Source: Candidatus Wolfebacteria bacterium
GTDB taxonomy: Bacteria > Patescibacteriota > Minisyncoccia > Phycocordibacterales > NVSU01
Direction of reading: 5' to 3'
Assembly (NCBI GenBank): GCA_002401345.1
Contig: NVSU01000004.1
Location: forward strand, 628-51,107
Length of the DNA: 50,480 nt
Part shown: one piece after another, positions 1-50,480 of the stretch
How positions within the stretch are numbered: position 1 is the first letter of the stretch
Layout: each line of letters opens with the position of its first letter
Notes under the pieces: generated by a model
Databases searched by the model: none
What the model was told of the DNA's origin: nothing
The model's input: the letters and a program-made list of their open reading frames with translations, nothing else
Translations under genes and position numbers: made by a program

Positions 1-678
1 ATATTCCGGAAGAACCTTGAATACAATTATGAGTGCAGTTAGTATTGCAAAACCACACAAGATTGACGCGACACCGGTACGTGTAACTGTTATAAAAATA
101 TACACCACTGTAGCTGGAACAATAAAGGCTGCATACGCAACTGCCAACCAATAGAGCGCTTTATTTTTCTTATTGTTCTTGTCACGCATGTGAAAGAAAA
201 TCATTGAGATTCCTATAATCAAAAATAGTAAATAATATGCACTGTGCAATAATTTATAGGAACCTAATGAATCAAATATGACAAAATTTCCTGTACATGA
301 TGTTGATATAAATATATCTGGAACAAAAATGATTATAAGTGAAAGAATCACCGCAATGATATACCCTATTTTTGTCCATATAGTTTTTTTAGTTATAAGT
401 GATATTAGGTGTACTCCTAGTATCGGCAGAAACGCTATACTTATAAATGCAATTTTTGACCAGAGGAGTGGTTGAACACCTTTACAGATTAAATATTCAG
501 ATAGCTGAAAAATTCCAAGGATGAATAATAGTAATGCAGAAAGACGACCAAACAAATTCATTCGATATTTTATGATGACATACAGTGCTAACACTATCTC
601 TATAATGAACGTGAGCAGCGTGACTAAGGGAGTGAAACAATATAATGTTATTGAGTTATTTTTCTTAGAACATTTCAT
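1..678 (-). CDS. Multi-pass membrane protein (HisKA_7TM-like N-terminal domain), 3' end off the window
   Basis: Manual translation from ATG at 678: MKCSKKNNSITLYCFTPLVTLLTFIIEIVLALYVII...FQLSEYLIC...VLPEY. The frame is open to base 1 with about 7 hydrophobic segments. Absent from the ORF track because it has no stop in the window. Confidence 0.7.
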   Translation of the reverse strand, partial: MKCSKKNNSITLYCFTPLVTLLTFIIEIVLALYVIIKYRMNLFGRLSALLLFILGIFQLSEYLICKGVQPLLWSKIAFISIAFLPILGVHLISLITKKTIWTKIGYIIAVILSLIIIFVPDIFISTSCTGNFVIFDSLGSYKLLHSAYYLLFLIIGISMIFFHMRDKNNKKNKALYWLAVAYAAFIVPATVVYIFITVTRTGVASILCGFAILTALIIVFKVLPEY

Positions 679-813
679 CCCGTAGTGAAAAATGACATTG
701 CTCCTTCAAGAGCATGTGAATCAAAATTTAAATTATTTGTAAAGTTTCGAATTACGTTGTTCATATTAAAAATATAGTATCCAACTAATGTCATTTTCTA
801 CTACGGGATTCAT
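674..813 (-). repeat. Family-A inverted-repeat element, copy 1, at the start codon of the 7TM gene
   Basis: Sense strand reads ATGAA-TCCCGTAGTAGAAAATGACATT...AATGTCATTTTTCACTACGGG-ATGAA. The two ATGs (813 and 678) are 135 nt apart. Highly similar to 2193-2332. Confidence 0.9.
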
Positions 814-868
814 CGTATATATTCTATTATACCTTGAAACTTTCAATATCTACTACATACTGTTTCAA

Positions 869-887
869 CCTGTCCTCCTGTGGAGGG
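869..887. repeat. Short palindromic element sharing both ends with the dnaK in-frame insert
   Basis: CCTGTCCTCC-tgt-GGAGGG here versus CCTGTCCTCC-gtagcttttgcaga-GGAGGG at 15890-15919. Confidence 0.5.
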
Positions 888-911
888 AACCTTGTGTGAA
901 TGAAAATAAAA

Positions 912-935
912 AAAGCCCCCACAATGGAGGGCTTT
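912..935 (-). terminator. Intrinsic terminator
   Basis: AAAGCCC(C)CC-acaat-GG(A)GGGCTTT hairpin. The A-run on + is the U-tract on -. Confidence 0.7.
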
Positions 936-961
936 AAAAGTTTCAGATCAGTAGATCTTCA

Positions 962-1240
962 TTAACCAAGTTCAATATGACCTTTTTTGGAATGTATCTC
1001 CTTCCTGAGTTTTTTGCAGTGCCAGTGTTCATATATCAAGAATGGAGTGACAAGAAGCGCTACTACAATAAGACCAGTTGCTTCTGCAGCTTGATCCATA
1101 AACACAACAAGGGCAGCAACGAGACATAATCCAATGACTGCCAAAAGTAATTGATTTCTTGTTTGTTTAGAGTGCTTTAACAATCTATGCAGGCGTGACT
1201 CATTATCTTCTTGTTCTGAATGATTAGGTGATAAATCCAT
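962..1240 (-). CDS. Orphan small membrane protein (2 TM)
   Basis: 92-aa ORF with two hydrophobic helices, its own promoter and terminator. Confidence 0.7.
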   Translation of the reverse strand: MDLSPNHSEQEDNESRLHRLLKHSKQTRNQLLLAVIGLCLVAALVVFMDQAAEATGLIVVALLVTPFLIYEHWHCKKLRKEIHSKKGHIELG

Positions 1241-1282
1241 ATTGTATTTAATTTAATGTTCAAAAATGTAATTTCTACGTGC

Positions 1283-1311
1283 AATATATCACGATATAAG
1301 TCCATTGTCAA
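1283..1311 (-). promoter_or_regulatory. sigma70 promoter
   Basis: TTGACA-17 nt (ending TGA)-TATATT. Confidence 0.7.
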
Positions 1312-1380
1312 CATATCGTAATGGTTCAATAGCTTGGAATCACTTTTAGTAGTAAATTCAAATATATGTCATATAAAAAA

Positions 1381-1404
1381 ATAGTCCTGATTGCTCAGGA
1401 CTAT
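1381..1404 (-). terminator. Intrinsic terminator
   Basis: ATAGTCCTGA-ttgc-TCAGGACTAT preceded by an A-run on +. Confidence 0.75.
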
Positions 1405-1410
1405 AAAGTT

Positions 1411-1947
1411 TCAATTTGCACGAATGTTTGTTTTCCTATCAAATTCACATCGTTTTAATGGCTCAAGCGTTGGAGTAACATGTATCAATTTCTCCTCTTC
1501 ATCATTTCCCTCCTCTACATCAGGTCTGAGTTCAGTCTGAACAATATAGAAATTCATAATATTCCACTCATCACCTAATTCATGATTAAAGTCAGATCTA
1601 AGAATCTGCCATGATCCACCCTCAAATTCGAAATTAAATTCAATCTTTATTGCATCAATAATCTCTTCTATATCTTTGTCATCCACTACCAAAAGTATTG
1701 TCGGTTCCTGATATAGTTTTCCTAATACAGAATTTATGAGATCGCACCTAGTATAAAGGCTAGCCATAAAGTTAACTCGTGATCCAAATAACTGCTCGGA
1801 CAAATCAAAAATAATTTTCAACTTTTCCTGTCCTGCGATTACTTTTCTGAATTCTGGATTCATATACACTAAAGGTAAAATCTCTCTCGTTTCAAAATGA
1901 ATGTTTATTGTCTTACTGCCGTACGTTGCGATGAATATTCTTTTCAT
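1411..1947 (-). CDS. Orphan hypothetical protein
   Basis: 178-aa ORF with its own promoter and terminator. No family recognised. Confidence 0.7.
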   Translation of the reverse strand: MKRIFIATYGSKTINIHFETREILPLVYMNPEFRKVIAGQEKLKIIFDLSEQLFGSRVNFMASLYTRCDLINSVLGKLYQEPTILLVVDDKDIEEIIDAIKIEFNFEFEGGSWQILRSDFNHELGDEWNIMNFYIVQTELRPDVEEGNDEEEKLIHVTPTLEPLKRCEFDRKTNIRAN

Positions 1948-1979
1948 ATTAAAAAACTAAACGGTTTAAATCTTTTTCT

Positions 1980-2008
1980 AGAATATCATTGTTTATAGGA
2001 AATGTCAA
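1980..2008 (-). promoter_or_regulatory. sigma70 promoter
   Basis: TTGACA-17 nt (ending TGA)-TATTCT. Confidence 0.7.
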
Positions 2009-2064
2009 TTTTGGGAATTGTCTAAACTCCTTATTTTTTGGTACTCTGTACCTATACATCGTTA

Positions 2065-2191
2065 GATCCTGTAGTCCCGACGTCCCTAAAATGTCGGGAG
2101 TCGGGAAGCCGATCGTAGCATCGGCTCTCAGTTTGGTTAGAGTGCATCGTTGACATCGATGAGGTCAGAGGTTCAAGTCCTCTCAGGATCA
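2065..2191 (+). tRNA. tRNA-Val(GAC) interrupted by a 52-nt insertion (2075-2126) between G10 and C11
   Basis: Acceptor GATCCTG/CAGGATC. D-stem G|CTC/GAGT. Anticodon arm CATCG-TTGACAT-CGATG. T arm AGAGG-TTCAAGT-CCTCT. No encoded CCA. Confidence 0.85.
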
Positions 2192-2192
2192 C

Positions 2193-2332
2193 ATGAATCC
2201 CGTAGTAGAAAATAGCATTAGTGGGATACTATATTTTTAATATGAATAACATAATTCGAAACCTTGTAAATAATTTAAATTTCGGTTCACATGCTCTTGA
2301 AGGAGCAATGCCATTTTTCACTACGGGATGAA
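2193..2332 (+). repeat. Family-A element, copy 2
   Basis: ATGAA-TCCCGTAGTAGAAAATAGCATT...AATGCCATTTTTCACTACGGG-ATGAA, 135-nt unit. Confidence 0.9.
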
Positions 2333-2456
2333 TCCCGTTAGAGATCTAAACGCTATGTAGTGGACTTTACAGAGAATCTACAGATATAATAAAAACAATC
2401 AGAATTTATTACGCATTATACGGAAATCTTTGATTTCCTATCTCTAACGGGATGAA
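2328..2456 (+). repeat. Family-A' element in tandem with copy 2
   Basis: ATGAA-TCCCGTTAGAGAT...ATCTCTAACGGG-ATGAA, 124-nt unit with the subterminal hairpin GGAAATC-ttt-GATTTCC. Confidence 0.85.
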
Positions 2457-2550
2457 AATATTAAGTATAGAAACCCCAGTACCTCATCGCTTCGCGCTGG
2501 CTACTCGCCTCGCTAATGCTCTGGCGAAGCGGGCGGGGCAAGAAGTAGTG
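2452..2550 (+). pseudogene. Duplicated tsaD 5' end interrupted by a GC-rich palindromic insert (2474-2538)
   Basis: ATGAAAATATTAAGTATAGAAAC is identical to 2595-2617. After the CCCCAGTA...GGGG insert the sequence resumes with CAAG, as in tsaD. Confidence 0.75.
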
Positions 2551-2594
2551 TTACAGATTAATATAAGAAAATTAGTAAAACACGATTGAACAAC

Positions 2595-3779
2595 ATGAAA
2601 ATATTAAGTATAGAAACAAGTTGTGATGAGACTGCATTAAGTATTATTGATGCAGGTGGTGAGTTAGATGCTCCTACATTCTCAATTCTATCTAATCAAA
2701 TTGCATCTCAAATAGAAATCCATAAAGAATATGGGGGTGTCTTCCCTGCACTTGCCAAACGTGAACATAGCAAAAATATACTACCGCTTTTGGAAAAAAC
2801 TCTGAATGATGCACATGTGATCAACTCTGGTAGCACAACTGTCAATGAAGACGCCCAAAAAAAAGCACATTCTATATTAGAGCGAGAAGATATGCTTTCA
2901 ACACAATTATTAGAATATGTGTCTTCTCATGAGATACCCGACATAGATCTTATAGCAGTCACGTACGGACCCGGTCTAGAACCTGCACTGTGGGTAGGAC
3001 TTAATTTTGCAAAAGCACTTTCAGTGCTATGGAATAAGACGCTTATCCCAGTAAATCATATGGAAGGACATTTGGTGTCTTCTCTACTTTCAATTGACAA
3101 TGATCCTACAGGTATACAAAAAATAAATAAAGTAGAATTTCCTGCGATTTCACTTCTTATTAGCGGTGGACATACGGAATTGGTGTTAGTAAAAAACTGG
3201 ATGGACTACACTATTTTAGGAGAAACTGTTGATGATGCAGTAGGAGAGGCATTTGATAAAGTGGCCCGTATGCTCGAGCTTCCTTATCCTGGTGGACCAG
3301 AAATTTCAAAACTTGCAGAAAAATCATCAACTTCTGATCTTGAAATCACTCTTCCTCGACCCATGATTAACTCAAAAGATTATAATTTTTCATTTTCAGG
3401 TCTCAAGACTGCTGTCTTATATAAACTAAAGGAGTTTCCCGAAATAACTGACGACATTAAAATAACAATTGCAAAAGAATTTCAAAATGCCGCCACTGAT
3501 GTTCTCATTAAAAAAACTATGCGTGCAGCAGATGAATATGGAGCAAAGACGATTCTTGTAGGAGGAGGCGTCGCCGCAAACACCCACATTAGAGAGACAT
3601 TAGAAAATGAGTCTGAAAACAGAGATCTTATGCTCCGTATACCACGAAAAGACATTGCAACGGATAATTCTATAATGATCGGTATGGCAGGATATTTTCG
3701 TTACTTGGGAAGTAAAAATGGGACAATAGATCTTCCTGACCCCCACCCACTTCGCGCCTGTGGGAATTTGGGATTATAA
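2595..3779 (+). CDS. tsaD: tRNA N6-adenosine threonylcarbamoyltransferase
   Basis: MKILSIETSCDET start, GPGL, HMEGH, SGGHT, DDAVGEAFDK, FSFSGLK and DNSIMIG motifs. Start moved to the ATG at 2595. Confidence 0.97.
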   Translation: MKILSIETSCDETALSIIDAGGELDAPTFSILSNQIASQIEIHKEYGGVFPALAKREHSKNILPLLEKTLNDAHVINSGSTTVNEDAQKKAHSILEREDMLSTQLLEYVSSHEIPDIDLIAVTYGPGLEPALWVGLNFAKALSVLWNKTLIPVNHMEGHLVSSLLSIDNDPTGIQKINKVEFPAISLLISGGHTELVLVKNWMDYTILGETVDDAVGEAFDKVARMLELPYPGGPEISKLAEKSSTSDLEITLPRPMINSKDYNFSFSGLKTAVLYKLKEFPEITDDIKITIAKEFQNAATDVLIKKTMRAADEYGAKTILVGGGVAANTHIRETLENESENRDLMLRIPRKDIATDNSIMIGMAGYFRYLGSKNGTIDLPDPHPLRACGNLGL

Positions 3780-3806
3780 AAACCCTTACATAAAAGTAAG
3801 GGTTTT
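3779..3806. terminator. Bidirectional terminator
   Basis: AAAACCCTTAC-ataaaa-GTAAGGGTTTT between convergent genes. Confidence 0.75.
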
Positions 3807-3864
3807 GGATATACTTGATCTTTATAGGACCTCTTCATAGTCAACAAAAGGTTGATCAAAAAAT

Positions 3865-4152
3865 TTACCAGCTTTTTTGTCTACATTGATCGCACATATC
3901 ATCAATGTGATCAGTAGTAGTATCAGTGTTCATATTTGTATTAATTACGTATACTCCACATCCTCCACTACAATATCCTTCATATCTATTGTGTAGCAGA
4001 TATGGACTTGAAACAACAGTTATTATAGCCATAATAACTAAGGTACTTATAACAATTGATACAACAACAGCAATTAACGCTAAACCCGAAAAAAGAAAAA
4101 ACGATAGCACAAGACCAGCTAGACCCACAATAAATAGTACGATTTTTTTCAT
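3865..4152 (-). CDS. Orphan small membrane protein with a C-terminal Cys cluster
   Basis: Hydrophobic N-terminal half, then CSGGC...CDQC. Promoter TTGACA-17-TATTAT at 4208-4236. Confidence 0.65.
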   Translation of the reverse strand: MKKIVLFIVGLAGLVLSFFLFSGLALIAVVVSIVISTLVIMAIITVVSSPYLLHNRYEGYCSGGCGVYVINTNMNTDTTTDHIDDMCDQCRQKSW

Positions 4153-4348
4153 ATTCTGTGTATTTTAAAGTATTATTTGTTTCAAAAAACTCTATTTATT
4201 CATACAGATAATACTATTCTATATACACACTGTCAAGAATTATCTGTATACGGGAACATAGGAAAACCTATTTTAGGATGTATATATTTTTGAATTATAA
4301 ACCTCTTTTCTTTTGAATAAAGCCTTATATTTTGCTATCATTGAACAC

Positions 4349-7138
4349 ATGAACGATGATAATAAAGCGGACGATCCCAAAAAAGAAACTACATCTAAGT
4401 TCACAGATAAATTCTTAAAACCCTATGATTCCAAGGAAACTGAGGATCGTATATACAAACTCTGGGAGGAGAGTGGCTTTTTTAATCCTGATACCCTTAT
4501 AAAGGAGAATATTATCGATGCTGAGGCTGAGCCCTTCTCTATCGTACTTCCACCACCTAACGTTACGGGAACACTTCACACTGGACATGCTGCAATGCTC
4601 GCAATAGAAGATATAATGGTTCGATTTAATCGAATGAGAGGAAAAAAGGCATTATGGATCCCTGGAACAGACCATGCTGCAATTGCGACTCAATCACTCG
4701 TAGAAAAGCAACTCGCTAAAAAGAAGATACGGAGGCAAGACATAGGTCGTGAGGAATTTCTGAAACACGTTGATGCATTTGCCAGCGAATCACATGACAC
4801 GATCGTAAATCAGATTCGAAAAATGGGTGCGTCTATAGATTGGTCTCGCGAAGCATTTACACTTGATAATACTCGTGAAAAAGCTGTTCGTACTGCATTT
4901 AAAAGAATGTATGATGATGGATTGATTTATCGAGGATATAGAATTGTAAACTGGGATCCCAAGGGCCAAACAACTATTTCAGATGATGAGGTTCAACACG
5001 AGGACAGAAAGGCACACATGTATACCTTTAAATATTCTAAAGACTTCCCTATCTCAATTGCGACCACACGACCCGAAACAAAAGTTGGTGACACTGCTGT
5101 GGCAGTTCATCCTGATGATGACCGATATAAAAAATATATTGGTAACACCTATGAACTCGAATTTGCAGGTGTTCCCCTTTCAATACAAATTGTAGGAGAT
5201 GATAAAGTTGATCCAGAATTTGGAACTGGAGCAGTAGGAGTAACTCCTGCTCATAGTATGACCGACTGGGAAATAGCTCAGCGACATGACCTTCCAATGA
5301 AACAAGTGATCAATGAGTATGCAAAGATGATGGTAGATGCGCCAGAGCTCAAGGATAAGAAAACTACTGAGGCGAGGGAGATCATTGTGAAATGGCTCAC
5401 TGATGAGGAACTTCTCGAACATACAGAAGAAGTAGATCAAAGTATTTCTGTGGCTGAGCGTACAAATGGAATTATTGAGCCAATACCTAAATTACAATGG
5501 TTTATAGACGTACATAAAGAATTTACTCTCGCTAATTCACATATAGATGGAATAAAATCTGGTCAAAAGACATCACTAAAGGAGCTTATGCTTACTGTTG
5601 TTAAAAATGATCAAATCAAGATCATTCCCGAAAGATTTGAAAAAACATATTTTCATTGGATAGAAAATCTGCGTGACTGGAATATCTCGCGACAAATCTG
5701 GTATGGCCACAGAGTTCCTGTATGGTATGACAAGGATGATGCTATTCATCTTCAAGAGGAACATAACATTATTTTCATACGTCATGGACAAAGTGAAACT
5801 AATGCGAGTGGGATTATTGCAGGAAATACCGACACACCATTAACAGATAAGGGGCGAGCACAAGCACAAGATGAAGTTAAAAGCTTAAAGGAACGTAACA
5901 TTACGAAAATTATCTCCTCTGATCTAAGTCGATCAAAAGAAACCGCTGAGATTATAGGGCGTGAACTCGGCATTAAAGTTGAGTCATGGTGTGAATTGCA
6001 CGAAGTTGATGCAGGAGATATTCAAGGTACATTTAAGGATCCTGAAAATCATTTTCTACAAAGGGCACAAGATGCACACACAGGTGAAACATTAGAACAA
6101 ATTGAATATCGTGCGCGATTAATTATTGAGAAACTAAAATCTCTCAATGAAACTGGAAATGTACTTGTCGTCGGTCATGATGCATTTATTGCAATGATAT
6201 TTGGCGTGTGGAACAATGTTCCCAAAGAACGACTTATGGACCATATAAATAGCTGGAAGAGCTTGGACAATGCAAAAGGATTGGATGTTCAAATCTTAAC
6301 TGATCCCCAGGGAGAAGATTTAACACAAGACCCTGACACACTTGATACATGGTTCTCTTCTGGACTATGGACATTTTCAACACTCGGATGGCCTTCTCAA
6401 ACTGATGACCTCAAGACATATCACCCAACGAACGTACTGGAAACAGGACATGATTTGCTATTTTTCTGGATTGCACGAATGATTCTTATGACCACATATC
6501 TTCTGGGTGATATCCCCTTTCGAACAGTATACTTCCACGGACTTATTTTAGATAAAGATGGAAAGAAGATGAGTAAGTCTCGACCGGAGACTGCCATTGA
6601 TCCACTCATTGCAATAGAAAAATTTGGTGCTGACGCACTTCGTATGGCTATGATTGTTGGAGTGGGCCCAGGAAGCAGTAACACCCTCTCCGATGAGAAA
6701 ATTAAGGCGTATAAAAAATTTGCAAATAAACTTTGGAATGCAACACGATATGTACTTGAGAGTATAGGGGATTTTGATACGGAACGCACAGTCACACTTA
6801 CAAAGAAGCACGCGTCGTATATAGACGAATTACATGCGCTCGTAAATGAAATAACTAATGAAATGGAAGAATACAAATATTACCTCGTAGCAGAAAAACT
6901 CTATCACTATTTCTGGCATACGTTTGCAGATGTTATTATAGAAGAGAGCAAAGACCTACTTACACATGGTACTGAGGAGGAAAAACTGTCTGCTCACTAT
7001 ACACTTTGGACAATTCTGACCACACTTCTAAAACTACTTCATCCTTTTATGCCGTATGTCACAGAAGAAATTTGGGGAGCACTTCCGCATAACAAAACTC
7101 ATTTATTAATGGTCGAAAAATGGCCAATTCAAAAATAG
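4349..7138 (+). CDS. valS: Valine--tRNA ligase with an inserted histidine-phosphatase domain
   Basis: PPPNVTGTLHTGH, WNISRQIWYGH, DTWFSS and KMSKS motifs, plus an RHG-domain insertion. Start moved to ATG 4349, 7 nt after TG-c-TATCAT. Confidence 0.96.
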   Translation: MNDDNKADDPKKETTSKFTDKFLKPYDSKETEDRIYKLWEESGFFNPDTLIKENIIDAEAEPFSIVLPPPNVTGTLHTGHAAMLAIEDIMVRFNRMRGKKALWIPGTDHAAIATQSLVEKQLAKKKIRRQDIGREEFLKHVDAFASESHDTIVNQIRKMGASIDWSREAFTLDNTREKAVRTAFKRMYDDGLIYRGYRIVNWDPKGQTTISDDEVQHEDRKAHMYTFKYSKDFPISIATTRPETKVGDTAVAVHPDDDRYKKYIGNTYELEFAGVPLSIQIVGDDKVDPEFGTGAVGVTPAHSMTDWEIAQRHDLPMKQVINEYAKMMVDAPELKDKKTTEAREIIVKWLTDEELLEHTEEVDQSISVAERTNGIIEPIPKLQWFIDVHKEFTLANSHIDGIKSGQKTSLKELMLTVVKNDQIKIIPERFEKTYFHWIENLRDWNISRQIWYGHRVPVWYDKDDAIHLQEEHNIIFIRHGQSETNASGIIAGNTDTPLTDKGRAQAQDEVKSLKERNITKIISSDLSRSKETAEIIGRELGIKVESWCELHEVDAGDIQGTFKDPENHFLQRAQDAHTGETLEQIEYRARLIIEKLKSLNETGNVLVVGHDAFIAMIFGVWNNVPKERLMDHINSWKSLDNAKGLDVQILTDPQGEDLTQDPDTLDTWFSSGLWTFSTLGWPSQTDDLKTYHPTNVLETGHDLLFFWIARMILMTTYLLGDIPFRTVYFHGLILDKDGKKMSKSRPETAIDPLIAIEKFGADALRMAMIVGVGPGSSNTLSDEKIKAYKKFANKLWNATRYVLESIGDFDTERTVTLTKKHASYIDELHALVNEITNEMEEYKYYLVAEKLYHYFWHTFADVIIEESKDLLTHGTEEEKLSAHYTLWTILTTLLKLLHPFMPYVTEEIWGALPHNKTHLLMVEKWPIQK

Positions 7139-7148
7139 AAATAATATA

Positions 7149-7835
7149 ATGACAACAGCACAAATCATAATTGCACTCATCGGAGGACTTATTCCCGCAC
7201 TGTTATGGCTCTGGTTCTGGTTACGTGAAGACAAGGAGAAGCCTGAACCGAAGGGACTTCTTTTGATAACATTCTTACTCGGTATGGCAGTCGTGGGTAT
7301 CGTACTTCCACTAGAAAGACTAGCCGATACACTTATACCGAATGCGACAGGTACACTTGTAGCATGGGCCTCAATAGAAGAACTTGCTAAATTTGCTGCA
7401 GCCGCCGTTATAGCACTTAGAACCAAATATGCAGATGAACCAGTAGATTTTCCAATATACTTGATGACTGCTGCTCTTGGTTTTGCAGCGCTTGAAAATG
7501 GACTCTTTCTCTTAAACCCAGCAGTGGTAAATGATGCTGCAGTGAGTTTTTTGACTGGTGACTTACGATTTCTCGGAGCAACCTTACTACATGCTGTTGC
7601 AAGTGCACTTATAGGTATATCAATAGGTCTTTCCTTCTATAAAGGCTGGTTCGCAAAAAAAGCATATGTTATTTTTGGAATAGTGGCCGCAATCGTCTTG
7701 CACAGTTTGTTTAATTTTTTTATAATGAGAGGAGGAGACAATTTTTTCAGTGTGTTTAGTTTCATCTGGGTTGTCTCAATCATAATAATATTTATTTTTG
7801 AAAAACTAAGACGAATGAGTCTCGTAACTGCATAA
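7149..7835 (+). CDS. PrsW-family intramembrane glutamic protease
   Basis: IEELAK, GFAALEN, LLHA and LHSLFN motifs. Multi-TM. Confidence 0.85.
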   Translation: MTTAQIIIALIGGLIPALLWLWFWLREDKEKPEPKGLLLITFLLGMAVVGIVLPLERLADTLIPNATGTLVAWASIEELAKFAAAAVIALRTKYADEPVDFPIYLMTAALGFAALENGLFLLNPAVVNDAAVSFLTGDLRFLGATLLHAVASALIGISIGLSFYKGWFAKKAYVIFGIVAAIVLHSLFNFFIMRGGDNFFSVFSFIWVVSIIIIFIFEKLRRMSLVTA

Positions 7836-7866
7836 TTGTGGTTGCGTGATTTATTATTTAAACTAT

Positions 7867-8331
7867 ATGCTAAAAAAACGATCATTTTTTGAAAGACTTA
7901 CAGGAAGTGTAAAATTGGAAGACGACAATGAACTAGAGCTCGACGAACAAGAAATAGATTTGGATAATGTATTAGAGGAGAATGATAACTGGGTTGAAGA
8001 GGTTGGTGAATTATCTGTGGATGTATTTGAAACTCCAACTGATATTGTGGTGAAAGCAATGGTTGCAGGTGTACGACCAGATGAACTTACTATAAATATT
8101 TCCCGCGACTCATTAACGGTTGAGGGACATAGAGAGGAAAGTAGCACCGTAAGCGAAGATAATTATTATTCACGTGAACTTTACTGGGGTTCATTTTCAA
8201 GAACAATAGCACTTCCCCACGAAGTTGAACCAGATCAAGCAGTTGCAACTGAGAAACATGGATTGCTTATTCTAAAGATTCCTCGAATCGACAAAGAAAA
8301 GAAAGCTACGGTAAAAATTAAATCTATATAA
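7867..8331 (+). CDS. Hsp20/alpha-crystallin small heat-shock protein
   Basis: VDVFET...AGV...ELYWGSFSRTIALP...GLLILKIP. Confidence 0.92.
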   Translation: MLKKRSFFERLTGSVKLEDDNELELDEQEIDLDNVLEENDNWVEEVGELSVDVFETPTDIVVKAMVAGVRPDELTINISRDSLTVEGHREESSTVSEDNYYSRELYWGSFSRTIALPHEVEPDQAVATEKHGLLILKIPRIDKEKKATVKIKSI

Positions 8332-8340
8332 TAGACAACA

Positions 8341-8369
8341 AAAAAACACCCCTAGTGGGGTGTTTTTTT
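8341..8369. terminator. Bidirectional terminator
   Basis: AAAAAACACCCC-tagt-GGGGTGTTTTTT. Confidence 0.8.
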
Positions 8370-8389
8370 GTTGAATGAGTGTGTGTAGA

Positions 8390-9253
8390 TTATTCTTCGT
8401 CGTCCTCATCATCATTTTCGTCTTCGTCATCTGACTCTTCTTCATCATCATTTTCGTCTTCGTCATGTGACTCTTCTTCATCATCATTTTCGTCATCTGA
8501 TTCACTTGCTGCTCGTACTGCATCTCTAAATGCATCTTTTGCATCTTTAAGTGCGTCTTTAAAGTCATCTACTGCAGCTGCAATAGTATCTTTATGATCA
8601 CTTATTGCATCACGAACTGACTCGCTTATGTTTTTGATTACATCTTTACTTTCCTTCAACTCTGCCTTAGCAGCCTCCATACTTGCCTTAAGTTCGGCTC
8701 GTATCTCTGAAGGATTATCTCCAGCTTCACAACTCGCTTGAGCTGTATCTATAGCTGCTACTACTGATCCTCTAAACTCTGCAAGTGCAGCATCAACATC
8801 TACATTTCGTGATTCAAGCACTAGATCAACTTCTGCTCGAAATGAGTCATTTGCAGCATCAATGATTGCTCGTCGTGTTTCAAATGCATCCCTTACTGCA
8901 AGCTTGAACTCATCAAGTGCAGCTAATTTAACAGGATCATCTCCCAATTGCTCTTCTAGATGAGCAAATCGATCATTTCGTTTTGTATCAGCTTCTGTTC
9001 GCTTCTCTTCAATTCTTGAAGCTCGATCAGCTTTACGATCAGATAATTTTCGCGCTTGCTCTGTTCGACGTGCAGCAATTTTTTCAGTTTGAGCATCTAG
9101 TCGACTGTTAACTTTATCTGATAATTGTGTGATCCGCTCACATGTATTTCGACCATGTGAACTTCCTTGTGCGTATGCCGTAAAAGGCACCATACTCACC
9201 ACTATTGCTAATCCAATAATTAATGAGATTCCTTTATTCATAGTTATATTCAT
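8390..9253 (-). CDS. Secreted coiled-coil protein with an acidic repeat tail
   Basis: Signal peptide ending AYA, two Cys, Ala/charged helical body, C-terminal D/E repeats. Confidence 0.8.
   Translation of the reverse strand: MNITMNKGISLIIGLAIVVSMVPFTAYAQGSSHGRNTCERITQLSDKVNSRLDAQTEKIAARRTEQARKLSDRKADRASRIEEKRTEADTKRNDRFAHLEEQLGDDPVKLAALDEFKLAVRDAFETRRAIIDAANDSFRAEVDLVLESRNVDVDAALAEFRGSVVAAIDTAQASCEAGDNPSEIRAELKASMEAAKAELKESKDVIKNISESVRDAISDHKDTIAAAVDDFKDALKDAKDAFRDAVRAASESDDENDDEEESHDEDENDDEEESDDEDENDDEDDEE
8407..8497. repeat. 36-bp tandem repeat encoding (D/H)DEDENDDEEES
   Basis: About 2.5 copies of TCATCATTTTCGTCTTCGTCAT(C/G)TGACTCTTCTTCA. Confidence 0.8.
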
Positions 9254-9422
9254 AAAAATTAATAAATTATTATTAGTAATAAAAAATTATAATATTAAGA
9301 GGGACGACTATTATTCCTCTATATATACTGACGATACATAGTTATTTATATTACACGACATTTGTGTATATACAACAATAATATCATAGAGTCAAAATAT
9401 TAAAATTATACCTTTTGACTTG

Positions 9423-9497
9423 TGCTCGGGGGCGGACTTGAACCGCCGACCCTTCGCTCTTCAGGCGAATGCTCTAAACCAACTGAGCTACCCGAGC
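9423..9497 (-). tRNA. tRNA-Phe(GAA)
   Basis: Acceptor GCTCGGG/CCCGAGC. Anticodon arm TTCGC-CTGAAGA-GCGAA. T arm GGCGG-TTCAAGT-CCGCC. Confidence 0.95.
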
Positions 9498-9509
9498 AGA
9501 AACTTTTGT

Positions 9510-9803
9510 TTACTCATCTTTGTTCAAAATATCATTGATGATACTTCCATCTGTAACCGACTCACTAAATTCAGTTAACTGAGTTACCCCAGAGACAGTT
9601 TGCTCAAAAATTGAGCGTGCTTGCTCTAAAAATGGACGAATGAAAAGGAATCCTACTAATGCAGCTCCAATAATAATAAGCCATTTAATAACCTTAAAAA
9701 AACGAGATCGCTTTTCAGCACTTCTCATCTGCTTTAAGATCTTATTATTCTCCTTTGAAAGCGCGATAGAAACTTCTAATAACTTTTTATCATTCGGATC
9801 CAT
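9510..9803 (-). CDS. Small single-TM protein
   Basis: 97 aa with ENNKILKQMR followed by one TM helix. TGa-TATATT lies 6 nt before the ATG. Confidence 0.75.
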   Translation of the reverse strand: MDPNDKKLLEVSIALSKENNKILKQMRSAEKRSRFFKVIKWLIIIGAALVGFLFIRPFLEQARSIFEQTVSGVTQLTEFSESVTDGSIINDILNKDE

Positions 9804-9846
9804 GAGAAAAATATATCATAAATATGCTCCTTATGCTACTGAAATA

Positions 9847-9875
9847 TTTGTGTCCCCGGACTGAGTCGAACAGTC
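9847..9875. repeat. 29-bp direct repeat of the tRNA-Arg 3' end (att-like), partner of 11012-11040
   Basis: TTTGTGTCCCCGGACTGAGTCGAACAGTC is identical at both sites. Confidence 0.9.
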
Positions 9876-9899
9876 TAGCTCGATCAAGTTTGATATAAA

Positions 9900-9923
9900 A
9901 AAGCACGGATTACTCCGTGCTTT
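9900..9923 (-). terminator. Intrinsic terminator
   Basis: AAAGCACGGA-ttac-TCCGTGCTTT with an upstream A-run on +. Confidence 0.75.
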
Positions 9924-9936
9924 AAAGCTATTATTT

Positions 9937-10917
9937 CTATTTTCTTGGTTGAATTGGCATTACATCACTATATGCAATGTCATATTTCTCAAGAAGTTCG
10001 TCAAGTTCATTCATAGACTTTGAACCAAAATTTCTCATTCCTAAATATTCATGTCTAGGAAAAGACGCAATATGACCTAAAGAAATATTTCCAAGGCTTC
10101 GAATTCCATAATAGCGCAAGATGACTGCCCGAATACAATTACTTAATCTGACAGACACATCAAGTTCCAATAATGATTTAGAAAGAACTTTTATCTTGTC
10201 ATCTCCAAGACCTTGCTTCGATTTATCAGTCTCTTCCTTTGATTGATATTGAAGCAATTTTTGTTCAAGTTTATTAATAATTTGTCCTTGCAGTCTAACT
10301 TTTTCACAATACTCTTTATACTGTAACATTCGTTCATCGAATCTTCTCATTTTATATATTACATACCTTAAACCTTTCTGAAATATTTGACGAACTCGTT
10401 CACTCGTAAGATCAAATTTTTCAGAAATCTCGTCAAAAGTATTATTCTCAAATAAGACTAAATACAAGACTTCATCTTGTCTTGAAAAACGAGACTGTTC
10501 ATTAAGAAAAACTTTTTTGAATAGATCTTGAAAAAATTCAAGTTTTTCAATTCTGTCATGAAATCCTGTATACCATGTAAGTTTAAATTTCATATATTCC
10601 TCTGTCTCATTTCTCACAAATAAAAGTTTTGAACCCCTTTTATTTGATAAACGAAGATGAGGAAATTTATCTTTGAGGCAAAGATTTCTAATCGTTGACA
10701 TGCTAATGCCAGTTAGTACATACACCTCATCAATCAACAATAACGGTTCATCTAATGACACTTTTAATTTCTTCTCAAGTTTATCTTTGTCAATAAATAA
10801 TTTATTTCCTTCATATACAGGTTTAGGTAAAACTCCTTTTTGTATATATCTTGAAATAGAACTCTTATTATGTTGGATAAGAGTTGCAACTTCATCAAGT
10901 GAGAGCATATTGTTCAT
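9937..10917 (-). CDS. Putative transcription regulator: two excisionase-like HTH domains, sigma70 region 4 and an RNAP alpha-CTD-like domain
   Basis: MLSLDEVATL...ISRYIQKG; LLIDEVYVLTGISMSTIRNL; TFDEISEKFDLTSERVRQI; ELDVSVRLSNC...RNFGSKSMNEL. Confidence 0.75.
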   Translation of the reverse strand: MNNMLSLDEVATLIQHNKSSISRYIQKGVLPKPVYEGNKLFIDKDKLEKKLKVSLDEPLLLIDEVYVLTGISMSTIRNLCLKDKFPHLRLSNKRGSKLLFVRNETEEYMKFKLTWYTGFHDRIEKLEFFQDLFKKVFLNEQSRFSRQDEVLYLVLFENNTFDEISEKFDLTSERVRQIFQKGLRYVIYKMRRFDERMLQYKEYCEKVRLQGQIINKLEQKLLQYQSKEETDKSKQGLGDDKIKVLSKSLLELDVSVRLSNCIRAVILRYYGIRSLGNISLGHIASFPRHEYLGMRNFGSKSMNELDELLEKYDIAYSDVMPIQPRK

Positions 10918-11015
10918 TTCCTTTTATTTTAAAGTTCACTATAGTAATCTGTATTCTACACAATATAATACCATCATTATCATATAGAATCAAATATAAA
11001 ATTTTCTATTTTTTG

Positions 11016-11119
11016 TGTCCCCGGACTGAGTCGAACAGTCAGCTGCTCCTTAGGAGGGAGCCGTTTTATCCATTAAATCCCGACGTTACAGTCGGGACCC
11101 CGACCTTGCGTCGGGGCTA
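11016..11119 (-). pseudogene. Disrupted tRNA-Arg(CCT) with a 39-nt hairpin insertion after G10 and no adjacent 5' acceptor strand
   Basis: TAG|CCCCGACgcaagGTCGGGG TCCCGACtgtaacGTCGGGA|TTTAATGGATAAAAC-G-GCTCC-CTCCTAA-GGAGC-agct-GACTG-TTCGACT-CAGTC-CGGGGAC-A. Confidence 0.75.
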
Positions 11120-11124
11120 TACTA

Positions 11125-11212
11125 TGCCCTCATCAGGAATCGCCTCTCCCCGACTCAATATTTCATATTTCGCTGGACTGCGTTTTGTATTCAATCATTT
11201 CACCACGAGGGC
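11125..11212 (-). pseudogene. Degenerate tRNA-like sequence
   Basis: GCCCTCG...TGAGGGC-A acceptor-like pairing. The last 18 nt are identical to the 3' end of the tRNA-Arg at 11407. The anticodon arm is unrecognisable. Confidence 0.45.
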
Positions 11213-11359
11213 ACTTCTTATTTCTTAGATTATTTCACTCCCAAAGAAATAAAGTCGCATTCTTGAACAAAACGGGAGCCGCTGGTCGAAATCCACAATT
11301 TATATATTCACTATGTTCATTATAAATTGGGACCTTCGGTTCTCATCTAGGAGTCACTG

Positions 11360-11404
11360 TAACGTAAAAAACTCAGGCAAAACATGCTTGAGCTTTTTAC
11401 GTTA
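11360..11404 (-). terminator. Long hairpin/terminator after tRNA-Arg
   Basis: TAACGTAAAAA-a-CTCAGGCA...TGCTTGAG-c-TTTTTACGTTA. Confidence 0.6.
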
Positions 11405-11406
11405 TA

Positions 11407-11478
11407 TGCCCTCATCAGGAATCGAACCTAAATCTAGTCCTTAGGAGGGACTTGTTTTATCCATTAAACTATGAGGGC
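11407..11478 (-). tRNA. tRNA-Arg(CCT), intact
   Basis: Acceptor GCCCTCA/TGAGGGC. D-stem GTTT/AAAC. Anticodon arm AGTCC-CTCCTAA-GGACT. T arm TTAGG-TTCGATT-CCTGA. Confidence 0.93.
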
Positions 11479-11488
11479 TTCGGGGACA

Positions 11489-11530
11489 ATTATACAAAAG
11501 AGCACCTTTTACGATGCCCTTTTGTATAAT
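11489..11530 (-). terminator. Hairpin terminator after the glutaredoxin gene
   Basis: ATTATACAAAAG(A)GCA(C)C...G(A)TGC(C)CTTTTGTATAAT inverted repeat. Confidence 0.65.
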
Positions 11531-11555
11531 AAACTATTTTTCGAATTCTGCACTA

Positions 11556-11789
11556 TTACAATTCAAGTAATTGCATTAGTTTGTCTTTGTTGAATCCTAC
11601 TATAATTTCATTTTCTATATCTATAACGGGCACACCCATTTGTCCACTTTTCTCAATCATTTCTGTCCTTTTTTCTGCGTCAGTTGAAACATCGAATTCT
11701 GTGTATTCCACGTCATTAGCTTTGAAAAATTCTTTTGCAATAGTGCAATATCCACACGTAGGTGTGCTATAAATTAATACTGATTTCAT
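11556..11789 (-). CDS. Glutaredoxin/NrdH-like redoxin
   Basis: YSTPTCGYC, GVPVI and IVGF motifs. Confidence 0.92.
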   Translation of the reverse strand: MKSVLIYSTPTCGYCTIAKEFFKANDVEYTEFDVSTDAEKRTEMIEKSGQMGVPVIDIENEIIVGFNKDKLMQLLEL

Positions 11790-11928
11790 ACTATTCTCAT
11801 CAAATATTGGTAACTAAATACTGGAATATTCGATATAACTACTAATAATGTAGTCCAGTATAACATAAATAGAAAACCAATCTAAATGTATTGTGACAAA
11901 GCACATATGAAGCTATAATAAATGCACT

Positions 11929-13287
11929 ATGGCATTAGAACTCTATAATACACTTACAAGAACTAAAGAAAAATTTATGCCTCTTACTCCTCATCATGTA
12001 GGGCTTTATACATGTGGTCCCACAGTATATAACTATCCCCACATAGGTAATTATCGTGCGTATGTGTTTGCAGATCTGCTCAAGCGTCATTTAGAATACT
12101 CAGGGTATGAGGTAACACATGTAATGAATCTTACTGATGTTGATGATAAGACTATCAAAGTATCTCAGGAAGAAGGAAAAAGTTTAAAAGAGTTCACTGA
12201 ATTTTATTCTAAGGAATTTTTTAGGGATCTTGAATCTCTTCATATAGAAAAAGCGGACGAATATCCGCGTGCAACGGATCATATTAATGAGATGGTGGAA
12301 CTTATCAGTACCCTCTTAGATAAAGGATATGCATATAAGAGTGATGATGGAAGTATCTACTTTAGTGTGGAGAAATATAAAGACTATGGTCAATTGTCAC
12401 ACATCGACACAACTGAACTCAAGGAAGGAGCCTCAGGTAGAATAATTGCTGATGAGTATTCAAAAGATAGTGTAAATGATTTTGCACTTTGGAAAGCGTG
12501 GGATGAAAGTGATGGAGATGTATTCTGGGATACAAAGATCGGAAAAGGTCGTCCGGGGTGGCATATTGAATGTTCCGCCATGAGTACAAAATATTTAGGA
12601 AAAAACTTTGACATACATACTGGAGGAGTTGATTTAATATTTCCTCACCATGAGAACGAAATAGCTCAGTCCACATGTTGTACAAATAGTTCATTTGTAA
12701 ATTATTGGCTTCATAATGAGTGGGTATTGGTTGATGGTAAGAAAATGTCAAAATCATTGAATAATTTTTATCGACTTTCAGATATAGAGAAAAAAGGAAT
12801 TTCGGTGGTCGCCTATAGATACTGGCTACTTATGGCACAGTACAGAACGGCTATTAATTTCACATGGGAGGCCCTAGAGGCGGCTGAGAGTGCATTAAAG
12901 CACCTAATGAGCCTTTATATACAGCTTAAAGATGAAAAAGGGGTTATACAAGAAACATACAAAAAAGAGTTTATCCAGTACATGGATAATGACCTCGATA
13001 CTCCTCGAGCATTAACTGTGCTATGGGAAGTAATAAAAGACAGCACCCTCTCGGACGGAGATAAACGTGCGACTATAATAGACTTTGATAGAGTATTTGG
13101 TCTTGGCTTTAAAGATTTAAAACTGGAACCACTCCCTGATAACATAATTCAATTAGTAGATCAGAGAGAAACTGCTCGTAAAGAACACAACTGGGATGAA
13201 GCTGATGTGCTTCGAACTGCAATTCAAAAAGAGGGGTATGAAGTTAAAGACACAGACCATGGACCACTCATCACTCCAATTCTCTAA
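11929..13287 (+). CDS. cysS: Cysteine--tRNA ligase
   Basis: CGPTVY..HIGN, GRPGWHIECS, DIHTGG.DL.FPHHENE and KMSKS motifs. Confidence 0.98.
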   Translation: MALELYNTLTRTKEKFMPLTPHHVGLYTCGPTVYNYPHIGNYRAYVFADLLKRHLEYSGYEVTHVMNLTDVDDKTIKVSQEEGKSLKEFTEFYSKEFFRDLESLHIEKADEYPRATDHINEMVELISTLLDKGYAYKSDDGSIYFSVEKYKDYGQLSHIDTTELKEGASGRIIADEYSKDSVNDFALWKAWDESDGDVFWDTKIGKGRPGWHIECSAMSTKYLGKNFDIHTGGVDLIFPHHENEIAQSTCCTNSSFVNYWLHNEWVLVDGKKMSKSLNNFYRLSDIEKKGISVVAYRYWLLMAQYRTAINFTWEALEAAESALKHLMSLYIQLKDEKGVIQETYKKEFIQYMDNDLDTPRALTVLWEVIKDSTLSDGDKRATIIDFDRVFGLGFKDLKLEPLPDNIIQLVDQRETARKEHNWDEADVLRTAIQKEGYEVKDTDHGPLITPIL

Positions 13288-13306
13288 ATAAAATTAAGAT
13301 TTAAAA

Positions 13307-13336
13307 AAAGCCTTACCAATTATTTGGTAAGGCTTT
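13307..13336. terminator. Bidirectional terminator
   Basis: AAAGCCTTACCAA-ttat-TTGGTAAGGCTTT. Confidence 0.8.
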
Positions 13337-13344
13337 GTGTATTC

Positions 13345-14031
13345 TTATTGTGTAACACGTCTATGAACAGAAATCTTAAGTAAAGGAATGATGTCTTGAT
13401 CGGAATACTCTAACACTAATTCCTTATTTGAAACATTCTTATATGCTTCTATGATCAAGTTATTTTCCTCCTTAATCCTCTTGCGTGACACGCGAATCAG
13501 TTCATTATACAGTTCTGCAATATCATACTGTGTCCTCAGTGTATGTTTATCAGCTGTATGTTGTTTAATTCTTGCATCGATATTTGCTTTCTTTTTACGT
13601 TCCCTAAATTCAGACAGTTCATCTGCTATCTCAATAGTGTCGCGTTGCAACATCGAAATAGCTTCATTTTTTTTACCGCCACCAATTTTTCTTGCTTTTA
13701 CAGAATCAAGTTTATGTACCAATTCACTCATTGTGGAATTTAAACGCATTTCCTCTTCAGTAAATGAATTATATTTAGCGGAGATCTGTATTCCATTAGT
13801 TCTAATGTGCGTCTCTTGCTTCATTATATTTATACTTAATACCTCAGACCTCTCAATTAGTTTCTTGATAAAGGAATTATCAGTATCAGCGATAATGTAG
13901 ACAAAGGTCACACTATCACTTGTATATGTCGCAATGGTGTCACCACTATTGGCATATGCATTACTAGTAAGTAATTGAAACAATACAATTACTACAATAG
14001 ATACACTTCGAATATGTCCATAACTGTTCAT
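13345..14031 (-). CDS. Orphan secreted coiled-coil protein
   Basis: Signal peptide ending AYA, helical charged body. Promoter TTGACT-17-CATTAT at 14072-14100. Confidence 0.7.
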   Translation of the reverse strand: MNSYGHIRSVSIVVIVLFQLLTSNAYANSGDTIATYTSDSVTFVYIIADTDNSFIKKLIERSEVLSINIMKQETHIRTNGIQISAKYNSFTEEEMRLNSTMSELVHKLDSVKARKIGGGKKNEAISMLQRDTIEIADELSEFRERKKKANIDARIKQHTADKHTLRTQYDIAELYNELIRVSRKRIKEENNLIIEAYKNVSNKELVLEYSDQDIIPLLKISVHRRVTQ

Positions 14032-14164
14032 GTGTTCAATTTTTAAGGTTCATATTTAAACTATTTGTCTAATAATGACATATATAAGACATACAGTCAA
14101 TCATCGACATATTAACTATAACATGGTAATATATAAAAAAGTTAGTTCCACGAAAACTGAATAT

Positions 14165-14659
14165 ATGAAAAAGTTTCTAAGTCTTTTATTGTTTATAGGT
14201 ATCTTTTTGAGTACTTCAAGAGATGATCACGCTATTAGCATGAGCACATCTATTGATGATCCTAAAAATCCATTTAAAAATATGGACGAGCTTATTGAGG
14301 CAATCGCATGCAAGGAATCCAGACACAATGATAATGCAATGGGTGATCTCACAGAATTTGATAGCATCTTGAATGGCATTGATACTGCATATGGATATCT
14401 GCAAATTACCAATGATGTGATTATTGACGTAAATCAAACACTTGGCACCAATTATCGTTCAATAGATGCAAAAGGCAATCGCGAACTCTCCATAAAGCTT
14501 TTTTACGTATACATAGAGAGATATGCAACTTTTGTCAGGCTTAAAAGAATAGCTACTCAAGAGGATATTGCTCGCATATGGAACGGAGGACCAAATGGAT
14601 TTAAAAAAGAAACAACAATAGTATATTGGGAGGATGTAAAATCTTGTCCCAATAAATAA
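14165..14659 (+). CDS. Secreted lysozyme-like protein (transglycosylase/destabilase-like)
   Basis: Signal peptide MKKFLSLLLF, then AIACKES, YGYLQI and IARIWNGGPNG. Promoter TCGACA-17-TAATAT at 14104-14132. Confidence 0.75.
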   Translation: MKKFLSLLLFIGIFLSTSRDDHAISMSTSIDDPKNPFKNMDELIEAIACKESRHNDNAMGDLTEFDSILNGIDTAYGYLQITNDVIIDVNQTLGTNYRSIDAKGNRELSIKLFYVYIERYATFVRLKRIATQEDIARIWNGGPNGFKKETTIVYWEDVKSCPNK

Positions 14660-14680
14660 ACCGCCCTTATGGCGGTTTTT
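14658..14680. terminator. Terminator
   Basis: AAACCGCC-cttat-GGCGGTTT followed by a T-run. Confidence 0.75.
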
Positions 14681-14723
14681 TTTATATAGATACTGTGAAG
14701 CTCGAATTAGTATACAATCTCGT

Positions 14724-15785
14724 CTATACTCCTTCCTTTTTTAATTCTTCAATGAGTTCTTTAGATTTATTAGTCAATTTTTTAGGTAATGAAATATTTA
14801 TTTTCACTAATAGATCACCTCTCTGACCGCTGCCCTTTGGAACACCCTTCCCTGCTACTCGAAGTACTTCATGTGCGGAAACTCCTACTGGAATTGGAAG
14901 CTCAATGTCTCCATCTAATGTAGCTATTGTGTACGTGGTACCTAATAATGCATCCGAAAGTTTAATATTCAAATCCATAGTTAAATTTAGTCCATTTCTT
15001 TTAAATGTTGCATGGGGTGCCACATTTATTTTAATATAGAGATCACCAGATGTCCCTTTAGACACAGCTTCTCCAAAACCTAACAACCGTATCATCTCGC
15101 CATTTTGAATACCAGCAGGAATAGCCACATTTATTTCGTGTTGATCCTTTAGAATACCTGCTCCCTTACAGGAAACACATTTTTCATGTGGGACCTTTCC
15201 TGATCCAACACAAGTCTCACATATACGAACACTTGAGAATGTCCCCAGCATCGATTGCTTGGTTTCGTGAACCTGACCCTGTCCATTACATCTCGTACAT
15301 GTCTCCATTTTAGTGCCTGGTTTTCCTCCTGTATTCTCACATATCTTACATTCAGACATTTTATTCACTAAAATTTTTCTTTCAATACCGAATATAGATT
15401 CTTCAAATGAAATATGTAATTCAGTGGAAATATCCCTTCCGCGAGGTGCGCGTTGAGCACCTGCCATTCCACCCGTAAAAAATTGACTGAAGATATCATT
15501 TAAATTCCCAAAATCAAAACCTGCCTGTTGTGCCTGAGAAAAATCACTATACCCTGCACCACCGCCACCTGCACCAGAAAACACTCGCCCATATGAATCA
15601 TATTCTGAGCGTTTTCTTTCGTCAGAGAGCACTTGATATGCCTCATTTACTTCCTTAAATTTTGCTTCATTCCCACCTTTTTTATCTGGATGATATTTGT
15701 GGGCAAGCTTATGAAAGGCTTTCTTTATTTGATCTTTGGTAGATTCCTTTGAAACTCCAAGTATTTGGTAATAGTCTTTAGACAT
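14724..15785 (-). CDS. dnaJ: Chaperone DnaJ
   Basis: J domain with HPD, G/F region, four CxxCxGxG-like repeats. Confidence 0.97.
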   Translation of the reverse strand: MSKDYYQILGVSKESTKDQIKKAFHKLAHKYHPDKKGGNEAKFKEVNEAYQVLSDERKRSEYDSYGRVFSGAGGGGAGYSDFSQAQQAGFDFGNLNDIFSQFFTGGMAGAQRAPRGRDISTELHISFEESIFGIERKILVNKMSECKICENTGGKPGTKMETCTRCNGQGQVHETKQSMLGTFSSVRICETCVGSGKVPHEKCVSCKGAGILKDQHEINVAIPAGIQNGEMIRLLGFGEAVSKGTSGDLYIKINVAPHATFKRNGLNLTMDLNIKLSDALLGTTYTIATLDGDIELPIPVGVSAHEVLRVAGKGVPKGSGQRGDLLVKINISLPKKLTNKSKELIEELKKEGV

Positions 15786-15793
15786 ATAATATA

Positions 15794-17719
15794 TTATGAA
15801 TTATTTTCCTTATTCTCATCGGTAGATTCTGTAGTATCTGTAGCTTCTTCTTTTGAGTCTGCAGGTTCATTAGGGGCTTCTGATGCATTCCTGTCCTCCG
15901 TAGCTTTTGCAGAGGAGGGTGCTTTTGCCATCGCATCACCAATTTTTTGCATTTCAGTTGAGAGTTCCTCTGAAGATTTCTTGATTGCGTCTATATCGTC
16001 TCCTTCGCTCACTTTTTTAAGTGAATCAATCTTCTCTTGAACAGTTTTTTTAATCTCTTCATCTATTCCTTCTCCTGCATCCTTCAAAGCCTTTTCAGCA
16101 GTAAATACCATTGTATGTGCAAGATTTTTAACCTCCACATCTTCTTTTTTCTTTTTATCCTCTTCTGCATGCACTTCTGCATCTGATGTCATTTTTTTTA
16201 TATCTTCATCAGAGAGACCAGAACTTGCTTCAATTCTAATTGATTGCTCTTTGCCACTTGCCTTATCGAGTGCTTTCACATTTAGAATTCCATTTGCATC
16301 AACATCAAATGAGACCTCAATTTGAGGCACGCCCCTGCTTGATGGTGGAACACCTTCCAAAATAAACCTTCCAAGGCTCTTATTATCAGCTGCCATTGGT
16401 CGTTCTCCTTGTACAATATTAATTTCAACTGATGTTTGATTATCTGCTGCAGTAGAAAATACCTGAGACTTTGATGCTGGTATTGTTGTGTTTTTTTCTA
16501 TCAATTTAGTTGCAACTCCTCCAAGTGTCTCTATACTAAGTGAAAGCGGGATTACATCAAGAAGTAGTACATCTTTTACATCACCTTGCAATACTCCAGC
16601 CTGAATTGCTGCACCTGAGGCAACAACCTCATCTGGGTTAATAGTAAGATTAGGTTCCTTTCCAAAAAATTCCTTCACTGCTTCTACAATTGCTGGCATT
16701 CGAGTTTGTCCTCCCACAAGTATGATTTCATTTATGTCTGTTTTATCAAATGAAGAATCAGCGATTGTTTTCTTGGTAATCTCAATCGTATATTCAATAA
16801 ATTCCTGAACGAGTTCCTCAAGTTTACTTCTGCTTAATTTCATAAGTAGGTGTCGAGGACCTGAGCTATCAGATGTAATAAAAGGAATATTAATTTCAGT
16901 CTCAAGGGTTGATGAAAGCTCGTGCTTTGCCTTTTCTGCCGCTTCCTTTAGTCGCTGTAATGCCAATGGGTCTTTTGAAACATCAATTCCGCTCTCCTTT
17001 TTGTATTCATCCACAATCCATCCCATTATTTTTTTGTCAAAATCCTCTCCACCTGTGTGAGAATCACCACTTGTTGCTTTTACCTCAATCACATCGTTAC
17101 TCACCTCAAGTACAGATACATCAAATGTACCTCCACCCAGGTCGTAGATTACGATCTTCTCATCATTCTTTTTATTAAATCCGTATGCAAGTGCTGCTGC
17201 AGTAGGCTCATTAATTATTCTCTTCACCTCAAGCCCAGCGATTTTCCCAGCATCTTTAGTTGCTTGACGCTGAGCATCATTAAAGTATGCAGGAACAGTA
17301 ATAACGGCCTCTGTTACTTTTTCACCAATTTTTTCTTCTGCGTCAGCTTTTAGTTTACTAAGAATCATTGCGGATATTTCTTCTGGTCGATAGAATGTAT
17401 CACCCATTTTTACTTCAACGCCACCTTTCTCACCCTTTCGAGTTTCAAATGGACTGGATTCTATATCTTTCTGTACCTCCTTATCGTCAAAATTATGACC
17501 CATCATTCGCTTTATCCCAGAAATAGTATTCTCGGGATTTGTCACTGCCTGGCGCTTTGCAAGCATTCCCACGAGTCGCTCATTCGTTTTTGCGAGCGCA
17601 ACAACAGAAGGTGTTGTTCGTGCACCTTCTTTATTCTCTATAATTTTTGGTTGTCCACCTTCGATGATGGAAACTGCTGAATTTGTTGTACCTAAATCTA
17701 TTCCTATTATTTTTGACAT
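15794..17719 (-). CDS. dnaK: Chaperone DnaK
   Basis: [27 protein letters not shown] and LVGGQTR motifs. Confidence 0.99.
15890..15919 (-). repeat. In-frame 30-nt palindromic insert in the dnaK tail ([10 protein letters not shown])
   Basis: ccc-TCCTCTG-caaaagcta-CGGAGGA-cagg hairpin. Ends shared with 869-887. Confidence 0.55.
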
Positions 17720-17771
17720 ATTATTTTTATAGAGTAATACTAATATTTCTATTAGTATTACTCTTTAATTA

Positions 17772-18368
17772 CTATTTCTTGTATGAAAAAACTTTAACTC
17801 GAGCTGGACGAAGCACTCTCTCATCCGTATCGCCTGCACTCTTTATGATATATCCGACACTTTCAATTGATAGTATCTTTCCGTCATCTTCTTTATTTTT
17901 TGTATCAATTGTTTCAACTGATTGATGATATATTGGATCAAAGTCTACATCTATCTCATCAATCTTTAAAATTCCACTTTGCTCAAATATTGAAAACATT
18001 TGACTATAGATATGCTCTACTCCAATCCTCCAGTTTTTATCTACACGCTCCCATGCCTCCTTATTTGAAAATGCCATATCAAAACTATCTAGTACTGGAA
18101 GAAATTTAAGTAAGACATCTTCCGTAATATATTTGGATACTTCTCCACGTGCCTTTTCTTGAGCTATTTTATAGTTCGCAAATTCTGCACGCTCTCTTTG
18201 CCATCCATCTAAATATTCTTGTCGCTCATTTTTACAAAGTAACAATTTTTGTTTTACATCTGCGAGCTTGGAGCCTATGTGCTCCTCCACATCTTCAAGT
18301 TCAATGTCTACCACATCATTATCGTCACTTTTATGGTCTTTGTCAAGTTTTGATTTCTTTTTTGGCAT
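17772..18368 (-). CDS. grpE: Nucleotide exchange factor GrpE
   Basis: RAEFANY, FLPVLDSF, FDPIYHQ and GY...RVLRPARV motifs, upstream of dnaK. Confidence 0.95.
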   Translation of the reverse strand: MPKKKSKLDKDHKSDDNDVVDIELEDVEEHIGSKLADVKQKLLLCKNERQEYLDGWQRERAEFANYKIAQEKARGEVSKYITEDVLLKFLPVLDSFDMAFSNKEAWERVDKNWRIGVEHIYSQMFSIFEQSGILKIDEIDVDFDPIYHQSVETIDTKNKEDDGKILSIESVGYIIKSAGDTDERVLRPARVKVFSYKK

Positions 18369-18498
18369 ATAGTACGTATTGAAATAAATTTTTCTGGTGA
18401 TTTTACGAGATTATAGAATATAAAGTGTCCTTGATTATATCACAAATAACAGGACAAGAAAAAACAGAGCATGTTGCTCCGTTTTTAATCTCTATACT

Positions 18499-18966
18499 TT
18501 AACGTTTAGACCATTGCGGAGCCTTTCTCGCCTTCTTCAATCCAAATTTTCTTCTTTCTTTCATTCGAGGATCTCTCTTTAAATATCCAAGTTTTTTAAG
18601 TCTTGAACGTAACTCTTCATCAAAACCAGCTAAGACACGTGAAATTCCATGACGAACTGCCTCTGCCTGAGAGTGAATACCTCCACTCATCACATGTACA
18701 GTTATACTAAATTTAGAATCCAATTTTGTTTTTAGAAATGGATCGTTAACGGTTTTTAGTAATTCCTCTGTTACAAAATACTCAGACGCGTCTTTATCAT
18801 TCACCATAAATGAACTCTTGCTCGCTGGAGTAAGTCGAACGCGCGCAGTAGATGTTTTTCTTCTTCCCACTGCTTCAGTATACCGATCTGTGTTTTTTAA
18901 TTCCAAATCAATTAGACCTTTAGTTTTTGATGTTTCAGTTGTTACTGTTGTTTCTGTTACTTCCAT
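18499..18966 (-). CDS. rpsI: 30S ribosomal protein S9
   Basis: GRRKTSTARV and ERRKFGLKKARKAPQWSKR. Confidence 0.98.
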   Translation of the reverse strand: MEVTETTVTTETSKTKGLIDLELKNTDRYTEAVGRRKTSTARVRLTPASKSSFMVNDKDASEYFVTEELLKTVNDPFLKTKLDSKFSITVHVMSGGIHSQAEAVRHGISRVLAGFDEELRSRLKKLGYLKRDPRMKERRKFGLKKARKAPQWSKR

Positions 18967-18971
18967 ATATT

Positions 18972-19316
18972 TTATTCAGATATTATAAGGTTTTTCATCA
19001 ATAATGCCCGTAATCTATTAGCGGGAAGCATTCCGTATACTGCTTTTCTAAAAACTTCAGAATACCCCTTCTTTTCGATTACCTTTTCCATAGTTTCAAA
19101 TTTTTGACCTCCCGGATAACCGGAATATCTCACATATTCAACGCTCTTAAGTTTTTTAGGGTTAATGCTCGCCTTTGAAGTATTTGTTATATGCACTTTA
19201 TTTCCTGAGACTTTATTTTTCTCAAAATCAGGTCTGTCTTTCCCCATCAACAATACCGCTGCCTGAGTTGCAGTCCTTCCAAGTGATTTTCCATTTGCAT
19301 CTAATGTATGTTCCAT
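18972..19316 (-). CDS. rplM: 50S ribosomal protein L13 (short form)
   Basis: LDANGKSLGR, YSGYPGG and AVYGMLP motifs, upstream of rpsI. Confidence 0.95.
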   Translation of the reverse strand: MEHTLDANGKSLGRTATQAAVLLMGKDRPDFEKNKVSGNKVHITNTSKASINPKKLKSVEYVRYSGYPGGQKFETMEKVIEKKGYSEVFRKAVYGMLPANRLRALLMKNLIISE

Positions 19317-19363
19317 GTGTGTATGTGTATCTATTATCTAGTGAAGGCAGTGTAGCACAAGCG

Positions 19364-19717
19364 CTATACAAATTCAATAAGTGCCATCTTACTCGCATCA
19401 CCCTGTCGACGTGGTAATTTTAATATCCGTGTGTATCCACCATTTCTGTCCATGTACTTTGGTGCAACATCCTCAAATAATTTCTTTGCTTCACTTTTTT
19501 GATTCATAAGTCGTGCAACTGCTATCCTTCTTGAACTCAGTGTATTAGTCTTTCCTAATGTAATTAGTTTCTCTATATACGGACGCAATTCTTTTGCTTT
19601 AGCCTCTGTTGTCTTTATTCTTCCATATCGAATAATAGACAATGCAAGAGACCGCAAAAGTGCATTTCTTACTTTACGTTTTCTACCAAATTTTCTATTT
19701 TTATTATGATGTCTCAT
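19364..19717 (-). CDS. rplQ: 50S ribosomal protein L17
   Basis: MRH...[12 protein letters not shown]...RNGGYTRI. Confidence 0.98.
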
Positions 19718-19738
19718 ATATCAATCTATATTCTTACG

Positions 19739-20731
19739 TTATTCTTTGAGAGTAATACCAAAATTGCCAAGTGCTTTCTTGATCTCCTTTATACCTTTTT
19801 CTCCTAAACCTTTCAACTCAAGCAAATCTTTTGCACTCTTTCGAGCAAGTCCACCTACTGTTCTTATATTTGCTTCATCTAGTGCATTCGCTGTACGAGA
19901 TGAAAAATCAAGAGTGTCTATTCGTGTCTTCATTACATCTGTGAAGTCATCTTCTTTTTCTTCAACTTTCTCTTCTACAGGCTCCTCGGTCTCAGCTTTT
20001 TCTTTCATTTTTTCTGCTTCTTCATGAATCTCATCTATGCCTTTAAAATCAAATATAGCTTGAAGTTGAGTTATCATTATTTCAATCGACTTCTCAAGTG
20101 CTTCACGTGGTGTGATTGTTCCATCAGTATCAATAGATATTCGAAGTCTATTGTGGTTTGTTTTATCTCCCACTCTCATATTTTCTACCTCATAACTTAC
20201 TCTCTGTACGGGAGAAAAAATTGCATCAACTGCGATTTCACCCACTTCAACCTTTTCTTTCTGTAGTACTTCTTTAGATACAAACCCAAGGCCTTTTTCT
20301 ACAGTCATTTCAATATTCAAATTTGTGTTTTTGTCAGTTACGTCTGCAATAAAGAGGTCTTTATTGAGTACTTCAACTTGTCCTCCTGATGTAATATCCG
20401 CTGCAGTTACCTTGTGTGGTCCTTTAACTGATATTGTTACCTTTTGGGGCTCATCTGTAAGCATTTTAAATCGAACCTTTTTAAGATTAAGAAGAATAGT
20501 TATCACATCCTCTTTCACGCCATCAATTACCGAAAATTCATGACTTACGCCATCAATCTTTAGAGATGTTATTGCAGCACCCGGAAGTGATGAAAGGATA
20601 ATGCGTCGAAGTGAATTTCCGAGTGTATGACCATATCCAGGATATAAATTATCTATTTCATAGACTCCCTTTGTATCTTCTTCAAGAACAATTCGAGGCT
20701 TAGATGGTAATAGTATGTTGTATTCTGACAT
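19739..20731 (-). CDS. rpoA: RNA polymerase subunit alpha
   Basis: GYGHTLGNSLRRIILSS, HEFS.IDGVKED and a C-terminal alpha-CTD. Confidence 0.98.
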   Translation of the reverse strand: MSEYNILLPSKPRIVLEEDTKGVYEIDNLYPGYGHTLGNSLRRIILSSLPGAAITSLKIDGVSHEFSVIDGVKEDVITILLNLKKVRFKMLTDEPQKVTISVKGPHKVTAADITSGGQVEVLNKDLFIADVTDKNTNLNIEMTVEKGLGFVSKEVLQKEKVEVGEIAVDAIFSPVQRVSYEVENMRVGDKTNHNRLRISIDTDGTITPREALEKSIEIMITQLQAIFDFKGIDEIHEEAEKMKEKAETEEPVEEKVEEKEDDFTDVMKTRIDTLDFSSRTANALDEANIRTVGGLARKSAKDLLELKGLGEKGIKEIKKALGNFGITLKE

Positions 20732-20782
20732 AATTATTTTTATTTTGAATAATAATTAATAGTAATTATAAAATGAATGTGA

Positions 20783-21391
20783 TTATCGACTGTAGAACTC
20801 CATAACTGAACTAAAGTCCAAAAAGGATTGATCATTCTTTGGTACTCCTGTGATTTTCCCCTCAACTTTATTTGCATCAAATCCAAGCCATGCAGGAACT
20901 ACAAAATCCTTTAGCTTCTTAGCTAAATTGGTGAAAAGTACACTTTTTTTGCTTCCTTCTCGAACAGTTATAATGTCTCCATTCTTTACTTGATATGATG
21001 GAATTTTCAATCTGGTACCATTCACAAGAAAATGCCCGTGGGCAACCATCTGTCGTGCAAGACGACGTGTGTGTGCAATACCGAGTCGGTAAATTGTATT
21101 ATCAAAACGCGACTCAAGAAATTCATAAAGAGAGTCAGATGAGTTAAATCCCTTTTTTTCAGAAGCTTTCTTTACATAGTTAGAGAATTGCTTCTCAGAC
21201 ACTCCGTAACTAAATCGAACTTTCTGTTTCTCAATTAACTGAGTTCCATATTCCGAAATCATTTTTCGTCTTTTGGTACCTCGAACCTTCGCATGCCTTC
21301 CCTCTGAAAGCGCGAATTTTTGAGTCTGGCATTTCTCAAATACACCAGCTCCCAACCGTCTACATATTTTATATTTTGCCTTATTAATCAT
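20783..21391 (-). CDS. rpsD: 30S ribosomal protein S4
   Basis: SEYGTQLIEKQK, LESRFDN, ARQMVAHGH and EFYSR motifs. Confidence 0.98.
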   Translation of the reverse strand: MINKAKYKICRRLGAGVFEKCQTQKFALSEGRHAKVRGTKRRKMISEYGTQLIEKQKVRFSYGVSEKQFSNYVKKASEKKGFNSSDSLYEFLESRFDNTIYRLGIAHTRRLARQMVAHGHFLVNGTRLKIPSYQVKNGDIITVREGSKKSVLFTNLAKKLKDFVVPAWLGFDANKVEGKITGVPKNDQSFLDFSSVMEFYSR

Positions 21392-21417
21392 ATGACCTGT
21401 TTACACTATTAAAAAAA

Positions 21418-21852
21418 TTATACTCTTCGTGGTTTTTTAGGACGCGGTCCATTATGTGGTACTGGTGTCCTGTCTTTAATCATGGTTAGTTCTATTCCGT
21501 GTGCCATGAATGCTCGAATAGTAGGTTCACGACCTGATCCTATTCCTTTTACTACTACATCAGCTTCTTTTACTCCCATAGAATGAGCCTTTTCACCTAT
21601 GAGATCACCAATTTTTGATGCAGCAAATGGTGTACCTTTTTTTGCTCCTTTAAAGCCAAGTGCCCCAGATGAAGACCAAAACACTGCATTTCCTGATTTG
21701 TCTGTAAGTACAGCTTTTGTATTATTAAATGTTGCTTGAACATAAAGCGTAGCTGAACTAAGTTTTCTCTTTGATGAACGAGAAAGTGACCGAGCCTTGA
21801 GCTCTCGGTTAACTGATCCTCCTTCTTTTTTTACAATACGTTTTTTACCCAT
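21418..21852 (-). CDS. rpsK: 30S ribosomal protein S11
   Basis: TFNNT, KGTPFAA and TPVPHNGPRPKKPRRV motifs. Confidence 0.98.
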   Translation of the reverse strand: MGKKRIVKKEGGSVNRELKARSLSRSSKRKLSSATLYVQATFNNTKAVLTDKSGNAVFWSSSGALGFKGAKKGTPFAASKIGDLIGEKAHSMGVKEADVVVKGIGSGREPTIRAFMAHGIELTMIKDRTPVPHNGPRPKKPRRV

Positions 21853-21872
21853 ACTATTTTAAAATAAATATT

Positions 21873-22253
21873 TTATGTCTTCTCAACCTTTCGTCTTCCT
21901 GAACCCATAGTCTTTCGTACATTCCCTCGAACTGTTCGTGAATTAACCTTTGTTCGTTGTCCTCGTGTCGGAAGATTTTTCATATGTCGACTACCCCTAT
22001 AACTATTAATATCTTTGAGTCGTTTAATATTTGAAGAAATCTCTCGATTCAAGTTTCCTTCTATAGTATATGACTCTATTTCTTTTTTTATTTGAGCTTC
22101 CTGATCTGTAGTTAACTCGCCTGCTGTAGTACGTGGGTCAATGTGTACTTTCTCTAGTATTTTTAATGCACGTGGACGTCCTATACCAAAAAGCGCCGAG
22201 AGTGAAATCTCAAGTTGCTTATCATTTGATATATTAATTCCTAAAATTCTCAT
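21873..22253 (-). CDS. rpsM: 30S ribosomal protein S13
   Basis: GIG and YRGSRH..NLPTRGQRTK motifs. Confidence 0.98.
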   Translation of the reverse strand: MRILGINISNDKQLEISLSALFGIGRPRALKILEKVHIDPRTTAGELTTDQEAQIKKEIESYTIEGNLNREISSNIKRLKDINSYRGSRHMKNLPTRGQRTKVNSRTVRGNVRKTMGSGRRKVEKT

Positions 22254-22277
22254 AATTGGGTGATACGATGCATTTCT

Positions 22278-22388
22278 CTATTGCTTCTGTTTATGCTTTG
22301 GATTATTGCAAATAACACGAAGATGACCCTTTCGCTTAACTATTTTGCAATTTACGCATATTTTCTTAACAGATGCTTTTACTTTCAT
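22278..22388 (-). CDS. rpmJ: 50S ribosomal protein L36
   Basis: Manual translation [36 protein letters not shown], between infA and rpsM. Confidence 0.95.
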
Positions 22389-22539
22389 ATTGTAAAATAA
22401 TGTTTATTTACAAGCTTATTTATTGCTTTTCCAACTAAAAACGAGCGCAGCGCGCAAGTTGTACCATTATAAAAAAAATAATACTTTTTGTAAAGTATAT
22501 TAAGTGAATAAATACCTTATATACAAAAGAGTAATTCCT

Positions 22540-22770
22540 CTATGTCCTCTTTACAATTCTCCCTTTATCTCCATCAGGACTAAGAACCATTTCTACTCTA
22601 TCTCCAATCAAAACCTTAATCCTGAATTTTCTCATTTTCCCTGCCAAATATGCCAAGATAATTTTCTCATTATCAAGTTCAACTCTAAATTGAGTATTAG
22701 GCAACGCCTCTGTTACAGTCCCTGAAACAGTTTCGATTATTTCTTTTTTTTTCTCATCTCTTCTTTTCAT
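22540..22770 (-). CDS. infA: Translation initiation factor IF-1
   Basis: [16 protein letters not shown]...AGKMR...GDRV...GRI. Confidence 0.96.
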
Positions 22771-22818
22771 TATATAGTCGATTAATTGTAACAAATAGCA
22801 TATACAGAACCAAATCTA

Positions 22819-24210
22819 TTAGTTATCAATTTTTTCTGTATTAATAATTTTTATATCTTTAGATTTTTCTGGAAATGTTTTTTTCCAAAATGGTTTTATT
22901 ACTACTTCTGCTCTATCTATATTGTTATATTCAGATAATATAGATTCAAATCGTCTCTTATGTACTCCTTGCAATTCACCTATAAGTTTTTCTTGATCTA
23001 CATCCCATACTATACGTGCCTGTCCTGACAATGTAAACATTATCTCTTCTACTTGTTCAGGTAAGATAAATTCCTTGTCCTCAAGTACAAATACAAGTTC
23101 ATCGCTATTTGAAATTGAAACGTCGCTTCCATCAAATTGACTTACGACTCGCTCAGCAACACTGTCGGCGAGTTCCTTTTTGTCGAAGATAAATGCATAC
23201 AATGTTCCCTCTTCCTTCACTGATACAAGCGTGTCTTCTGATTCAAAGAATGAAGTTTCATTCTTTGTTACATATATAGTGTCATCCCAAAATGTGAACC
23301 CTGATGGAACTTGTGCTGAAATGTTTTTCAGTAATGTTGCTTGTAAATTTGAGCGTACAGATTCTTTAGCCTTATTTGCCTCCTCTTCTGTCAGTCTATA
23401 TCTCTTACCTGTTAATCCTCCTGTTATCTCTGTTTGAGAACGTGCATAGAATTTATCAAATTTAGGTGTTCCTTTAAATCCGAACACAGTGAAATCTGTG
23501 AGATCTGTATCAAATTCCTCTCCTGGCTCTTCAGCACGTACCGTCACAATAACCGATCCAGGAATCGTTTCACCATCAACAATAGTCGCACCCGGTACAG
23601 TGGTTGGAGAATCTGTTTTATATATTTTACCATCTGCTGATTCAAGGCGTGTATCAACCAATAGTCGCTGATTCTTTGAGCTATACTCATTAAAGATTAT
23701 CACTTTCCCTGTAGACCTTCGTTCAACTTCAACTTCAACAGTTGCTGTCACAATTTTGATTTCTTCTCCTGTAACCGCCATAATCTGAAACGATAATCCT
23801 TCAGATGAATCATTTTTAGTAGCAGTGAAGCTATCTTCTAATACAAATGTACCCATCGTTGGAGTGATCGTTACTCGAGCACCACTAAACAAAAGAGACA
23901 ATGCAAAGAAAAGAATTACTACTGACACAAATGCAATAAACCACAATGCAATTTTAGGCCCTTGAGCTACTCCAGCTGGACTATAGCTATCTGCAGACAC
24001 CTTTCTTTTTTTGACAGTCTTTCGTGTAGGTTTTATTACTCGCGGCCTAATTTGAGATGGTGTAGTTTTTTTTACACTACCGCGCACAGGCACACTACCG
24101 CGCACAGGCCCATTAGCACGGACAGTACCTTTGCCACGGGCAGAAACCGTAGTTGTTGCTACTTTTCTACTTCTATCTGATTTTTTTATATCTTGTATTT
24201 TTTTTGCCAT
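22819..24210 (-). CDS. Bitopic membrane protein with a baseplate-J-like extracytoplasmic region
   Basis: Basic N-terminus, one TM, then GKVIIFN...TRLES..GKIY...TVPG...VRAEEPGEEF. Family assignment from recall only. Confidence 0.6.
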   Translation of the reverse strand: MAKKIQDIKKSDRSRKVATTTVSARGKGTVRANGPVRGSVPVRGSVKKTTPSQIRPRVIKPTRKTVKKRKVSADSYSPAGVAQGPKIALWFIAFVSVVILFFALSLLFSGARVTITPTMGTFVLEDSFTATKNDSSEGLSFQIMAVTGEEIKIVTATVEVEVERRSTGKVIIFNEYSSKNQRLLVDTRLESADGKIYKTDSPTTVPGATIVDGETIPGSVIVTVRAEEPGEEFDTDLTDFTVFGFKGTPKFDKFYARSQTEITGGLTGKRYRLTEEEANKAKESVRSNLQATLLKNISAQVPSGFTFWDDTIYVTKNETSFFESEDTLVSVKEEGTLYAFIFDKKELADSVAERVVSQFDGSDVSISNSDELVFVLEDKEFILPEQVEEIMFTLSGQARIVWDVDQEKLIGELQGVHKRRFESILSEYNNIDRAEVVIKPFWKKTFPEKSKDIKIINTEKIDN

Positions 24211-24249
24211 ATATATAGTAATACCATAGAAGTATACTATATTCACCCA

Positions 24250-25434
24250 TTATGAATATAGTTTACTCGCATAAATAGTCTCAAGTAACAAAAAAGAATC
24301 TCTCTCTACTTTATAGCCAAACTTGAGAAATCCATGTAATGCCTTGGATTCAAGTGCAATTACAGTAAATTTCTTTTCTGTAAGCATATACTGATTAAAC
24401 TGTTCGCTTTGAATCGCACCCACATACCATTGTGTAATATCTTCATCAGCTGTAATAAAAACAACATGAGGCAACGAGGTCAACTGAGACATTTTCTCTA
24501 ATGTAGTTCTAAAGTGGCCTACCCAATCATCTTGTGCATTATCCAAAATAGCATCAATTTTCTTGCGGAGTATTTTTTCCACATGACCAGATAAGTACAT
24601 ACATAACAGTGACAATGCTTCCTCTTTAGATAATTGTAGATGTGTAGCTATTCGTCGCACAAGCACATTTTTACCAGATGGGAATGTTGAAGACTCAATT
24701 AATATATCATCCTTAATTACTGACACATCTGTTATTTCTCCTCCTACATCAATCAGTATAAAATCTTTTTGATGTGAATGGATACTACGCGCTACTTCAT
24801 AAGAAGAAAAGAGAAATGACGAAAATGAAATAGTGGGAACCGGGAGACTACTGTTTATTTTGTGCTCAATAGACTGGAGAATTGATTCTGGACTCATACT
24901 TATAAAAAGTGTCAGTTCGGCGTCATGTGCCTTCTTACCTATAGGTGAGTTTGTTGAATATCCATTTAACTTCACATGAATATTCTTACTCTCAATCACA
25001 CGTATTTCATTTCCCTTTTGATTATATTTCTTAAAATGTGATGATTCAAAATTTTTCAAATCATCAGCAATCAGCTTTTGTGCAAGTGATTCTGTATAGG
25101 AGAATTCAATATCTTTACTGTAGGTGACTACTCGAGTTTGAGATGTATACCACGGAGATGCAAGAAAACAATATGCTCGTGTTGGGTATCCTGTGTCTGC
25201 ATCATTTAATTTTGCAGCTACAACGCCAATTGCATCAAGCATGAGTGTAGTAAATCTCTCATGATGTAGATCCTCCTGAAATGAGACTGGGTATCTAATA
25301 GAATACAGTACTCGAGCTTTCTTTTTTAATTTTCCACCTTTAGGGACTGCAACAAGAGCGCCTCCAATACTTGCACTTCCTATGTCAAAGATTGCAACAA
25401 TTTCATGTATTTCTTTTTTCTTTCGCCCAAACAT
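24250..25434 (-). CDS. Actin-fold FtsA/PilM-like protein
   Basis: IFDIGSASI (phosphate 1) and LIDVGGEITDV (phosphate 2) motifs. Confidence 0.7.
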   Translation of the reverse strand: MFGRKKKEIHEIVAIFDIGSASIGGALVAVPKGGKLKKKARVLYSIRYPVSFQEDLHHERFTTLMLDAIGVVAAKLNDADTGYPTRAYCFLASPWYTSQTRVVTYSKDIEFSYTESLAQKLIADDLKNFESSHFKKYNQKGNEIRVIESKNIHVKLNGYSTNSPIGKKAHDAELTLFISMSPESILQSIEHKINSSLPVPTISFSSFLFSSYEVARSIHSHQKDFILIDVGGEITDVSVIKDDILIESSTFPSGKNVLVRRIATHLQLSKEEALSLLCMYLSGHVEKILRKKIDAILDNAQDDWVGHFRTTLEKMSQLTSLPHVVFITADEDITQWYVGAIQSEQFNQYMLTEKKFTVIALESKALHGFLKFGYKVERDSFLLLETIYASKLYS

Positions 25435-25461
25435 ATACGGTATTTATTATACCAGATAGTG

Positions 25462-27150
25462 TTATTCAAGTACTGCCTTTATTCGACGAACTCCTGCAGA
25501 CGCCGACTCTTCTTTCTTTATCCTAAATGTTCCTAGCTCAGACGTGGACGTTACATGGGGTCCACCGCAAATCTCTATACTGAAAACTGCATCTTGATCC
25601 CCTATGGTGTACACATCTACTTTGTCTTCATATTTATCCTCAAATACTCCAAGTGCTCCCATGTCTTTCGCTTCATCTAATACTACAGATGTACATGTCA
25701 CAGGTAGTGATTCTTTAATTTTTTCATTAATAAGCTCCTCCACTTTCTTTTTTTCATCATCGGTCATTTTCTCATGGTGTGAAAAATCGAATCGTAATCG
25801 TTCGGTCGTAATATTACTTCCCTTTTGAACTACATGATTACCAAGCACTTCACGCAACGCCTGATGAAGCATGTGTGTGGCTGTGTGATATTTTATTTCC
25901 ATTTCACTATGGCCTGCAAGTCCTCCTTTGAACTTTCCTGCTGCACTAGAGCGAGATCGCTCCTGATGCGCACGCATCTTTTCAAAAAAATCTTCTTCGT
26001 TAATTTTTTCTCCTTTTTCTAGAGCTAATTCTTGTGTCATCTCTAGTGGAAATCCATAGGTCGTAAAAAGTACAAATGGATCTCTTTCTCCTTTATCAAA
26101 TTGTTTCAATCCTTGGGCGAGTGTTTTTTTGAATTTATCTTCTTCCTTTTTTATTTCTGAGATTATAGTGCTGCGCATCTCATCACTTATAGGATATATA
26201 TCTCCGTATATAGCCTGTACTGAATCAAAAAATACAGACAAAGAGTCAAGTACTCCTAGACTTTCCATGTAGCGAACTGCGCGACGTAATAAACGCCGCA
26301 AGATATATCCTCTCTCACTATTTGACGGTAGCACTCCATCAGACAATAAAAAGATACTTGTCTTTATGTGATCAGCAATAATTCGAATTATACGATTATT
26401 TCCTACTTTGGATTCAGATGAAACTTTTTCTTCAATGTCCTTCATAAGTGTTTCAAATACGTCAGTCTCAAATACATTTTCTTTCTTTTGGAGCATTGTC
26501 AATAATCTCTCTAGTCCCATTCCAGTATCTACTCCTTTTTGTTTAAGTGGCGACTTGGATCCATTAGCATTACAATAATATTCATTGAACACTATATTCC
26601 ATATTTCCACTCCATTCACATAAATCTCTGTTGTGGGACCACATGGACCCTCATTGCCTGTAGGACCCCAAAAATTATCTTCTTTCCCAAATTTCTTAAC
26701 GATAAGAGAAGAATCAATTGCGTTCCAAATATTCTCTGATTCAGTATCTCCAGGAATATCCGAGTCACCTTCATATACAGATACATAATCAATTTCCAAT
26801 TCAAGTTCCTTTGTTATAAATTCATGCGCGAGCTCAATTGCCTCTTTTTTAAAATATCCTCCAAAAGAAAAGTTTCCAAGCATCTCAAAAAATGACAGAT
26901 GGGTATCATCTCCAACTTCCTCTATATCTGATGTTCGAATACTTTTTTGAACTGACGTGGTATTACTCGTACCAAAATCACTTTTAGCTTTTTTAACTCC
27001 ACTATAGTATGGCTTGAACTGTTGCATTCCTGCAGTCGTAAAAAGTACCGATGGGTCATTTTCGGGTATAAGAGAAGATGAGGGAACAATTGCGTGCCCT
27101 CGTGATTCAAAAAAATCTAGAAATTTTTTTCGTATGGTCTTTGAGTCCAT
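25462..27150 (-). CDS. alaS: Alanine--tRNA ligase, short form lacking C-Ala
   Basis: FTTAGMQQFK, FFEMLGNFS, DTGMGLER, HTATHMLH and EICGGPHV motifs. Ends at GVRRIKAVLE. Confidence 0.97.
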   Translation of the reverse strand: MDSKTIRKKFLDFFESRGHAIVPSSSLIPENDPSVLFTTAGMQQFKPYYSGVKKAKSDFGTSNTTSVQKSIRTSDIEEVGDDTHLSFFEMLGNFSFGGYFKKEAIELAHEFITKELELEIDYVSVYEGDSDIPGDTESENIWNAIDSSLIVKKFGKEDNFWGPTGNEGPCGPTTEIYVNGVEIWNIVFNEYYCNANGSKSPLKQKGVDTGMGLERLLTMLQKKENVFETDVFETLMKDIEEKVSSESKVGNNRIIRIIADHIKTSIFLLSDGVLPSNSERGYILRRLLRRAVRYMESLGVLDSLSVFFDSVQAIYGDIYPISDEMRSTIISEIKKEEDKFKKTLAQGLKQFDKGERDPFVLFTTYGFPLEMTQELALEKGEKINEEDFFEKMRAHQERSRSSAAGKFKGGLAGHSEMEIKYHTATHMLHQALREVLGNHVVQKGSNITTERLRFDFSHHEKMTDDEKKKVEELINEKIKESLPVTCTSVVLDEAKDMGALGVFEDKYEDKVDVYTIGDQDAVFSIEICGGPHVTSTSELGTFRIKKEESASAGVRRIKAVLE

Positions 27151-27159
27151 TATACAGCT

Positions 27160-27636
27160 CTATTCATTAGGATTATCTTCAAGAAATCGTTTCGTTTTTC
27201 TCAGACGATGTTCAATGGCCCATAATACTACAAATATAAATAATGTGAGAAGTGTCGCAATGAGCGCAAGTAAATAGAGACCAAACCCTACTGATATACC
27301 AATTCCTGCTGACACCCACAATCCACTCGCACTAGTGAGTCCACTAACTTTCTCATCTTTAAAAAATATAAGTCCTGCTCCAAGAAATCCTACTCCGACA
27401 ATTACCTGACTTGCGATACGAAGTGGATCAAAATTTGTAATGTCTATGTACTGCGCACTTACAATTTGAGACACAATAACAAAGAGTGCTGCTCCCATTG
27501 ATACAAGTGCATACGTTCTCATTCCCGCAGTCTTATGAGCAAAGAGTCGCTCTAATCCAATTGACATACCAAATAGCATTGCCACGAAAAGCTTAAAAAT
27601 AAACTCAAATGTTTGAAAATCTAAAAATGCCTCCAT
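27160..27636 (-). CDS. MgtC/SapB family membrane protein
   Basis: IGLER...AGMRT, RIASQVIVGVGFLGAG and GLTSA motifs. Confidence 0.92.
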   Translation of the reverse strand: MEAFLDFQTFEFIFKLFVAMLFGMSIGLERLFAHKTAGMRTYALVSMGAALFVIVSQIVSAQYIDITNFDPLRIASQVIVGVGFLGAGLIFFKDEKVSGLTSASGLWVSAGIGISVGFGLYLLALIATLLTLFIFVVLWAIEHRLRKTKRFLEDNPNE

Positions 27637-27694
27637 ATATCATGCAATTGATTAATGTATATGAAATCATTGTACCAAATCTTTAAGAAAATAA

Positions 27695-27722
27695 AAAAGC
27701 CTTCACATATGTGAAGGCTTTT
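27695..27722 (-). terminator. Terminator (perfect palindrome)
   Basis: AAAAGCCTTCACAT|ATGTGAAGGCTTTT. Confidence 0.75.
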
Positions 27723-27746
27723 GAGTATGAAGTAGAAAATTTAATT

Positions 27747-28055
27747 TTAGAGGTGTAACACTTCTTGCCGATTAATAAAGGCATCCATGATTCTTTCTGT
27801 AGATTTTTTTATTTTATCAAAAGAATAAAATTGCTTTACCACTAAAGAAGGAACAGTAGGATACTTTTCCTTATGAACTTCTTGGTATGTCTCATGAGAT
27901 TTTATTTGCAAAGGAACTACATGCTTGTTCATTCTATTATCTAAATGAAGTATTTCAATATCAATCCCCTTGGCATCTTTAAATGTTGATGCCTTTGCTG
28001 CAAAAAATACAGATTCGATTTCATTAATTATCTTAACAACCTCATCCTCCAACAA
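27747..28055 (-). CDS. Orphan with a PD-(D/E)XK-like motif, possibly the C-terminal part of the upstream ORF
   Basis: DAKGID...LQIKS motif. TTG start only. The frame is open upstream through an A7 run. Confidence 0.55.
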   Translation of the reverse strand: MLEDEVVKIINEIESVFFAAKASTFKDAKGIDIEILHLDNRMNKHVVPLQIKSHETYQEVHKEKYPTVPSLVVKQFYSFDKIKKSTERIMDAFINRQEVLHL

Positions 28056-28762
28056 AAATCCATATTCACATGATGATTTTTTTGAACTATAATTTGTTTC
28101 AACGTATCTTTGTCATACCCTAGACACAAGAATATTAGAGCGTCGTATTTTCTATCTCGTCGTGGTATATTTCTGATGTCATGTTCTCTTAACTTTCTAT
28201 CCAGTCTGAATTCAAATTTAAATCTTATTCTTTTTTCAGAATAAACCTTCACATATAATTTTCTAGAATTTTCTTCACCTGAAATTTTTTTTTCGAATGA
28301 AATAATAACACCATCATCAATCATATCTTGAAAACATCCAGATATTTTTCTCACCAATGCTCTAAATTCATTTCTTTTTCTAAGGACTAGTGTTGGTCGT
28401 ATGTATAATTTTTCTGATTGCATAAATCCAACTATCCGATCTTTAAGAATATACGTTATTTTTTCAATTTTCAATCGACACATAATGTCTGGACTCAAAA
28501 ATATTTGATATCGCACAGATGTGTCATCAACTCGTATTTTTTGTGATGAAATTACACCATTAGTTTCCCAATGCTTTGGTACTGTAATATCTAATAACAC
28601 AATATAATCACTACGCATAAGTTTATAGCGCCGAGAGATCAAACATTTATCAGGAGAAACATCTTCGAGAAGTTCAAAGGATTTATAAAACCCCTCTAAT
28701 TTTAAATCTGATAACAGTGAATACATTATTTTCTCAAGCTGAAGTATGTCATCTTCTACCAT
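28028..28762 (-). CDS. Orphan hypothetical protein
   Basis: 244-aa ORF. Promoter TTGACC-17-TATACT at 28831-28859. Confidence 0.65.
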   Translation of the reverse strand: MVEDDILQLEKIMYSLLSDLKLEGFYKSFELLEDVSPDKCLISRRYKLMRSDYIVLLDITVPKHWETNGVISSQKIRVDDTSVRYQIFLSPDIMCRLKIEKITYILKDRIVGFMQSEKLYIRPTLVLRKRNEFRALVRKISGCFQDMIDDGVIISFEKKISGEENSRKLYVKVYSEKRIRFKFEFRLDRKLREHDIRNIPRRDRKYDALIFLCLGYDKDTLKQIIVQKNHHVNMDFCWRMRLLR

Positions 28763-28868
28763 TAATTAAATTTTAAAGGACATTATCACAAACTATACCC
28801 TTGTGAAATAGGAATAAAATATCTGGCAATAGTATACCACCAATACTTACTATGGTCAAATATTGAGT

Positions 28869-30029
28869 TTATTCAATAATCCCCCCTCCAAGACACACCT
28901 CTCCGTCATAGAGCACGAGAGATTGTCCTGGGGACACGATTGTTGGCTCTTTAAACTCTACCGACACAGTAGTATCATTTATAGTTTTTATTTCGCAGGG
29001 AATCATTTTTCCTAAGTGGCGAATTCGACCACTGTATTCCTTATTAATCTGTGGAATATAATTTACTATCCAATTTACATCTATAAGAGAAACTATATTA
29101 TCAGTTGATTTGTTTTTATGTAGTAATTTATTCTCAGATACAGTTAATGTATTTGCATGCATATCCTTAGCTATAATATAAAGCGGCTTATCATTCGTTC
29201 CTTTTTTGATAATGGTAAACCCATGTCGCTCCCCTAATGTATAAAACAATACTCCTGTGTGATACCCAATAATTTCGCCATGTTCATTCAATACATCTCC
29301 CCTTTTTTCCTTGATATAGTGTTTGAGAAAATCTTTCATATCTAGCTTTCCAAGAAAACACACCCCCTGGCTATCTTTTTTCTTGTACGTCGGCAATTCA
29401 AATTTTTCTGCCAATTTTCGAACATGATCTTTCTCTATGTCACCAATGGGAAATATAATATGTGGAAGTTGATCTTGAGAAAGTGTCCACAGAAAATAGC
29501 TCTGATCTTTTTTAGGATCCCGACCTGTCAAAAGTAAATTTCCCTCTTTAGTAATTTTGTTTCTTGCATAATGTCCCGTCGCAACATAATCAGCTCCCAT
29601 TGAAAGGGCCTTATCATAAAATGCTCCAAATTTTACATGCTTATTACACATCACGTCTGGATTAGGAGTATTCCCCTTTGAGTACTCATCTATCATATAG
29701 TCAGCAACTTCTTTTTTATAAATATCCTCAAAATCAAATTCCAGGAACGGAATATCCAAGTGTGCCGCAACTCTGATCGCATCACGTCTGTCATCTCGCC
29801 ATGTGCACCCTATTCTCCTCTGTAGATCAACTTGAAGGAAATCTGGCTGCCATACGCGAATAAAAACACCAACGACCTCATAGCCTTGTTTTTTCAATAA
29901 TGCAGCCGATACTGAAGAATCCACCCCTCCTGAGAGCCCTACAAATACAGTTTTCCTATCTGCCGTCTGATACGAGCCTCGCCCCTGGCGGGAGGCAGGC
30001 AGATTTTTTTTCGATTTTATATTAAACAT
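28869..30029 (-). CDS. mnmA: tRNA 2-thiouridine synthase
   Basis: SGGVDSS, TPNPDVMCN, ATGHY, KDQSYFL, KKDSQGVCF and PGQ motifs. Confidence 0.97.
   Translation of the reverse strand: MFNIKSKKNLPASRQGRGSYQTADRKTVFVGLSGGVDSSVSAALLKKQGYEVVGVFIRVWQPDFLQVDLQRRIGCTWRDDRRDAIRVAAHLDIPFLEFDFEDIYKKEVADYMIDEYSKGNTPNPDVMCNKHVKFGAFYDKALSMGADYVATGHYARNKITKEGNLLLTGRDPKKDQSYFLWTLSQDQLPHIIFPIGDIEKDHVRKLAEKFELPTYKKKDSQGVCFLGKLDMKDFLKHYIKEKRGDVLNEHGEIIGYHTGVLFYTLGERHGFTIIKKGTNDKPLYIIAKDMHANTLTVSENKLLHKNKSTDNIVSLIDVNWIVNYIPQINKEYSGRIRHLGKMIPCEIKTINDTTVSVEFKEPTIVSPGQSLVLYDGEVCLGGGIIE
29955..30003 (-). repeat. In-frame GC-rich palindromic insert in the mnmA 5' end
   Basis: tCTGCCTGCC-tcccgccaggggcgaggctcgtatcagac-GGCAGATAGg encodes NLPASRQGRGSYQTADR just before KTVFVGLSGG. 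Confidence 0.7.
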
Positions 30030-30052
30030 ATATAACTCTAACTATATATAAA

Positions 30053-30080
30053 AAAGAGATAACTTTAAAGTTATCTCTTT
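30053..30080 (-). terminator. Perfect 28-bp palindrome, probable terminator
   Basis: AAAGAGATAACTTT|AAAGTTATCTCTTT just after the exonuclease stop codon. Confidence 0.6.
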
Positions 30081-30094
30081 AGATAGCAGTAATC

Positions 30095-30646
30095 TTAAAG
30101 ACTCATAAGTTTTTTATAGACTTCATAGGTGGCACGTGCGTCAGAGAGTGCAGTGTGGGATTTCTTATTCTCCACTCCAAAATACTGAGTTAACTTTTGC
30201 AATGAAAATCTCTCAATATCATCCTTCTTGTGAAGTAGGGCAAATGCAATAGAAATAGTATCCATCTTGTGATAATGCATCTTATTTTCTACACCTGTAG
30301 TTCTGAATGCGCGCTCTATAAATGAGTAGTCGAAGGTAACATTATGTGCAACAAATATAGCATCCTTAGTTTTCTCTGAGAGTGCCTTCATAGCCTCTTC
30401 CAAAGTATATGCAAATACCCAGTCAGATGGATTATATCCATTTACACGAAGTGCCCGGGGATCAGCATCTTGAATACGCTCAGGTTTTACTTTATATTCT
30501 AATTCATCAATTACCTCTAAAGAAGGAGATCCATCCGGATTTAAAGCCTGTCGAACAACCACCACGCCAATTTCTATTATCTCATGCTTTTCTGGATCTA
30601 ATCCAGTTGTCTCAATATCTAAAAAAGCTAAATTGTGTCTTTTCAT
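30095..30646 (-). CDS. DEDDh 3'-5' exonuclease (DnaQ-like)
   Basis: LDIETTG, VAHNVTFD and HTALSDA motifs. Confidence 0.92.
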   Translation of the reverse strand: MKRHNLAFLDIETTGLDPEKHEIIEIGVVVVRQALNPDGSPSLEVIDELEYKVKPERIQDADPRALRVNGYNPSDWVFAYTLEEAMKALSEKTKDAIFVAHNVTFDYSFIERAFRTTGVENKMHYHKMDTISIAFALLHKKDDIERFSLQKLTQYFGVENKKSHTALSDARATYEVYKKLMSL

Positions 30647-30680
30647 GATTTATTTTCTTATGAGCGGAGTGAATTTGAAA

Positions 30681-30755
30681 ATCATCACCCTGTGAAATAA
30701 TCTGCATAAGACAGATTAATTTTCTTCTCTTAAAAGAAAATCATTTCACTGGGGT
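30681..30755 (-). repeat. Family-B structured leader element, copy 1
   Basis: Sense ACCCCAGTGAAAT-[2 hairpins]-ATTTCACAGGGT-GATGAT, 34 nt before the ATG. Confidence 0.85.
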
Positions 30756-30787
30756 CTGAAAATATATCCCGCTGTGCTTCATTATTG

Positions 30788-31804
30788 TTATAAATATTTT
30801 TGCTTGTTTTTCTTATGTTCTTCAAATGTTTTTCCATAACGAGCTACTCCATCATTTCCATGTAAATAATAGAGATATGGAGATGTCTCAGGACTAATTG
30901 CAGCCTTTATAGAGTCTAGCCCTGGATTTCCGATGGGTCCTGGCGGTAGCCCTTTATTTGTATATGTATTATACGGTGAATCCGTCTGTAAGTCACTGAG
31001 GGTTAATTCAGCACTGCCCTTTCCGTTGATAAATAAAAATGTCGCATCAACTTGGAGTGCAAGACCTATATCTATTCGTTTCCATAGTATTCCTGAGATA
31101 ATTCTTCGTTCATCACTCCTATTGGCTTCTCGTTCTATAATTGACGCCATTGTAATGACATCACTCAACTCTTCACCGAATTCATCTATTTCACTCTGAA
31201 TTGATGATATTTTATTATCAAAAGTATCTTTCATTTGTTTCACCACATCCTTTGATGTGGCTGATGGAAGATAGAAATACGTATCTGGAAATAAATATCC
31301 TTCATCACCTGCGGTGAGTTCAAGAAACTTCTCCGAGTCAAATTCATCCAATGCATTAGCATAAATTCCTGCAATTTCAGTGCGAGACAATCCCTCTGGA
31401 ATAGTTACCTTAAGTGACGTAACATTATAGTCTCCTTTCACAATACGTCGGGCAACACTGATGACACTTATACGCTTTTCGAAAAAATAATCTCCTGCAA
31501 CGATGTGTGTATCTCCACCAAATATAATTGCGAAAAATTGAAATACTGACCCAGAGCGAACTATTTTATGATCATCAAGAAGCTGCGATACTTCATTAAG
31601 AGATGAACCCTTCTCTATACGAATCGTTGAATCTTTAGGAAATTGTAGTGGTGCACTGAGTACGAATAAAAAAATAAGGACAAATAATAATGCACCTCCA
31701 AAAATAATACGTTTCTTAGTATTTAAATTACGATAAGTATTAAAATTAAATTTTCGCTCATCTATGAGAATTTCTTCCATAGATTCGAATGAGTCTGATT
31801 TCAT
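30788..31804 (-). CDS. mltG: Endolytic transglycosylase MltG
   Basis: TIPEG, EGYLFPDTY, ASIIEREA, LQVDAT and SPYNTY..GLPPGPI motifs. Confidence 0.95.
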   Translation of the reverse strand: MKSDSFESMEEILIDERKFNFNTYRNLNTKKRIIFGGALLFVLIFLFVLSAPLQFPKDSTIRIEKGSSLNEVSQLLDDHKIVRSGSVFQFFAIIFGGDTHIVAGDYFFEKRISVISVARRIVKGDYNVTSLKVTIPEGLSRTEIAGIYANALDEFDSEKFLELTAGDEGYLFPDTYFYLPSATSKDVVKQMKDTFDNKISSIQSEIDEFGEELSDVITMASIIEREANRSDERRIISGILWKRIDIGLALQVDATFLFINGKGSAELTLSDLQTDSPYNTYTNKGLPPGPIGNPGLDSIKAAISPETSPYLYYLHGNDGVARYGKTFEEHKKNKQKYL

Positions 31805-31822
31805 ATTGTTCCCTATTATATA

Positions 31823-33043
31823 CTATGTAGGCAAATTTGCAGGTGGCTCAGATTTTTTGAATTCAATTCGCTTGAAACTAGGCGTTTCAGAAACCTGTCC
31901 AGGAAAGTGATATATTGTTGCCAGCTCTTCACTATTAAGGACAGATGGTGTTTTTTTATGAGGTGGATAGAAGAACGATCTTCTTTTGTATGCATCAAGC
32001 ATCAATTTTTTTTGTGTTTCTGTTCGTTTACCCGTAATATCCTGCCATGGAAATTTAAACCCTGTGGCAGCTGTAGGTGCAAAACCATTAAGTGAGGCTG
32101 ATCCATATTGCCTCAAACTTCCTATGAGTCCTGAGATATTTGCCGCATTAAATGACCCCTTCTTTGCAAGATAGATACCCCGAATTCCAGTATCGAATCC
32201 TAATTTTGAAATACTTCTTTCTATGGAACTAATCTTATCTTTCTCCCCTTGAGTAAGTGGGAGTGGTTGTTCACCTTCTTTTTTGGGTCTACTTTTCTCT
32301 TTCAACTCTTTAACAAGATCCTCTCCATATTTTTTCCATTTACGAGTTCCTCTCCATGTACCCGGCTTATGATATTCTTTCATAGTTGCTCTAACAAGAA
32401 TCTGAATCCATATTTGTTCATCTGGACCAATATGACCCATGAACTCCATCATAGGTGTAATAGGATCGATTCTCTCAAACTCCTCAAGACTTCCCACTGC
32501 TTTATCCAAACCATAGTCGATATATGTTTTTATTGGATATGGATCAGGCTGTGTGAGACCAAACTCAGCCGCCCACATTTCCCATGTTCCATCCTTTTTA
32601 TATTCCGGAAATGCCTTTGTGTAATCTTCTACTTCATTAATTTCTGCTTGTGGATACTGAGCATATATCTGACTCTCTATTAGATTTTTGAAAAACGCTG
32701 GTATATACATCATAAAATATACATTACCTCCAATAGACACTATTTCAAGAGAAAACCATCCTCGTACCATCCCCACCCAATATAATTTATACCAGTCACC
32801 GGGAAATGTCTGGTAAAAACTGTTAATTACAAGCTCCATTGCTTGAGGAGATTTATGAATTTCTTTCGGTATTTTAATCTGCAGCATCACCCATTTCATT
32901 TTTGAAATGTCTTTTGCATTTTTATAATGTAGTCGAACTTTAAATCCTATCCATAATAAAAGGGCCGCACCTACAAGTGGAGCAAGTGCAATCAGTATAG
33001 GAAATATTTTTTCACCTAGTAGAACAAAAAAATCTATTGTCAT
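31823..33043 (-). CDS. Membrane-anchored hypothetical protein
   Basis: N-terminal TM, then FSLEI, QIYAQYP.AEI, YPIKTY and EELAT.YHFP. Resembles CPR proteins I recall near VirD4-like ATPases (unverified). Start probably ATG 33043. Confidence 0.7.
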   Translation of the reverse strand: MTIDFFVLLGEKIFPILIALAPLVGAALLLWIGFKVRLHYKNAKDISKMKWVMLQIKIPKEIHKSPQAMELVINSFYQTFPGDWYKLYWVGMVRGWFSLEIVSIGGNVYFMMYIPAFFKNLIESQIYAQYPQAEINEVEDYTKAFPEYKKDGTWEMWAAEFGLTQPDPYPIKTYIDYGLDKAVGSLEEFERIDPITPMMEFMGHIGPDEQIWIQILVRATMKEYHKPGTWRGTRKWKKYGEDLVKELKEKSRPKKEGEQPLPLTQGEKDKISSIERSISKLGFDTGIRGIYLAKKGSFNAANISGLIGSLRQYGSASLNGFAPTAATGFKFPWQDITGKRTETQKKLMLDAYKRRSFFYPPHKKTPSVLNSEELATIYHFPGQVSETPSFKRIEFKKSEPPANLPT

Positions 33044-33104
33044 ATGGATTAATAGTAATATAAATAAGAATAAAAGAAAATCACTACTCAAGGTCTATAG
33101 AATA

Positions 33105-33650
33105 CTAAAATGTGATTGGGATTCGATGTTCAAGTAATTCTCGTGTAGATCCTCCACTAAATGTATTCTCAAATAATAAAAACCCGGGAATATTCTGATC
33201 CGTATTCGAATATGAAAGTTGCACAGAAAATGCAATAGGTTCAGTCGTTATTGAGTCATCTGTGAGTACTATTGGGATGCGATCAGTAGCTGAGACACCA
33301 TTTAAATCTACAATTCGAACGGTTCCCGCAATACCTTCAAATGAGGGCCAACATGCTACATTTTTTTTCTCATTGGCAATGTGTCCTTCAATTATTACAG
33401 GGTCAACTACTACCTCATGTGGTGTGGGTGACGTGACAACTATTCCACATTCAACGATATCTTGATCAACCTCCACAAGTAGATCTTCATCTGACACCTC
33501 ATCGAGAGTAGTATCAGGGGCTATGTTATTTGATGGAAAAAAAGAATTAAGTGACACAAAGGGCTCGCCCTTAGAAAAAAGCCCTAATGCTACGGCTCCT
33601 AATGTAATTCCCACTGCCGCAACAAGAATTATTGTAATGATTTTTGACAT
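33105..33650 (-). CDS. Membrane-anchored protein with an Ig-like (Gmad2-like) domain
   Basis: N-terminal TM, then IVVTSP...IEG...W.SFEG.AG.V. Confidence 0.6.
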   Translation of the reverse strand: MSKIITIILVAAVGITLGAVALGLFSKGEPFVSLNSFFPSNNIAPDTTLDEVSDEDLLVEVDQDIVECGIVVTSPTPHEVVVDPVIIEGHIANEKKNVACWPSFEGIAGTVRIVDLNGVSATDRIPIVLTDDSITTEPIAFSVQLSYSNTDQNIPGFLLFENTFSGGSTRELLEHRIPITF

Positions 33651-33717
33651 ATGTATTACTGTATAAAAAGAAATGAGCCCCTTAGAGACTCATTTCTTTT
33701 TCCTTAATTAAGTGTAA

Positions 33718-34746
33718 TTATACTGCTTTATATAGACCGTCTTTTGTTTTCTTAAAGTATTTTGGATTTTGAAGGTTTACCATAATAGTATTTCTCTTCA
33801 AAAATCGTTCCTTCATCATAAGCTCTATAATATCGTCCTTAGAGAGTGCACCTTTTTCTTTTAGAATATCCCTGAGCACATCCTTTACCACTCCATGTCG
33901 GTACCCCCATTCTGAAAGTCCATATGTACCACGTCCCACGAGTACAAATCGAGCATCTTTTATTAATTCATTATGACATGTTGCTGAATTAGTTTTCTTT
34001 TTAAAGACTTCAGTAATTGACTTAGCAACTTCTCTAAAGTGCATTGGTGATCCATGTTGTCGCATCACAAGAAATGCATAATCTTTCACACCTTTTGTTT
34101 TTATATTAGATGAAGTAGCCTTTCCCCATTCACCGAGTGGATTTCTGCTGATTTTTTTTGAAAGTAAAAGCCATCGTCGAGCAATTTCTTGATTTTTATA
34201 TTCGTGATTTAAACTCTTGATTTCGTCTAGGAATTGATCAATCATATCTGCTTCTGCAATAATGTCATCGTTGTTTAATGATTTGTACAGATTCTTTAGT
34301 CCGTCATGTATATGTCCATCAACATCATTATCAACACTCCATCGCGCATTAAAATGATCATCATCTTTGTGGCGTGTAAACTCATCTCCTAATACTAAAA
34401 AGAAATTAATATGGTTTTGAGATAATTTATCTTTTGAAATATGACTTAGTAAATCACCTTCATGAACCACAGAACCCAAAGAAACCATTAACTCTTTAAG
34501 TTCATCAAACACAGCCTTTTCTTGCTCAAATGCATCTGATTTCTTTATTGCCATAAGAGCTGCATTTTCTATTTGTCGCACTCGCTCACGCGTAATACTA
34601 TACATATTACCAATAGACTCTAAAGTCTTTCTCTCAGACTCACCTCCGAGTCCAAATCGATTTAGCACAACATCATAGGCCCTCTCATTTAGGTTACCCA
34701 TAATTTTTTTGCTTATATTTTTTGGTTTAAAAGTTAATGTTGCCAT
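33718..34746 (-). CDS. Sigma70 region 4 plus C-terminal HTH (HARE/RNAP-delta-like) protein
   Basis: RFGL...TLESIG..YSITRERVRQIE; PMHFREVA...HNELIKDARFVLVGRGTYGL.EW. Confidence 0.75.
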   Translation of the reverse strand: MATLTFKPKNISKKIMGNLNERAYDVVLNRFGLGGESERKTLESIGNMYSITRERVRQIENAALMAIKKSDAFEQEKAVFDELKELMVSLGSVVHEGDLLSHISKDKLSQNHINFFLVLGDEFTRHKDDDHFNARWSVDNDVDGHIHDGLKNLYKSLNNDDIIAEADMIDQFLDEIKSLNHEYKNQEIARRWLLLSKKISRNPLGEWGKATSSNIKTKGVKDYAFLVMRQHGSPMHFREVAKSITEVFKKKTNSATCHNELIKDARFVLVGRGTYGLSEWGYRHGVVKDVLRDILKEKGALSKDDIIELMMKERFLKRNTIMVNLQNPKYFKKTKDGLYKAV

Positions 34747-34967
34747 AAGTTAATTTGTATGATTATTTACTATGTTGATTTTATCATCACTGTAAAAAAA
34801 GTCAATTGAATACACAGTGGATTCATGTCATTGTCATCCACCAATTATTCTGACTAATTAAATGGTCTATATGTAAATCGTATCTAAATCAAGCCAGTAA
34901 ATACAGGGCTTATTTGGATAAAATCTTATATTTGCATAATAACAAATAAATCAAATTTTGTCAAAGA

Positions 34968-36065
34968 TTACAATAATTTACCGATATCAAAAAAGGTAAC
35001 CACTACCATGAGTAAGATGAGTAAGAAAAATCCTATTGCATTCAAGGTGTTTGCAATCGAAGGATTAATAGGAGAACCTTTTATCTTTTCTATTAATAAA
35101 AAGAGTAGTCGTCCCCCATCCAGCGCAGGGAATGGGATTAAATTGATGATTGCGAGGTTAATTGAAATGATCGCAGTCAATGAAAGTAGAAATACAAACC
35201 CAAGCTGGGCTGCGTCGCCCACTACCCCAACAATTCCAACTGGCCCTGAGATTTTTGAGATATCGGCTTCTCCTATGAACGCATCTCTAATTAAAAGAGA
35301 GAGAGATACTACTGTATCTTTTGTTATTGTTGCAGTTAATTTTGCTCCTTCAATAAGTGCTTTATGAACTGGAAGTTTCAAAATTCCCACAAGATCCATG
35401 GCTATACCAATAGCAGGAACACTCTCTTCAACAAGGCCAATTTGAGGAAGAAGTGTGACGGATTGAGATATATCATCTCTTTCAAATGTCACTATCAACT
35501 CTTGACCGGGCCGTGATGAAACAAATTCCTTGACGGCTTCTGGTGTAAGTACATCAATTGATGATGTCGGATCACTTACTGAAGTAATTTTATCACCTTG
35601 AATTAATCCTGAAAATCCAGCTGGTGACTCATCTAATACTCCTGTAACCATAAGTGACACATTTGTAACTTCAACTCCCGCTCGTTCTTGTCCTACTGTT
35701 GATGGCAAACCAGCTATTAATCCTATCGACAACAATAGCCACGCGAGTACAAAATTAAAAATTATTCCTGCAGACAACACCGCAGCTTGAATATATTTTG
35801 GTTTGTGTATAAAACTTCGTGATCGATCTGGTCCAGTAAGTGATTCTTCGTCTGGAGTTTCTCCAAATATCTTTACAAATCCACCAAATGGCAATGCATT
35901 AAATGAATACTCTGTTTCACCTTTTTTTACACTAAATAACTTAGGAGGAAACCCAAAGCCAAATTCATCTACTCGTATTCCTGATTTCTTGGCAACAATA
36001 AAATGACCGAACTCATGAACTAACACAAGCACAACCAGAATAACTAAAAATATAAATATAGACAT
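34968..36065 (-). CDS. rseP: RIP metalloprotease RseP (M50 with PDZ)
   Basis: HEFGH, PFGGFV, a PDZ-like region and NLIPFPALDGG. Confidence 0.93.
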   Translation of the reverse strand: MSIFIFLVILVVLVLVHEFGHFIVAKKSGIRVDEFGFGFPPKLFSVKKGETEYSFNALPFGGFVKIFGETPDEESLTGPDRSRSFIHKPKYIQAAVLSAGIIFNFVLAWLLLSIGLIAGLPSTVGQERAGVEVTNVSLMVTGVLDESPAGFSGLIQGDKITSVSDPTSSIDVLTPEAVKEFVSSRPGQELIVTFERDDISQSVTLLPQIGLVEESVPAIGIAMDLVGILKLPVHKALIEGAKLTATITKDTVVSLSLLIRDAFIGEADISKISGPVGIVGVVGDAAQLGFVFLLSLTAIISINLAIINLIPFPALDGGRLLFLLIEKIKGSPINPSIANTLNAIGFFLLILLMVVVTFFDIGKLL

Positions 36066-36086
36066 ATAATAGAGGTAGAAATTGTA

Positions 36087-36641
36087 TTATTTTTCGAGGA
36101 GATCTATTTCTTTTTTCTTATAAAGAGATTCTAGATTTAGATTAGATGCATCGACTAATTTCTGTAATTCATCTTTAGATCTATATTTATCATCCTCAGA
36201 AATCTCTCCGTTTTTTTGTTTAGTTTGAATATCTTCCCATACCTTTTCTCTTTCTCCTCTCAAGGAAATACGTGCATCTTCTAATTTATCCTTAACTATC
36301 TTCACAAAACTAGTCCTGCGTTCAGTTGTGAGTTGAGGAAAAATAATTCTAATTCCTGTTCCGTCAACAGACAAAGAGACTCCAATATTCAACAGACCAA
36401 TTGCTTTTTCTATTTCTTTAACCTGACTATTGTCATATGGAATTACTCGAAGTGTCTTTGGGTCTTCGATAGTAATGGATGCAATATTGTTTAAAGGAAC
36501 ATGAGAGCCGTATGATTCCACGAGTACTGGATCAAGAAGAACCGGAGACGCAAGTCCGGTGTGTATTTGAGATAATTCTTTTGAAAGCCATTCTTCGACC
36601 TTCACTAGATCTTTTTTAAAATTTATAAAATCGTATGCCAT
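36087..36641 (-). CDS. frr: Ribosome recycling factor
   Basis: V.SYG..VPL, P.LTTERR, AR.SLR..R and ISEDD motifs. Confidence 0.93.
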   Translation of the reverse strand: MAYDFINFKKDLVKVEEWLSKELSQIHTGLASPVLLDPVLVESYGSHVPLNNIASITIEDPKTLRVIPYDNSQVKEIEKAIGLLNIGVSLSVDGTGIRIIFPQLTTERRTSFVKIVKDKLEDARISLRGEREKVWEDIQTKQKNGEISEDDKYRSKDELQKLVDASNLNLESLYKKKEIDLLEK

Positions 36642-36653
36642 ATAGTCCTAGTA

Positions 36654-37355
36654 TTATATCACAAGAGATAAATGTTCTAAAAGCATTTTTACAGATGACC
36701 CCTGTTGATTCATATATTTTCTGCACTTCCACACTTCTTGAAGCGATATAAAATCCTCTTTTGTATTTCTCATATCTGAAGCACTATTCAGTGCAATTTC
36801 AATAGTATTCAAGAATGAAAGTGCATCACCTTTAAGTACTGACGGAGAGGAATATTTTTCATGAGCCCCTAGTAGTTCTTTTACTATTGAAAGTCTGTCT
36901 TCTTTCTCACCTTCAATAAATTTTTTCGCTCGTTCAATTTCGACCGCAGTATTTTGAATAGGAGTATCATTGATTACATTACATCGAGACAGAAGTGTGT
37001 CGATAATATTATTTGCACTAGACATAAGGATAAAAAAATGAACATCCGTAGCTGGCTCTTCAAAAACTTTTAATAGTGCGTGTTGTGCTTCACGTGTAAA
37101 AAAATCTGTATCAATAATTAAAATCTTTTTTGTACCCGCAGCATCAACTCCTTTTTGTACCTGCAGTGATTTTAGTTCACGAGCATCATCGATGGTACAT
37201 ATTTCAAAATTTCTATACATCACATCTGGATTGCCTTCTATCGTAATCCCATTACTACGAATAATATCAAAAAGCTCCTCCTTGATGTGAGATCTGTCCC
37301 CCACAATGAGATATGCGTGGTGAGTAATATCGGTAATGTGAGATTTTAAGCTCAT
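36654..37355 (-). CDS. holB: DNA polymerase III delta'-like protein (short)
   Basis: HHAYL, NPD, AQHALLKVFEEP and TLLSRC motifs. Confidence 0.75.
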   Translation of the reverse strand: MSLKSHITDITHHAYLIVGDRSHIKEELFDIIRSNGITIEGNPDVMYRNFEICTIDDARELKSLQVQKGVDAAGTKKILIIDTDFFTREAQHALLKVFEEPATDVHFFILMSSANNIIDTLLSRCNVINDTPIQNTAVEIERAKKFIEGEKEDRLSIVKELLGAHEKYSSPSVLKGDALSFLNTIEIALNSASDMRNTKEDFISLQEVWKCRKYMNQQGSSVKMLLEHLSLVI

Positions 37356-37372
37356 ATATATGAATATACTCG

Positions 37373-38383
37373 TTATTTACTTAAGGAGGCTTTCTTGTAT
37401 GTATCTAGATGTTCAAGTGCTATACCTGTTCCATTTACAACACAATACAGAGGTTCTTCAGCAAGATATGCTTTAACTCCAATTTTTCGATACACAAGCT
37501 CAGTCAAATTTCTAAGTAGAGATGATCCACCTGTCATTATAATTCCATTGTCAATAATATCTGAGGACAACTCTGGAGGGCATTGCGCTAATACATCTTT
37601 GATTGCTCGAATCATAAGTCGAAGTTCATTATCAATCGCTTTTGCGATTTCATTTGTAGAAATAGTCGCTGAACGAGGGAGTCCTTGGATAAAATCACGT
37701 CCTTTAATAGTATACGTAAGTTCATCTTCAATAGGAATTGCAGATCCTATCTTAATTTTAACTTTCTCTGCTGTCTTATCTCCGATTGCCAGATTAAATG
37801 TTTTCTTTATGTAGTCGGCAATTGCTTGATCAATTTTATTTCCCGCACATTTTACAGAATTAGATGCAACAATACCTCCAAGAGAAATCACCGCAACATC
37901 AATCGTTCCTCCTCCAATATCAACAACCATATGTCCTTGTGATTGATAAATGGGAATACCTGCACCAATAGCTGCAAGAATTGGCTCTTTTACCACGTAT
38001 GCATTCTTTGCTCCTGCTTTTATTGCAGCTTCCACTACCGCTCGTCGCTCAGTCGAAGTCACCCCTGCAGGAACTGAAATCATCACATCTGGCTTAAAGA
38101 GATTAAAAGGTCCAAGTGCTTTATTTATAAAATATCGAAGCATTGCTTCTGTCACTCGATAATCAGCGATCACACCATCTCTCATGGGACGATACGCAAT
38201 AATACTGTCAGGTGTTTTCCCAATCATGTCCTTTGCTTCACTCCCAATCGCCAATATTTTATTTTTCTGCTCTGAGACAGCGACTACTGCAGGTTCATTC
38301 AATACAATTCCCTTCCCAGGTAAATAGACCAGTGTGTTCGCTGTTCCTAAATCTATTCCTAATTTTTTTGAAAAAAGTCCCAT
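37373..38383 (-). CDS. mreB: Rod shape-determining protein MreB
   Basis: GIDLGTANT, RPMRDGVIAD, VDIGGGT and MTGGSSLL motifs. Confidence 0.97.
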   Translation of the reverse strand: MGLFSKKLGIDLGTANTLVYLPGKGIVLNEPAVVAVSEQKNKILAIGSEAKDMIGKTPDSIIAYRPMRDGVIADYRVTEAMLRYFINKALGPFNLFKPDVMISVPAGVTSTERRAVVEAAIKAGAKNAYVVKEPILAAIGAGIPIYQSQGHMVVDIGGGTIDVAVISLGGIVASNSVKCAGNKIDQAIADYIKKTFNLAIGDKTAEKVKIKIGSAIPIEDELTYTIKGRDFIQGLPRSATISTNEIAKAIDNELRLMIRAIKDVLAQCPPELSSDIIDNGIIMTGGSSLLRNLTELVYRKIGVKAYLAEEPLYCVVNGTGIALEHLDTYKKASLSK

Positions 38384-38414
38384 GATAGATTAAAACGAGT
38401 GAAGTGAGTATTTA

Positions 38415-38483
38415 ATCATCACCCTGTGAAATCTTTTGCTACATGCAAAAGAAAAAATCTTTGATTTTTTATTTCACTGGGGT
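38415..38483 (-). repeat. Family-B structured leader element, copy 2 (mreB leader)
   Basis: Sense ACCCCAGTGAAAT...ATTTCACAGGGT-GATGAT, 31 nt before the ATG and downstream of the promoter TTGACA-16-TAAAAT (38524-38551). Confidence 0.85.
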
Positions 38484-38606
38484 CTAAAAAAATATACTCA
38501 TTACAATCGTTATTTGTTTGACAATTTTACCATACCGAAAAGGAGTGTCAAATTTTAATATATATGTATAATACAATCAGAATAGTGATCATATAAAACA
38601 AAAGAC

Positions 38607-39281
38607 ATGATAGAATTATTTTTATTTTTTATTATTCTTGTTATTGGAATAGTAAGCACAGCCTTATGGTTTCAAGAAACACACGTTATCGCACCTGTAA
38701 GCACTCTGTCTCTTGATAAACGTATCGTCTCACGAAAAAAAATGAGCCAGTGGACTCCAAGGAATCATGTACTCATTGAATTTCTTCCAGTCGTGCACGC
38801 TCATCTCATGAATACAAACGTACATGCAGTGCTCGAGAAATTGGGATATAGAATGCTCTCAGAGAGAGAAAAATATATTATCAGAAAGCAATATTCATAT
38901 GAATCAAGCTTTACTAACTTTATCGTTGTATTTCCGCACAAAAAAGGATCGAACTTACATACGAGTGGTATCTCGTGCATACAGTGGACTGAAAATGGTG
39001 TCACGTATACCAGTGATGCATCTCGACATAACATTCAGTGTGTAATGAGAATGAAAAAATACATTCTTAAAGACTCTTTGGTGAATTCATTCTATGTAGG
39101 TGTCACGAGGAATAAAACGACACTATGGACAACAATTCTTGATCGCACGTATGATATCAAAGTAGCACTGTCTGCTTTATTAATTTTCATTAAAAATAAA
39201 GCCCAAAAAGCTCTCACACAGAGAGCTTTTTTTTATATCCCTGTGATACACTTAGGGCATGAATCCCGTAGTAGAAAATGA
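38607..39281 (+). CDS. Orphan hypothetical protein with an N-terminal TM; 3' end doubtful
   Basis: 224-aa ORF that reads through a terminator-like hairpin (39206-39233) and stops inside family-A copy 3. Confidence 0.5.
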   Translation: MIELFLFFIILVIGIVSTALWFQETHVIAPVSTLSLDKRIVSRKKMSQWTPRNHVLIEFLPVVHAHLMNTNVHAVLEKLGYRMLSEREKYIIRKQYSYESSFTNFIVVFPHKKGSNLHTSGISCIQWTENGVTYTSDASRHNIQCVMRMKKYILKDSLVNSFYVGVTRNKTTLWTTILDRTYDIKVALSALLIFIKNKAQKALTQRAFFYIPVIHLGHESRSRK

Positions 39282-39397
39282 CATTATGGGAACATCATAG
39301 TGTATGTATTGTAGTAAGTCGAAATTGTATAAGTAATTAATAATATGTGGCATACATGCTCCTTAAAGAGCGATGTCATTTTTCACTACGGGATGAA
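39259..39397 (+). repeat. Family-A element, copy 3, at the priA start
   Basis: ATGAA-TCCCGTAGTAGAAAATGACATT...GATGTCATTTTTCACTACGGG-ATGAA, 134-nt unit with a divergent interior. Confidence 0.9.
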
Positions 39398-41354
39398 AAT
39401 AGTTAGTGTAATTCCATATTCTAAGGGGATTCACAAGGAAACGCTCACCTATTTCAGTTCAAAAGATATTCCTGTGGGAAGTATTGTGACTGTTCCTGTG
39501 AGAAAAAAACTTGTGACCGCATTTGTGACTGAGTCTAAAGATCTTCTCAAGGCAAAGTCTGATGTGAAGTCATCCTCGTTTAATTTAAAAAAAGTTGATT
39601 CGATTGTTGGGCCTTCTCTGTTTAATCAGGAGTTCTTTTACACCGTACGTGACCTTAAAAAATATTATGCGACTCATTCAAGTTTACTGTTTAGTTCCCT
39701 CATTCCAACACTCTTTCTAAAAAAGTACGCACAACTTACGCTTCCTCATATTGCTTCAGAAAAAAGTACCTCGTCTATACGACAAGAAAAATTATTATTC
39801 CAATCTCCTGATGAGGAACGATTGAGTTACTACAAAACCTATATTCGTGAATCATTTGCAAAAGGTGAGTCGCTTTTTATATGTCTTCCAAATAGTAATG
39901 ACATACAAACTTTTCTTCCAATAATTAGCAAAGGGATCGAACAATATGTATTTGTGCTTCATGGTGCCCTTACAGATAAAAAACAAATTGAGGTCTATAA
40001 TAAACTTATTGATGAAACACACCCTGTGGTAATTATCGCAACAGGGTCATATCTCTTTGTTCCACGCAATGATATTGGAACTATCATTGTTGAGCGAGAA
40101 AGTTCATCTACATATAAAACATTCACACGTCCCTATATTGACATGCGAATCGTTGCTGAAATCTATTCTCACTATTTAAATGCCAAGCTCATATACGCAG
40201 ATACATATTTACGAACGGAGACACTGTGGAGACATGATCAAAACGAGTTCTCTGAAGTAGATCAATTTAATTTTAGACCACCTATTCAATTGAAACATCC
40301 TATTATAGATGTAAGAAAAAATATTAAAGACGAACCACAAAAAAAATCTAAAAAATTCTCGGCATTAAATGATGAAGTACTTCAACTTATACACACTGCA
40401 TTAAAAGAAAATAGGAAAATATTCCTCTTTGTACTCCGGAAAGGTCTCGCGGGGATAACGGTCTGTAACGACTGTGGAACAGCAGTACTTTGTGAATCGT
40501 GCTCGGTACCAATGACACTTTTCAATCAGAAAAATAAGATCACCCATAAAGGCAAAAAAGAAAGCATATTCATATGTAATAAATGTAGAGCAGTTAAGAG
40601 AACAAATGTGATATGTAAAGAATGTGATAGCTGGAATCTCGTATCACTTGGAATTGGAATTGAAAGCGTACTAAAGGAAGTCAAGAATGAATTTAGTGAT
40701 GCCAAAGTATTTGTAATTGAAGGTGAAACTGTGAAGACAAAAACTCAGGGTAAAAAAATTATCTCTGAGTTTAATTCATCCACCAATGGAATACTTGTGG
40801 GGACCGAAATGGCACTTTCATATATAAATGAGAAAGTTGATGAGAGTGTGGTGGTCTCATTTGATTCATTGTTCTCAATTCCGGGGTTTAGAATTAATGA
40901 AAGGGTTCTCAAACTTCTTACTTCTCTTTCCTCAATTTCTAAAAACTCGGTACGTATACAAACCAAGAATCCTGATGAATCAATTCTTACACATATTCAA
41001 GAGAGGACCATGGTTGATTTTTTCAGAGAAGAATTAAAGCTGAGAAAACAATTCAACTATCCTCCTTTTTCGACACTTATTAAAATCAGTTTCAGTGGAA
41101 ATACAAAAGATGTAGAAAAAGCTCATGATATGTTTCATACATTATTTAATTCATACCCCCTTGAACTATTCAGGTCAGTTATTACCAAAGGTAAGCGCTT
41201 GCATGCTATACACGCAATACTCAGAATTGATCGATCTACATGGGCACTCCCCTCACGTGGTACTAAAGGCGAGCTCGACACATTGCTTCTCGAAAAACTC
41301 ATCTCTCTCCCTCCTTCATATATAGTACATATCGATCCAGAGGATCTGTTGTAA
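39393..41354 (+). CDS. priA: Primosomal protein N' (divergent helicase motifs)
   Basis: MKIVSVIP...LTY...GSIVTVP N-domain, four CxxC pairs, GIE, ILVGT, YPPF and the C-terminal IDPEDLL. Confidence 0.88.
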   Translation: MKIVSVIPYSKGIHKETLTYFSSKDIPVGSIVTVPVRKKLVTAFVTESKDLLKAKSDVKSSSFNLKKVDSIVGPSLFNQEFFYTVRDLKKYYATHSSLLFSSLIPTLFLKKYAQLTLPHIASEKSTSSIRQEKLLFQSPDEERLSYYKTYIRESFAKGESLFICLPNSNDIQTFLPIISKGIEQYVFVLHGALTDKKQIEVYNKLIDETHPVVIIATGSYLFVPRNDIGTIIVERESSSTYKTFTRPYIDMRIVAEIYSHYLNAKLIYADTYLRTETLWRHDQNEFSEVDQFNFRPPIQLKHPIIDVRKNIKDEPQKKSKKFSALNDEVLQLIHTALKENRKIFLFVLRKGLAGITVCNDCGTAVLCESCSVPMTLFNQKNKITHKGKKESIFICNKCRAVKRTNVICKECDSWNLVSLGIGIESVLKEVKNEFSDAKVFVIEGETVKTKTQGKKIISEFNSSTNGILVGTEMALSYINEKVDESVVVSFDSLFSIPGFRINERVLKLLTSLSSISKNSVRIQTKNPDESILTHIQERTMVDFFREELKLRKQFNYPPFSTLIKISFSGNTKDVEKAHDMFHTLFNSYPLELFRSVITKGKRLHAIHAILRIDRSTWALPSRGTKGELDTLLLEKLISLPPSYIVHIDPEDLL

Positions 41355-41419
41355 ATATAATCCTAAAATATACATAATAACTGGTTGCATTATATACCCC
41401 GTATGGTATTCTGAAGTCT

Positions 41420-41653
41420 ATGCCTACGAGCAAAATAATTATAGAAGTCACAAAGAATAAGAACGAAAACAATATAAATATTGTTCGTCGTTTTTCTCGT
41501 AAAATGAAGGAATCTGGAACACTCAGAAAAGTACGTTCAATTCGATATAAACAAAGAACTCCTTCTGCCTTAACTCTTAAACAATCAGCACTTCGAAGAA
41601 TCGGTAAAGCAAAAGAAAGAGAAGTACTCCGAAAACTAGGTAAAATAAAATAA
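41420..41653 (+). CDS. rpsU: 30S ribosomal protein S21
   Basis: Small basic protein, IEV.K..NE....VRRFSRKMKESGTL...R..RY...PS. Confidence 0.8.
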   Translation: MPTSKIIIEVTKNKNENNINIVRRFSRKMKESGTLRKVRSIRYKQRTPSALTLKQSALRRIGKAKEREVLRKLGKIK

Positions 41654-41662
41654 ACTACTGAT

Positions 41663-42058
41663 ATGGTTTCTTATACCGGAAACAATGTATCTGTACGACG
41701 ACTCACAAATGGCAAGCTTCCGAGCTTGCCATTTACTCGTCTCAAGGAGGCAGTGCTCGGCAAAAAATATGATCTCAGTATTGTATTTGTCGGATCAAAA
41801 ATGTCTCAGGAGATTAATAAGAAATATCGAAAAAAAAATAAACCCACAAATATTCTCAGCTTTGTTCTCTCTGAGGAAAGCGGGGAACTTGTTATTAGCT
41901 TGGGTCAAGTTCGAAAAGACGCTCCCAATTTTAATAAAAGCTATCTCGACTTCCTCGGATTTCTAATTATTCACGGACTGCTTCATCTCAAAGGATATGA
42001 CCATGGAAAAGAGATGGAACTACTGGAGTCAAAATTTTCTAGAAAATTTGGTTTTTAA
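41663..42058 (+). CDS. ybeY: rRNA maturation RNase YbeY
   Basis: NKKYRKKNKPTNILSF and IHGLLHLKGYDH motifs. Confidence 0.93.
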   Translation: MVSYTGNNVSVRRLTNGKLPSLPFTRLKEAVLGKKYDLSIVFVGSKMSQEINKKYRKKNKPTNILSFVLSEESGELVISLGQVRKDAPNFNKSYLDFLGFLIIHGLLHLKGYDHGKEMELLESKFSRKFGF

Positions 42059-42079
42059 CTTTTTTCACTAAATTGAAAT

Positions 42080-42601
42080 ATGGACAATTATAATAAAGTT
42101 GATGTCATGTGGGTTGGTCTCTCCGCTAAGTATATAAAAAATTCAAAAGATATATGTCCCCCGTTAGATGCACGGACTAATTCTGGAAAAGTAGTGTCAC
42201 TTGTTGAGCAACAATTAAATGACTTACGTTATTACAAAACTAACCTAGTTCCCACTCCACCGCTTGATAAGAATGGGAAACTACGTTATCCAACAAATTC
42301 TGAAATGAATAATGGATTTATCTCTCTAGAAAAGGAACTAGTAAAACTGAAGCCTAAGGTTGTGATATTGCTCGGTGAAAAGTCTTCATCGTTTATACAT
42401 AACAAAATTACACATAGTGAGAATAAAATAATCTCAATCGAACCACATGTAGAAATATCTATATATCGCGATATGCATTTTATCTCTGTAGTCCATCCTT
42501 CTTATATATACATTTATAAGAGAAGAGCGCTGGACGAATACATTCAAGAAGTCTGTTATATAATAGATTGCGCTCTTAAAAACAAAGAGGCAATAAAATA
42601 A
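42080..42601 (+). CDS. Uracil-DNA glycosylase superfamily protein
   Basis: VMWVG, YKTNLV, LKPKVVILLG and VHPSY motifs. Confidence 0.8.
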   Translation: MDNYNKVDVMWVGLSAKYIKNSKDICPPLDARTNSGKVVSLVEQQLNDLRYYKTNLVPTPPLDKNGKLRYPTNSEMNNGFISLEKELVKLKPKVVILLGEKSSSFIHNKITHSENKIISIEPHVEISIYRDMHFISVVHPSYIYIYKRRALDEYIQEVCYIIDCALKNKEAIK

Positions 42602-42686
42602 TACACATTACATTTAATATTTTAAAATATTAAGGATTGTATGATACAATTTTCCTAGAATATTTTAAAAATTAAAACGTGAGATT

Positions 42687-42932
42687 ATGCCTTCAACTGA
42701 AGAAAACATTTGTGAAACTGAAGATTGTGACAATGTGTTATCTGTAAATGAATTTGGTCACCTTTGCTGGACACAAGCCAATACACTGAGCTATGGTAAT
42801 TGCGAGAGTACTCTATATTGTAATTGTTGTATTGACTGCAGACAAACCTGTCTTGATGGATTTATGGATGACGAAAAAGCTGGAAATATTCCGTCTCCAT
42901 GTGACTCTAATGGTCTTCTGTATAAAGAATAA
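42687..42932 (+). CDS. Orphan Cys-rich acidic mini-protein
   Basis: 81 aa with 10 Cys, followed by the terminator AAAAGTCC-a-CGC-gtat-GCG-GGACTTTT. Confidence 0.6.
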   Translation: MPSTEENICETEDCDNVLSVNEFGHLCWTQANTLSYGNCESTLYCNCCIDCRQTCLDGFMDDEKAGNIPSPCDSNGLLYKE

Positions 42933-43096
42933 AAGTCCACGCGTATGCGGGACTTTTTTATTTGTGTCTTAAATTCTTAAGACACCTAGTTATTCACGGA
43001 TTACTTAATCTCAAGATATATGACCATGCTATACTTATGGATAAGAAGAAGAAAAATTACCCGTCACATTTGGATTTAATTTTTTTCACGTAAACC

Positions 43097-44263
43097 ATGG
43101 CAAAAAACATCTCAGTTGGTATCGATATCGGGACTCAAACCACTCGCGTAGTGGTTGTTGAATATGTAAAAGGAAAACCTGTGCCCCGAATACTTGGAAC
43201 TGGTAAAAGTGAATCACAGGGACTCAGACAAGGATATATTCATGATTACGAAGCAACAATCGAAAGCATAAAAAAAGCTGTCGCAGAGGCGGAAAAAAAC
43301 GCAGGGGTCACTATTAAAAAAGCATTTGTATCGATTGGGGGAATATCTCTTACTTCTGAGATGGGTCATGGCTATTCAATAATTTCCCGTGGAGATAAAG
43401 AAGTCACTGAGCTCGATATCAACAAAGCAATACACGAAAGTGAGGATGCTATTGATATTAGTAATAAAAAGATTATTCATGTGATTCCCGTAACGTACAA
43501 ACTCGATGGAAATGAAGTACTTGGAAATCCTGAAGGAATGCAAGGAATAAAACTTGAAGTGAAAACTCTTTTTGTGACTGCGATGGAGCGTCATATAGAA
43601 AATCTACTCGGTGCACTCGCTGAGGCAGGTATTGATGTTCAGGATGTGATTGCGGCTCCTATTGCAGCGAGTATGGTTGCGCTTACTGAAAAGCAAAAAT
43701 CTGTGGGGTGTATTTTGATTGATATTGGGGCAGAAACAGTTGAAATTGCAGTATTTGAAAATGGTACAGTATTATCACTTCAAGTCTTCCCTATTGGATC
43801 AATGGATATCACAAATGACATCGCACTTGGATTTAAAATTCCCCTTGAAGACGCAGAAAAATTGAAACGCGGGAATATTGTAGGTGAGTTCCCTAAAAAG
43901 AAATTACAAGAAATTATCACTGCACGCGCAACTGATATATTTGAATACGTAGAAGCGCATCTTAAAAAAATAAAAAGAAACGGACTGCTTCCTGCAGGTG
44001 TAATCATCACTGGAGGTGGATCAAATATTTTAGAAATTGAAGAGCTTTCAAAAAAGATTCTCAGGCTTCCCTCAAGAAAAGGTAATGCACTCATCTTCCA
44101 GGCTAAAAAAGGAAGTGGTGATGCGTCATGGCTTGTTGCACTTGGCTTATGTGTAGTTGGACGAAGATTCTATGATCAGGACTATACACAAGAGACTCTC
44201 TCAAAAACTTTTTCTGGAATTAAGAAATTCTTTAAATCACTTTCTAAACAACTCTTACCATAG
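43097..44263 (+). CDS. ftsA: Cell division protein FtsA
   Basis: GIDIGT, SQGLRQG.I, IDIGAET, GSMDITNDIA and ITGGGS motifs. Confidence 0.95.
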   Translation: MAKNISVGIDIGTQTTRVVVVEYVKGKPVPRILGTGKSESQGLRQGYIHDYEATIESIKKAVAEAEKNAGVTIKKAFVSIGGISLTSEMGHGYSIISRGDKEVTELDINKAIHESEDAIDISNKKIIHVIPVTYKLDGNEVLGNPEGMQGIKLEVKTLFVTAMERHIENLLGALAEAGIDVQDVIAAPIAASMVALTEKQKSVGCILIDIGAETVEIAVFENGTVLSLQVFPIGSMDITNDIALGFKIPLEDAEKLKRGNIVGEFPKKKLQEIITARATDIFEYVEAHLKKIKRNGLLPAGVIITGGGSNILEIEELSKKILRLPSRKGNALIFQAKKGSGDASWLVALGLCVVGRRFYDQDYTQETLSKTFSGIKKFFKSLSKQLLP

Positions 44264-44270
44264 TAAAAAT

Positions 44271-44299
44271 TCCACTTAGACGTCCGACGTCTAAGTGGA
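44271..44299. repeat. Near-perfect palindrome (REP-like or terminator)
   Basis: TCCACTTAGACGTC-c-GACGTCTAAGTGGA, 14-bp arms with a 1-nt centre. Confidence 0.8.
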
Positions 44300-44319
44300 T
44301 TTTTAAAATAGGAAATAAA

Positions 44320-44346
44320 AAAGCGCTGGAAATTTTCCAGCGCTTT
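44320..44346 (-). terminator. Terminator of the orphan gene
   Basis: AAAGCGCTGGAAA-t-TTTCCAGCGCTTT with an A-run on +. Confidence 0.75.
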
Positions 44347-44351
44347 GCGAT

Positions 44352-44417
44352 GCCCCGTACCGAACTTCCTAGAGCGTCCGAACCACTCGGAGTAGCTTAC
44401 TCTGGTACTTGGAGTGC
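44352..44417. repeat. GC-rich structured element (family C) in the orphan 3' UTR
   Basis: GCCCCGTACC...GGTACttGGAGtGC. Ends resemble the CCCCAGTACC...TACT/GGGG insert at 2474-2538. Confidence 0.5.
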
Positions 44418-45164
44418 TTAAGCCATTTTTTCATGCAATTCAGGAATCCACTCACCTGACCATGATGTTAAATAGTCAGCACCTTTTCTACTTAACACAT
44501 GCAAAGAATTATCGCGCCCATACATGACAACTGAAAAGGCAAATCTATCACTTCGTTTTTGCTTTCTTCCAAATCTTTCCTCATAATAATCAATTGCATT
44601 TGAAAAAAAGCCGCTATGTACCTTTGCGTTAGCAACGGCTTCTATAAAAACAGAAAAGAGATTGAAGTTTATATTACAGAATCTCGCAACATATTCCACA
44701 AATTGTGGATGTGTGACCTTGATATTATGTAAGGCCAATTGTTCGATGATAAATATGGTCATATTCAACTGCTCATCTCTTAAACTATTCGTAATATCTA
44801 ACTCAGTAAGTTTTTCAGTAAAAATAGAAATAACTATTTCATCTCTTCGTTCCTGTGCCTTGTCTGACAATATCCCCTTTTTCTCTTCAGTCAGTTCGAA
44901 ACTGAATATATTTTTTAACAGAGAAATTCGAGGATGAGAAACTTTAGTAATAAAAAGTTTATAAATCTCTATCCTTTTTTTATTGTCGCTAATCTTATCG
45001 ATAACGATAAATTTTTTATCATTAAATAAAAAGTTGCCAAGAACGTGCAAAAATTTTTTATCTCTGTACACATCGAGTGATTCAAGTAGTTTTTTTAAGT
45101 AGGAATATAATTCATCTTCCGAATACTTTAGTACTTCCTTCAGGCGAAATGGTTCTCGTTTCAT
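44418..45164 (-). CDS. Orphan hypothetical protein between ftsA and ftsZ
   Basis: ATG start at 45164. Promoter TTGACA-17-TATATT at 45205-45233. Own terminator. Confidence 0.7.
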   Translation of the reverse strand: MKREPFRLKEVLKYSEDELYSYLKKLLESLDVYRDKKFLHVLGNFLFNDKKFIVIDKISDNKKRIEIYKLFITKVSHPRISLLKNIFSFELTEEKKGILSDKAQERRDEIVISIFTEKLTELDITNSLRDEQLNMTIFIIEQLALHNIKVTHPQFVEYVARFCNINFNLFSVFIEAVANAKVHSGFFSNAIDYYEERFGRKQKRSDRFAFSVVMYGRDNSLHVLSRKGADYLTSWSGEWIPELHEKMA

Positions 45165-45322
45165 ATTAGAATTATTAAAGTTCAACGGTATTATTACCAA
45201 CTACAATATATCATGTTATTAGTGATTTGTCAAATATATCACATAGGTATTTGTTTTTTTGATAATTCTGGTATCATAGAGGCATATAATAATCAAAGGA
45301 GGTTTAGATAATCAATATTTTT

Positions 45323-45382
45323 ACCCCAGTGAAATAGCGACTTCGTCGCTTCTTGCTACACAAGATTTCACGGGGTGATGAT
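45323..45382 (+). repeat. Family-B structured leader element, copy 3 (ftsZ leader)
   Basis: ACCCCAGTGAAAT-AGCGACttcGTCGCT-t-CTTGctacaCAAG-ATTTCACGGGGT-GATGAT, 37 nt before the ATG. Confidence 0.85.
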
Positions 45383-45419
45383 TTTCTGAAGCTCCTTTCA
45401 GTCACCAAGAAAATCTATC

Positions 45420-46598
45420 ATGGCTAAAATTAACCCAGAAATTGAATCATTTGCACGCATCAAGGTTATCGGTGTTGGTGGTGGAGGGAAAAACACTACT
45501 AATCACATGATTAAGTCAAAAATGAAAGGAGTTGAATTCATTGCGATCAATACCGACACGCAAGATCTTCACAATTCCCTTGCTGACGTCAAGATTCACG
45601 CTGGAAAAACTATCACAAAAGGACTTGGTTCAGGAATGGACCCGCTCATAGGACAAAAGGCAGCAGAAGAAAGTATTAATGAAATTGAAGATTCAATGAA
45701 AGGTGCTGATATGGTATTTATTGCCTGTGGAATGGGAGGAGGAACAGGAACAGGAGGTGCACCGGTAATTGCTCGAACAGCAAAGCAGCAAGGAATCCTC
45801 ACTGTCGCTGTAGTAACAAAACCATTCTTCTTTGAAGGTAATCAAAGAATGAGAGTTGCTGAACAAGGAATTCAGGATTTGGAAAAAGAAGTAGATGCGA
45901 TCATCGTTATACCTAATGACAGACTTCTCGCAATTACAGACAAAGATACAAACTTCAAAACTGCATTCGCAATGTGTGATCAGGTTATAAGTCAGGCAGT
46001 AGAAGGTATATCTGATCTCATTACGACTCCTGGAATCATCAACGTGGATTTTGCAGATATTAAACTAATCATGTCCAGCACAGGTTCTGCATTGATGGGT
46101 ATCGGTAGTGCATTCGGTAAAAACAGAGCTGAAGAATCAGCACTCATGGCTATTAACTCCCCTCTCCTTGAACTTTCAATTGATGGAGCACGTGGAGTAC
46201 TATTCTCAATATCAGGTGGAGACGATTTGACTATTCATGAAATCCAAACTGCTGCGAAGATTATCACTGAATCTATTGATAATGATGCAAAGGTAATCTT
46301 CGGAACAATCAAAGACGATAAATTAAAACGAGGAGAAATGAAGGTAACGGTGATTGCAGCTGGTTTTCCATCAAGTGGATCATCAAAACCAACACTTTTC
46401 CAAACATCGGACATTGATACAACTCGAGATGAGTCTACTGACGTGAGTAATTCTCTTCCAATGGAACATGTCAGAAAAGTAGAAAAAAAAACTGAAATAA
46501 GAAAACAACCACAAGAAAAACGAATTATTATTGACGAAGAGGAGGATGATAACTGGAGTGCGATACCTGCTTTTCTAAGACGATCTAATAAAAAATAA
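45420..46598 (+). CDS. ftsZ: Cell division protein FtsZ
   Basis: GVGGGG, GMGGGTGTGG, INVDFAD and the C-terminal IPAFLRR. Confidence 0.99.
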   Translation: MAKINPEIESFARIKVIGVGGGGKNTTNHMIKSKMKGVEFIAINTDTQDLHNSLADVKIHAGKTITKGLGSGMDPLIGQKAAEESINEIEDSMKGADMVFIACGMGGGTGTGGAPVIARTAKQQGILTVAVVTKPFFFEGNQRMRVAEQGIQDLEKEVDAIIVIPNDRLLAITDKDTNFKTAFAMCDQVISQAVEGISDLITTPGIINVDFADIKLIMSSTGSALMGIGSAFGKNRAEESALMAINSPLLELSIDGARGVLFSISGGDDLTIHEIQTAAKIITESIDNDAKVIFGTIKDDKLKRGEMKVTVIAAGFPSSGSSKPTLFQTSDIDTTRDESTDVSNSLPMEHVRKVEKKTEIRKQPQEKRIIIDEEEDDNWSAIPAFLRRSNKK

Positions 46599-46602
46599 AA
46601 TT

Positions 46603-47547
46603 ATGCAATACGATCTTATTATAATCGGCGGAGGTCCTGCTGGTTCAGCTGCTGCAGTCTATGCAGCAAGAAAACAACTTAAGGCACTTCTTATCGCATA
46701 TGAATTTGGTGGTCAGTCGATAGTATCAGACGACATTCAAAACTGGATAGGAACTGTTTCAATTTCAGGTAAAGAGCTCGCTAAAAATCTTAAAGCTCAC
46801 GTTGAGGCATATGCTGATGACATTTTAACTATTCAACAAGGAGAAAATGTAACATCCATTGAAAAAGATCCATCTTCAGAGGTGGAGGGAGAGGGATTTA
46901 TAGTTAAAACAGATAGTGATTCTACGTTTAGTACCAAAACTGTATTAATCTCATCCGGAAGTGGACGTCGAAAGCTTGATGTGAAAGGAGCTGAGGAATT
47001 TGAAAATAAAGGAATCACCTACTGTGCCACATGTGATGGGCCATTATTTTCTGGACAGGATGTGATCGTAATTGGTGGTGGTAATGCAGGCATGGAATCC
47101 GCTGCACAACTTCTTGCATATACAAAAAGTGTCACACTCCTCCATCGAGGAGATGAATATCGAGCAGACAAAATTACTGTAGATAAAGTACTTTCTAATC
47201 CTAAAATGACAGGTATTCTAAATGCGCAAACTATAGAGGTTAAAGGTGATTCTTTTGCAAAATCCCTCGTATACAAAGATACAAACACAGGCGAAGAACA
47301 TGAACTCCAGGCGACAGGTGTGTTTGTTGAAATCGGACAAATTCCTAATACAAGCTTTATAGGTGATGTTGCTGAACTAGATAACTATAAGCGAATCAAA
47401 ATAGATACTCGAAATCAAAAAACTTCACAGCCTGGAATATGGTCTGCGGGAGATTGTAGTGATGTACTCTATCATCAAAACAACATAGCTGCAGGAGATG
47501 CAGTCCGCGCCATTGAAGATATTTTTGTAACACTCCACACTAAATAA
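46603..47547 (+). CDS. Thioredoxin reductase/AhpF-like FAD oxidoreductase
   Basis: GGGPAG, CATCDG, GGGNAG and AGD motifs. Confidence 0.9.
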   Translation: MQYDLIIIGGGPAGSAAAVYAARKQLKALLIAYEFGGQSIVSDDIQNWIGTVSISGKELAKNLKAHVEAYADDILTIQQGENVTSIEKDPSSEVEGEGFIVKTDSDSTFSTKTVLISSGSGRRKLDVKGAEEFENKGITYCATCDGPLFSGQDVIVIGGGNAGMESAAQLLAYTKSVTLLHRGDEYRADKITVDKVLSNPKMTGILNAQTIEVKGDSFAKSLVYKDTNTGEEHELQATGVFVEIGQIPNTSFIGDVAELDNYKRIKIDTRNQKTSQPGIWSAGDCSDVLYHQNNIAAGDAVRAIEDIFVTLHTK

Positions 47548-47549
47548 GA

Positions 47550-48611
47550 ATGATTACCACTCTATTTCAAAATCCAATATTCTCAAATGTTTTTTTGGGA
47601 AATACATTACAGCAATATACTATTGCGCTAATTGCATTTGTTGTATTTTTGATTATCTTGGGCATATTTCGCACAGTCATACTTGCACGTTTAGGGAAAT
47701 TAGCAGCAATAACAGAAACTGATATCGACGACACGGCTGTTAGGGTAATTAAAACACTCAAGCCTCCCTTTTATATCTTTTTATCGTTCTATTTAGCATT
47801 TCAATTCCTTACATTTGAGGCAGTCATAGTAGATCAAGTTGTTAATGTCATTTTTCTTCTATGGATTGTATACCAGGTAATAATCGCACTCTCTGTACTT
47901 GTCGACTACATGATCCAAAAGAAATTAGACAAGGATGAAGGACAAAATGTATTCGCATATTCCATATTAAAAAAAATAGCCAAACTACTTATTTGGCTCT
48001 TTGGAATACTTTTTGTTCTCTCAAATTTTGGAATAGATGTCACATCTCTTATTGCAGGCCTTGGAATTGGTGGAATCGCTATAGCGCTTGCAGTTCAAAA
48101 TATACTTGGTGATCTTCTGAGTTCTTTTGCGATCTACTTTGATAAACCGTTTGAAATTGGTGACTTTATAGTTGTAGGAGATAAAAAGGGAACGGTTGAA
48201 AAAATAGGAATAAAGACTACTCGCCTGCGATCACCCCAGGGTGAAGAAATAATAATGGCCAATAGTAAACTCACCGATGCTCATATTCAGAACTTCAAAA
48301 GAATGGAGGAACGAAGAGTGGTATTTTCCATTGGCGTAGTATATGAAACCTCATCTGACAAACTTAAGAAAATTCCTACCATTGTTAAAAAAATAATCGA
48401 ATCAACCGATGGCGCCCGTTTTGATAGGGTTCATTTCAAATCCTTTGATGATTCCGCATTATCATTTGAAATTTCATACTATGTACTCTCTTCTGAATAC
48501 ACTCAGTATTTAGATATCAATCAATCGATCAACTTTGCCATTAAAGAAACATTTGAAAATGAGAAAATCGATATGGCCTACCCCACTCAAACACTCTACA
48601 TTCAAAAATAA
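47550..48611 (+). CDS. MscS-family mechanosensitive channel
   Basis: AGLGIGGIAIALAVQNILGD, DKPFEIGDFI and GTVEKIGIKTT motifs. Confidence 0.93.
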   Translation: MITTLFQNPIFSNVFLGNTLQQYTIALIAFVVFLIILGIFRTVILARLGKLAAITETDIDDTAVRVIKTLKPPFYIFLSFYLAFQFLTFEAVIVDQVVNVIFLLWIVYQVIIALSVLVDYMIQKKLDKDEGQNVFAYSILKKIAKLLIWLFGILFVLSNFGIDVTSLIAGLGIGGIAIALAVQNILGDLLSSFAIYFDKPFEIGDFIVVGDKKGTVEKIGIKTTRLRSPQGEEIIMANSKLTDAHIQNFKRMEERRVVFSIGVVYETSSDKLKKIPTIVKKIIESTDGARFDRVHFKSFDDSALSFEISYYVLSSEYTQYLDINQSINFAIKETFENEKIDMAYPTQTLYIQK

Positions 48612-48621
48612 GAAATAAAAA

Positions 48622-48646
48622 AAACCCGTCACAACTGTGACGGGTT
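48622..48646. terminator. Terminator between convergent genes
   Basis: AACCCGTCACA-ac-TGTGACGGGTT. Confidence 0.75.
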
Positions 48647-48661
48647 ATTCTGTAGTACAGA

Positions 48662-49333
48662 TCAATGAGGTTTCATACGAGCCAACTCCTTATTAGCAAG
48701 CTCTACATGAAACTCAATAAGAGGTCGATCTTCTCCACAAAGCTTCTCAATGTAATCCACAAAAGGTTGCTTATGAGAGTGTATAAGTTCCTCATATGTT
48801 TCTCTTAATGGAATCGCATGTCTCGGATCTGTAATATCTGGATCTGAAGGTATGAATTCGGGCAAAGGTTTGATTTCAGATACAAAAGAAAGTTCGTTTG
48901 CACCCTTATCTTCATTACGTTCTACAAGCTTGTTTACCTTGAAAAAAAATCTCGGATAATCCATCTTCTTTGTAATCCGATTAAACACTAAATCATTTGA
49001 TGAAAGTGAATAATCATAGACATAATATCCACATTCTTCGAGCCATTCAATTACCAGTACTCTCTCTTTTGAAGATTTGTCTAAATCTCGCTCCCGCTTC
49101 ACAATTAAATCAATTTCGTGTCCTGTAAAAAAAGCCTTCTCAGCGAGTTCTGTAAGAACGTTAATGAATGACTGATCGTATAATGCATATTCATCTGATC
49201 TACCGCCAGGTCCCTTGCAGTTAACTCTGGCTTCATCATACCTATCTTTGTCTAATACAGTAAGAATCTTGTTTTTTTTATCTTTAAACCAACCTGCAAC
49301 AAAAAATTTAGAACCATTTTTATGTGTTCCCAT
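48662..49333 (-). CDS. Orphan, possibly a divergent Nudix-fold protein
   Basis: KGPGGRSDE...IEWLEECGY resembles a split Nudix box. Promoter TTGACT-17-TACTGT at 49386-49414. Confidence 0.55.
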   Translation of the reverse strand: MGTHKNGSKFFVAGWFKDKKNKILTVLDKDRYDEARVNCKGPGGRSDEYALYDQSFINVLTELAEKAFFTGHEIDLIVKRERDLDKSSKERVLVIEWLEECGYYVYDYSLSSNDLVFNRITKKMDYPRFFFKVNKLVERNEDKGANELSFVSEIKPLPEFIPSDPDITDPRHAIPLRETYEELIHSHKQPFVDYIEKLCGEDRPLIEFHVELANKELARMKPH

Positions 49334-49424
49334 TGTTGTTATTATTACTATTTTTTAAAGATCTTCGTGATCTTTTTCTGTATGTACAGTAACATAATTT
49401 GTATTTAAAGTCAAGTAATTGGAT

Positions 49425-50480
49425 GGTACATTCAATCAGTAAGTGCAACACTCTCATTAAATACTTCTAATGGTGTCTTCCATCCAAGGCGTTTCCTTGG
49501 ACGATTATTCAACATATATTCTACCATAGTGATCTGTTCATCCGTTACATTGGCAAAGTCGGTGCCTTTTGGAAAGTACCACCTAATGAGTCCGTTGGTA
49601 TTTTCATTACTACCTCTTTCCCAAGAAGAGTATGGATGAGCAAAATAGACAACTGCATTCAATGTGTCAGTGATTTCTTTGTATCCGGCATTTTCACTGC
49701 CATTGTCTACAGTGAGTGTTCTTCTCAACTTACATGGCAATATATTCAGTCTGTGTACTACTGCGCTCGTAGTTTCGTGAGAAGTGCCATTCTTGATTTT
49801 TGAAATGAAGACGAGCCCTGTTTTTCTTTCAACAAGTGTATTGAGTCCAACCTTGCTTTTTCTGGATACAACAGAATCACCCTCCCAGTGACCAATCTCT
49901 TTTCTCTGTTCGATATGCTCTGGACGCATATCTATGGAAATACCTTTTGCACTAAAGATTCTTTGACCTTTTCGCATTCCTTTCTTTGTTCTCCTTCTGT
50001 GTCTGCGTTTTAGATATTGTCGCAAATCATGATATCCGGGTTTCATGTATCCATGCCCTCCACGATAGACTTGGCTGTAAATGTACTGATAGATCGCTTC
50101 ATGTGAGATTGATTCAGAGGGATATTCTAAATGAAGACGACCTGCTATCTGCTCAGGAGAGAGTCCTGCTTTAAGTCCAGAAACTACATATCGTCTAACA
50201 AACCCACTCTTGAGGCGGAGTTTTCTTCCTCGATTCTTTCTTTGTTTTAATGCTTTCTCATGAGCCAGGCGTGGTGTATATTTCCTTTGAAGAGGGATAT
50301 TTCTTGTGATCTCTCTTGAGATCGACGAAGGAGAGCGTTCAAGTTCTCTTGCAATGGCTCTTACTGACTCCTTATTCCACAGCATTTCTTGTATTTTTTC
50401 GCGCTCCCTGACGCTTAAATGTTGATATTTCATAACACTTGATATATTACCAAGTGTTGCACTTACTTGTTGAACCTAGG
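49425..50480 (-). mobile_element. IS30-family insertion sequence
   Basis: Imperfect 26-bp terminal inverted repeats GGTACATTCAATCAGTAAGTGCAACA and TGTTGCACTTACTTGTTGAACCTAGG enclose the transposase gene. The right end is the last base of the window. Confidence 0.9.
49432..50433 (-). CDS. IS30-family DDE transposase
   Basis: HTH (IARELERSPSSISREI), SPEQIAG, GHWEGD, TVDNGSE, ERGSNENTNGLIR and NNRPRKRLGWKTP motifs. Confidence 0.97.
   Translation of the reverse strand: MKYQHLSVREREKIQEMLWNKESVRAIARELERSPSSISREITRNIPLQRKYTPRLAHEKALKQRKNRGRKLRLKSGFVRRYVVSGLKAGLSPEQIAGRLHLEYPSESISHEAIYQYIYSQVYRGGHGYMKPGYHDLRQYLKRRHRRRTKKGMRKGQRIFSAKGISIDMRPEHIEQRKEIGHWEGDSVVSRKSKVGLNTLVERKTGLVFISKIKNGTSHETTSAVVHRLNILPCKLRRTLTVDNGSENAGYKEITDTLNAVVYFAHPYSSWERGSNENTNGLIRWYFPKGTDFANVTDEQITMVEYMLNNRPRKRLGWKTPLEVFNESVALTD

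Follow-up and report, generated by a model that had tools for sequence, protein, structure and literature searches.

Repeat families A and A' and their architecture

The stretch of DNA analysed here (the window, 50,480 nucleotides) belongs to an 897-kb Candidatus Wolfebacteria genome, a draft of 24 contigs in which many contig ends fall in repeats. The first family A element of the window (674..813, minus strand) carries a gene-side ATGAA (674-678) whose ATG starts ORF 1..678, which reaches 363 aa on the contig. The second (2193..2332, plus strand) lies directly 3' of a tRNA-Val, and its right ATGAA is common with the following family A' element (2328..2456, plus strand), forming a stack; the right ATGAA of the latter (2452-2456) opens a first copy of the tsaD 5' end. 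The third A element (39259..39398, plus strand) contributes through its left arm the final codons of ORF 38607-39281, including its stop (39279-39281), and its right ATG (39393) starts an ORF of 653 aa. This last gene is priA-like and is not dnaK. All four A/A' sites of the original prediction are thus occupied, the one at 2328 by A' and the others by A.

Genome-wide, A is present in 18 copies of about 140 nt (139-143 nt), and A', of about 125 nt, is represented by 19 gene-side ends; both have terminal inverted repeats of about 25 nt. On both sides of A there is a 5-bp direct repeat composed of a start codon and two further nucleotides, mostly ATGAA but also ATGGA, ATGTA or GTGAA, the flanking 5-mers being identical in 17 of the 18 copies. 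The reading frame of the left ATG holds stop codons in 15 of the 18 copies, indicating that the A interior is non-coding. As was predicted, a small hairpin adjoins one arm on its inner side, in 34 of the 36 A copies examined and with many compensating stem variants, and A' has a similar inner hairpin. Copies of A and A' stack head to tail, up to three units, and nesting is also present, in agreement with the initial observation. Since each element brings a new ATGAA at its end, further copies stack there. An internal motif can also pair with the right arm, to give a terminator-like stem with a T run after it, and promoter-like sites within A/A' elements are not more frequent than in shuffled sequence.

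The gene-facing end of A/A' is always the inner-hairpin end, and the orientation of A is fixed in 18/18 copies of the host genome and in 18/18 copies from other genomes. Such a fixed orientation cannot come from sequence preference alone.

Insertion at start codons and translation in the host

Six of the 18 gene-side ends of A adjoin another element and the remaining 12 all open ORFs of 164-653 aa. For A', four of the 19 ends are stacked and, of the 15 unstacked ones, 12 open an ORF of 134 aa or more; the three left over adjoin the duplicated tsaD start (one) and ORFs of 34 and 26 aa (two). Altogether, 24 of the 27 unstacked ends adjoin an ORF of at least 134 aa, compared with a genome background where an ORF of 130 aa or more follows 9.5% of the 12317 ATGNA sites. 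The placement of A/A' is therefore far from random, as had been claimed. The targeted genes have no function in common and, after insertion, each gene is still opened by its own ATG, directly at the element end. Start codons are an unusual target choice for mobile DNA.

It had been proposed that essential genes tolerate these units because they fold out of the RNA or are excised. Examination of the host translation signals points elsewhere. The 3' end of the host 16S rRNA is devoid of CCTCC, i.e. of an anti-Shine-Dalgarno tail, and, whichever upstream position is considered, SD-like motifs occur at no more than 8 of 622 gene starts. The -10-like boxes are most frequent 6-7 nt upstream of the ATG, and many host genes look leaderless. 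A previous study likewise describes the anti-SD motif as missing in some Parcubacteria (PMC9297842). Because the host has neither the anti-SD tail nor SD motifs, the ATG rebuilt by the target duplication would suffice for tolerance, and RNA excision of A/A' would not be needed. An intron-like or self-cleaving removal that keeps interrupted tRNAs and genes functional could be invoked from the good folding of these units (z = -4.1 for A at 39259) and from the inserts within a tRNA D-arm. It nevertheless seems very improbable, since A/A' lie outside ORFs, which makes removal unnecessary, and no Rfam match was obtained with gathering thresholds over the whole window, nor with E up to 5 over 600-2700; the tRNA inserts, described below, do not require it either.

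According to this scheme, displacement of the upstream sequence would cost little in a host lacking an SD system. The inserted element would become a 5' hairpin on the mRNA, which could be trimmed by RNase III, whose gene is present in the host genome, or else be read through from the upstream ATG. On the other hand, translation should be impeded by a 25-bp stem that reaches the ATG, and this counts against insertion at start codons as the best explanation.

A good -10 box is found 5-9 nt upstream in 9 of 24 left flanks versus 116 of 625 gene starts overall, which only weakly suggests that A/A' target leaderless transcription starts. The yeast Ty3, a retroelement of eukaryotes that Pol III factors direct to transcription start sites, offers a parallel, in that the first bases of a transcription unit, and not a long DNA sequence, set the place of insertion. 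However, Ty3 has its Pol III guidance, whereas for A/A' the link to transcription starts is weak.

Mobility of A and A' and candidate mobilisers

The repeat end of A was detected in 34 of 401 genomes of the order, against a single match for a reversed control pattern. The architecture described above recurs in 18 elements from 17 other genomes, and their direct repeats follow the target (ATGGA three times, ATGTA, GTGAA). Of these, 16 adjoin an ORF, which has 104 aa or more in 15 cases and never less than 29 aa, and two adjoin another element. Comparison of orthologous loci in one related genus revealed clean empty sites at two loci. At locus 1, the element lies between two TTCAT copies in one species, and two other species have a single TTCAT; no convincing -10 box is seen at leaderless distance in these empty sites. 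At locus 2, one species is empty, and the same start codon carries A in a second species and an A'-like element in a third. An assembly or binning artefact could be suspected in a 24-contig draft with many contigs ending in repeats, but it is practically discounted by contigs from two runs of one study that span the region with identical sequence, by an independent run contig from a second study that is identical over 1835-2173, and by the same architecture in 33 other genomes.

That A and A' are non-autonomous DNA transposons (MITEs) is supported by their inverted-repeat ends, by the 5-bp target duplications and by orthologous sites that are empty in some species and filled in others, and this part of the original prediction stands. 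We consider it probable that the window contains several unrelated small-repeat families, not one system, and that A/A' are MITEs inserting at start codons via a 5-bp target duplication. An enzyme making 5-bp staggered cuts would move them, and their start-codon bias and fixed orientation could reflect either target choice or the survival of only such copies.

Similar elements are the Correia (CREE) elements of Neisseria, bacterial MITEs of about 100-150 nt with inverted-repeat ends of about 25 nt and no ORF, which also make target duplications, exist in many copies with insertion polymorphism between relatives, adjoin genes and form a long RNA stem. A/A' differ by their 5-bp duplication of start codon plus two nucleotides, where Correia elements duplicate TA, by an end that abuts the ORF exactly and by the fixed orientation of A; moreover, we know of no parent insertion sequence for A/A'. 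According to PMC2649163, CREE can give rise to promoters, and RNase III can bind or cleave them.

A possible though clearly less likely reading is that A, A' and B chiefly serve the host as cassettes for regulation (as mobile 5' leaders, promoters or attenuators), like REP2 of Neisseria or the IR repeats of Borrelia, and that selection for this function, not target choice, keeps them before genes and sets their position and orientation. The fixed orientation, the inner hairpin kept through compensating changes and the potential terminator-like stem are in line with it, as are the location of B before housekeeping genes and the covariation in two B stems. Furthermore, in one species the native upstream region is absent beside an A copy, and the 20-nt A end hardly varies between families of the order, in contrast with the divergent interiors; such constancy could equally reflect a host-level function. 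As described in PMC3184786, the Neisseria REP2 and Borrelia IR repeats lie immediately upstream of genes, bring a promoter, an RBS and the ATG fused to the ORF, and have internal stem-loops; REP2 is without inverted-repeat ends, and its way of spreading is given there as unknown. A/A' share with these repeats the position directly upstream of genes, the starting ATG and the internal stem-loops, but differ from REP2 by inverted-repeat ends, target duplications, empty sites and a host without an SD system. Family B comes closer to REP2. Against regulatory cassettes, target duplications, stacks of up to three, nesting and different elements on one start codon in sister species are typical of selfish transposition, the targeted genes lack a common function, and a conserved promoter was not detected across genomes.

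No mobiliser for A/A' was found and, as predicted, none lies within the window; no longer copy with A ends exists among the regions examined. The IS30-like insertion sequence of the window (49375..50480, minus strand; HTH_38 and rve domains, multicopy) has ends unlike those of A, A' and B, in agreement with the prediction. Mobilisation by Y1 (HUH) transposases, with A/A' as REP/REPIN or IS200/IS605-derived units inserting 3' of a fixed pentanucleotide in single-stranded DNA, appears unlikely. Y1_Tnp is the only one of three transposase families tested that is present in all five A-rich genomes examined (rve is missing in 4/5 and DDE_Tnp_1 in 3/5), A has subterminal hairpins, and one-orientation insertion relative to a pentanucleotide is a property of the IS608 mechanism. 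However, both flanking 5-mers of A vary with the target, as fits a duplication but not an element-borne end, and A/A' have long inverted-repeat ends. Y1_Tnp is common with or without A (27 of 34 A-positive genomes and 209 of 367 others), and is missing from three A-rich genomes (G183, G028 and G235).

In addition, the RAYT-like Y1 gene of the host is flanked by its own 25-27-nt palindrome. This true REP/RAYT example has 10 palindrome copies genome-wide, one of them in the window (44272..44298, no strand assigned). A, A', B and C have no sequence in common with it and reach 4-6 times its length, and A/A' differ further by their target duplications; REP/RAYT is not supported as the model for A/A' or B. 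Another copy lies inside the Y1 gene and is read in frame. This is reminiscent of the Rickettsia palindromic elements, small palindromic repeats inserted in frame into ORFs and tolerated in essential genes, as is the repeat in mnmA (see below), whereas A/A' are not translated into protein, the left-ATG frame of A being stopped in 15 of the 18 copies.

Family B leaders, tRNA hairpins and single units

Family B, with 14 copies genome-wide, is a repeat that forms a structured 5' leader and ends at an ATG. The copies predicted at 30681, 38415 and 45323 were all recovered, at 30647..30755 (minus strand), ending at the ATG of a DEDDh exonuclease gene (30095-30646), at 38384..38483 (minus strand), ending at that of mreB (37373-38383), and at 45323..45419 (plus strand), ending at that of ftsZ (45420). 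Housekeeping genes preceded by B include fusA-like, rpsN-like, ftsZ, mreB, nusA-like, ndk-like and rplL. The mreB copy has in common with A' the core AAATC-TTT-GATTT, as had been noticed, with 70% identity over 40 nt. Among the 401 genomes, B occurs in 24, of which 4 also carry A against about 2 expected, so the distribution of B is independent of A. Their ends and junction rules differ as well. The initial observations largely hold, but not their reading as a single superfamily.

The CCCGAC/GTCGGG hairpins predicted in two tRNAs are indeed present. The interrupted tRNA-Val(GAC) (2066..2192, plus strand) contains, after G10, about 49 nt (2076-2124) in which CCCGAC-type hairpins are accompanied by a second, degenerate copy of the tRNA 5' end. 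It is probably a pseudogene and, as tRNA-Val(TAC) is present elsewhere in the genome, may be dispensable. The second case is a tRNA-Arg-like pseudo-copy (11016..11140, minus strand), with a CCCGAC hairpin pair (11079-11115) after a TAG; beside it lies a fragment duplicated from the 3' part of the intact tRNA-Arg(CCT) nearby (11407-11478). Other hairpin-bearing tRNA pieces adjoin intact tRNA-Lys and tRNA-Thr and, in other genomes, Met, Arg(GCG) and Arg(CCT). Since tRNA 5' fragments bearing the hairpins adjoin intact tRNAs, these hairpin pairs are not introns. A 1.1-kb insert (9847..11040, minus strand) has the same 29 nt of a tRNA 3' end on either side, as exact direct repeats (9847-9875 and 11012-11040), and carries an ORF (9937-10917) with HTH_17, sigma-70 region 4 and RNAP alpha-CTD-like domains.

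The C-type element (2475..2594, plus strand), a GC-rich hairpin followed by an AT-rich tail, sits 23 nt into tsaD, between a 23-nt duplicate of the ORF start (2452..2474, plus strand) and the true start at 2595. Like the CCCGAC hairpin pairs, it is a cassette with a 17-23-nt duplication of a tRNA or ORF 5' end at its flanks, C duplicating the first 17-23 nt of an ORF. The predicted family C stands in so far as this unit has one partial genomic relative (85% over 74 nt) and a look-alike in another genome. The inverted repeat at 44352..44412 (no strand assigned), between convergent genes, shares only an end motif of about 9 nt with C, is single-copy and cannot be shown to belong to the family. 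Of the predicted in-frame inserts, that in dnaK is not found, the ORF (15794-17719) being collinear with E. coli DnaK over residues 1-594. The one in mnmA (28869-30029) is a unique GC-rich inverted repeat (29958..30004, minus strand), which makes up codons 9-24 and precedes the Pfam domain.

Start-codon elements of families A and A'

The window covers bases 628-51107 of contig 3 of the source genome, an 897-kb draft in 24 contigs with a G+C content of ~36%, and its genes are ordinary housekeeping ones (tsaD, leuS, cysS, dnaK, mnmA, mreB, a priA-like gene, ftsA and ftsZ). The small genome and the features described below are in keeping with uncultured ultra-small bacteria. Self-comparison of this genome, G000, revealed 343 repeated intervals, together 78.7 kb, which include an IS30-like element and many repeats of 40-400 nt. 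Transposons in genes are normally removed by selection. The elements located on start codons are a real and striking feature of this genome: in family A, the start codon itself is the landing site and is repaired by the duplication.

Family A is represented by 18 full copies in G000, three of them within the window, with a mutual identity of 72-94%. The copies are 139-143 nt long, with inverted-repeat ends of 23-28 nt (91-100% complementarity) and a non-coding interior carrying stops in the frame of the left ATG in 15 of 18 cases. Identical 5-mers flank 17 of the 18 copies, namely ATGAA in 16 and ATGGA in one, and the remaining copy has ATAAA versus ATGAA. When all copies are co-oriented, the right-hand ATG leads into another element in six cases and opens an ORF of 164-653 aa in the other 12, including murG-like and gltX-like starts. 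The shorter A' elements behave similarly. Among their 19 gene-side ends, four are stacked and, of the 15 that are not, 12 open ORFs no shorter than 134 aa; the remaining ones lie at the duplicated tsaD start and at ORFs of 34 and 26 aa (a twentieth match to the A' regular expression, being the far end of a reverse-strand copy, was left out). By comparison, 9.5% of the ATGNA sites in G000 (1175 of 12317) are followed by an ORF of 130 aa or more. The non-random placement claimed in the original prediction is thus borne out, since all 12 unstacked A ends open ORFs. Behind one A' copy on contig 16 (~57250-57334, minus strand), the ORF reaches a TGA after 26 codons, past which membrane-protein-like sequence carries on in frame.

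The same elements are found beyond the source genome. A 20-nt A end, with one mismatch allowed, was detected in 34 genomes among the 401 sampled from the order, representing 26 of 223 genera, with up to 47 matches in a single genome; the reversed control pattern gave one match in total across the 401 genomes. Eighteen elements from 17 other genomes share the build of A in G000, including the small inner hairpin on the gene side in 18/18. Their flanking 5-mers are mostly ATGAA, with ATGGA in three, ATGTA in one and GTGAA in one, and the gene-distal copy has decayed in three of the 18. Sixteen adjoin an ORF and two adjoin another element; 15 of these 16 ORFs are of at least 104 aa and one, given as a lower bound, is of at least 29 aa.

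To compare orthologous sites, two loci were followed in four congeneric species. The first locus is filled in one species, where TTCAT stands on either side of the element; in two others the sequence is uninterrupted and contains TTCAT once (ATGAA of the gene in reverse complement). At the second locus, the site is empty in one species and holds A in another, while in a third the very same start codon bears an A'-like element distinct from A; every filled site has a duplicated 5-mer. Since empty sites have a single 5-mer and filled ones a duplicated 5-mer, these comparisons show that the flanking 5-mer is a true target duplication. Together with the presence of two elements on one start codon, the contrast between empty and filled sites also shows that the elements moved after these congeneric species split and that one start codon was struck independently. 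The clean empty and filled sites at both loci of this genus agree with the mobility originally proposed. Within the source population, no clean empty-site joint of the elements was found in the DNA contigs, and the joints seen within 703-789 and 2332-2438 stem from other copies that cross-map. As a separate case, an A element on contig 8 of genome G238 (locus L063, ~2470-2635 in locus coordinates) has a small CCCGTAGCGAGC..GCTCTGCTACTGGG hairpin nested within it and is flanked, as a whole, by a TCCAT duplication.

Host translation and the cost of insertion

The 3' end of the G000 16S rRNA gene (contig 6, 49932-51426, outside the window) does not contain the CCTCC anti-Shine-Dalgarno motif, and loss of this motif in part of Parcubacteria is described in PMC9297842. 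Indeed, Shine-Dalgarno-like words occur at any upstream position in at most 8 of 622 crude gene starts, while -10-like hexamers peak 6-7 nt before the ATG (70 genes versus ~10 per position elsewhere). Since such a host does without Shine-Dalgarno-based initiation and the ATG is regenerated, an insertion that displaces only upstream DNA should be mild. The elements would provide a clean natural example of mobile DNA on essential genes (murG-, secY-, priA- and gltX-like) at a cost expected to be little, with their tolerance tied to the host's loss of Shine-Dalgarno-based initiation.

Several properties of the elements offer leads to their effect on the expression of the downstream gene. The full element is predicted to form a long stem ending at the ATG (-41.7 kcal/mol, z = -4.1), and G000 has an RNase III gene. 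In three copies, an upstream reading frame crosses the element and ends at a TGA overlapping the ATG of the gene. An inner motif is also predicted to pair with the right arm, giving a terminator-like stem followed by a T run. Promoter-like sites inside the elements are no commoner than in shuffled sequence. The elements raise the question of how genes are expressed without Shine-Dalgarno sites and, for gene calling in ultra-small genomes, they are a source of false upstream ATGs and false C-terminal extensions.

Family B, tRNA cassettes and the choice of target

Family B, a structured 5' leader repeat, has 14 copies in G000. Its hairpin consists of an 11-nt inverted repeat closing around two short hairpins of variable sequence, preceded at 6-9 nt by -10-like boxes and followed by a conserved 40-45-nt segment with its own stem, which ends at an ATG in 11 of the 14 copies; outside G000, 10 of 13 copies end at an ATG. 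Compensating changes are seen in both stems, in G000 as well as in other genomes. Among the genes that follow B are ftsZ, mreB, one for a DEDDh exonuclease, rplL, and fusA-, rpsN-, nusA- and ndk-like genes. Long outer inverted repeats of B, suspected by eye, were not retained, local alignment having beaten shuffled controls in one copy of 14, that of ftsZ. At ruvA, B is present in one species, and in three congeners the ATG is instead preceded at a few bases by a -10 box, so B is gained or lost. The original prediction had gathered all these units into a single superfamily. A and B as one shared system were rejected on their distribution across 401 genomes: the B junction motif occurs in 24 genomes and A in 34, and they share four versus ~2 expected.

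The tRNA cassettes are CCCGAC..GTCGGG hairpin pairs, found at eight loci after the TAG ending at G10 of a tRNA 5' fragment; their junction motif is present in 4 of 41 relatives. At tRNA-Lys and tRNA-Thr, an intact tRNA is preceded by this 5' fragment, the 6-8 tRNA bases that follow it and a spacer. Two other genomes have the same layout ahead of tRNA-Met, tRNA-Arg(GCG) and tRNA-Arg(CCT). The interrupted tRNA-Val(GAC) of the window (2066-2192) has a degenerate second 5' copy, with tRNA-Val(TAC) present elsewhere in G000, and the Arg-like copy (11016-11140) adjoins an intact tRNA-Arg(CCT). Rfam gave no match for A, A' and the C unit, either at gathering thresholds over the whole window or with E up to 5 in 600-2700, and none for B and the tRNA cassettes at gathering thresholds. 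Tolerance of the tRNA inserts as intron-like elements, as originally supposed, is contradicted by these data: intact tRNAs adjoin the fragments and no intron or ribozyme family was matched in Rfam. The cassettes are not introns, which, whether group I or of the archaeal bulge-helix-bulge type, would interrupt the sole functional gene copy and have a recognised splice structure. The in-frame dnaK insert of the same prediction was likewise rejected. Two further features lie outside the window: a CCCGAC hairpin pair directly 5' of an apparent RNase P RNA gene (GAGGAAAGTCCG motif) on contig 23 (~2935-2990), and, on contig 8 (~100-370), an insert of ~170 nt after tRNA-Leu(TAG), flanked by a 17-18-nt duplication of the 3' end of this tRNA.

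The C unit in tsaD (2475-2594) is flanked by a 23-nt duplication starting at the ATG, and a look-alike in rpsL of another genome has a 17-nt duplication (15/17 identical) that likewise starts at the ATG. The TsaD protein encoded at 2595-3779 exceeds the usual length by ~55 aa and has an additional segment of ~35 aa ahead of the conserved GPG motif, with no DNA palindrome beneath it.

The placement at start codons may come from target choice or from survival. A good -10 box lies 5-9 nt upstream in 9 of 24 left flanks versus 116 of 625 gene starts overall; leaderless transcription starts are not claimed as the target, since this ~2-fold enrichment is too weak. It is possible that a strong ATGRA preference is combined with retention of only those copies correctly placed before a gene. 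The fixed orientation argues for some factor in addition to sequence preference. Three unrelated element types have in common that the inserted DNA ends at +1 of the unit, that is, the A of the ATG or nucleotide 1 (+/-2) of the mature tRNA, and the stretch from +1 is duplicated upstream over 5 nt (A/A'), 17-23 nt (C-type) or ~17 nt (tRNA cassettes). Since the inserted DNA ends at +1 in all three types, insertion might be tied physically to those bases of the gene that are transcribed or translated first, an idea that we regard as improbable. The integration machinery would then be guided by promoter-bound RNA polymerase or nascent 5' RNA, not by DNA sequence, and such coupling, if true, would be a bacterial counterpart of Ty3-like start-site targeting.

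Known systems and the search for a mobiliser

Inverted repeats, target duplication, small non-coding interiors and site polymorphism are all found in A and A', as in MITEs, with the exception of a known parent element. IS200/IS605-derived elements, in contrast, make no target duplication and have a constant, element-borne right end, whereas the 5-mers of A/A' co-vary with the target: besides ATGAA, the paired 5-mers are ATGGA/ATGGA in five copies, ATGTA/ATGTA in one and GTGAA/GTGAA in one. REP2-type repeats end in the ATG of the downstream ORF, as do A/A' and B, and fusion to the ATG is described for Neisseria REP2 and Borrelia IR repeats (PMC3184786). A/A' differ from both by their inverted-repeat ends and by the target duplication established at orthologous sites. 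Rickettsia palindromic elements are translated within the host protein, whereas A/A' are located 5' of the ORF and carry stops; the sole unit read in frame is the unique mnmA repeat. The terms "start codon" and "initiation codon" did not occur in the searched text of a 2024 review of prokaryotic MITEs (PMC10969869). A literature search covering main texts outside subscription journals found no paper on such elements in these bacteria and no start-codon-specific MITE.

In REP/REPIN systems with a RAYT, the repeat flanks the Y1 gene, whereas A, A' and B do not flank that of G000 (contig 12, 1262-1903). The latter is flanked by its own palindrome of 25-27 nt, unlike A, A' and B, with 10 copies in G000 including one in the window (44272-44298). 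Gene and palindrome form a REP/RAYT pair of the classical kind that has no relation to A, A' and B. Another of the 10 copies (contig 12, 1437-1463) is read in frame within this Y1 gene.

The search for a mobiliser covered both element ends and protein domains. No parent IS with A ends was obtained, the ends of the IS30-like element being different, as had been noted initially, and no further multicopy transposase was found in G000, where the products of long multicopy regions are kinases and surface proteins. In the A-richest genome, six regions contain no long A-ended element, only short or nested ones of up to 310 nt, and a scan of viral contigs for A ends gave one match that looks like chance. 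None of rve, DDE_Tnp_1, Y1_Tnp, RVT_1 and Phage_integrase, each sought in five genomes, tracked the elements, and rve and DDE_Tnp_1 were missing from most A-rich genomes tested. Co-occurrence with Y1/RAYT or reverse transcriptase genes, the association initially sought, did not hold: Y1_Tnp is weakly enriched (27 of 34 A-positive versus 209 of 367 other genomes, 401 in total) but absent from three A-rich genomes, and reverse transcriptase is absent from two. The elements define a search for a new transposase in a large uncultured group.

Other unusual segments were observed in G000. The leuS-like class I tRNA synthetase at 4313-7138 has a histidine-phosphatase domain (His_Phos_1, residues 486-641) mid-synthetase. 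A 1.1-kb segment at 9847-11040 lies between exact 29-nt direct repeats of a tRNA 3' end; its sole ORF has an excisionase-like HTH together with sigma-70 region 4 and RNA polymerase alpha-CTD-like domains, and no integrase was found in the segment. At 11196-11261, 64 nt are swapped for 7 other letters in contigs of the two source runs, a difference due either to variation in the population or to a related repeat that cross-maps. Finally, contigs 14, 15, 19 and 24 may represent strain variants or not belong in this bin, because they have a higher G+C content (0.38-0.445) and carry near-duplicate surface-protein genes as well as the only strong tyrosine-recombinase matches of G000.

Follow-up and report, generated by a model that had tools for sequence, protein, structure and literature searches.

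Short repeats at start codons in a Candidatus Wolfebacteria genome are probable miniatures of a micro-transposon encoding only a GIY-YIG protein

Several genes of a Candidatus Wolfebacteria bacterium begin immediately downstream of a short, hairpin-forming repeat that is bounded by ATGAA on both sides, so that a second ATG lies just upstream of the repeat. What are these repeats, how did they come to lie exactly on initiation codons, and how do the genes behind them keep a start? The question arose from a stretch of 50,480 nucleotides of contig NVSU01000004.1, referred to below as the window, for which it had been proposed from the sequence that an element inserts at start codons and duplicates ATGAA. 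We followed up this proposal in the window, in the complete assembly, and in other genomes of the same order.

Anatomy and genomic distribution of the units

The window is part of contig C3 of a genome of 897 kb that is assembled in 24 contigs and has a GC content of ~36%. The four units described in the original prediction were all relocated. Three are of the A type and one is of the B type (previously designated A'), and every one of them has the inverted ends TCCCGT...ACGGGA. The units and the features that adjoin them are as follows.

1..678, minus strand: host gene 1, a membrane protein of 363 aa in the contig, which starts at the rebuilt ATG
674..677, minus strand: downstream 4-bp target copy of copy 1, which together with the last base of the element (678) rebuilds the host ATG (678-676)
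678..808, minus strand: A-type copy 1, 131 nt including the terminal T and the terminal A, with a 22-bp terminal inverted repeat (RNA fold z, -6.6)
700..713, minus strand: small hairpin adjoining the gene-side terminal repeat of copy 1, from the RNA fold and the family-wide analysis
809..813, minus strand: upstream TGAA of copy 1 plus the original A of the host ATG, opening a 15-codon relic ORF (MNPVVEN...)
2123..2192, plus strand: tRNA-Val(GAC), directly 5' of the A-B array (Rfam tRNA, 34 bits)
2193..2197, plus strand: upstream ATGAA of copy 2, in which the target copy is TGAA at 2194-2197
2198..2328, plus strand: A-type copy 2, 131 nt
2329..2332, plus strand: TGAA common to A copy 2 and the B unit (tandem joint)
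2333..2452, plus strand: B-type unit, 120 nt, with the same ends as full-length GIY-YIG cassettes of related genomes
2453..2456, plus strand: downstream TGAA of the A-B array; a 45-codon ORF, its opening stretch a duplicate of the tsaD start, runs from the ATG at 2452-2454
2596..3779, plus strand: tsaD proper, with the real ATG at 2596; its first 23 nt (2596-2618) repeat 2452-2474
39259..39263, plus strand: upstream ATGAA of copy 3, preceded at a distance of 6 nt by a -10-like TACACT box
39264..39393, plus strand: A-type copy 3, 130 nt (fold z, -5.4)
39394..39397, plus strand: downstream TGAA of copy 3
39393..41354, plus strand: priA, 653 aa, starting at the rebuilt ATG; the orthologues of relatives share the start residue and mostly lack the element

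Copies 1 and 2 have the same 135-nt period and are 92% identical, in keeping with the end-to-end alignment reported for them. The upstream ATG opens only short ORFs, as had been noticed: 15, 15, and 13 codons in the A units, beginning MNPVVEN..., and 10 codons in the B unit. Three of the downstream ATGAA motifs had been taken for gene starts. This is correct for the membrane-protein ORF and for priA, whereas the ATG at the end of the A-B array opens only 45 codons and the real tsaD start is the ATG at 2596. The remaining boundary does open the next element, since the TGAA at 2329-2332 belongs both to copy 2 and to the B unit.

Searching both strands of the whole genome for the end motifs revealed 42 units in 32 arrays (18 A, 19 B, 3 C, and 2 D), with tandem units always having one TGAA in common. 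The 41 short units are 120 to 133 nt long, and the ORFs that start from the flank ATG run for 6 to 46 codons and vary between copies. The genome-wide count that the original prediction had proposed as its own check came out in its favor: the upstream flank is start-like in 30 of the 32 arrays (ATG in 28, GTG in 1, and a decayed ATA, within ATAAA, in 1). In 26 of the 32 arrays, the ORF that begins at the rebuilt ATG is 100 aa or longer and has a canonical-looking N-terminus, and at least 25 unrelated host genes are occupied. From their N-termini, we take the hosts to include GAPDH, MurG, LeuRS, GltX, RuvC, TruB, Dut (dUTPase), L9, RsmA, and PriA, among others. The six arrays that do not open such an ORF comprise four special cases at starts (two ORFs of just 34 and 26 aa, a uvrB-like start with a frame break behind it, and the duplicate of the tsaD start) and two true non-start sites, namely, a B unit at ACGAA, two codons ahead of the stop codon of the preceding gene, and a B unit in a spacer, at TACA. 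Orientation relative to the gene is identical in all 30 arrays at starts, which extends to the genome what had been observed for the window.

The proposed target-site duplication at initiation codons is real, but it involves 4 bp, usually TGAA, and not ATGAA. Flanks that depart from TGAA co-vary on the two sides (TGAG/TGAG in two cases, TGGA/TGGA in three, CGAA/CGAA in one, and TACA/TACA in one), and the sole mismatched pair is TAAA/TGAA. The right copy still begins with A when the base preceding the left copy is G, T, or C (GTGAA, TTGAA, GTACA, GTCAA, and CAGAA), indicating that this A belongs to the element, as its terminal base and the partner of its first T. An ATG is thus created before any duplicated TGAA, and GTG or TTG starts become ATG. 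Two reversed cases were seen, one on contig C12 of this genome and one at priA in a related genome (G094), both at TGTA, which is TACA in the orientation of the element. Orientation therefore follows the target strand and not the gene, a behavior that fits a single-strand mechanism better than a DDE-type one.

The terminal stem of the A-type units comprises 19 pairs, and 99.4% of the positions are paired among 85 units. At one stem position the pair is G-C in 53 of these units and A-U in 24, so the compensatory change first noticed between copies 1 and 2 recurs in the family. The terminal inverted repeat of the B type is 14 bp. Folded as RNA, the four units of the window gave predicted structures with z scores of -3.9 to -6.6 in which the functional AUG has its A and U paired, in agreement with the suggestion that the stem brings the two AUGs together and partly sequesters the functional one. 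The terminal stem could equally form in single-stranded DNA. A second, smaller hairpin, with a stem that occurs in 43 different sequences, adjoins the gene-side end in 73 of 84 units versus 27% in shuffled controls; this count was made per sequence, a count by MAFFT columns giving only 50% pairing because the columns were out of register. Next to the upstream end, hairpins were no more frequent than in shuffled controls (47 of 85 units versus 48%). Read on the bottom strand, the gene-side end consists of a conserved sequence of ~26 nt followed by a variable hairpin. A search of Rfam with window positions 1-5000 (E values up to 1) returned only the tRNA. Inspection of alignments of the gene-side end by eye revealed neither a convincing outward -10/-35 pair nor a correctly spaced Shine-Dalgarno sequence, and Shine-Dalgarno-like motifs precede 3.8% of 716 genes of this genome. 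A TANNNT -10-like box lies 5 to 9 nt before the ATG in 19 of the 32 arrays versus 33% of genes (p = 0.002). With this spacing many of the host genes look leaderless, in which case the element would begin at the first base of the transcript.

A full-length cassette and its GIY-YIG protein

One full-length copy is present in this genome (C11:21955-22243). It measures 284 nt from ATG to ATG, has C-type ends and TGAA on both sides, and is followed by a murJ-like gene of 563 aa. Its ORF extends for 95 codons from the flank ATG to a stop, TGA, that overlaps the rebuilt ATG. The 95-aa protein is a GIY-YIG domain (Pfam PF01541; E = 7.6e-16; residues 10-80 of 95), the closest solved relatives of which are the UPF0213 proteins 1ZG2 and 1YWL (BH0048 and EF2693); no NCBIfam family scored above its cut-off. 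Matches to the protein were found in 243 of the 300 other genomes that were sampled from the order, a tally that includes one unpublished genome, G249. Among 30 loci of the order that were examined, full-length cassettes with recognizable ends are 275 to 285 nt long and have B-, C-, or D-type ends, and their ORFs mostly end in ...TG*, the stop being provided by the TGA of the flank. The nuclease of the cassettes is 86 to 95 aa long and consists of a single domain, without an added DNA-binding domain.

Of the full form, the miniatures retain ~30 nt at the start and ~25 nt at the end. Sequence comparison reveals that the B and C units have their ends in common with an intact nuclease cassette and identifies the short MNPV... 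ORF as the decayed N-terminus of the GIY-YIG gene of the cassette, a relationship that the original prediction had missed and that accounts for the entire anatomy of the units. As in MITEs, the units are short, noncoding, and present in many copies, with terminal inverted repeats and a 4-bp duplication; a longer coding partner with the same ends exists for the B, C, and D types but not for the exact A type. A search of the 300 genomes of the order for a full-length cassette with A-type ends, allowing up to two mismatches, matched only A-A tandems, and an exact-pattern search of the genome collection for such a cassette gave no match. The link between A units and the nuclease therefore rests on the outer 7 nt and the target, which are common to all families, and on two intact GIY-YIG cassettes of this genome with A-like ends (one on C10 with TCAA flanks and one at C11:30436), the flanks of which differ from those of the A family. 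This genome contains eight small GIY-YIG ORFs, each with its own inverted or direct repeats.

In the units as a whole, the frame opened by the upstream ATG is stopped before the downstream ATG in 36 of 42 cases and at the overlapping TGA in the other 6. Read-through into the host gene occurs in none of the 42 units, which excludes elements of the Rickettsia palindromic type, which are in frame and translated. Translational coupling was likewise rejected as a rule for the miniatures: only 6 of the 42 upstream ORFs end at an ATGA overlap, 9 end at a TAA located 4 nt before the ATG, and the rest end earlier.

We propose that the A and B units are probably non-autonomous, MITE-like miniatures of a Patescibacteria micro-transposon that has a GIY-YIG gene as its sole gene and duplicates a 4-nt target. 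The full form, of ~280 nt, would consist only of this gene, of 86 to 95 codons, between the inverted ends TCCCGT...ACGGGA. It would insert at a 4-nt target, mostly TGAA, that is read on one strand and then duplicated. With the terminal A contributed by the element, the downstream copy would read A plus TGAA, and at an ATGAA start the host would regain its ATG. The ORF of the element would use the original ATG and the promoter of the host and would stop at the TGA with which the rebuilt ATG overlaps. Short units would have arisen by internal deletion followed by amplification, and an intact cassette with matching outer ends would presumably supply the nuclease that moves them in trans. In this scheme, the GIY-YIG protein would be the mobilizing enzyme, and it may act on single-stranded DNA. 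To our knowledge, GIY-YIG enzymes do not catalyze strand transfer, and this counts against the putative transposase role. We also counted against our proposal the absence of a full-length cassette with exact A-type ends, as well as the facts that a 4-bp duplication is typical of DDE transposases and that rve-domain and other transposases are encoded in this genome.

Mobility, site preference, and alternative explanations

Spread of the units within this genome has been recent. B copies that are 97 to 98% identical over the whole unit (97 to 99% in the interior) precede unrelated genes on different contigs, and an A-A dimer is found, at 97.5% identity, at two genes with unrelated flanks. The youngest B copies form two clusters of 96 to 99% mutual interior identity, comprising seven units, all of which belong to arrays on starts. 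The median interior identity is 65 to 70%. Nested insertions, one element within another, occur in two loci. In other genomes, A-type DNA was detected in 29 of the 300 assemblies of the order, and an exact 20-mer composed of TGAA and the A left end was found in 69 stretches of the genome collection, all labeled as Patescibacteria metagenome-assembled genomes. Outside this genome there are 83 distinct A units, 9 of which are followed by another unit. The other 74 lead into an ORF of at least 60 aa in 69 cases, versus 22% of 1,957 other ATGAA sites in the same loci, and in 72 of 74 TGAA is preceded by A, at a position that the 20-mer query did not cover. Judged by N-terminal sequence, priA, murG, lepA, and topA are occupied in several genera. 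Since the murG array of this genome is young, occupancy of the same gene across genera looks like recurrent insertion and not inheritance.

The original prediction had made the existence of a single-ATGAA empty allele in relatives one of its tests. The priA orthologues of 29 other genomes have the same start residue; 27 of them lack the element, and 18 begin with a single ATGAA. Together, the near-identical copies at unrelated genes, the nested insertions, and the empty priA starts indicate that the units are mobile. Contigs from four DNA runs were also compared with the window for a clean empty allele, and no joint cleanly removing a unit was detected, all the matches being cross-matches to other copies of the repeat. 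A short contig from a second study, in which a different tRNA end is joined directly to the tsaD ATG at 2596, is only ~90% alike over 51 nt and was therefore not counted.

Start-codon occupancy is far above the availability of TGAA or ATGAA sites. After removal of the units, the genome contains 13,398 TGAA sites, of which 11,273 are in ORFs, 1,830 are intergenic, and 295 are at ATGAA starts; these counts use crude gene calls (854 genes, each an ORF of 80 aa or more taken from its first ATG). Of 25 TGAA-type arrays, 22 open an ORF of 100 aa or longer, versus 14% expected from non-coding TGAA sites (p = 2e-16), a calculation that treats insertions as independent although some copies may be inherited or copied as blocks. 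Such an excess could stem from survivorship instead of targeting. Any TGAA or ATGAA would then be hit, insertions within genes would be lethal, intergenic ones would be lost through deletion bias, and those at start codons would be locked in, because there only a precise deletion keeps the gene alive. This explanation draws on the fact that the target is a sequence that is not confined to starts (the ACGAA near a stop and the TACA in a spacer), on the long residence implied by the array that has lost its upstream ATG (ATAAA), and on the modest median identity of the interiors, according to which many copies are old. It accounts less well for an excess that persists when only ATGAA sites are considered (22 of 25 versus 34% expected; p = 3e-8, independence again being assumed), for a per-site occupancy of ~22/295 at start ATGAA versus 2/1,830 at intergenic TGAA, and for the location of the seven youngest B units, all at starts despite the little time available for deletion. 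The position of the youngest copies and the excess over site availability lead us to favor a real insertion preference, in which start codons would be chosen at insertion and not merely kept by selection, and to consider survivorship possible but doubtful.

Two other explanations assign the units to different classes of elements. Terminal inverted repeats with a 4-bp duplication are the classic signature of DDE transposition, and the genome has four rve-domain ORFs, a DDE_Tnp_1, and a Y1-like ORF. The units might thus be ordinary MITEs of a DDE-type insertion sequence (e.g., one with an rve domain), the GIY-YIG gene being a passenger or part of an unrelated cassette that has the same ends by chance. 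None of the four rve ORFs, the DDE_Tnp_1, or the Y1-like ORF, however, is flanked by TCCCGT/ACGGGA or can be bounded by such a hexamer. Wherever a coding element has these ends, in this genome or in the other loci of the order with recognizable ends, it carries a GIY-YIG ORF alone, with the ends inside the coding frame. Insertions of a DDE-type element would be expected in random orientation, yet 30 of 30 arrays are in the sense orientation, and the reversed pair is explained by the strand of the TACA target. We regard this origin as very improbable. We give still less credence, to the point of near dismissal, to the view that the units are primarily cis-regulatory 5' leader RNAs, acting, along the lines of the original prediction, by concealing the AUG in a hairpin, by ribosome bypass, or by excision from the RNA, with mobility as a secondary property. 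The strong predicted stem (z, -3.9 to -6.6), in which two bases of the functional AUG, its A and its U, are paired, the co-variation at one stem position, and the gene-side hairpin conserved in 73 of 84 units despite 43 stem sequences, which mobility by itself does not explain, are all features expected of a leader RNA. The host genes are, however, functionally unrelated, their orthologues mostly lack the element, the interiors have diverged to 65 to 70% identity, the first 5,000 positions of the window gave no Rfam match to a unit up to an E value of 1, and the same stem is possible in single-stranded DNA.

Within the micro-transposon proposal, the insertion preference may be extended to a specific mechanism, which we advance tentatively and consider unlikely in its entirety. 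The bare GIY-YIG domain of 86 to 95 aa would represent a new class of transposase that reads 5'-(A)TGAA on the non-template single strand of open or scrunched complexes at leaderless promoters, where the ATG is the transcription start and this strand would be exposed for long. Reading of the target in open complexes would explain docking on starts, the sense orientation, and the excess of -10 boxes (19 of 32 arrays versus 33% of genes). The element would be a parasite that borrows the promoter and the start codon of its host and hands back an ATG. Its gene-side hairpin would be kept because the enzyme, like the Ssn nuclease considered below, would bind the hairpin and cut beside it.

Relation to known systems and significance

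Several known families resemble the present elements in part. The Correia elements of Neisseria, bacterial MITEs that are co-transcribed with genes, are short, have terminal inverted repeats, duplicate their target, are present in many copies, form a long hairpin in transcripts, and lie just upstream of genes; the duplicated target is TA, and they are not known to be tied to start codons. Unlike Correia elements, the units described here lie exactly on the ATG, rebuild it, have a constant orientation, and appear to derive from a nuclease cassette and not from a DDE insertion sequence. IS200/IS605 "peel and paste" elements and the REP/RAYT system depend on a Y1 HUH transposase and are not known to duplicate the target. 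They have in common with the present elements a strand- and sequence-specific target adjoining one end, by which their orientation to the target is fixed, an end hairpin, a tiny size, and gene-less derivatives, whereas the GIY-YIG protein, the co-varying 4-bp flanks, and a subterminal hairpin restricted to the gene-side end set the present elements apart from IS200/IS605. Membership of the IS200/IS605 family was rejected because the cassette ORF is a GIY-YIG gene, the flanks co-vary over 4 bp, and the lone Y1-like ORF (C12:1183-1900) has different, palindromic flanks. GIY-YIG homing enzymes, such as those of the phage seg genes and the intron-borne I-TevI, possess an added DNA-binding domain, recognize one cognate site, and are copied by homologous repair. 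Free-standing genes of this type are similar to the cassettes in being selfish GIY-YIG genes located between or before genes. The bare 86- to 95-aa domain, the inverted ends with a duplication, and the occupancy of at least 25 unrelated host genes exclude a homing endonuclease gene.

The closest published system is Ssn (Chenal et al. 2025, PMC11893778), a single-domain GIY-YIG enzyme of the cd10448 clade that cleaves single-stranded DNA at a position next to a hairpin repeat. As described in the main text of that article, the ssn gene is bracketed by inverted NTS/SRM hairpin repeats that are directional and are also dispersed, without the gene, through the genome (PMC11893778). Its authors liken this architecture to that of an insertion sequence, draw comparisons with IS200/IS605 and REP/RAYT, and present Ssn as a domesticated modulator of transformation (PMC11893778). 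The genome analyzed here has the same arrangement, with a single-domain GIY-YIG gene of ~100 aa between hairpin-forming repeats and gene-less copies of such repeats dispersed elsewhere. The conserved ~26 nt and variable hairpin of the gene-side end reproduce the layout reported for the Ssn recognition site (PMC11893778). The two systems differ in that Ssn is presented as domesticated and the present elements have evidently spread recently. In the parts of the article considered, moreover, Ssn is not associated with a target duplication, a position at start codons, the rebuilding of an ATG, or an ORF that borrows the ATG of a host, and the terms "start codon" and "Patescibacteria" each occur 0 times in its main text (PMC11893778). 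The literature, covered at the level of main texts, yielded no description of a GIY-YIG element at start codons; Patescibacteria homologues may be contained in supplementary files. The element type thus appears to be previously undescribed, Ssn with its hairpin repeats being the nearest known system.

If the GIY-YIG protein moves these elements, the full form, at ~280 bp, would be the smallest autonomous transposon known to us, and transposition would be carried out by a nuclease fold not known for this reaction. Docking on a start codon, with the promoter and ATG borrowed from the host and a new ATG returned to it, would provide a parasite with a route to multiply in genomes that are nearly all essential coding sequence. 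Gene callers will assign wrong starts to dozens of genes per Patescibacteria genome or split them. Each occupied gene is left with a structured leader of 120 to 400 nt in a genome in which Shine-Dalgarno sites are nearly absent, and the occupied genes thus constitute a natural experiment on translation initiation. Together with the work on Ssn, these elements point to a large pool of small, sequence-specific DNA cutters, putative in the case of the proteins considered here, each with a defined recognition hairpin.

Possible additional insertions in the window

The opening 23 nt of tsaD, which begin ATGAAAATATT..., are present twice at positions 2452 to 2618 of the window: the two copies lie 144 nt apart, on either side of a 121-nt GC-rich insert, and a 45-codon ORF begins at the upstream one. 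The first bases of this insert (CCCAGTA) resemble the left terminus of a different GIY-YIG end family, i.e., another class of element termini. The insert looks like a second, different insertion, accompanied by a long duplication.

In the neighboring tRNA-Val gene (region 2067 to 2192), a GC-rich, hairpin-forming insert of ~50 nt separates position 9 from the D arm; it is possibly a mobile or intron-like sequence. The 3′ acceptor arm (CAGGATC, positions 2184 to 2190) pairs perfectly with GATCCTG at positions 2067 to 2073, a segment distinct from the 5′ end assigned by ARAGORN.

Similarity to the gene-side part of the B-type unit, a miniature repeat with inverted ends, was detected at positions 38455 to 38494, ~110 nt upstream of the ORF starting at 38608. 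The sequence continues with ATTTCACTGGGGT, an end type shared with the GIY-YIG cassette located at C11:30436-30715 of the same genome (G000), and it probably represents the remains of a further end family.

GIY-YIG elements and other repeat systems

G000 contains six more small GIY-YIG ORFs, and each of these is associated with distinct repeats.

Further small GIY-YIG ORFs in G000 (contig:positions)
C6:2256-2465, small GIY-YIG ORF
C6:16776-17073, small GIY-YIG ORF
C4:16004-16244, small GIY-YIG ORF
C10:4305-4466, small GIY-YIG ORF
C11:30436-30715, small GIY-YIG ORF
C20:11734-12016, small GIY-YIG ORF

Two of the six directly adjoin tRNA genes, one of them with a duplication of ~40 nt that includes the tRNA 5′ end. 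GC-rich ends (CCCCGCCCCCTA) were present on one of the six, and A-like ends with TCAA flanks on another. Nested insertions occur in two Patescibacteria MAG records, L082 and L129, where shorter elements whose ends belong to the CCCAGTAGTAGA... family split A-type units; the site of the compound element in L129 is a lepA-like start.

An IS200-like Y1 transposase ORF (C12:1183-1900), possibly REP-associated, is bordered on either side by a 25-nt palindrome, and forms with these palindromes a repeat system of its own within G000. The sole DDE_Tnp_1 match of the genome is on C24 (76 kb), a contig that may come from another organism; its GC content is 44.5%, versus 35 to 39% in the other contigs (32.6% in one, C9).

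Translation initiation

Of the 716 crude gene starts in the genome, just 3.8% had a Shine-Dalgarno-like motif upstream, and the occurrence of a −10-like box peaked 6 to 7 nt ahead of the ATG. Thus, leaderless and Shine-Dalgarno-independent initiation seems to be the rule in G000.

What the first reader, a model, noticed from the sequence alone, without database searches (positions are those of the whole stretch)
2065..2191. tRNA-Val(GAC) with a 52-nt hairpin insertion between positions 10 and 11
Seen: every arm of the cloverleaf is intact, yet TCCCGAC...GTCGGGA-GTCGGGA-AGCCGAT-cgtagc-ATCGGCT splits the 5' strand of the D-stem. Known: bacterial tRNA introns are group I or II, are much longer and usually lie in the anticodon loop. 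Short non-canonical introns are an archaeal BHB/EndA feature. Inference: the lack of decay suggests a recent insertion, a tolerated extra domain, or an unknown processing route. Standard tRNA finders would probably miss this gene.
Basis: partly seen in the sequence, partly recalled or inferred. Interest (0 to 1): 0.8.

Follow-up and report, generated by a model that had tools for sequence, protein, structure and literature searches.

The report
Mobile twin-hairpin splits a tRNA gene
A valine tRNA gene of an ultra-small (CPR/Patescibacteria) bacterium is cut in two by a 52-base copy of a small hairpin-forming selfish DNA element that is widespread in these bacteria, so it is most likely a recently disabled gene and not a new kind of tRNA intron.

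Summary
Window 2065-2191 is a tRNA-Val(GAC) gene, complete except for a 52-nt insert (2075-2126) between nt 10 and 11. Removing the insert in silico gives a perfect 76-nt cloverleaf.

The insert is not a private feature of this gene. It is a variant copy of a twin-hairpin palindromic element (arms CCCCGAC/GTCGGGG and TCCCGAC/GTCGGGA, variable loops). The element occurs 7 more times in this genome, in 12 of 201 genomes of the order, and in at least 120 Patescibacteria contigs.

The element lands after W-A-G, which is U8-A9-G10 in tRNAs. It sits in frame inside housekeeping protein genes. In this genome it also splits helix P2 of the only RNase P RNA gene.

In 18 of 137 copies it lies in a tRNA 5' fragment (nt 1-10 | element | nt 11-x), with the intact tRNA just downstream. 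None of the 137 interrupts a complete tRNA. No RtcB, EndA, BHB motif or Rfam intron was found.

Best reading (about 0.6): a mobile-element insertion inactivated a dispensable tRNA, and tRNA-Val(UAC) remains. No RNA data exist, so a tolerated or processed insert (about 0.2) is not excluded.

This scan noted the same element family before on other DNA (e1-4999862). My paper searches found no description of it.

The parts
2065..2074 (+). tRNA-Val(GAC) nt 1-10: acceptor 5' strand, U8, A9, G10. It ends in the TAG that precedes the insertion point.
   Evidence: Sequence. It forms a 7-bp acceptor stem with 2184-2190 in ARAGORN after in-silico removal of the insert and in the RNA fold.
2075..2106 (+). 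Insert, hairpin 1. The outer arms TCCCGAC/GTCGGGA enclose a truncated inner hairpin (4-bp stem). This looks like a nested, partly deleted copy of the same hairpin unit.
   Evidence: Fold. The arms are identical to those of the genome-wide element. Nested forms occur in other genomes (L018 and L076).
2107..2126 (+). Insert, hairpin 2. Arms AGCCGAT/ATCGGCT with a 6-nt loop. It is a variant of the element's second hairpin, with both outer base pairs changed on both sides.
   Evidence: Fold. About 90% identical stretches occur in relative G015. The same variant arm type occurs in G015 and G072.
2127..2191 (+). tRNA-Val(GAC) nt 11-73: rest of the D arm, anticodon arm (GAC), variable loop, T arm, acceptor 3' strand, discriminator A.
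   Evidence: Rfam tRNA match 2126-2183. ARAGORN. In an alignment with 17 uninterrupted Val(GAC) genes of relatives, it differs at near-invariant columns only at the compensated 7:66 pair, C25 to T and G37 to A.
11078..11116 (-). Second copy of the element in the window, in canonical form (arms CCCCGAC/GTCGGGG then TCCCGAC/GTCGGGA), again preceded by TAG.
11016..11077 (-). nt 11-73 of a tRNA-Arg(CCT)-like sequence directly after that element. No matching 5' acceptor strand lies upstream, so it is a pseudo-tRNA.
   Evidence: Weak Rfam tRNA match 11016-11084 at 29.9 bits. Not called by ARAGORN. Sequence read.
11407..11478 (-). Intact tRNA-Arg(CCT), about 290 nt upstream of that element on the minus strand. 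An 18-nt copy of its 3' end lies at 11125-11142(-), just before the element.
   Evidence: ARAGORN and Rfam. Sequence.

Best explanation
The 52-nt insert is a copy of a small non-coding twin-hairpin palindromic DNA element that is dispersed through Patescibacteria genomes. The element inserts with a site preference (W-A-G | N-W-N-A) that matches U8-A9-G10 | N11-N13-A14 of tRNA genes. Here it landed in the ancestral, tsaD-linked tRNA-Val(GAC) gene. This much is shown. What follows is inferred. The transcript would carry two extra hairpins inside the 5' strand of the D stem, in the tRNA core, so the gene is most likely non-functional. GUY codons would then be read by the remaining tRNA-Val(UAC). 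The arms look perfect because too little time has passed for a 75-nt gene to collect mutations. How the element moves is unknown. No enzyme could be tied to it.
For: (1) Family membership. The insert's hairpin arms match a repeat present at 7 other double-hairpin loci of this genome. The repeat occurs in 12 of 201 genomes of the order, against 0 hits for the reversed-pattern control.
(2) Target preference. Among 137 distinct copies the left flank is TAG in 49, AAG in 23 and TAA in 13. Position -2 is A in 115, and +4 is A in 95.
(3) Same tRNA position elsewhere. 18 of the 137 copies have nt 1-10 of a tRNA on the left and nt 11-x of the same tRNA on the right. The intact tRNA follows 8-222 nt downstream. 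These cover Met, Gly, Val-UAC, Arg, Pro, Ala, Thr and Lys. Two more such loci are in this genome, for Lys and Thr.
(4) Interrupted copies look non-viable. 0 of 137 copies give a tRNA across the junction when the element is deleted. A class-wide pattern for 'element arm + complete D arm' hit 6 of 401 genomes (10 hits against 4 control hits). Only this Val gene is a complete interrupted tRNA without an intact copy beside it.
(5) It is a DNA-level element, not an intron. 32 of 99 copies lie inside long open frames, and 24 of those 32 have lengths that are multiples of 3. The hosts include RecJ, PolX, RecG, PolA, MnmA and RNase R.
(6) The insertion is lineage-specific. Relatives have uninterrupted Val(GAC) genes. 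13 of 80 metagenome loci with a TsaD 46-56% identical carry an intact tRNA-Val(GAC) beside tsaD.
(7) Dispensability is plausible. tRNA-Val(UAC) is present. For Thr, Pro and Ala only the UNN tRNA was found, although NNY codons make up 35-47% of those boxes, as against 43% for Val.
(8) No splicing machinery or known RNA motif was found.
Against: The tRNA shows no decay beyond C25 to T, which turns pair 10:25 into G-U.
The insert has a complex history (nested, truncated inner hairpin) and no identical copy elsewhere in the genome. If those changes happened in place, the insertion is not very young.
The interrupted allele is identical in contigs from two studies and no empty-site allele was seen. 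However, only contigs could be laid, and they drop rare variants.
The tsaD-tRNA-Val(GAC) linkage recurs among relatives, which suggests this tRNA is normally useful.
GUY codons are 43% of valine codons.
The same element splits the P2 helix of the only RNase P RNA gene found. RnpA is present and no protein-only RNase P was found, so the element can be tolerated inside at least one essential structured RNA.
The assembly is 92% complete and lacks any tRNA-Met or tRNA-Asp gene. Statements about which tRNAs are absent are therefore weak.
Confidence: 0.6

Rival explanations
1. The interrupted gene still yields a working tRNA. One route is tolerance: the two flush hairpins form a self-contained four-way junction that leaves the D stem stacked. 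The other is processing: the insert is cut out or nicked after transcription by an unknown route. A two-piece tRNA held together by its acceptor stem would be analogous to fragmented rRNAs after excision of intervening sequences.
For: All tRNA arms and identity positions are intact.
The insert starts and ends flush with the helix, with no unpaired linker.
The same element sits inside the 5' strand of helix P2 of the only RNase P RNA gene. P1 (10-11 bp) and P2 (5+2 bp) complementarity is preserved around it, RnpA is present and no PIN_5-type protein-only RNase P was found.
No second Val(GAC) gene was found.
The allele is identical in two studies.
Against: In every other tRNA context examined, the element-bearing sequence is a fragment and an uninterrupted copy lies beside it (18 of 137). 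0 of 137 copies interrupt a complete tRNA. That pattern is what selection against interrupted tRNAs would leave.
Copies in protein genes are kept in frame, so the element is not removed from RNA there.
No RtcB or EndA was found.
From general knowledge of tRNA structure (recalled, not tested): nt 10-11 lie in the packed core, and the D stem contacts the ribosome. RNase P RNA tolerates peripheral insertions far more readily.
Confidence: 0.22
2. The element excises precisely at the DNA level in part of the population, as IS200/IS605-type elements do. The gene would then switch between an interrupted and an intact state.
For: The insertion-site preference on the 5' side and the lack of a target duplication for simple insertions resemble single-strand (Y1/HUH) transposition. 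A Y1_Tnp gene exists in the genome.
Against: No contig in 4 runs joins 2074 to 2127, but only contigs were available, not reads.
The genome's only Y1_Tnp gene is flanked by a different palindrome.
Y1_Tnp is not enriched in genomes that carry the element: 8 of 11 against 111 of 189.
Confidence: 0.05
3. The hairpins are a cis-regulatory or processing signal (an attenuator, terminator or nuclease entry site) retained to control tRNA-Val expression.
For: Copies lie in the 5' leaders of many tRNA genes. Single hairpins with the same arms followed by T runs look like terminators elsewhere in the genome.
Against: Here the element lies inside the mature tRNA sequence, not in a leader.
No terminator-like site was called in 1850-2650.
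The same element occurs in either orientation inside coding sequences, which a dedicated tRNA signal would not.
Confidence: 0.04
4. It is an archaeal-type (bulge-helix-bulge) or group I/II intron.
For: Only the bare fact of an intervening sequence in a tRNA gene at a non-canonical position.
Against: The genome is bacterial: it has a tmRNA and RnpA.
No EndA or RtcB was found.
The fold shows no BHB geometry.
The insert is only 52 nt and gives no Rfam intron match.
Confidence: 0.01

Closest known systems
Rickettsia palindromic elements (RPE)
   Same: Short palindromic repeats that spread through a reduced genome. They are found in frame inside housekeeping protein genes as well as between genes, and they are tolerated as extra loops. 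I saw passages of PMC3767692 listing RPE-4, -6 and -7 inside DNA polymerase III alpha, aminoacyl-tRNA synthetases and other genes. Here the hosts include RecJ, PolA, RecG, PolX, MnmA and RNase R.
   Different: This element is about 36-49 nt, against roughly 70-190 bp listed for RPEs in the table of PMC3767692 that I saw. It is two flush hairpins with fixed arms and free loops. It is shared across many families of a whole phylum-level radiation, not one genus. It has a marked preference for tRNA position 10/11. There is no sequence relationship.
REP/BIME elements mobilised by RAYT (Y1/HUH) transposases
   Same: Dispersed imperfect palindromes that often occur as doublets, with a short conserved motif at the 5' foot (recalled from the literature, not from a call). 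A Y1_Tnp gene is present in this genome and in 119 of 200 relatives.
   Different: REPs are extragenic and species-specific (recalled). This element is often intragenic (32 of 99 copies) and is shared between families. The genome's Y1_Tnp gene is bracketed by another palindrome. No association across genomes was seen.
IS200/IS605 family and their gene-less palindrome-associated derivatives (PATE)
   Same: Hairpin ends, insertion 3' of a short specific sequence, and no target duplication for simple insertions (properties recalled). Here the left flank is W-A-G, and the insertions in genes are clean.
   Different: The element is far smaller than any described derivative, has no linker between the hairpins and the ends, and no linked tnpA or tnpB.
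Non-canonical archaeal tRNA introns (BHB/EndA)
   Same: A short intervening sequence at a non-anticodon-loop position of a tRNA gene.
   Different: The host is a bacterium. There is no BHB motif, no EndA and no RtcB. The same sequence also occurs in protein genes.
tRNA-gene-targeting integrative elements (attL/attR duplications of a tRNA end)
   Same: In 18 of 137 copies the element is flanked by a duplicate of the tRNA's own end. The duplicate stops exactly at the mature terminus: nt +1 in the 5' fragments, and the 3' end in the G224 loci. This matches the way integrated islands carry a replacement tRNA end.
   Different: The inserted DNA is tens of bases with no integrase. The duplicated part is usually the 5' end. 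The Val case has no duplication at all.
rRNA intervening sequences (IVS) excised by RNase III without religation
   Same: A stem-loop insertion in a helix of a stable RNA that the cell lives with. This is a possible analogy for the RNase P RNA and tRNA-Val copies.
   Different: The hairpins here have 7-11 bp stems, which is shorter than usual RNase III substrates (recalled). No evidence of cleavage exists.

Membership tests
Archaeal/eukaryal BHB-type tRNA intron | Bulge-helix-bulge (3-4-3) or relaxed HBh' motif at both exon-intron junctions | tested here: not met
   In the fold of 2065-2191 both junctions lie at the base of perfect hairpins flush with the D stem, with no 3-nt bulges.
Archaeal/eukaryal BHB-type tRNA intron | Splicing endonuclease (EndA) and RtcB-type ligase encoded | tested here: not met
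   PF01974: 0 matches. PF01139: 0 matches. The assembly is 92% complete, and the control genomes gave hits.
Group I / group II self-splicing intron | Catalytic core recognisable by covariance model, with a length of hundreds of nt | tested here: not met
   The insert is 52 nt. Rfam scans at gathering threshold and at E-value up to 10 list only the tRNA itself.
REP/BIME (RAYT-associated) | Many dispersed copies of a short imperfect palindrome, often in pairs | tested here: met
   7 double copies, the Val variant and 5 single hairpins in this genome. 12 of 201 genomes of the order carry it.
REP/BIME (RAYT-associated) | Extragenic location | tested here: not met
   32 of 99 copies lie inside long open frames. 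Pfam confirms 7 of the 8 host open frames scanned as single real genes with the element inside or beside their domains; the eighth, L068, reads across two genes.
REP/BIME (RAYT-associated) | A cognate RAYT gene flanked by the same palindromes, co-occurring with them | tested here: not met
   The only Y1_Tnp gene (G000:C12:1262-1903) is flanked by a different palindrome. Y1_Tnp is present in 8 of 11 element-positive against 111 of 189 element-negative genomes.
RPE-like gene-invading palindromic element (functional class, not the Rickettsia family itself) | In-frame insertion into conserved protein genes, in either orientation | tested here: met
   24 of the 32 intragenic copies have lengths that are multiples of 3, and both orientations occur. 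Hosts include RecJ, PolX, RecG, PolA, MnmA and RNase R.
MITE (IS-derived) | Terminal inverted repeats plus a fixed-length target-site duplication | tested here: not met
   Each hairpin is its own palindrome, and there are no TIRs spanning the unit. The simple insertions (Val gene, protein genes, RNase P RNA) show no duplication.
IS200/IS605-type single-strand transposition | Insertion 3' of a short specific target, hairpin ends, and a Y1 transposase acting on them | tested here: inconclusive
   A target bias of W-A-G on the left side was found. The link to an enzyme was not shown.
Functional tRNA gene | Cloverleaf with all conserved positions, expressed and aminoacylated | not testable with these tools
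   The cloverleaf is intact once the insert is removed. No run on record as RNA holds the stretch.

The most novel reading that the evidence does not exclude
The interrupted tRNA-Val(GAC) is a working gene. The twin hairpin would be a structural cassette that can be dropped into one strand of any RNA helix because it folds into a self-contained four-way junction, as it seems to do in helix P2 of this organism's only RNase P RNA. The tRNA would then function with the insert, or be matured from it by a bacterial pathway that is neither group I/II self-splicing nor BHB/EndA. That would be the first such intervening sequence in a bacterial tRNA.
Probability: 0.2. Interest if true: 0.9.

Novelty: new variant of a known kind. 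Interest (0 to 1): 0.6.

Why it matters
If the main reading is right, this locus catches a selfish palindromic element just after it hit its favoured target in a tRNA gene, before decay or any rescue by duplication. It links three behaviours of one tiny element across the Patescibacteria: in-frame invasion of protein genes, invasion of helices in stable RNAs, and a precise preference for tRNA position 10/11. That preference leaves tRNA 5' fragments in front of many tRNA genes.

There are practical consequences. Such fragments and interrupted genes mislead tRNA finders, break assemblies at tRNA loci, and distort estimates of the tRNA repertoire of CPR genomes.

If the minority reading is right, bacteria would have a new way of living with, or removing, an intervening sequence in a tRNA. 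The RNase P RNA copy in the same genome makes that directly testable.

Tried and rejected
RNA evidence: the look-up of sequencing runs listed no holder on record as RNA. Only Logan contigs could be laid, so expression, ends and rare empty-site alleles could not be examined.

Closer relatives: the held genomes include none of the same family or genus. A metagenome scan with TsaD found nothing above 59% identity. The age of the insertion therefore could not be bracketed.

Rfam: no family matches the insert.

RAYT as the mobilising enzyme: rejected for lack of association.

Hammerhead idea: a CTGATGA motif upstream of the second window copy turned out to be part of a duplicated tRNA-Arg 3' end.

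RNase P lead in G190 (L014): a GAGGAAGTCC motif after the element there gave no Rfam match and lies in a long open frame. I dropped it.

Split or permuted tRNA idea: I searched for the missing 5' acceptor strands of the 3' fragments of tRNA-Met (C24) and tRNA-Asp (C15), and no convincing partner was found.

Variant-pattern search (second hairpin with AGCCGAY arms): only 2 of 201 genomes matched, G015 and G072. The G072 copy is intergenic and is not in a tRNA.

Origin of the exact '+1' duplication boundary: I considered template switching, integrase-like att logic, and copying of a short terminated transcript. None could be tested (note).

Literature: searches (listings only; three hairpin strings, 0 papers) found no description of the element or of such tRNA insertions in CPR bacteria. 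The library omits most subscription journals, and supplements were closed.

Full report
WHAT IS THERE

Window 2065-2191 (+) reads as a tRNA-Val(GAC). The acceptor 5' strand, U8, A9 and G10 lie at 2065-2074. A 52-nt insert follows at 2075-2126. The rest of the D arm, the anticodon arm, the variable loop, the T arm, a perfectly complementary acceptor 3' strand and A73 lie at 2127-2191.

ARAGORN on the native DNA calls only a distorted 70-nt tRNA-Val at 2123-2192. Rfam's tRNA model matches positions 10-63 only, at 34.1 bits. When a script removes 2075-2126, ARAGORN draws a canonical 76-nt cloverleaf.

The 127-nt RNA folds with the acceptor and T arms intact and the insert as two hairpins flush with each other and with the D stem. 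The first hairpin (2075-2106) has an outer 7-bp stem around a truncated inner hairpin. The second is 2107-2126. MFE is -52.7 kcal/mol, z = -4.87, and 0 of 200 shuffles fold as well.

Contigs from four runs of two studies cover the insert with no difference, so it is not an assembly artefact.

THE ORGANISM

The genome held is 897 kb in 24 contigs, 37% G+C and 92% complete. It has a tmRNA, so it is a bacterium. Its relatives in the genome collection share only its order. One of them is identical to a record titled Parcubacteria group bacterium (L021 and L080). Earlier notes of this scan call the genome Candidatus Wolfebacteria. I did not test that.

THE INSERT BELONGS TO A REPEAT FAMILY

The arm sequences of the first hairpin recur in the genome as a twin hairpin: arms CCCCGAC/GTCGGGG, then directly TCCCGAC/GTCGGGA, with loops of 4-12 nt that differ from copy to copy.
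- There are 7 such double copies, plus 5 single hairpins, besides the Val insert.
- One double copy is in the window at 11078-11116(-).
- The exact double pattern occurs in 12 of 201 genomes of the order. The reversed-pattern control gave 0.
Nearly all are titled as Patescibacteria-group candidate phyla: Kaiser-, Adler-, Nomura-, Wolfe-, Zambryski-, Yanofsky-, Doudnabacteria and others.

The Val copy is a variant. Its second hairpin has AGCCGAT/ATCGGCT arms, so both outer pairs are changed on both sides. This arm type was found in G015 and G072. Nested forms like its first hairpin occur in L018 and L076.

No Rfam family matches the element. Three of its strings occur in no paper of the held library.

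WHERE THE ELEMENT SITS

I analysed all 140 loci fetched (L013-L153 without L033). They hold 137 distinct copies.

Flanks: the left flank ends in TAG in 49 copies, AAG in 23, TAA in 13, CAG in 11 and AAA in 10. Position -2 is A in 115 of 137, and position +4 is A in 95 of 137. This consensus matches tRNA positions 8-14.

Protein genes: in the first 99 copies (L013-L113), 32 lie within open frames that extend at least 50 codons on both sides, in either orientation. 24 of those 32 have lengths that are multiples of three. Of 8 such frames scanned with Pfam, 7 are single ordinary genes carrying the element inside or between domains: RecJ, PolX, RecG, PolA, MnmA, RNase R and a glycosyltransferase. 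The eighth (L068) reads across two genes. The element is therefore carried in DNA and translated, much as Rickettsia palindromic elements are. I saw passages of PMC3767692 on those.

THE tRNA CONNECTION

In 18 of 137 copies the 10 nt to the left equal nt 1-10 of a tRNA (8 or more of 10 identical; 13 are perfect). The nt to the right equal nt 11 onward of the same tRNA for 0-11 nt. The intact tRNA gene follows 8-222 nt downstream. These cover Met, Gly-UCC, Val-UAC, Arg-CCU/GCG/UCG, Pro-GGG/CGG, Ala-UGC, Thr-GGU/CGU and Lys-UUU/CUU. Two more such loci are in this genome, upstream of tRNA-Lys(CUU) and tRNA-Thr(UGU).

Among the 13 perfect cases the identity stops exactly at tRNA nt +1 in 9, and 2-4 nt further in the other 4.

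In genome G224 the mirror arrangement occurs. An intact tRNA is followed by a conserved 22-26-nt spacer ending in TAG, a long version of the element, and then nt 11-76 of the same or a related tRNA. One such copy carries a U33C change.

In the window, the copy at 11078-11116(-) is followed by nt 11-73 of a tRNA-Arg(CCU)-like sequence that lacks a 5' acceptor strand.

The key result is this. Deleting the element yields a tRNA across the junction in 0 of 137 copies. A class-wide search for 'element arm directly followed by a complete CTCAG-type D arm' hit 6 of 401 genomes (10 hits against 4 for the reversed control). Only the Val gene of this window is a complete interrupted tRNA with no intact copy beside it.

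IS THE Val GENE ALIVE?

Arguments for 'dead, recently hit':
- Everywhere else, selection seems to have kept an uninterrupted copy next to the interrupted one.
- Nothing suggests that the element is removed from RNA.
- No EndA, RtcB, BHB geometry or intron model was found.
- tRNA-Val(UAC) is present.
- The assembly shows UNN-only decoding for Thr, Pro and Ala, whose NNY codon shares (35-47%) resemble valine's 43%.
- The insertion is lineage-specific. Relatives have continuous Val(GAC) genes, and 13 of 80 loci with a 46-56% identical TsaD carry an intact tRNA-Val(GAC) next to tsaD. This is therefore the ancestral gene.

Arguments for 'alive':
- Against 17 relatives, the gene differs at near-invariant columns only by a compensated 7:66 pair, C25 to T and G37 to A.
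- No second Val(GAC) exists in the assembly.
- The allele is identical in two studies.
- The element's own nested, truncated structure hints at some age.
- The element also lies inside the only RNase P RNA gene.

On that last point: upstream of the copy at G000:C23:2934-2976(-), 10-11 nt pair with the 3'-terminal P1 strand that Rfam's alignment marks. Five nt before the element and two nt after it together pair perfectly with the 7-nt P2 3' strand (4 of 500 shuffles reach the duplex energy). RnpA is present and no PIN_5-type protein-only RNase P was found. That RNA must therefore work with the element, or after its removal.

RNase P RNA is known to tolerate peripheral insertions, whereas nt 10/11 of a tRNA lie in its packed core (recalled knowledge). 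I therefore weight this as raising the 'functional' reading, not establishing it.

HOW IT MOVES

This is unknown.
- The one-sided target motif and clean insertions resemble single-strand Y1/HUH transposition.
- However, the genome's only Y1_Tnp gene (C12:1262-1903) is bracketed by, and even invaded in frame by, a different palindrome.
- Y1_Tnp is no more frequent in element-bearing genomes: 8 of 11 against 111 of 189.
- The duplicated tRNA ends that stop at the mature termini remain unexplained. A similar case at the 3' end of a uvrA-like gene has 24 nt and 6 nt duplicated around the element.

VERDICT

The 'unknown intron' reading is unlikely, and 'recent insertion' is the best-supported option. 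The insert is a member of a Patescibacteria-wide twin-hairpin element. My searches found no description of it in print (listings and string search only). This scan had already noted the family on other DNA (e1-4999862).

The Val locus is the only complete interrupted tRNA I found, which makes it the natural test case for whether these bacteria can use such a gene.

Noticed in passing
G000:C23:2934-2976 (minus strand; locus L252): A canonical copy of the twin hairpin lies inside the only RNase P RNA gene found. It splits the 5' strand of helix P2 (5 nt before it, 2 nt after it), and the P1 5' strand lies further upstream. RnpA is present, and no PIN_5-type protein-only RNase P was found. Rfam's own alignment mis-uses half of the element as P1/P2.
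   Followed up: partly
window 2193-2453, and 2452-2474 with 2595-2617: Directly after the tRNA-Val lie two tandem units of about 125-135 bp bounded by inverted repeats, each starting ATGAATCCCGT. After them, a 23-nt direct repeat duplicates the start of tsaD. Contig depth here reaches about 480 against about 15 in the flanks, so the unit is high-copy in the community. This looks like the start-codon-docking mini-element described by earlier agents.
   Followed up: partly
window 4313-7138 (+): A 941-aa class I aminoacyl-tRNA synthetase (tRNA-synt_1 and Anticodon_1 domains, plus a fragment of the LeuRS editing domain) carries a complete histidine-phosphatase (His_Phos_1) domain at residues 486-641, in the middle of the enzyme.
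   Followed up: no
window 11125-11142 (-) and 11143-11406 (-): About 265 nt downstream of tRNA-Arg(CCT) lies an 18-nt copy of that tRNA's 3' end, immediately followed by TAGTATAG and the twin hairpin. The same layout follows tRNA-Leu(UAG) on contig C8. The twin hairpin may therefore mark the far edge of the 'tRNA-tail' repeats reported earlier in this scan.
   Followed up: partly
G000:C12:1222-1930 (locus L033): A 213-aa Y1_Tnp/RAYT-like gene is bracketed by a perfect 25-nt palindrome that is unrelated to the twin hairpin. A third copy of that palindrome is inserted in frame inside the gene.
   Followed up: partly
G000 whole assembly; C24:74991-75051 and C15:19332-19388: Neither ARAGORN nor Rfam finds a tRNA-Met (initiator or elongator) or tRNA-Asp gene in the 92%-complete assembly. 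Only 3' parts lacking a 5' acceptor strand are present. Contig C8 ends inside a tRNA-Lys next to a twin hairpin, so these repeats probably break the assembly at tRNA loci.
   Followed up: partly
L162, L164, L165, L157 (G224:C17 and C5): One genome of the same class carries at least four units with this layout: intact tRNA, a conserved spacer of about 22-26 nt, a long nested version of the hairpin element, then nt 11-76 of a tRNA. They involve Phe, Lys and two Val(GAC) copies, one of which has U33C.
   Followed up: partly
L161 (G326:C20, at the contig end): A tRNA-Lys(UUU)-like sequence has a long nested hairpin element at 10/11 and a second twin-hairpin insertion in the anticodon loop. No T arm is visible before the contig ends, so it is probably a decayed copy.
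   Followed up: no
L100 4774-4822: Near the 3' end of a uvrA-like gene (opposite strand), the twin hairpin is flanked by a 24-nt plus 6-nt duplication that rebuilds most of the protein's C-terminus. This is the same 'fragment, element, intact copy' layout as at tRNA genes.
   Followed up: partly

Follow-up and report, generated by a model that had tools for sequence, protein, structure and literature searches.

A tandem double hairpin of 39 nt stands between a TAG and the remainder of a tRNA-Arg(CCT) gene in a Candidatus Wolfebacteria genome, and with moderate confidence we propose that this doublet is a short GC-rich DNA insert, scattered in Patescibacteria (CPR), which at tRNA genes marks a 5' piece displaced by small cassettes. 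The doublet is strongly biased to the junction between tRNA nucleotides 10 and 11, and its flanks in tRNA contexts are the two halves of one tRNA 5' end; copies at this junction almost always have an intact gene next to them, in some cases with a tiny GIY-YIG gene in between. We read the doublet as an insertion at the DNA level and not as an RNA intron. The window, by which we mean the whole stretch of 50,480 nt that was analysed, carries two such sites, one at tRNA-Arg(CCT) and one at tRNA-Val(GAC), and the genome to which it belongs (G000) comprises 897 kb in 24 contigs and is 92% complete. The tRNA calls are those of ARAGORN and Rfam.

The Arg site (Table 1) had been singled out in a first-pass annotation, which described tandem CCCGAC/GTCGGG hairpins between TAG and nt 11 of tRNA-Arg(CCT), and the hairpins are indeed found there, at 11116-11078, with CCCGAC and GTCGGG as the arms of both stems. 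Read along the minus strand, TAGTATAG (11124-11117) is followed by hairpin 1, hairpin 2 and then nt 11-73 of the tRNA (11077-11016), a body that scores 29.9 bits with Rfam and is thus barely above threshold. The pattern CCCGAC-N3-14-GTCGGG occurs three times in the window, all three at the Arg and Val tRNA sites, and not once in 100 shuffles. The same annotation took the Arg gene to be disrupted by the hairpins, a description that had to be revised. Because the 7 nt preceding the TAG do not pair with the 3' acceptor strand, this gene, which we call copy B, is not a tRNA interrupted by hairpins alone, and in silico deletion of the 39-nt insert yields no ARAGORN tRNA at the site. A 5' acceptor strand that fits copy B is located 400 nt upstream of its body, where GTCCCCGAAG (11487-11478) consists of this strand followed by AAG; we estimate the chance of such a complementary strand within 500 nt at ~0.005 or less. 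Removal of the whole 400-nt block gives an ARAGORN call of a canonical 73-nt tRNA-Arg(CCT) with a 7-bp acceptor stem. The final G of GTCCCCGAAG doubles as G1 of a second, intact tRNA-Arg(CCT), copy A, and copy B can therefore be regarded as a gene split after G10 by a block made up of copy A, a non-coding mini-element of ~280 nt, the 8-nt linker and the doublet. Presumably it is copy A that works as the Arg(CCT) gene; it lies ~290 nt upstream of the hairpin-bearing copy B, and the two agree at 48 of the 72 positions that align and are identical over nt 9-25 and in the anticodon loop. Copy B itself would be non-functional, that is, a dead resident gene.

Table 1. Positions, strands and particulars of the features at the Val and Arg sites of the window.
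Feature	Position	Strand	Particulars
tRNA-Val(GAC) with two-hairpin insert	2065..2191	+	rest of gene intact
25-nt repeat of copy B T arm and 3' end	9851..9875	-	bounds 1.1-kb segment with ORF 9937-10917
tRNA-Arg(CCT) copy B, nt 11-73	11016..11077	-	D-arm remainder, anticodon arm, T arm, 3' acceptor strand
Tandem double hairpin (flagged insert, 39 nt)	11078..11116	-	two independent hairpins in RNA fold
Hairpin 2 of doublet	11078-11097	-	7-bp stem, 6-nt loop
Hairpin 1 of doublet	11098-11116	-	7-bp stem, 5-nt loop
8-nt linker TAGTATAG	11117..11124	-	ends in TAG before doublet; original 3' flank of tRNA-Arg copy A
Non-coding mini-element at 3' end of copy A	11125..11406	-	ends in 17-nt repeat of copy A 3' end (11125-11141)
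tRNA-Arg(CCT) copy A, intact	11407..11478	-	ARAGORN; Rfam 67.7 bits
tRNA-Arg(CCT) copy B, nt 1-10 (GTCCCCGAAG)	11478..11487	-	5' acceptor strand fully complementary to copy B 3' strand

Several insertions are nested around the two Arg(CCT) genes of this region. A mini-element homologous to the one behind copy A, and of the same design, follows tRNA-Ile(TAT) on contig C20. Mini-elements of this kind (~280 nt) are found at the 3' ends of Arg-CCT copy A, Ile-TAT and, in part, Tyr; their terminus consists of GGGAGAGGC and a 17-nt copy of the cognate tRNA 3' end, and other sites in the genome are C20:8120-8520, C8:8545-8607 and C16:19389-19493. On the other side of copy B, the 1.1-kb segment at 9851-11040 has a single ORF (9937-10917, minus strand), with Pfam matches to HTH_17, Sigma70_r4 and the RNAP alpha-CTD, and resembles a small integrated element that lacks an integrase. 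A direct repeat of the tRNA 3' part bounds the inserted DNA in the case of the mini-element and of the 1.1-kb ORF segment, but not in that of the doublet. Contigs from four DNA runs, two of them perhaps from the source sample, cover the Arg and Val sites and include no variant without either insert; joints near 11196-11261 in those contigs derive from other mini-element copies. At gathering score, Rfam matched only tRNAs in the window and no intron or other family.

In tRNA-Val(GAC), nt 1-10 occupy 2065-2074, a 52-nt insert 2075-2126, and nt 11 onward starts at 2127, so that, as the first-pass annotation had noted, the Arg and Val inserts share one junction, both after G10, and differ in their loops. 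The Val insert folds as two self-contained hairpins with the acceptor stem kept in the fold, and its in silico deletion leaves a canonical 76-nt tRNA with a 7-bp acceptor stem and no sign of decay. This gene carries a variant of the doublet and is the sole clean bare insertion among the copies examined. No second Val(GAC) gene was found in the 897 kb of this 92% complete genome, in which tRNA-Val(UAC) and tRNA-Arg(UCU) are both encoded. By standard wobble, Val(UAC) and Arg(UCU) can read the codons concerned. The interrupted Val(GAC) and Arg(CCT) are thus dispensable isoacceptors, because Val(UAC) and Arg(UCU) are present and Arg(CCT) has copy A in addition, and Val(GAC) is perhaps non-functional.

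Nine double hairpins were found in the genome, counting the Val variant and one decayed copy, and TAG precedes each of them. Five of the nine lie at tRNA nt 10/11, namely those at Val, Arg, Lys, Thr and a Lys-like relic at a contig end; the Lys relic (contig C16) is 25 nt upstream of an intact tRNA-Lys(CTT), and the Thr relic (contig C13) 85 nt upstream of an intact tRNA-Thr(TGT). Of the remaining doublets, one lies in the RNase P RNA gene and three lie elsewhere. Nucleotides 8-10 of tRNAs account for just 15 of the 21,201 TAG sites of the genome, and the bare 6-mer arms stand at background level (331 observed, ~330 expected).

A single RNase P RNA gene was found (C23:2363-2992, minus strand, locus L001; Rfam 51.5 bits), and it has a 39-nt doublet in the 5' strand of helix P2, after ATAG, with P1 and a 7-bp P2 perfectly paired around it. 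We regard the doublet as inserted DNA, because in the relative G003 the 5' strand of P2 runs on without a break at the point where this genome has the doublet after ATAG. Single CCCGAC/GTCGGG hairpins lie inside the RNase P RNAs of three of five relatives (L169 in G031, L170 in G003 and L171 in G197), and the one in G031 aligns to a hairpin of the Rfam model that we take to be the P13/P14 region.

Partial duplicates accompany many other tRNA genes of the genome. Further 5' relics were seen for Asn (two), Glu, Cys (two), Ser (two), Ile-TAT and Leu-TAG, and GC-rich hairpins of other kinds interrupt several of these relics, among them a 16-nt perfect palindrome, a 14-nt palindrome and an ~80-nt hairpin with CCCGAT/ATCGGG arms. 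Repeats of tRNA 3' ends occur for Gly-TCC, Leu-TAG, Cys, Arg-GCG and Ser-GCT, and partial tRNA duplicates are spread over contigs C1, C6, C8, C12, C16 and C20. ARAGORN called no Met and no Asp tRNA in the genome; at C15:19332-19388 / C24:74991-75051 there are a 3' part of tRNA-Asp(GTC) without a recognisable 5' part and a tRNA-Met(CAT)-like gene whose 5' strand does not pair with its 3' acceptor strand. Contig C24 has a G+C content of 44.5%, against ~36% for the remaining contigs.

A CPR-wide search for the hairpins, as proposed in the first-pass annotation, established that the doublet extends far beyond this genome. Exact-stem copies were found in 12 of the 301 genomes sampled from the order, and these 12 represent many families, whereas the reversed control pattern gave none; in GTDB genomes the doublet was found in at least 121 stretches, almost all from MAGs that carry a Patescibacteria/CPR label. 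The matches listed comprise 144 unique copies, which include related genomes and are not independent events; for each, flanks of 300-1500 nt were examined, so that a second copy farther away would escape notice. The search pattern fixes the stem sequence, and the loops vary among the 144 listed copies. To the left of these copies, position -3 is A in 122, position -2 is G in 103 and A in 33 (136 together) and position -1 is C in 134, and to the right position +1 is A in 138; T at -4 (77 of 144) and G at -5 (48 of 144) are less frequent. Loop 1 begins with G in 138 and loop 2 ends with C in 136 of the 144 listed copies, and the two hairpin units look like mirror-image copies of each other, as in REP dimers.

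The tRNA copies among these have TAG as U8-A9-G10, and the earlier suggestion of targeting at a single structural coordinate holds in so far as the position is clearly non-random: five of nine doublets of this genome set against 15 of 21,201 TAG sites and, in the junction analysis described below, 24 of 143 listed copies set against none. Its more specific form, targeting of U8-A9-G10 as such, has to be qualified, since the A at -3 (122 of 144) and the G at -2 (103 of 144) of the listed copies are conserved also before non-tRNA copies; the motif thus belongs with the element or with its target, and not with U8-A9-G10 alone. Many non-tRNA copies are preceded by AAG or AA and not by TAG. About 80% of the listed doublets are not at tRNAs, and most of the listed copies are intergenic without duplication of the flanks. 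An abundance of the hairpin after any TAG, without tRNA or position enrichment, had been named as the outcome that would refute the earlier suggestion; the enrichment is present, even though most listed copies lie off tRNAs. Sense-strand doublets were found upstream of rplD, rplF (twice), rpsG, rpsL, rplS, rpoA, rpoB and dnaJ, and because many copies precede housekeeping genes on the same strand, the doublet must also exist apart from nuclease cassettes.

We joined 10 nt of the left flank to 6 nt of the right flank of each copy and sought the resulting 16-mer downstream with at most 2 mismatches. In 24 of the 143 listed copies the joined 16-mer was met again downstream, without a break, at the 5' end of an intact tRNA, whereas control 16-mers gave 0 of 143. 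These 24 copies involve the tRNAs for Met, Gly, Val, Arg, Pro, Lys, Ala, Thr, Phe, Asn and others, and in these copies the interrupted piece is a short relic upstream of the intact cognate tRNA. The spacers between relic and tRNA fall into two classes, of ~8-65 nt and 263-280 nt, and among the copies compared neither flanks nor spacers share any sequence. One further locus (L116), the only listed non-tRNA copy with the relic-type layout, has a ~37-nt tandem duplication, and its doublet is present only in the left copy of the duplication, after GTAG.

The loci of this type are also linked to GIY-YIG genes. Among 74 ORFs on the same strand downstream of listed hairpins, five encode GIY-YIG proteins of ~85 aa, which consist of the catalytic domain alone, and all five, which belong to other genomes, have tRNA-type flanks; of the other 69, ~30 have a Pfam match, mostly to housekeeping families, and the rest matched nothing. 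At locus L034, a direct repeat of 24 nt, made up of 13 nt of upstream flank and nt 1-11 of the tRNA, surrounds the hairpins and a GIY-YIG gene and is followed by an intact tRNA-Phe. In the genome studied here, GIY-YIG genes are found directly upstream of tRNA-Glu and tRNA-Asn, and the 5' relics at both loci are split in the D-arm by GC-rich hairpins of other families. Near the two sites of the window no GIY-YIG gene was found, either on contig C3 or among the 12 ORFs scanned at 4313-15785. The window encodes, at 4313-7138 on the plus strand, a class I aminoacyl-tRNA synthetase of 941 aa, in which a His_Phos_1 domain (residues 486-641, E 3e-37) lies between the catalytic and anticodon-binding parts. 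Further small GIY-YIG genes lie between protein genes at C4:16026-16199, C11:21982-22194 and C10:4305-4466; inverted repeats of 11-12 nt surround two of them, as though these genes lay in a hairpin loop, and the C10 copy is flanked by direct repeats.

For the mechanism of mobility and the order of events we infer the following scenario. The doublet would be inserted after (T)AG, a motif whose residues in a tRNA gene are U8-A9-G10. A small cassette, in some cases with its ~85-aa GIY-YIG nuclease gene in place, would invade the front of a tRNA gene and supply a replacement 5' end, so that an intact tRNA persists, and the displaced 5' piece (nt 1-10, hairpins and nt 11 to ~18) would stay upstream, where it is or becomes plugged by the hairpins. 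The nuclease genes may decay later and leave short spacers, and bare insertions would survive only in dispensable genes, with tRNA-Val(GAC) as an example of the bare state. At Arg copy B, the resident gene would have been split after G10 by the 400-nt block carrying the intact copy A, and the mini-element would have entered the 3' end of copy A later than the block.

Several observations count against this scenario. The two sites of the window are without a nearby GIY-YIG gene, the relics at the tRNA loci of this genome that do have one contain hairpins of other families, ~80% of the copies lie off tRNAs, and no enzyme has so far been tied to the doublet. The layout at Arg is, moreover, reversed relative to the common one: in the latter a relic is followed by a spacer and then by the intact gene, whereas at Arg the order begins with the intact gene and the hairpins directly adjoin a full-length 3' body, an arrangement that only one other listed locus (L021) resembles.

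Because GIY-YIG genes are not nearby, because the Arg layout is reversed and because about four-fifths of the doublets are off tRNAs, a REP-like element with a TAG target has to be taken as a serious rival, though on balance we think it unlikely. The doublet would in that case be an autonomous REP/REPIN-like palindrome that enters single-stranded DNA 3' of (T)AG and is moved in trans by a Y1 transposase (RAYT or IS200/IS605-type) independently of GIY-YIG, the tRNA relics being harmless, well-matching targets. REP, BIME and REPIN elements with RAYT transposases have been described (PMC3733652; PMC2817692; PMC3116915), and the doublet is like them, as far as these descriptions go, in that they are short GC-rich palindromes, often dimers, usually extragenic and in operons. 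REPs also bear at one end a conserved short tag that ends in TAG; the corresponding positions of the 144 listed doublets are T in 77, A in 122 and G in 103 and, in the tRNA copies, coincide with U8-A9-G10. Passages of PMC3733652 mention both GTAG-tagged REPs and REPs that land in small palindromes. The conserved flanks of the 144 listed copies, their mirrored units and the intergenic location of most copies without duplicated flanks all agree with such an element, and a Y1_Tnp gene is present in this genome. The RAYT-like genes of this genome and of four of five hairpin-positive relatives are, however, flanked by other palindromes and never by CCCGAC arms, and the relative G197 has doublets and no Y1_Tnp match. 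Nor does the distribution resemble that of REPs, which are lineage-specific: the doublet has a low copy number (nine in this genome and at most six exact copies per genome among the 301), yet its stems, in a search that fixed their sequence, are identical across many families and so across a radiation. Finally, the doublets share one tRNA coordinate, and we found no such share reported for REPs; at least 17% of the doublets lie at tRNA junctions, as against 14 of 412 TAGYTYA sites in tRNAs genome-wide.

Simpler forms of this explanation were considered and set aside. All seven Y1_Tnp genes of this genome and the four relatives are flanked by palindromes unrelated to the doublet, and a RAYT link was rejected on these grounds. 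Simple targeting by GTAG, as in tagged REPs, was downgraded on account of the weakly conserved G at -5 and the many non-tRNA copies preceded by AAG or AA, and a target motif alone, such as TAGYTYA, fails to account for the tRNA share, given that tRNAs hold only 14 of the 412 such sites. One of the Y1 transposases, a RAYT-like protein of 213 aa encoded at C12:1262-1903 (L041), has a 25-nt palindrome on both sides of its gene; further copies of this palindrome lie within the ORF itself and on the downstream side of the mini-element at tRNA-Ile(TAT).

A more doubtful explanation, to which we assign a low probability, is that selection maintains the doublet as a functional module, either in RNA or as a binding site for a protein. 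It could, for instance, signal processing, stabilization or termination ahead of tRNA and ribosomal-protein genes, and its sequence would be conserved because a conserved CPR protein reads it. Stems that are the same across many CPR lineages (in the pattern-fixed search) while the loops vary would suit such a module, as would the sense-strand copies upstream of ribosomal-protein and other housekeeping genes, the doublet in the RNase P RNA of this genome and the single hairpins in those of three of five relatives. It leaves unexplained, however, why a duplicated tRNA 5' end should be split exactly at nt 10/11, and it sits poorly with the patchy presence of the doublet (12 of 301 genomes), with flanks and spacers that have no sequence in common and with the lack of any Rfam family at gathering score.

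Similarly improbable is a reading in which the doublet forms part of the transcripts of working RNAs, which would either accommodate it as an additional arm of two hairpins or have it cut out of the RNA; RNase P RNA would then work despite its P2 insert, and Val(GAC) would be live. Of all the readings, removal from the RNA has the least support. The position-specific removal mechanism that the first-pass annotation had offered as an alternative to targeting finds no support in relics that lie beside intact genes, and the in silico deletion that it had proposed restores a complete tRNA at Val alone, and neither at Arg nor in any of the 144 canonical copies listed; the tRNA-splicing endonuclease EndA and the ligase RtcB were not found in this genome (no match to PF01974 or PF01139, at 92% completeness). 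That the hairpins act as an intervening sequence which the tRNA transcript either loses or tolerates, leaving the hairpin-bearing Val and Arg genes both functional, is very improbable. In its favour, Val(GAC) is otherwise canonical, with a 7-bp acceptor stem around two self-contained hairpins and no second gene found, and in the one RNase P RNA gene found a perfect P2 of 7 bp still forms around the insert. Against it, Arg copy B has no adjacent 5' acceptor strand, the junctions in the folds lie beside two complete hairpins with no bulge-helix-bulge, no Rfam intron family was matched at gathering score, and the codons can be read through wobble by Val(UAC) and Arg(UCU).

The proposed insertion of DNA, with tRNA 5' pieces displaced by small cassettes, can be compared with known systems. 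A full-text search of openly accessible articles brought up papers on REP/RAYT and on T4 SegB and found neither hairpin doublets at tRNA nt 10/11 nor a description of GIY-YIG cassettes in CPR tRNA genes, and none of the known kinds compared here combines the invariant doublet, the nt 10/11 coordinate and the rebuilt gene. Integrase-type insertion into tRNA genes leaves attL/attR partial duplicates, classically of the 3' part. Both there and here the inserted DNA rebuilds the tRNA gene and a partial duplicate remains, but in the case of the doublet it is nt 1 to ~18 that are duplicated and a hairpin splits the relic; among the ORFs scanned near doublet sites there was no integrase gene. In archaea, non-canonical tRNA introns and split tRNAs exist, and they recall the doublet by an insert in the D-arm region and by a tRNA 5' piece that is encoded apart from the body. 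They differ from it in that the host here is bacterial, the folds lack a bulge-helix-bulge, EndA and RtcB were not found in this 92% complete genome and most copies are shortened relics. Rickettsia palindromic elements, of ~100-150 bp and mostly in protein-coding genes, are likewise palindromes tolerated within functional genes of reduced genomes; to our knowledge, no preference for a tRNA coordinate exists among them. These elements are mentioned in PMC3733652. The closest parallel on the side of the nuclease is SegB of phage T4, described as a free-standing GIY-YIG homing endonuclease in a tRNA gene region (PMC2330249), which as characterized there shares with the CPR genes a small GIY-YIG gene beside tRNA genes and the behaviour of selfish DNA. 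The CPR ORF differs in encoding, with ~85 aa, a putative nuclease of the catalytic domain only and in having cellular CPR genomes as hosts, and the CPR cassette differs in duplicating the tRNA 5' end and leaving behind a hairpin-plugged relic.

If the reading that we prefer is true, CPR tRNA genes are a routine target of tiny selfish units that enter them at one structural coordinate and leave hairpin-plugged relics while the gene is rebuilt alongside. This would account for many of the "broken" or missing tRNAs in CPR genome annotations, and the 39-nt doublet with its invariant stems would serve as a sequence marker for such events across the radiation. It would also point to the ~85-aa GIY-YIG protein, or to another enzyme, with specificity for a structure or for tRNA genes. 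The doublet in RNase P RNA and the otherwise perfect tRNA-Val(GAC) offer direct test cases of whether essential structured RNAs tolerate or shed such inserts. Were the RNA-level reading true instead, it would mean a new processing route or a two-piece or expanded tRNA, and Val(GAC) would be a live bacterial tRNA with an intervening sequence in its D-stem.
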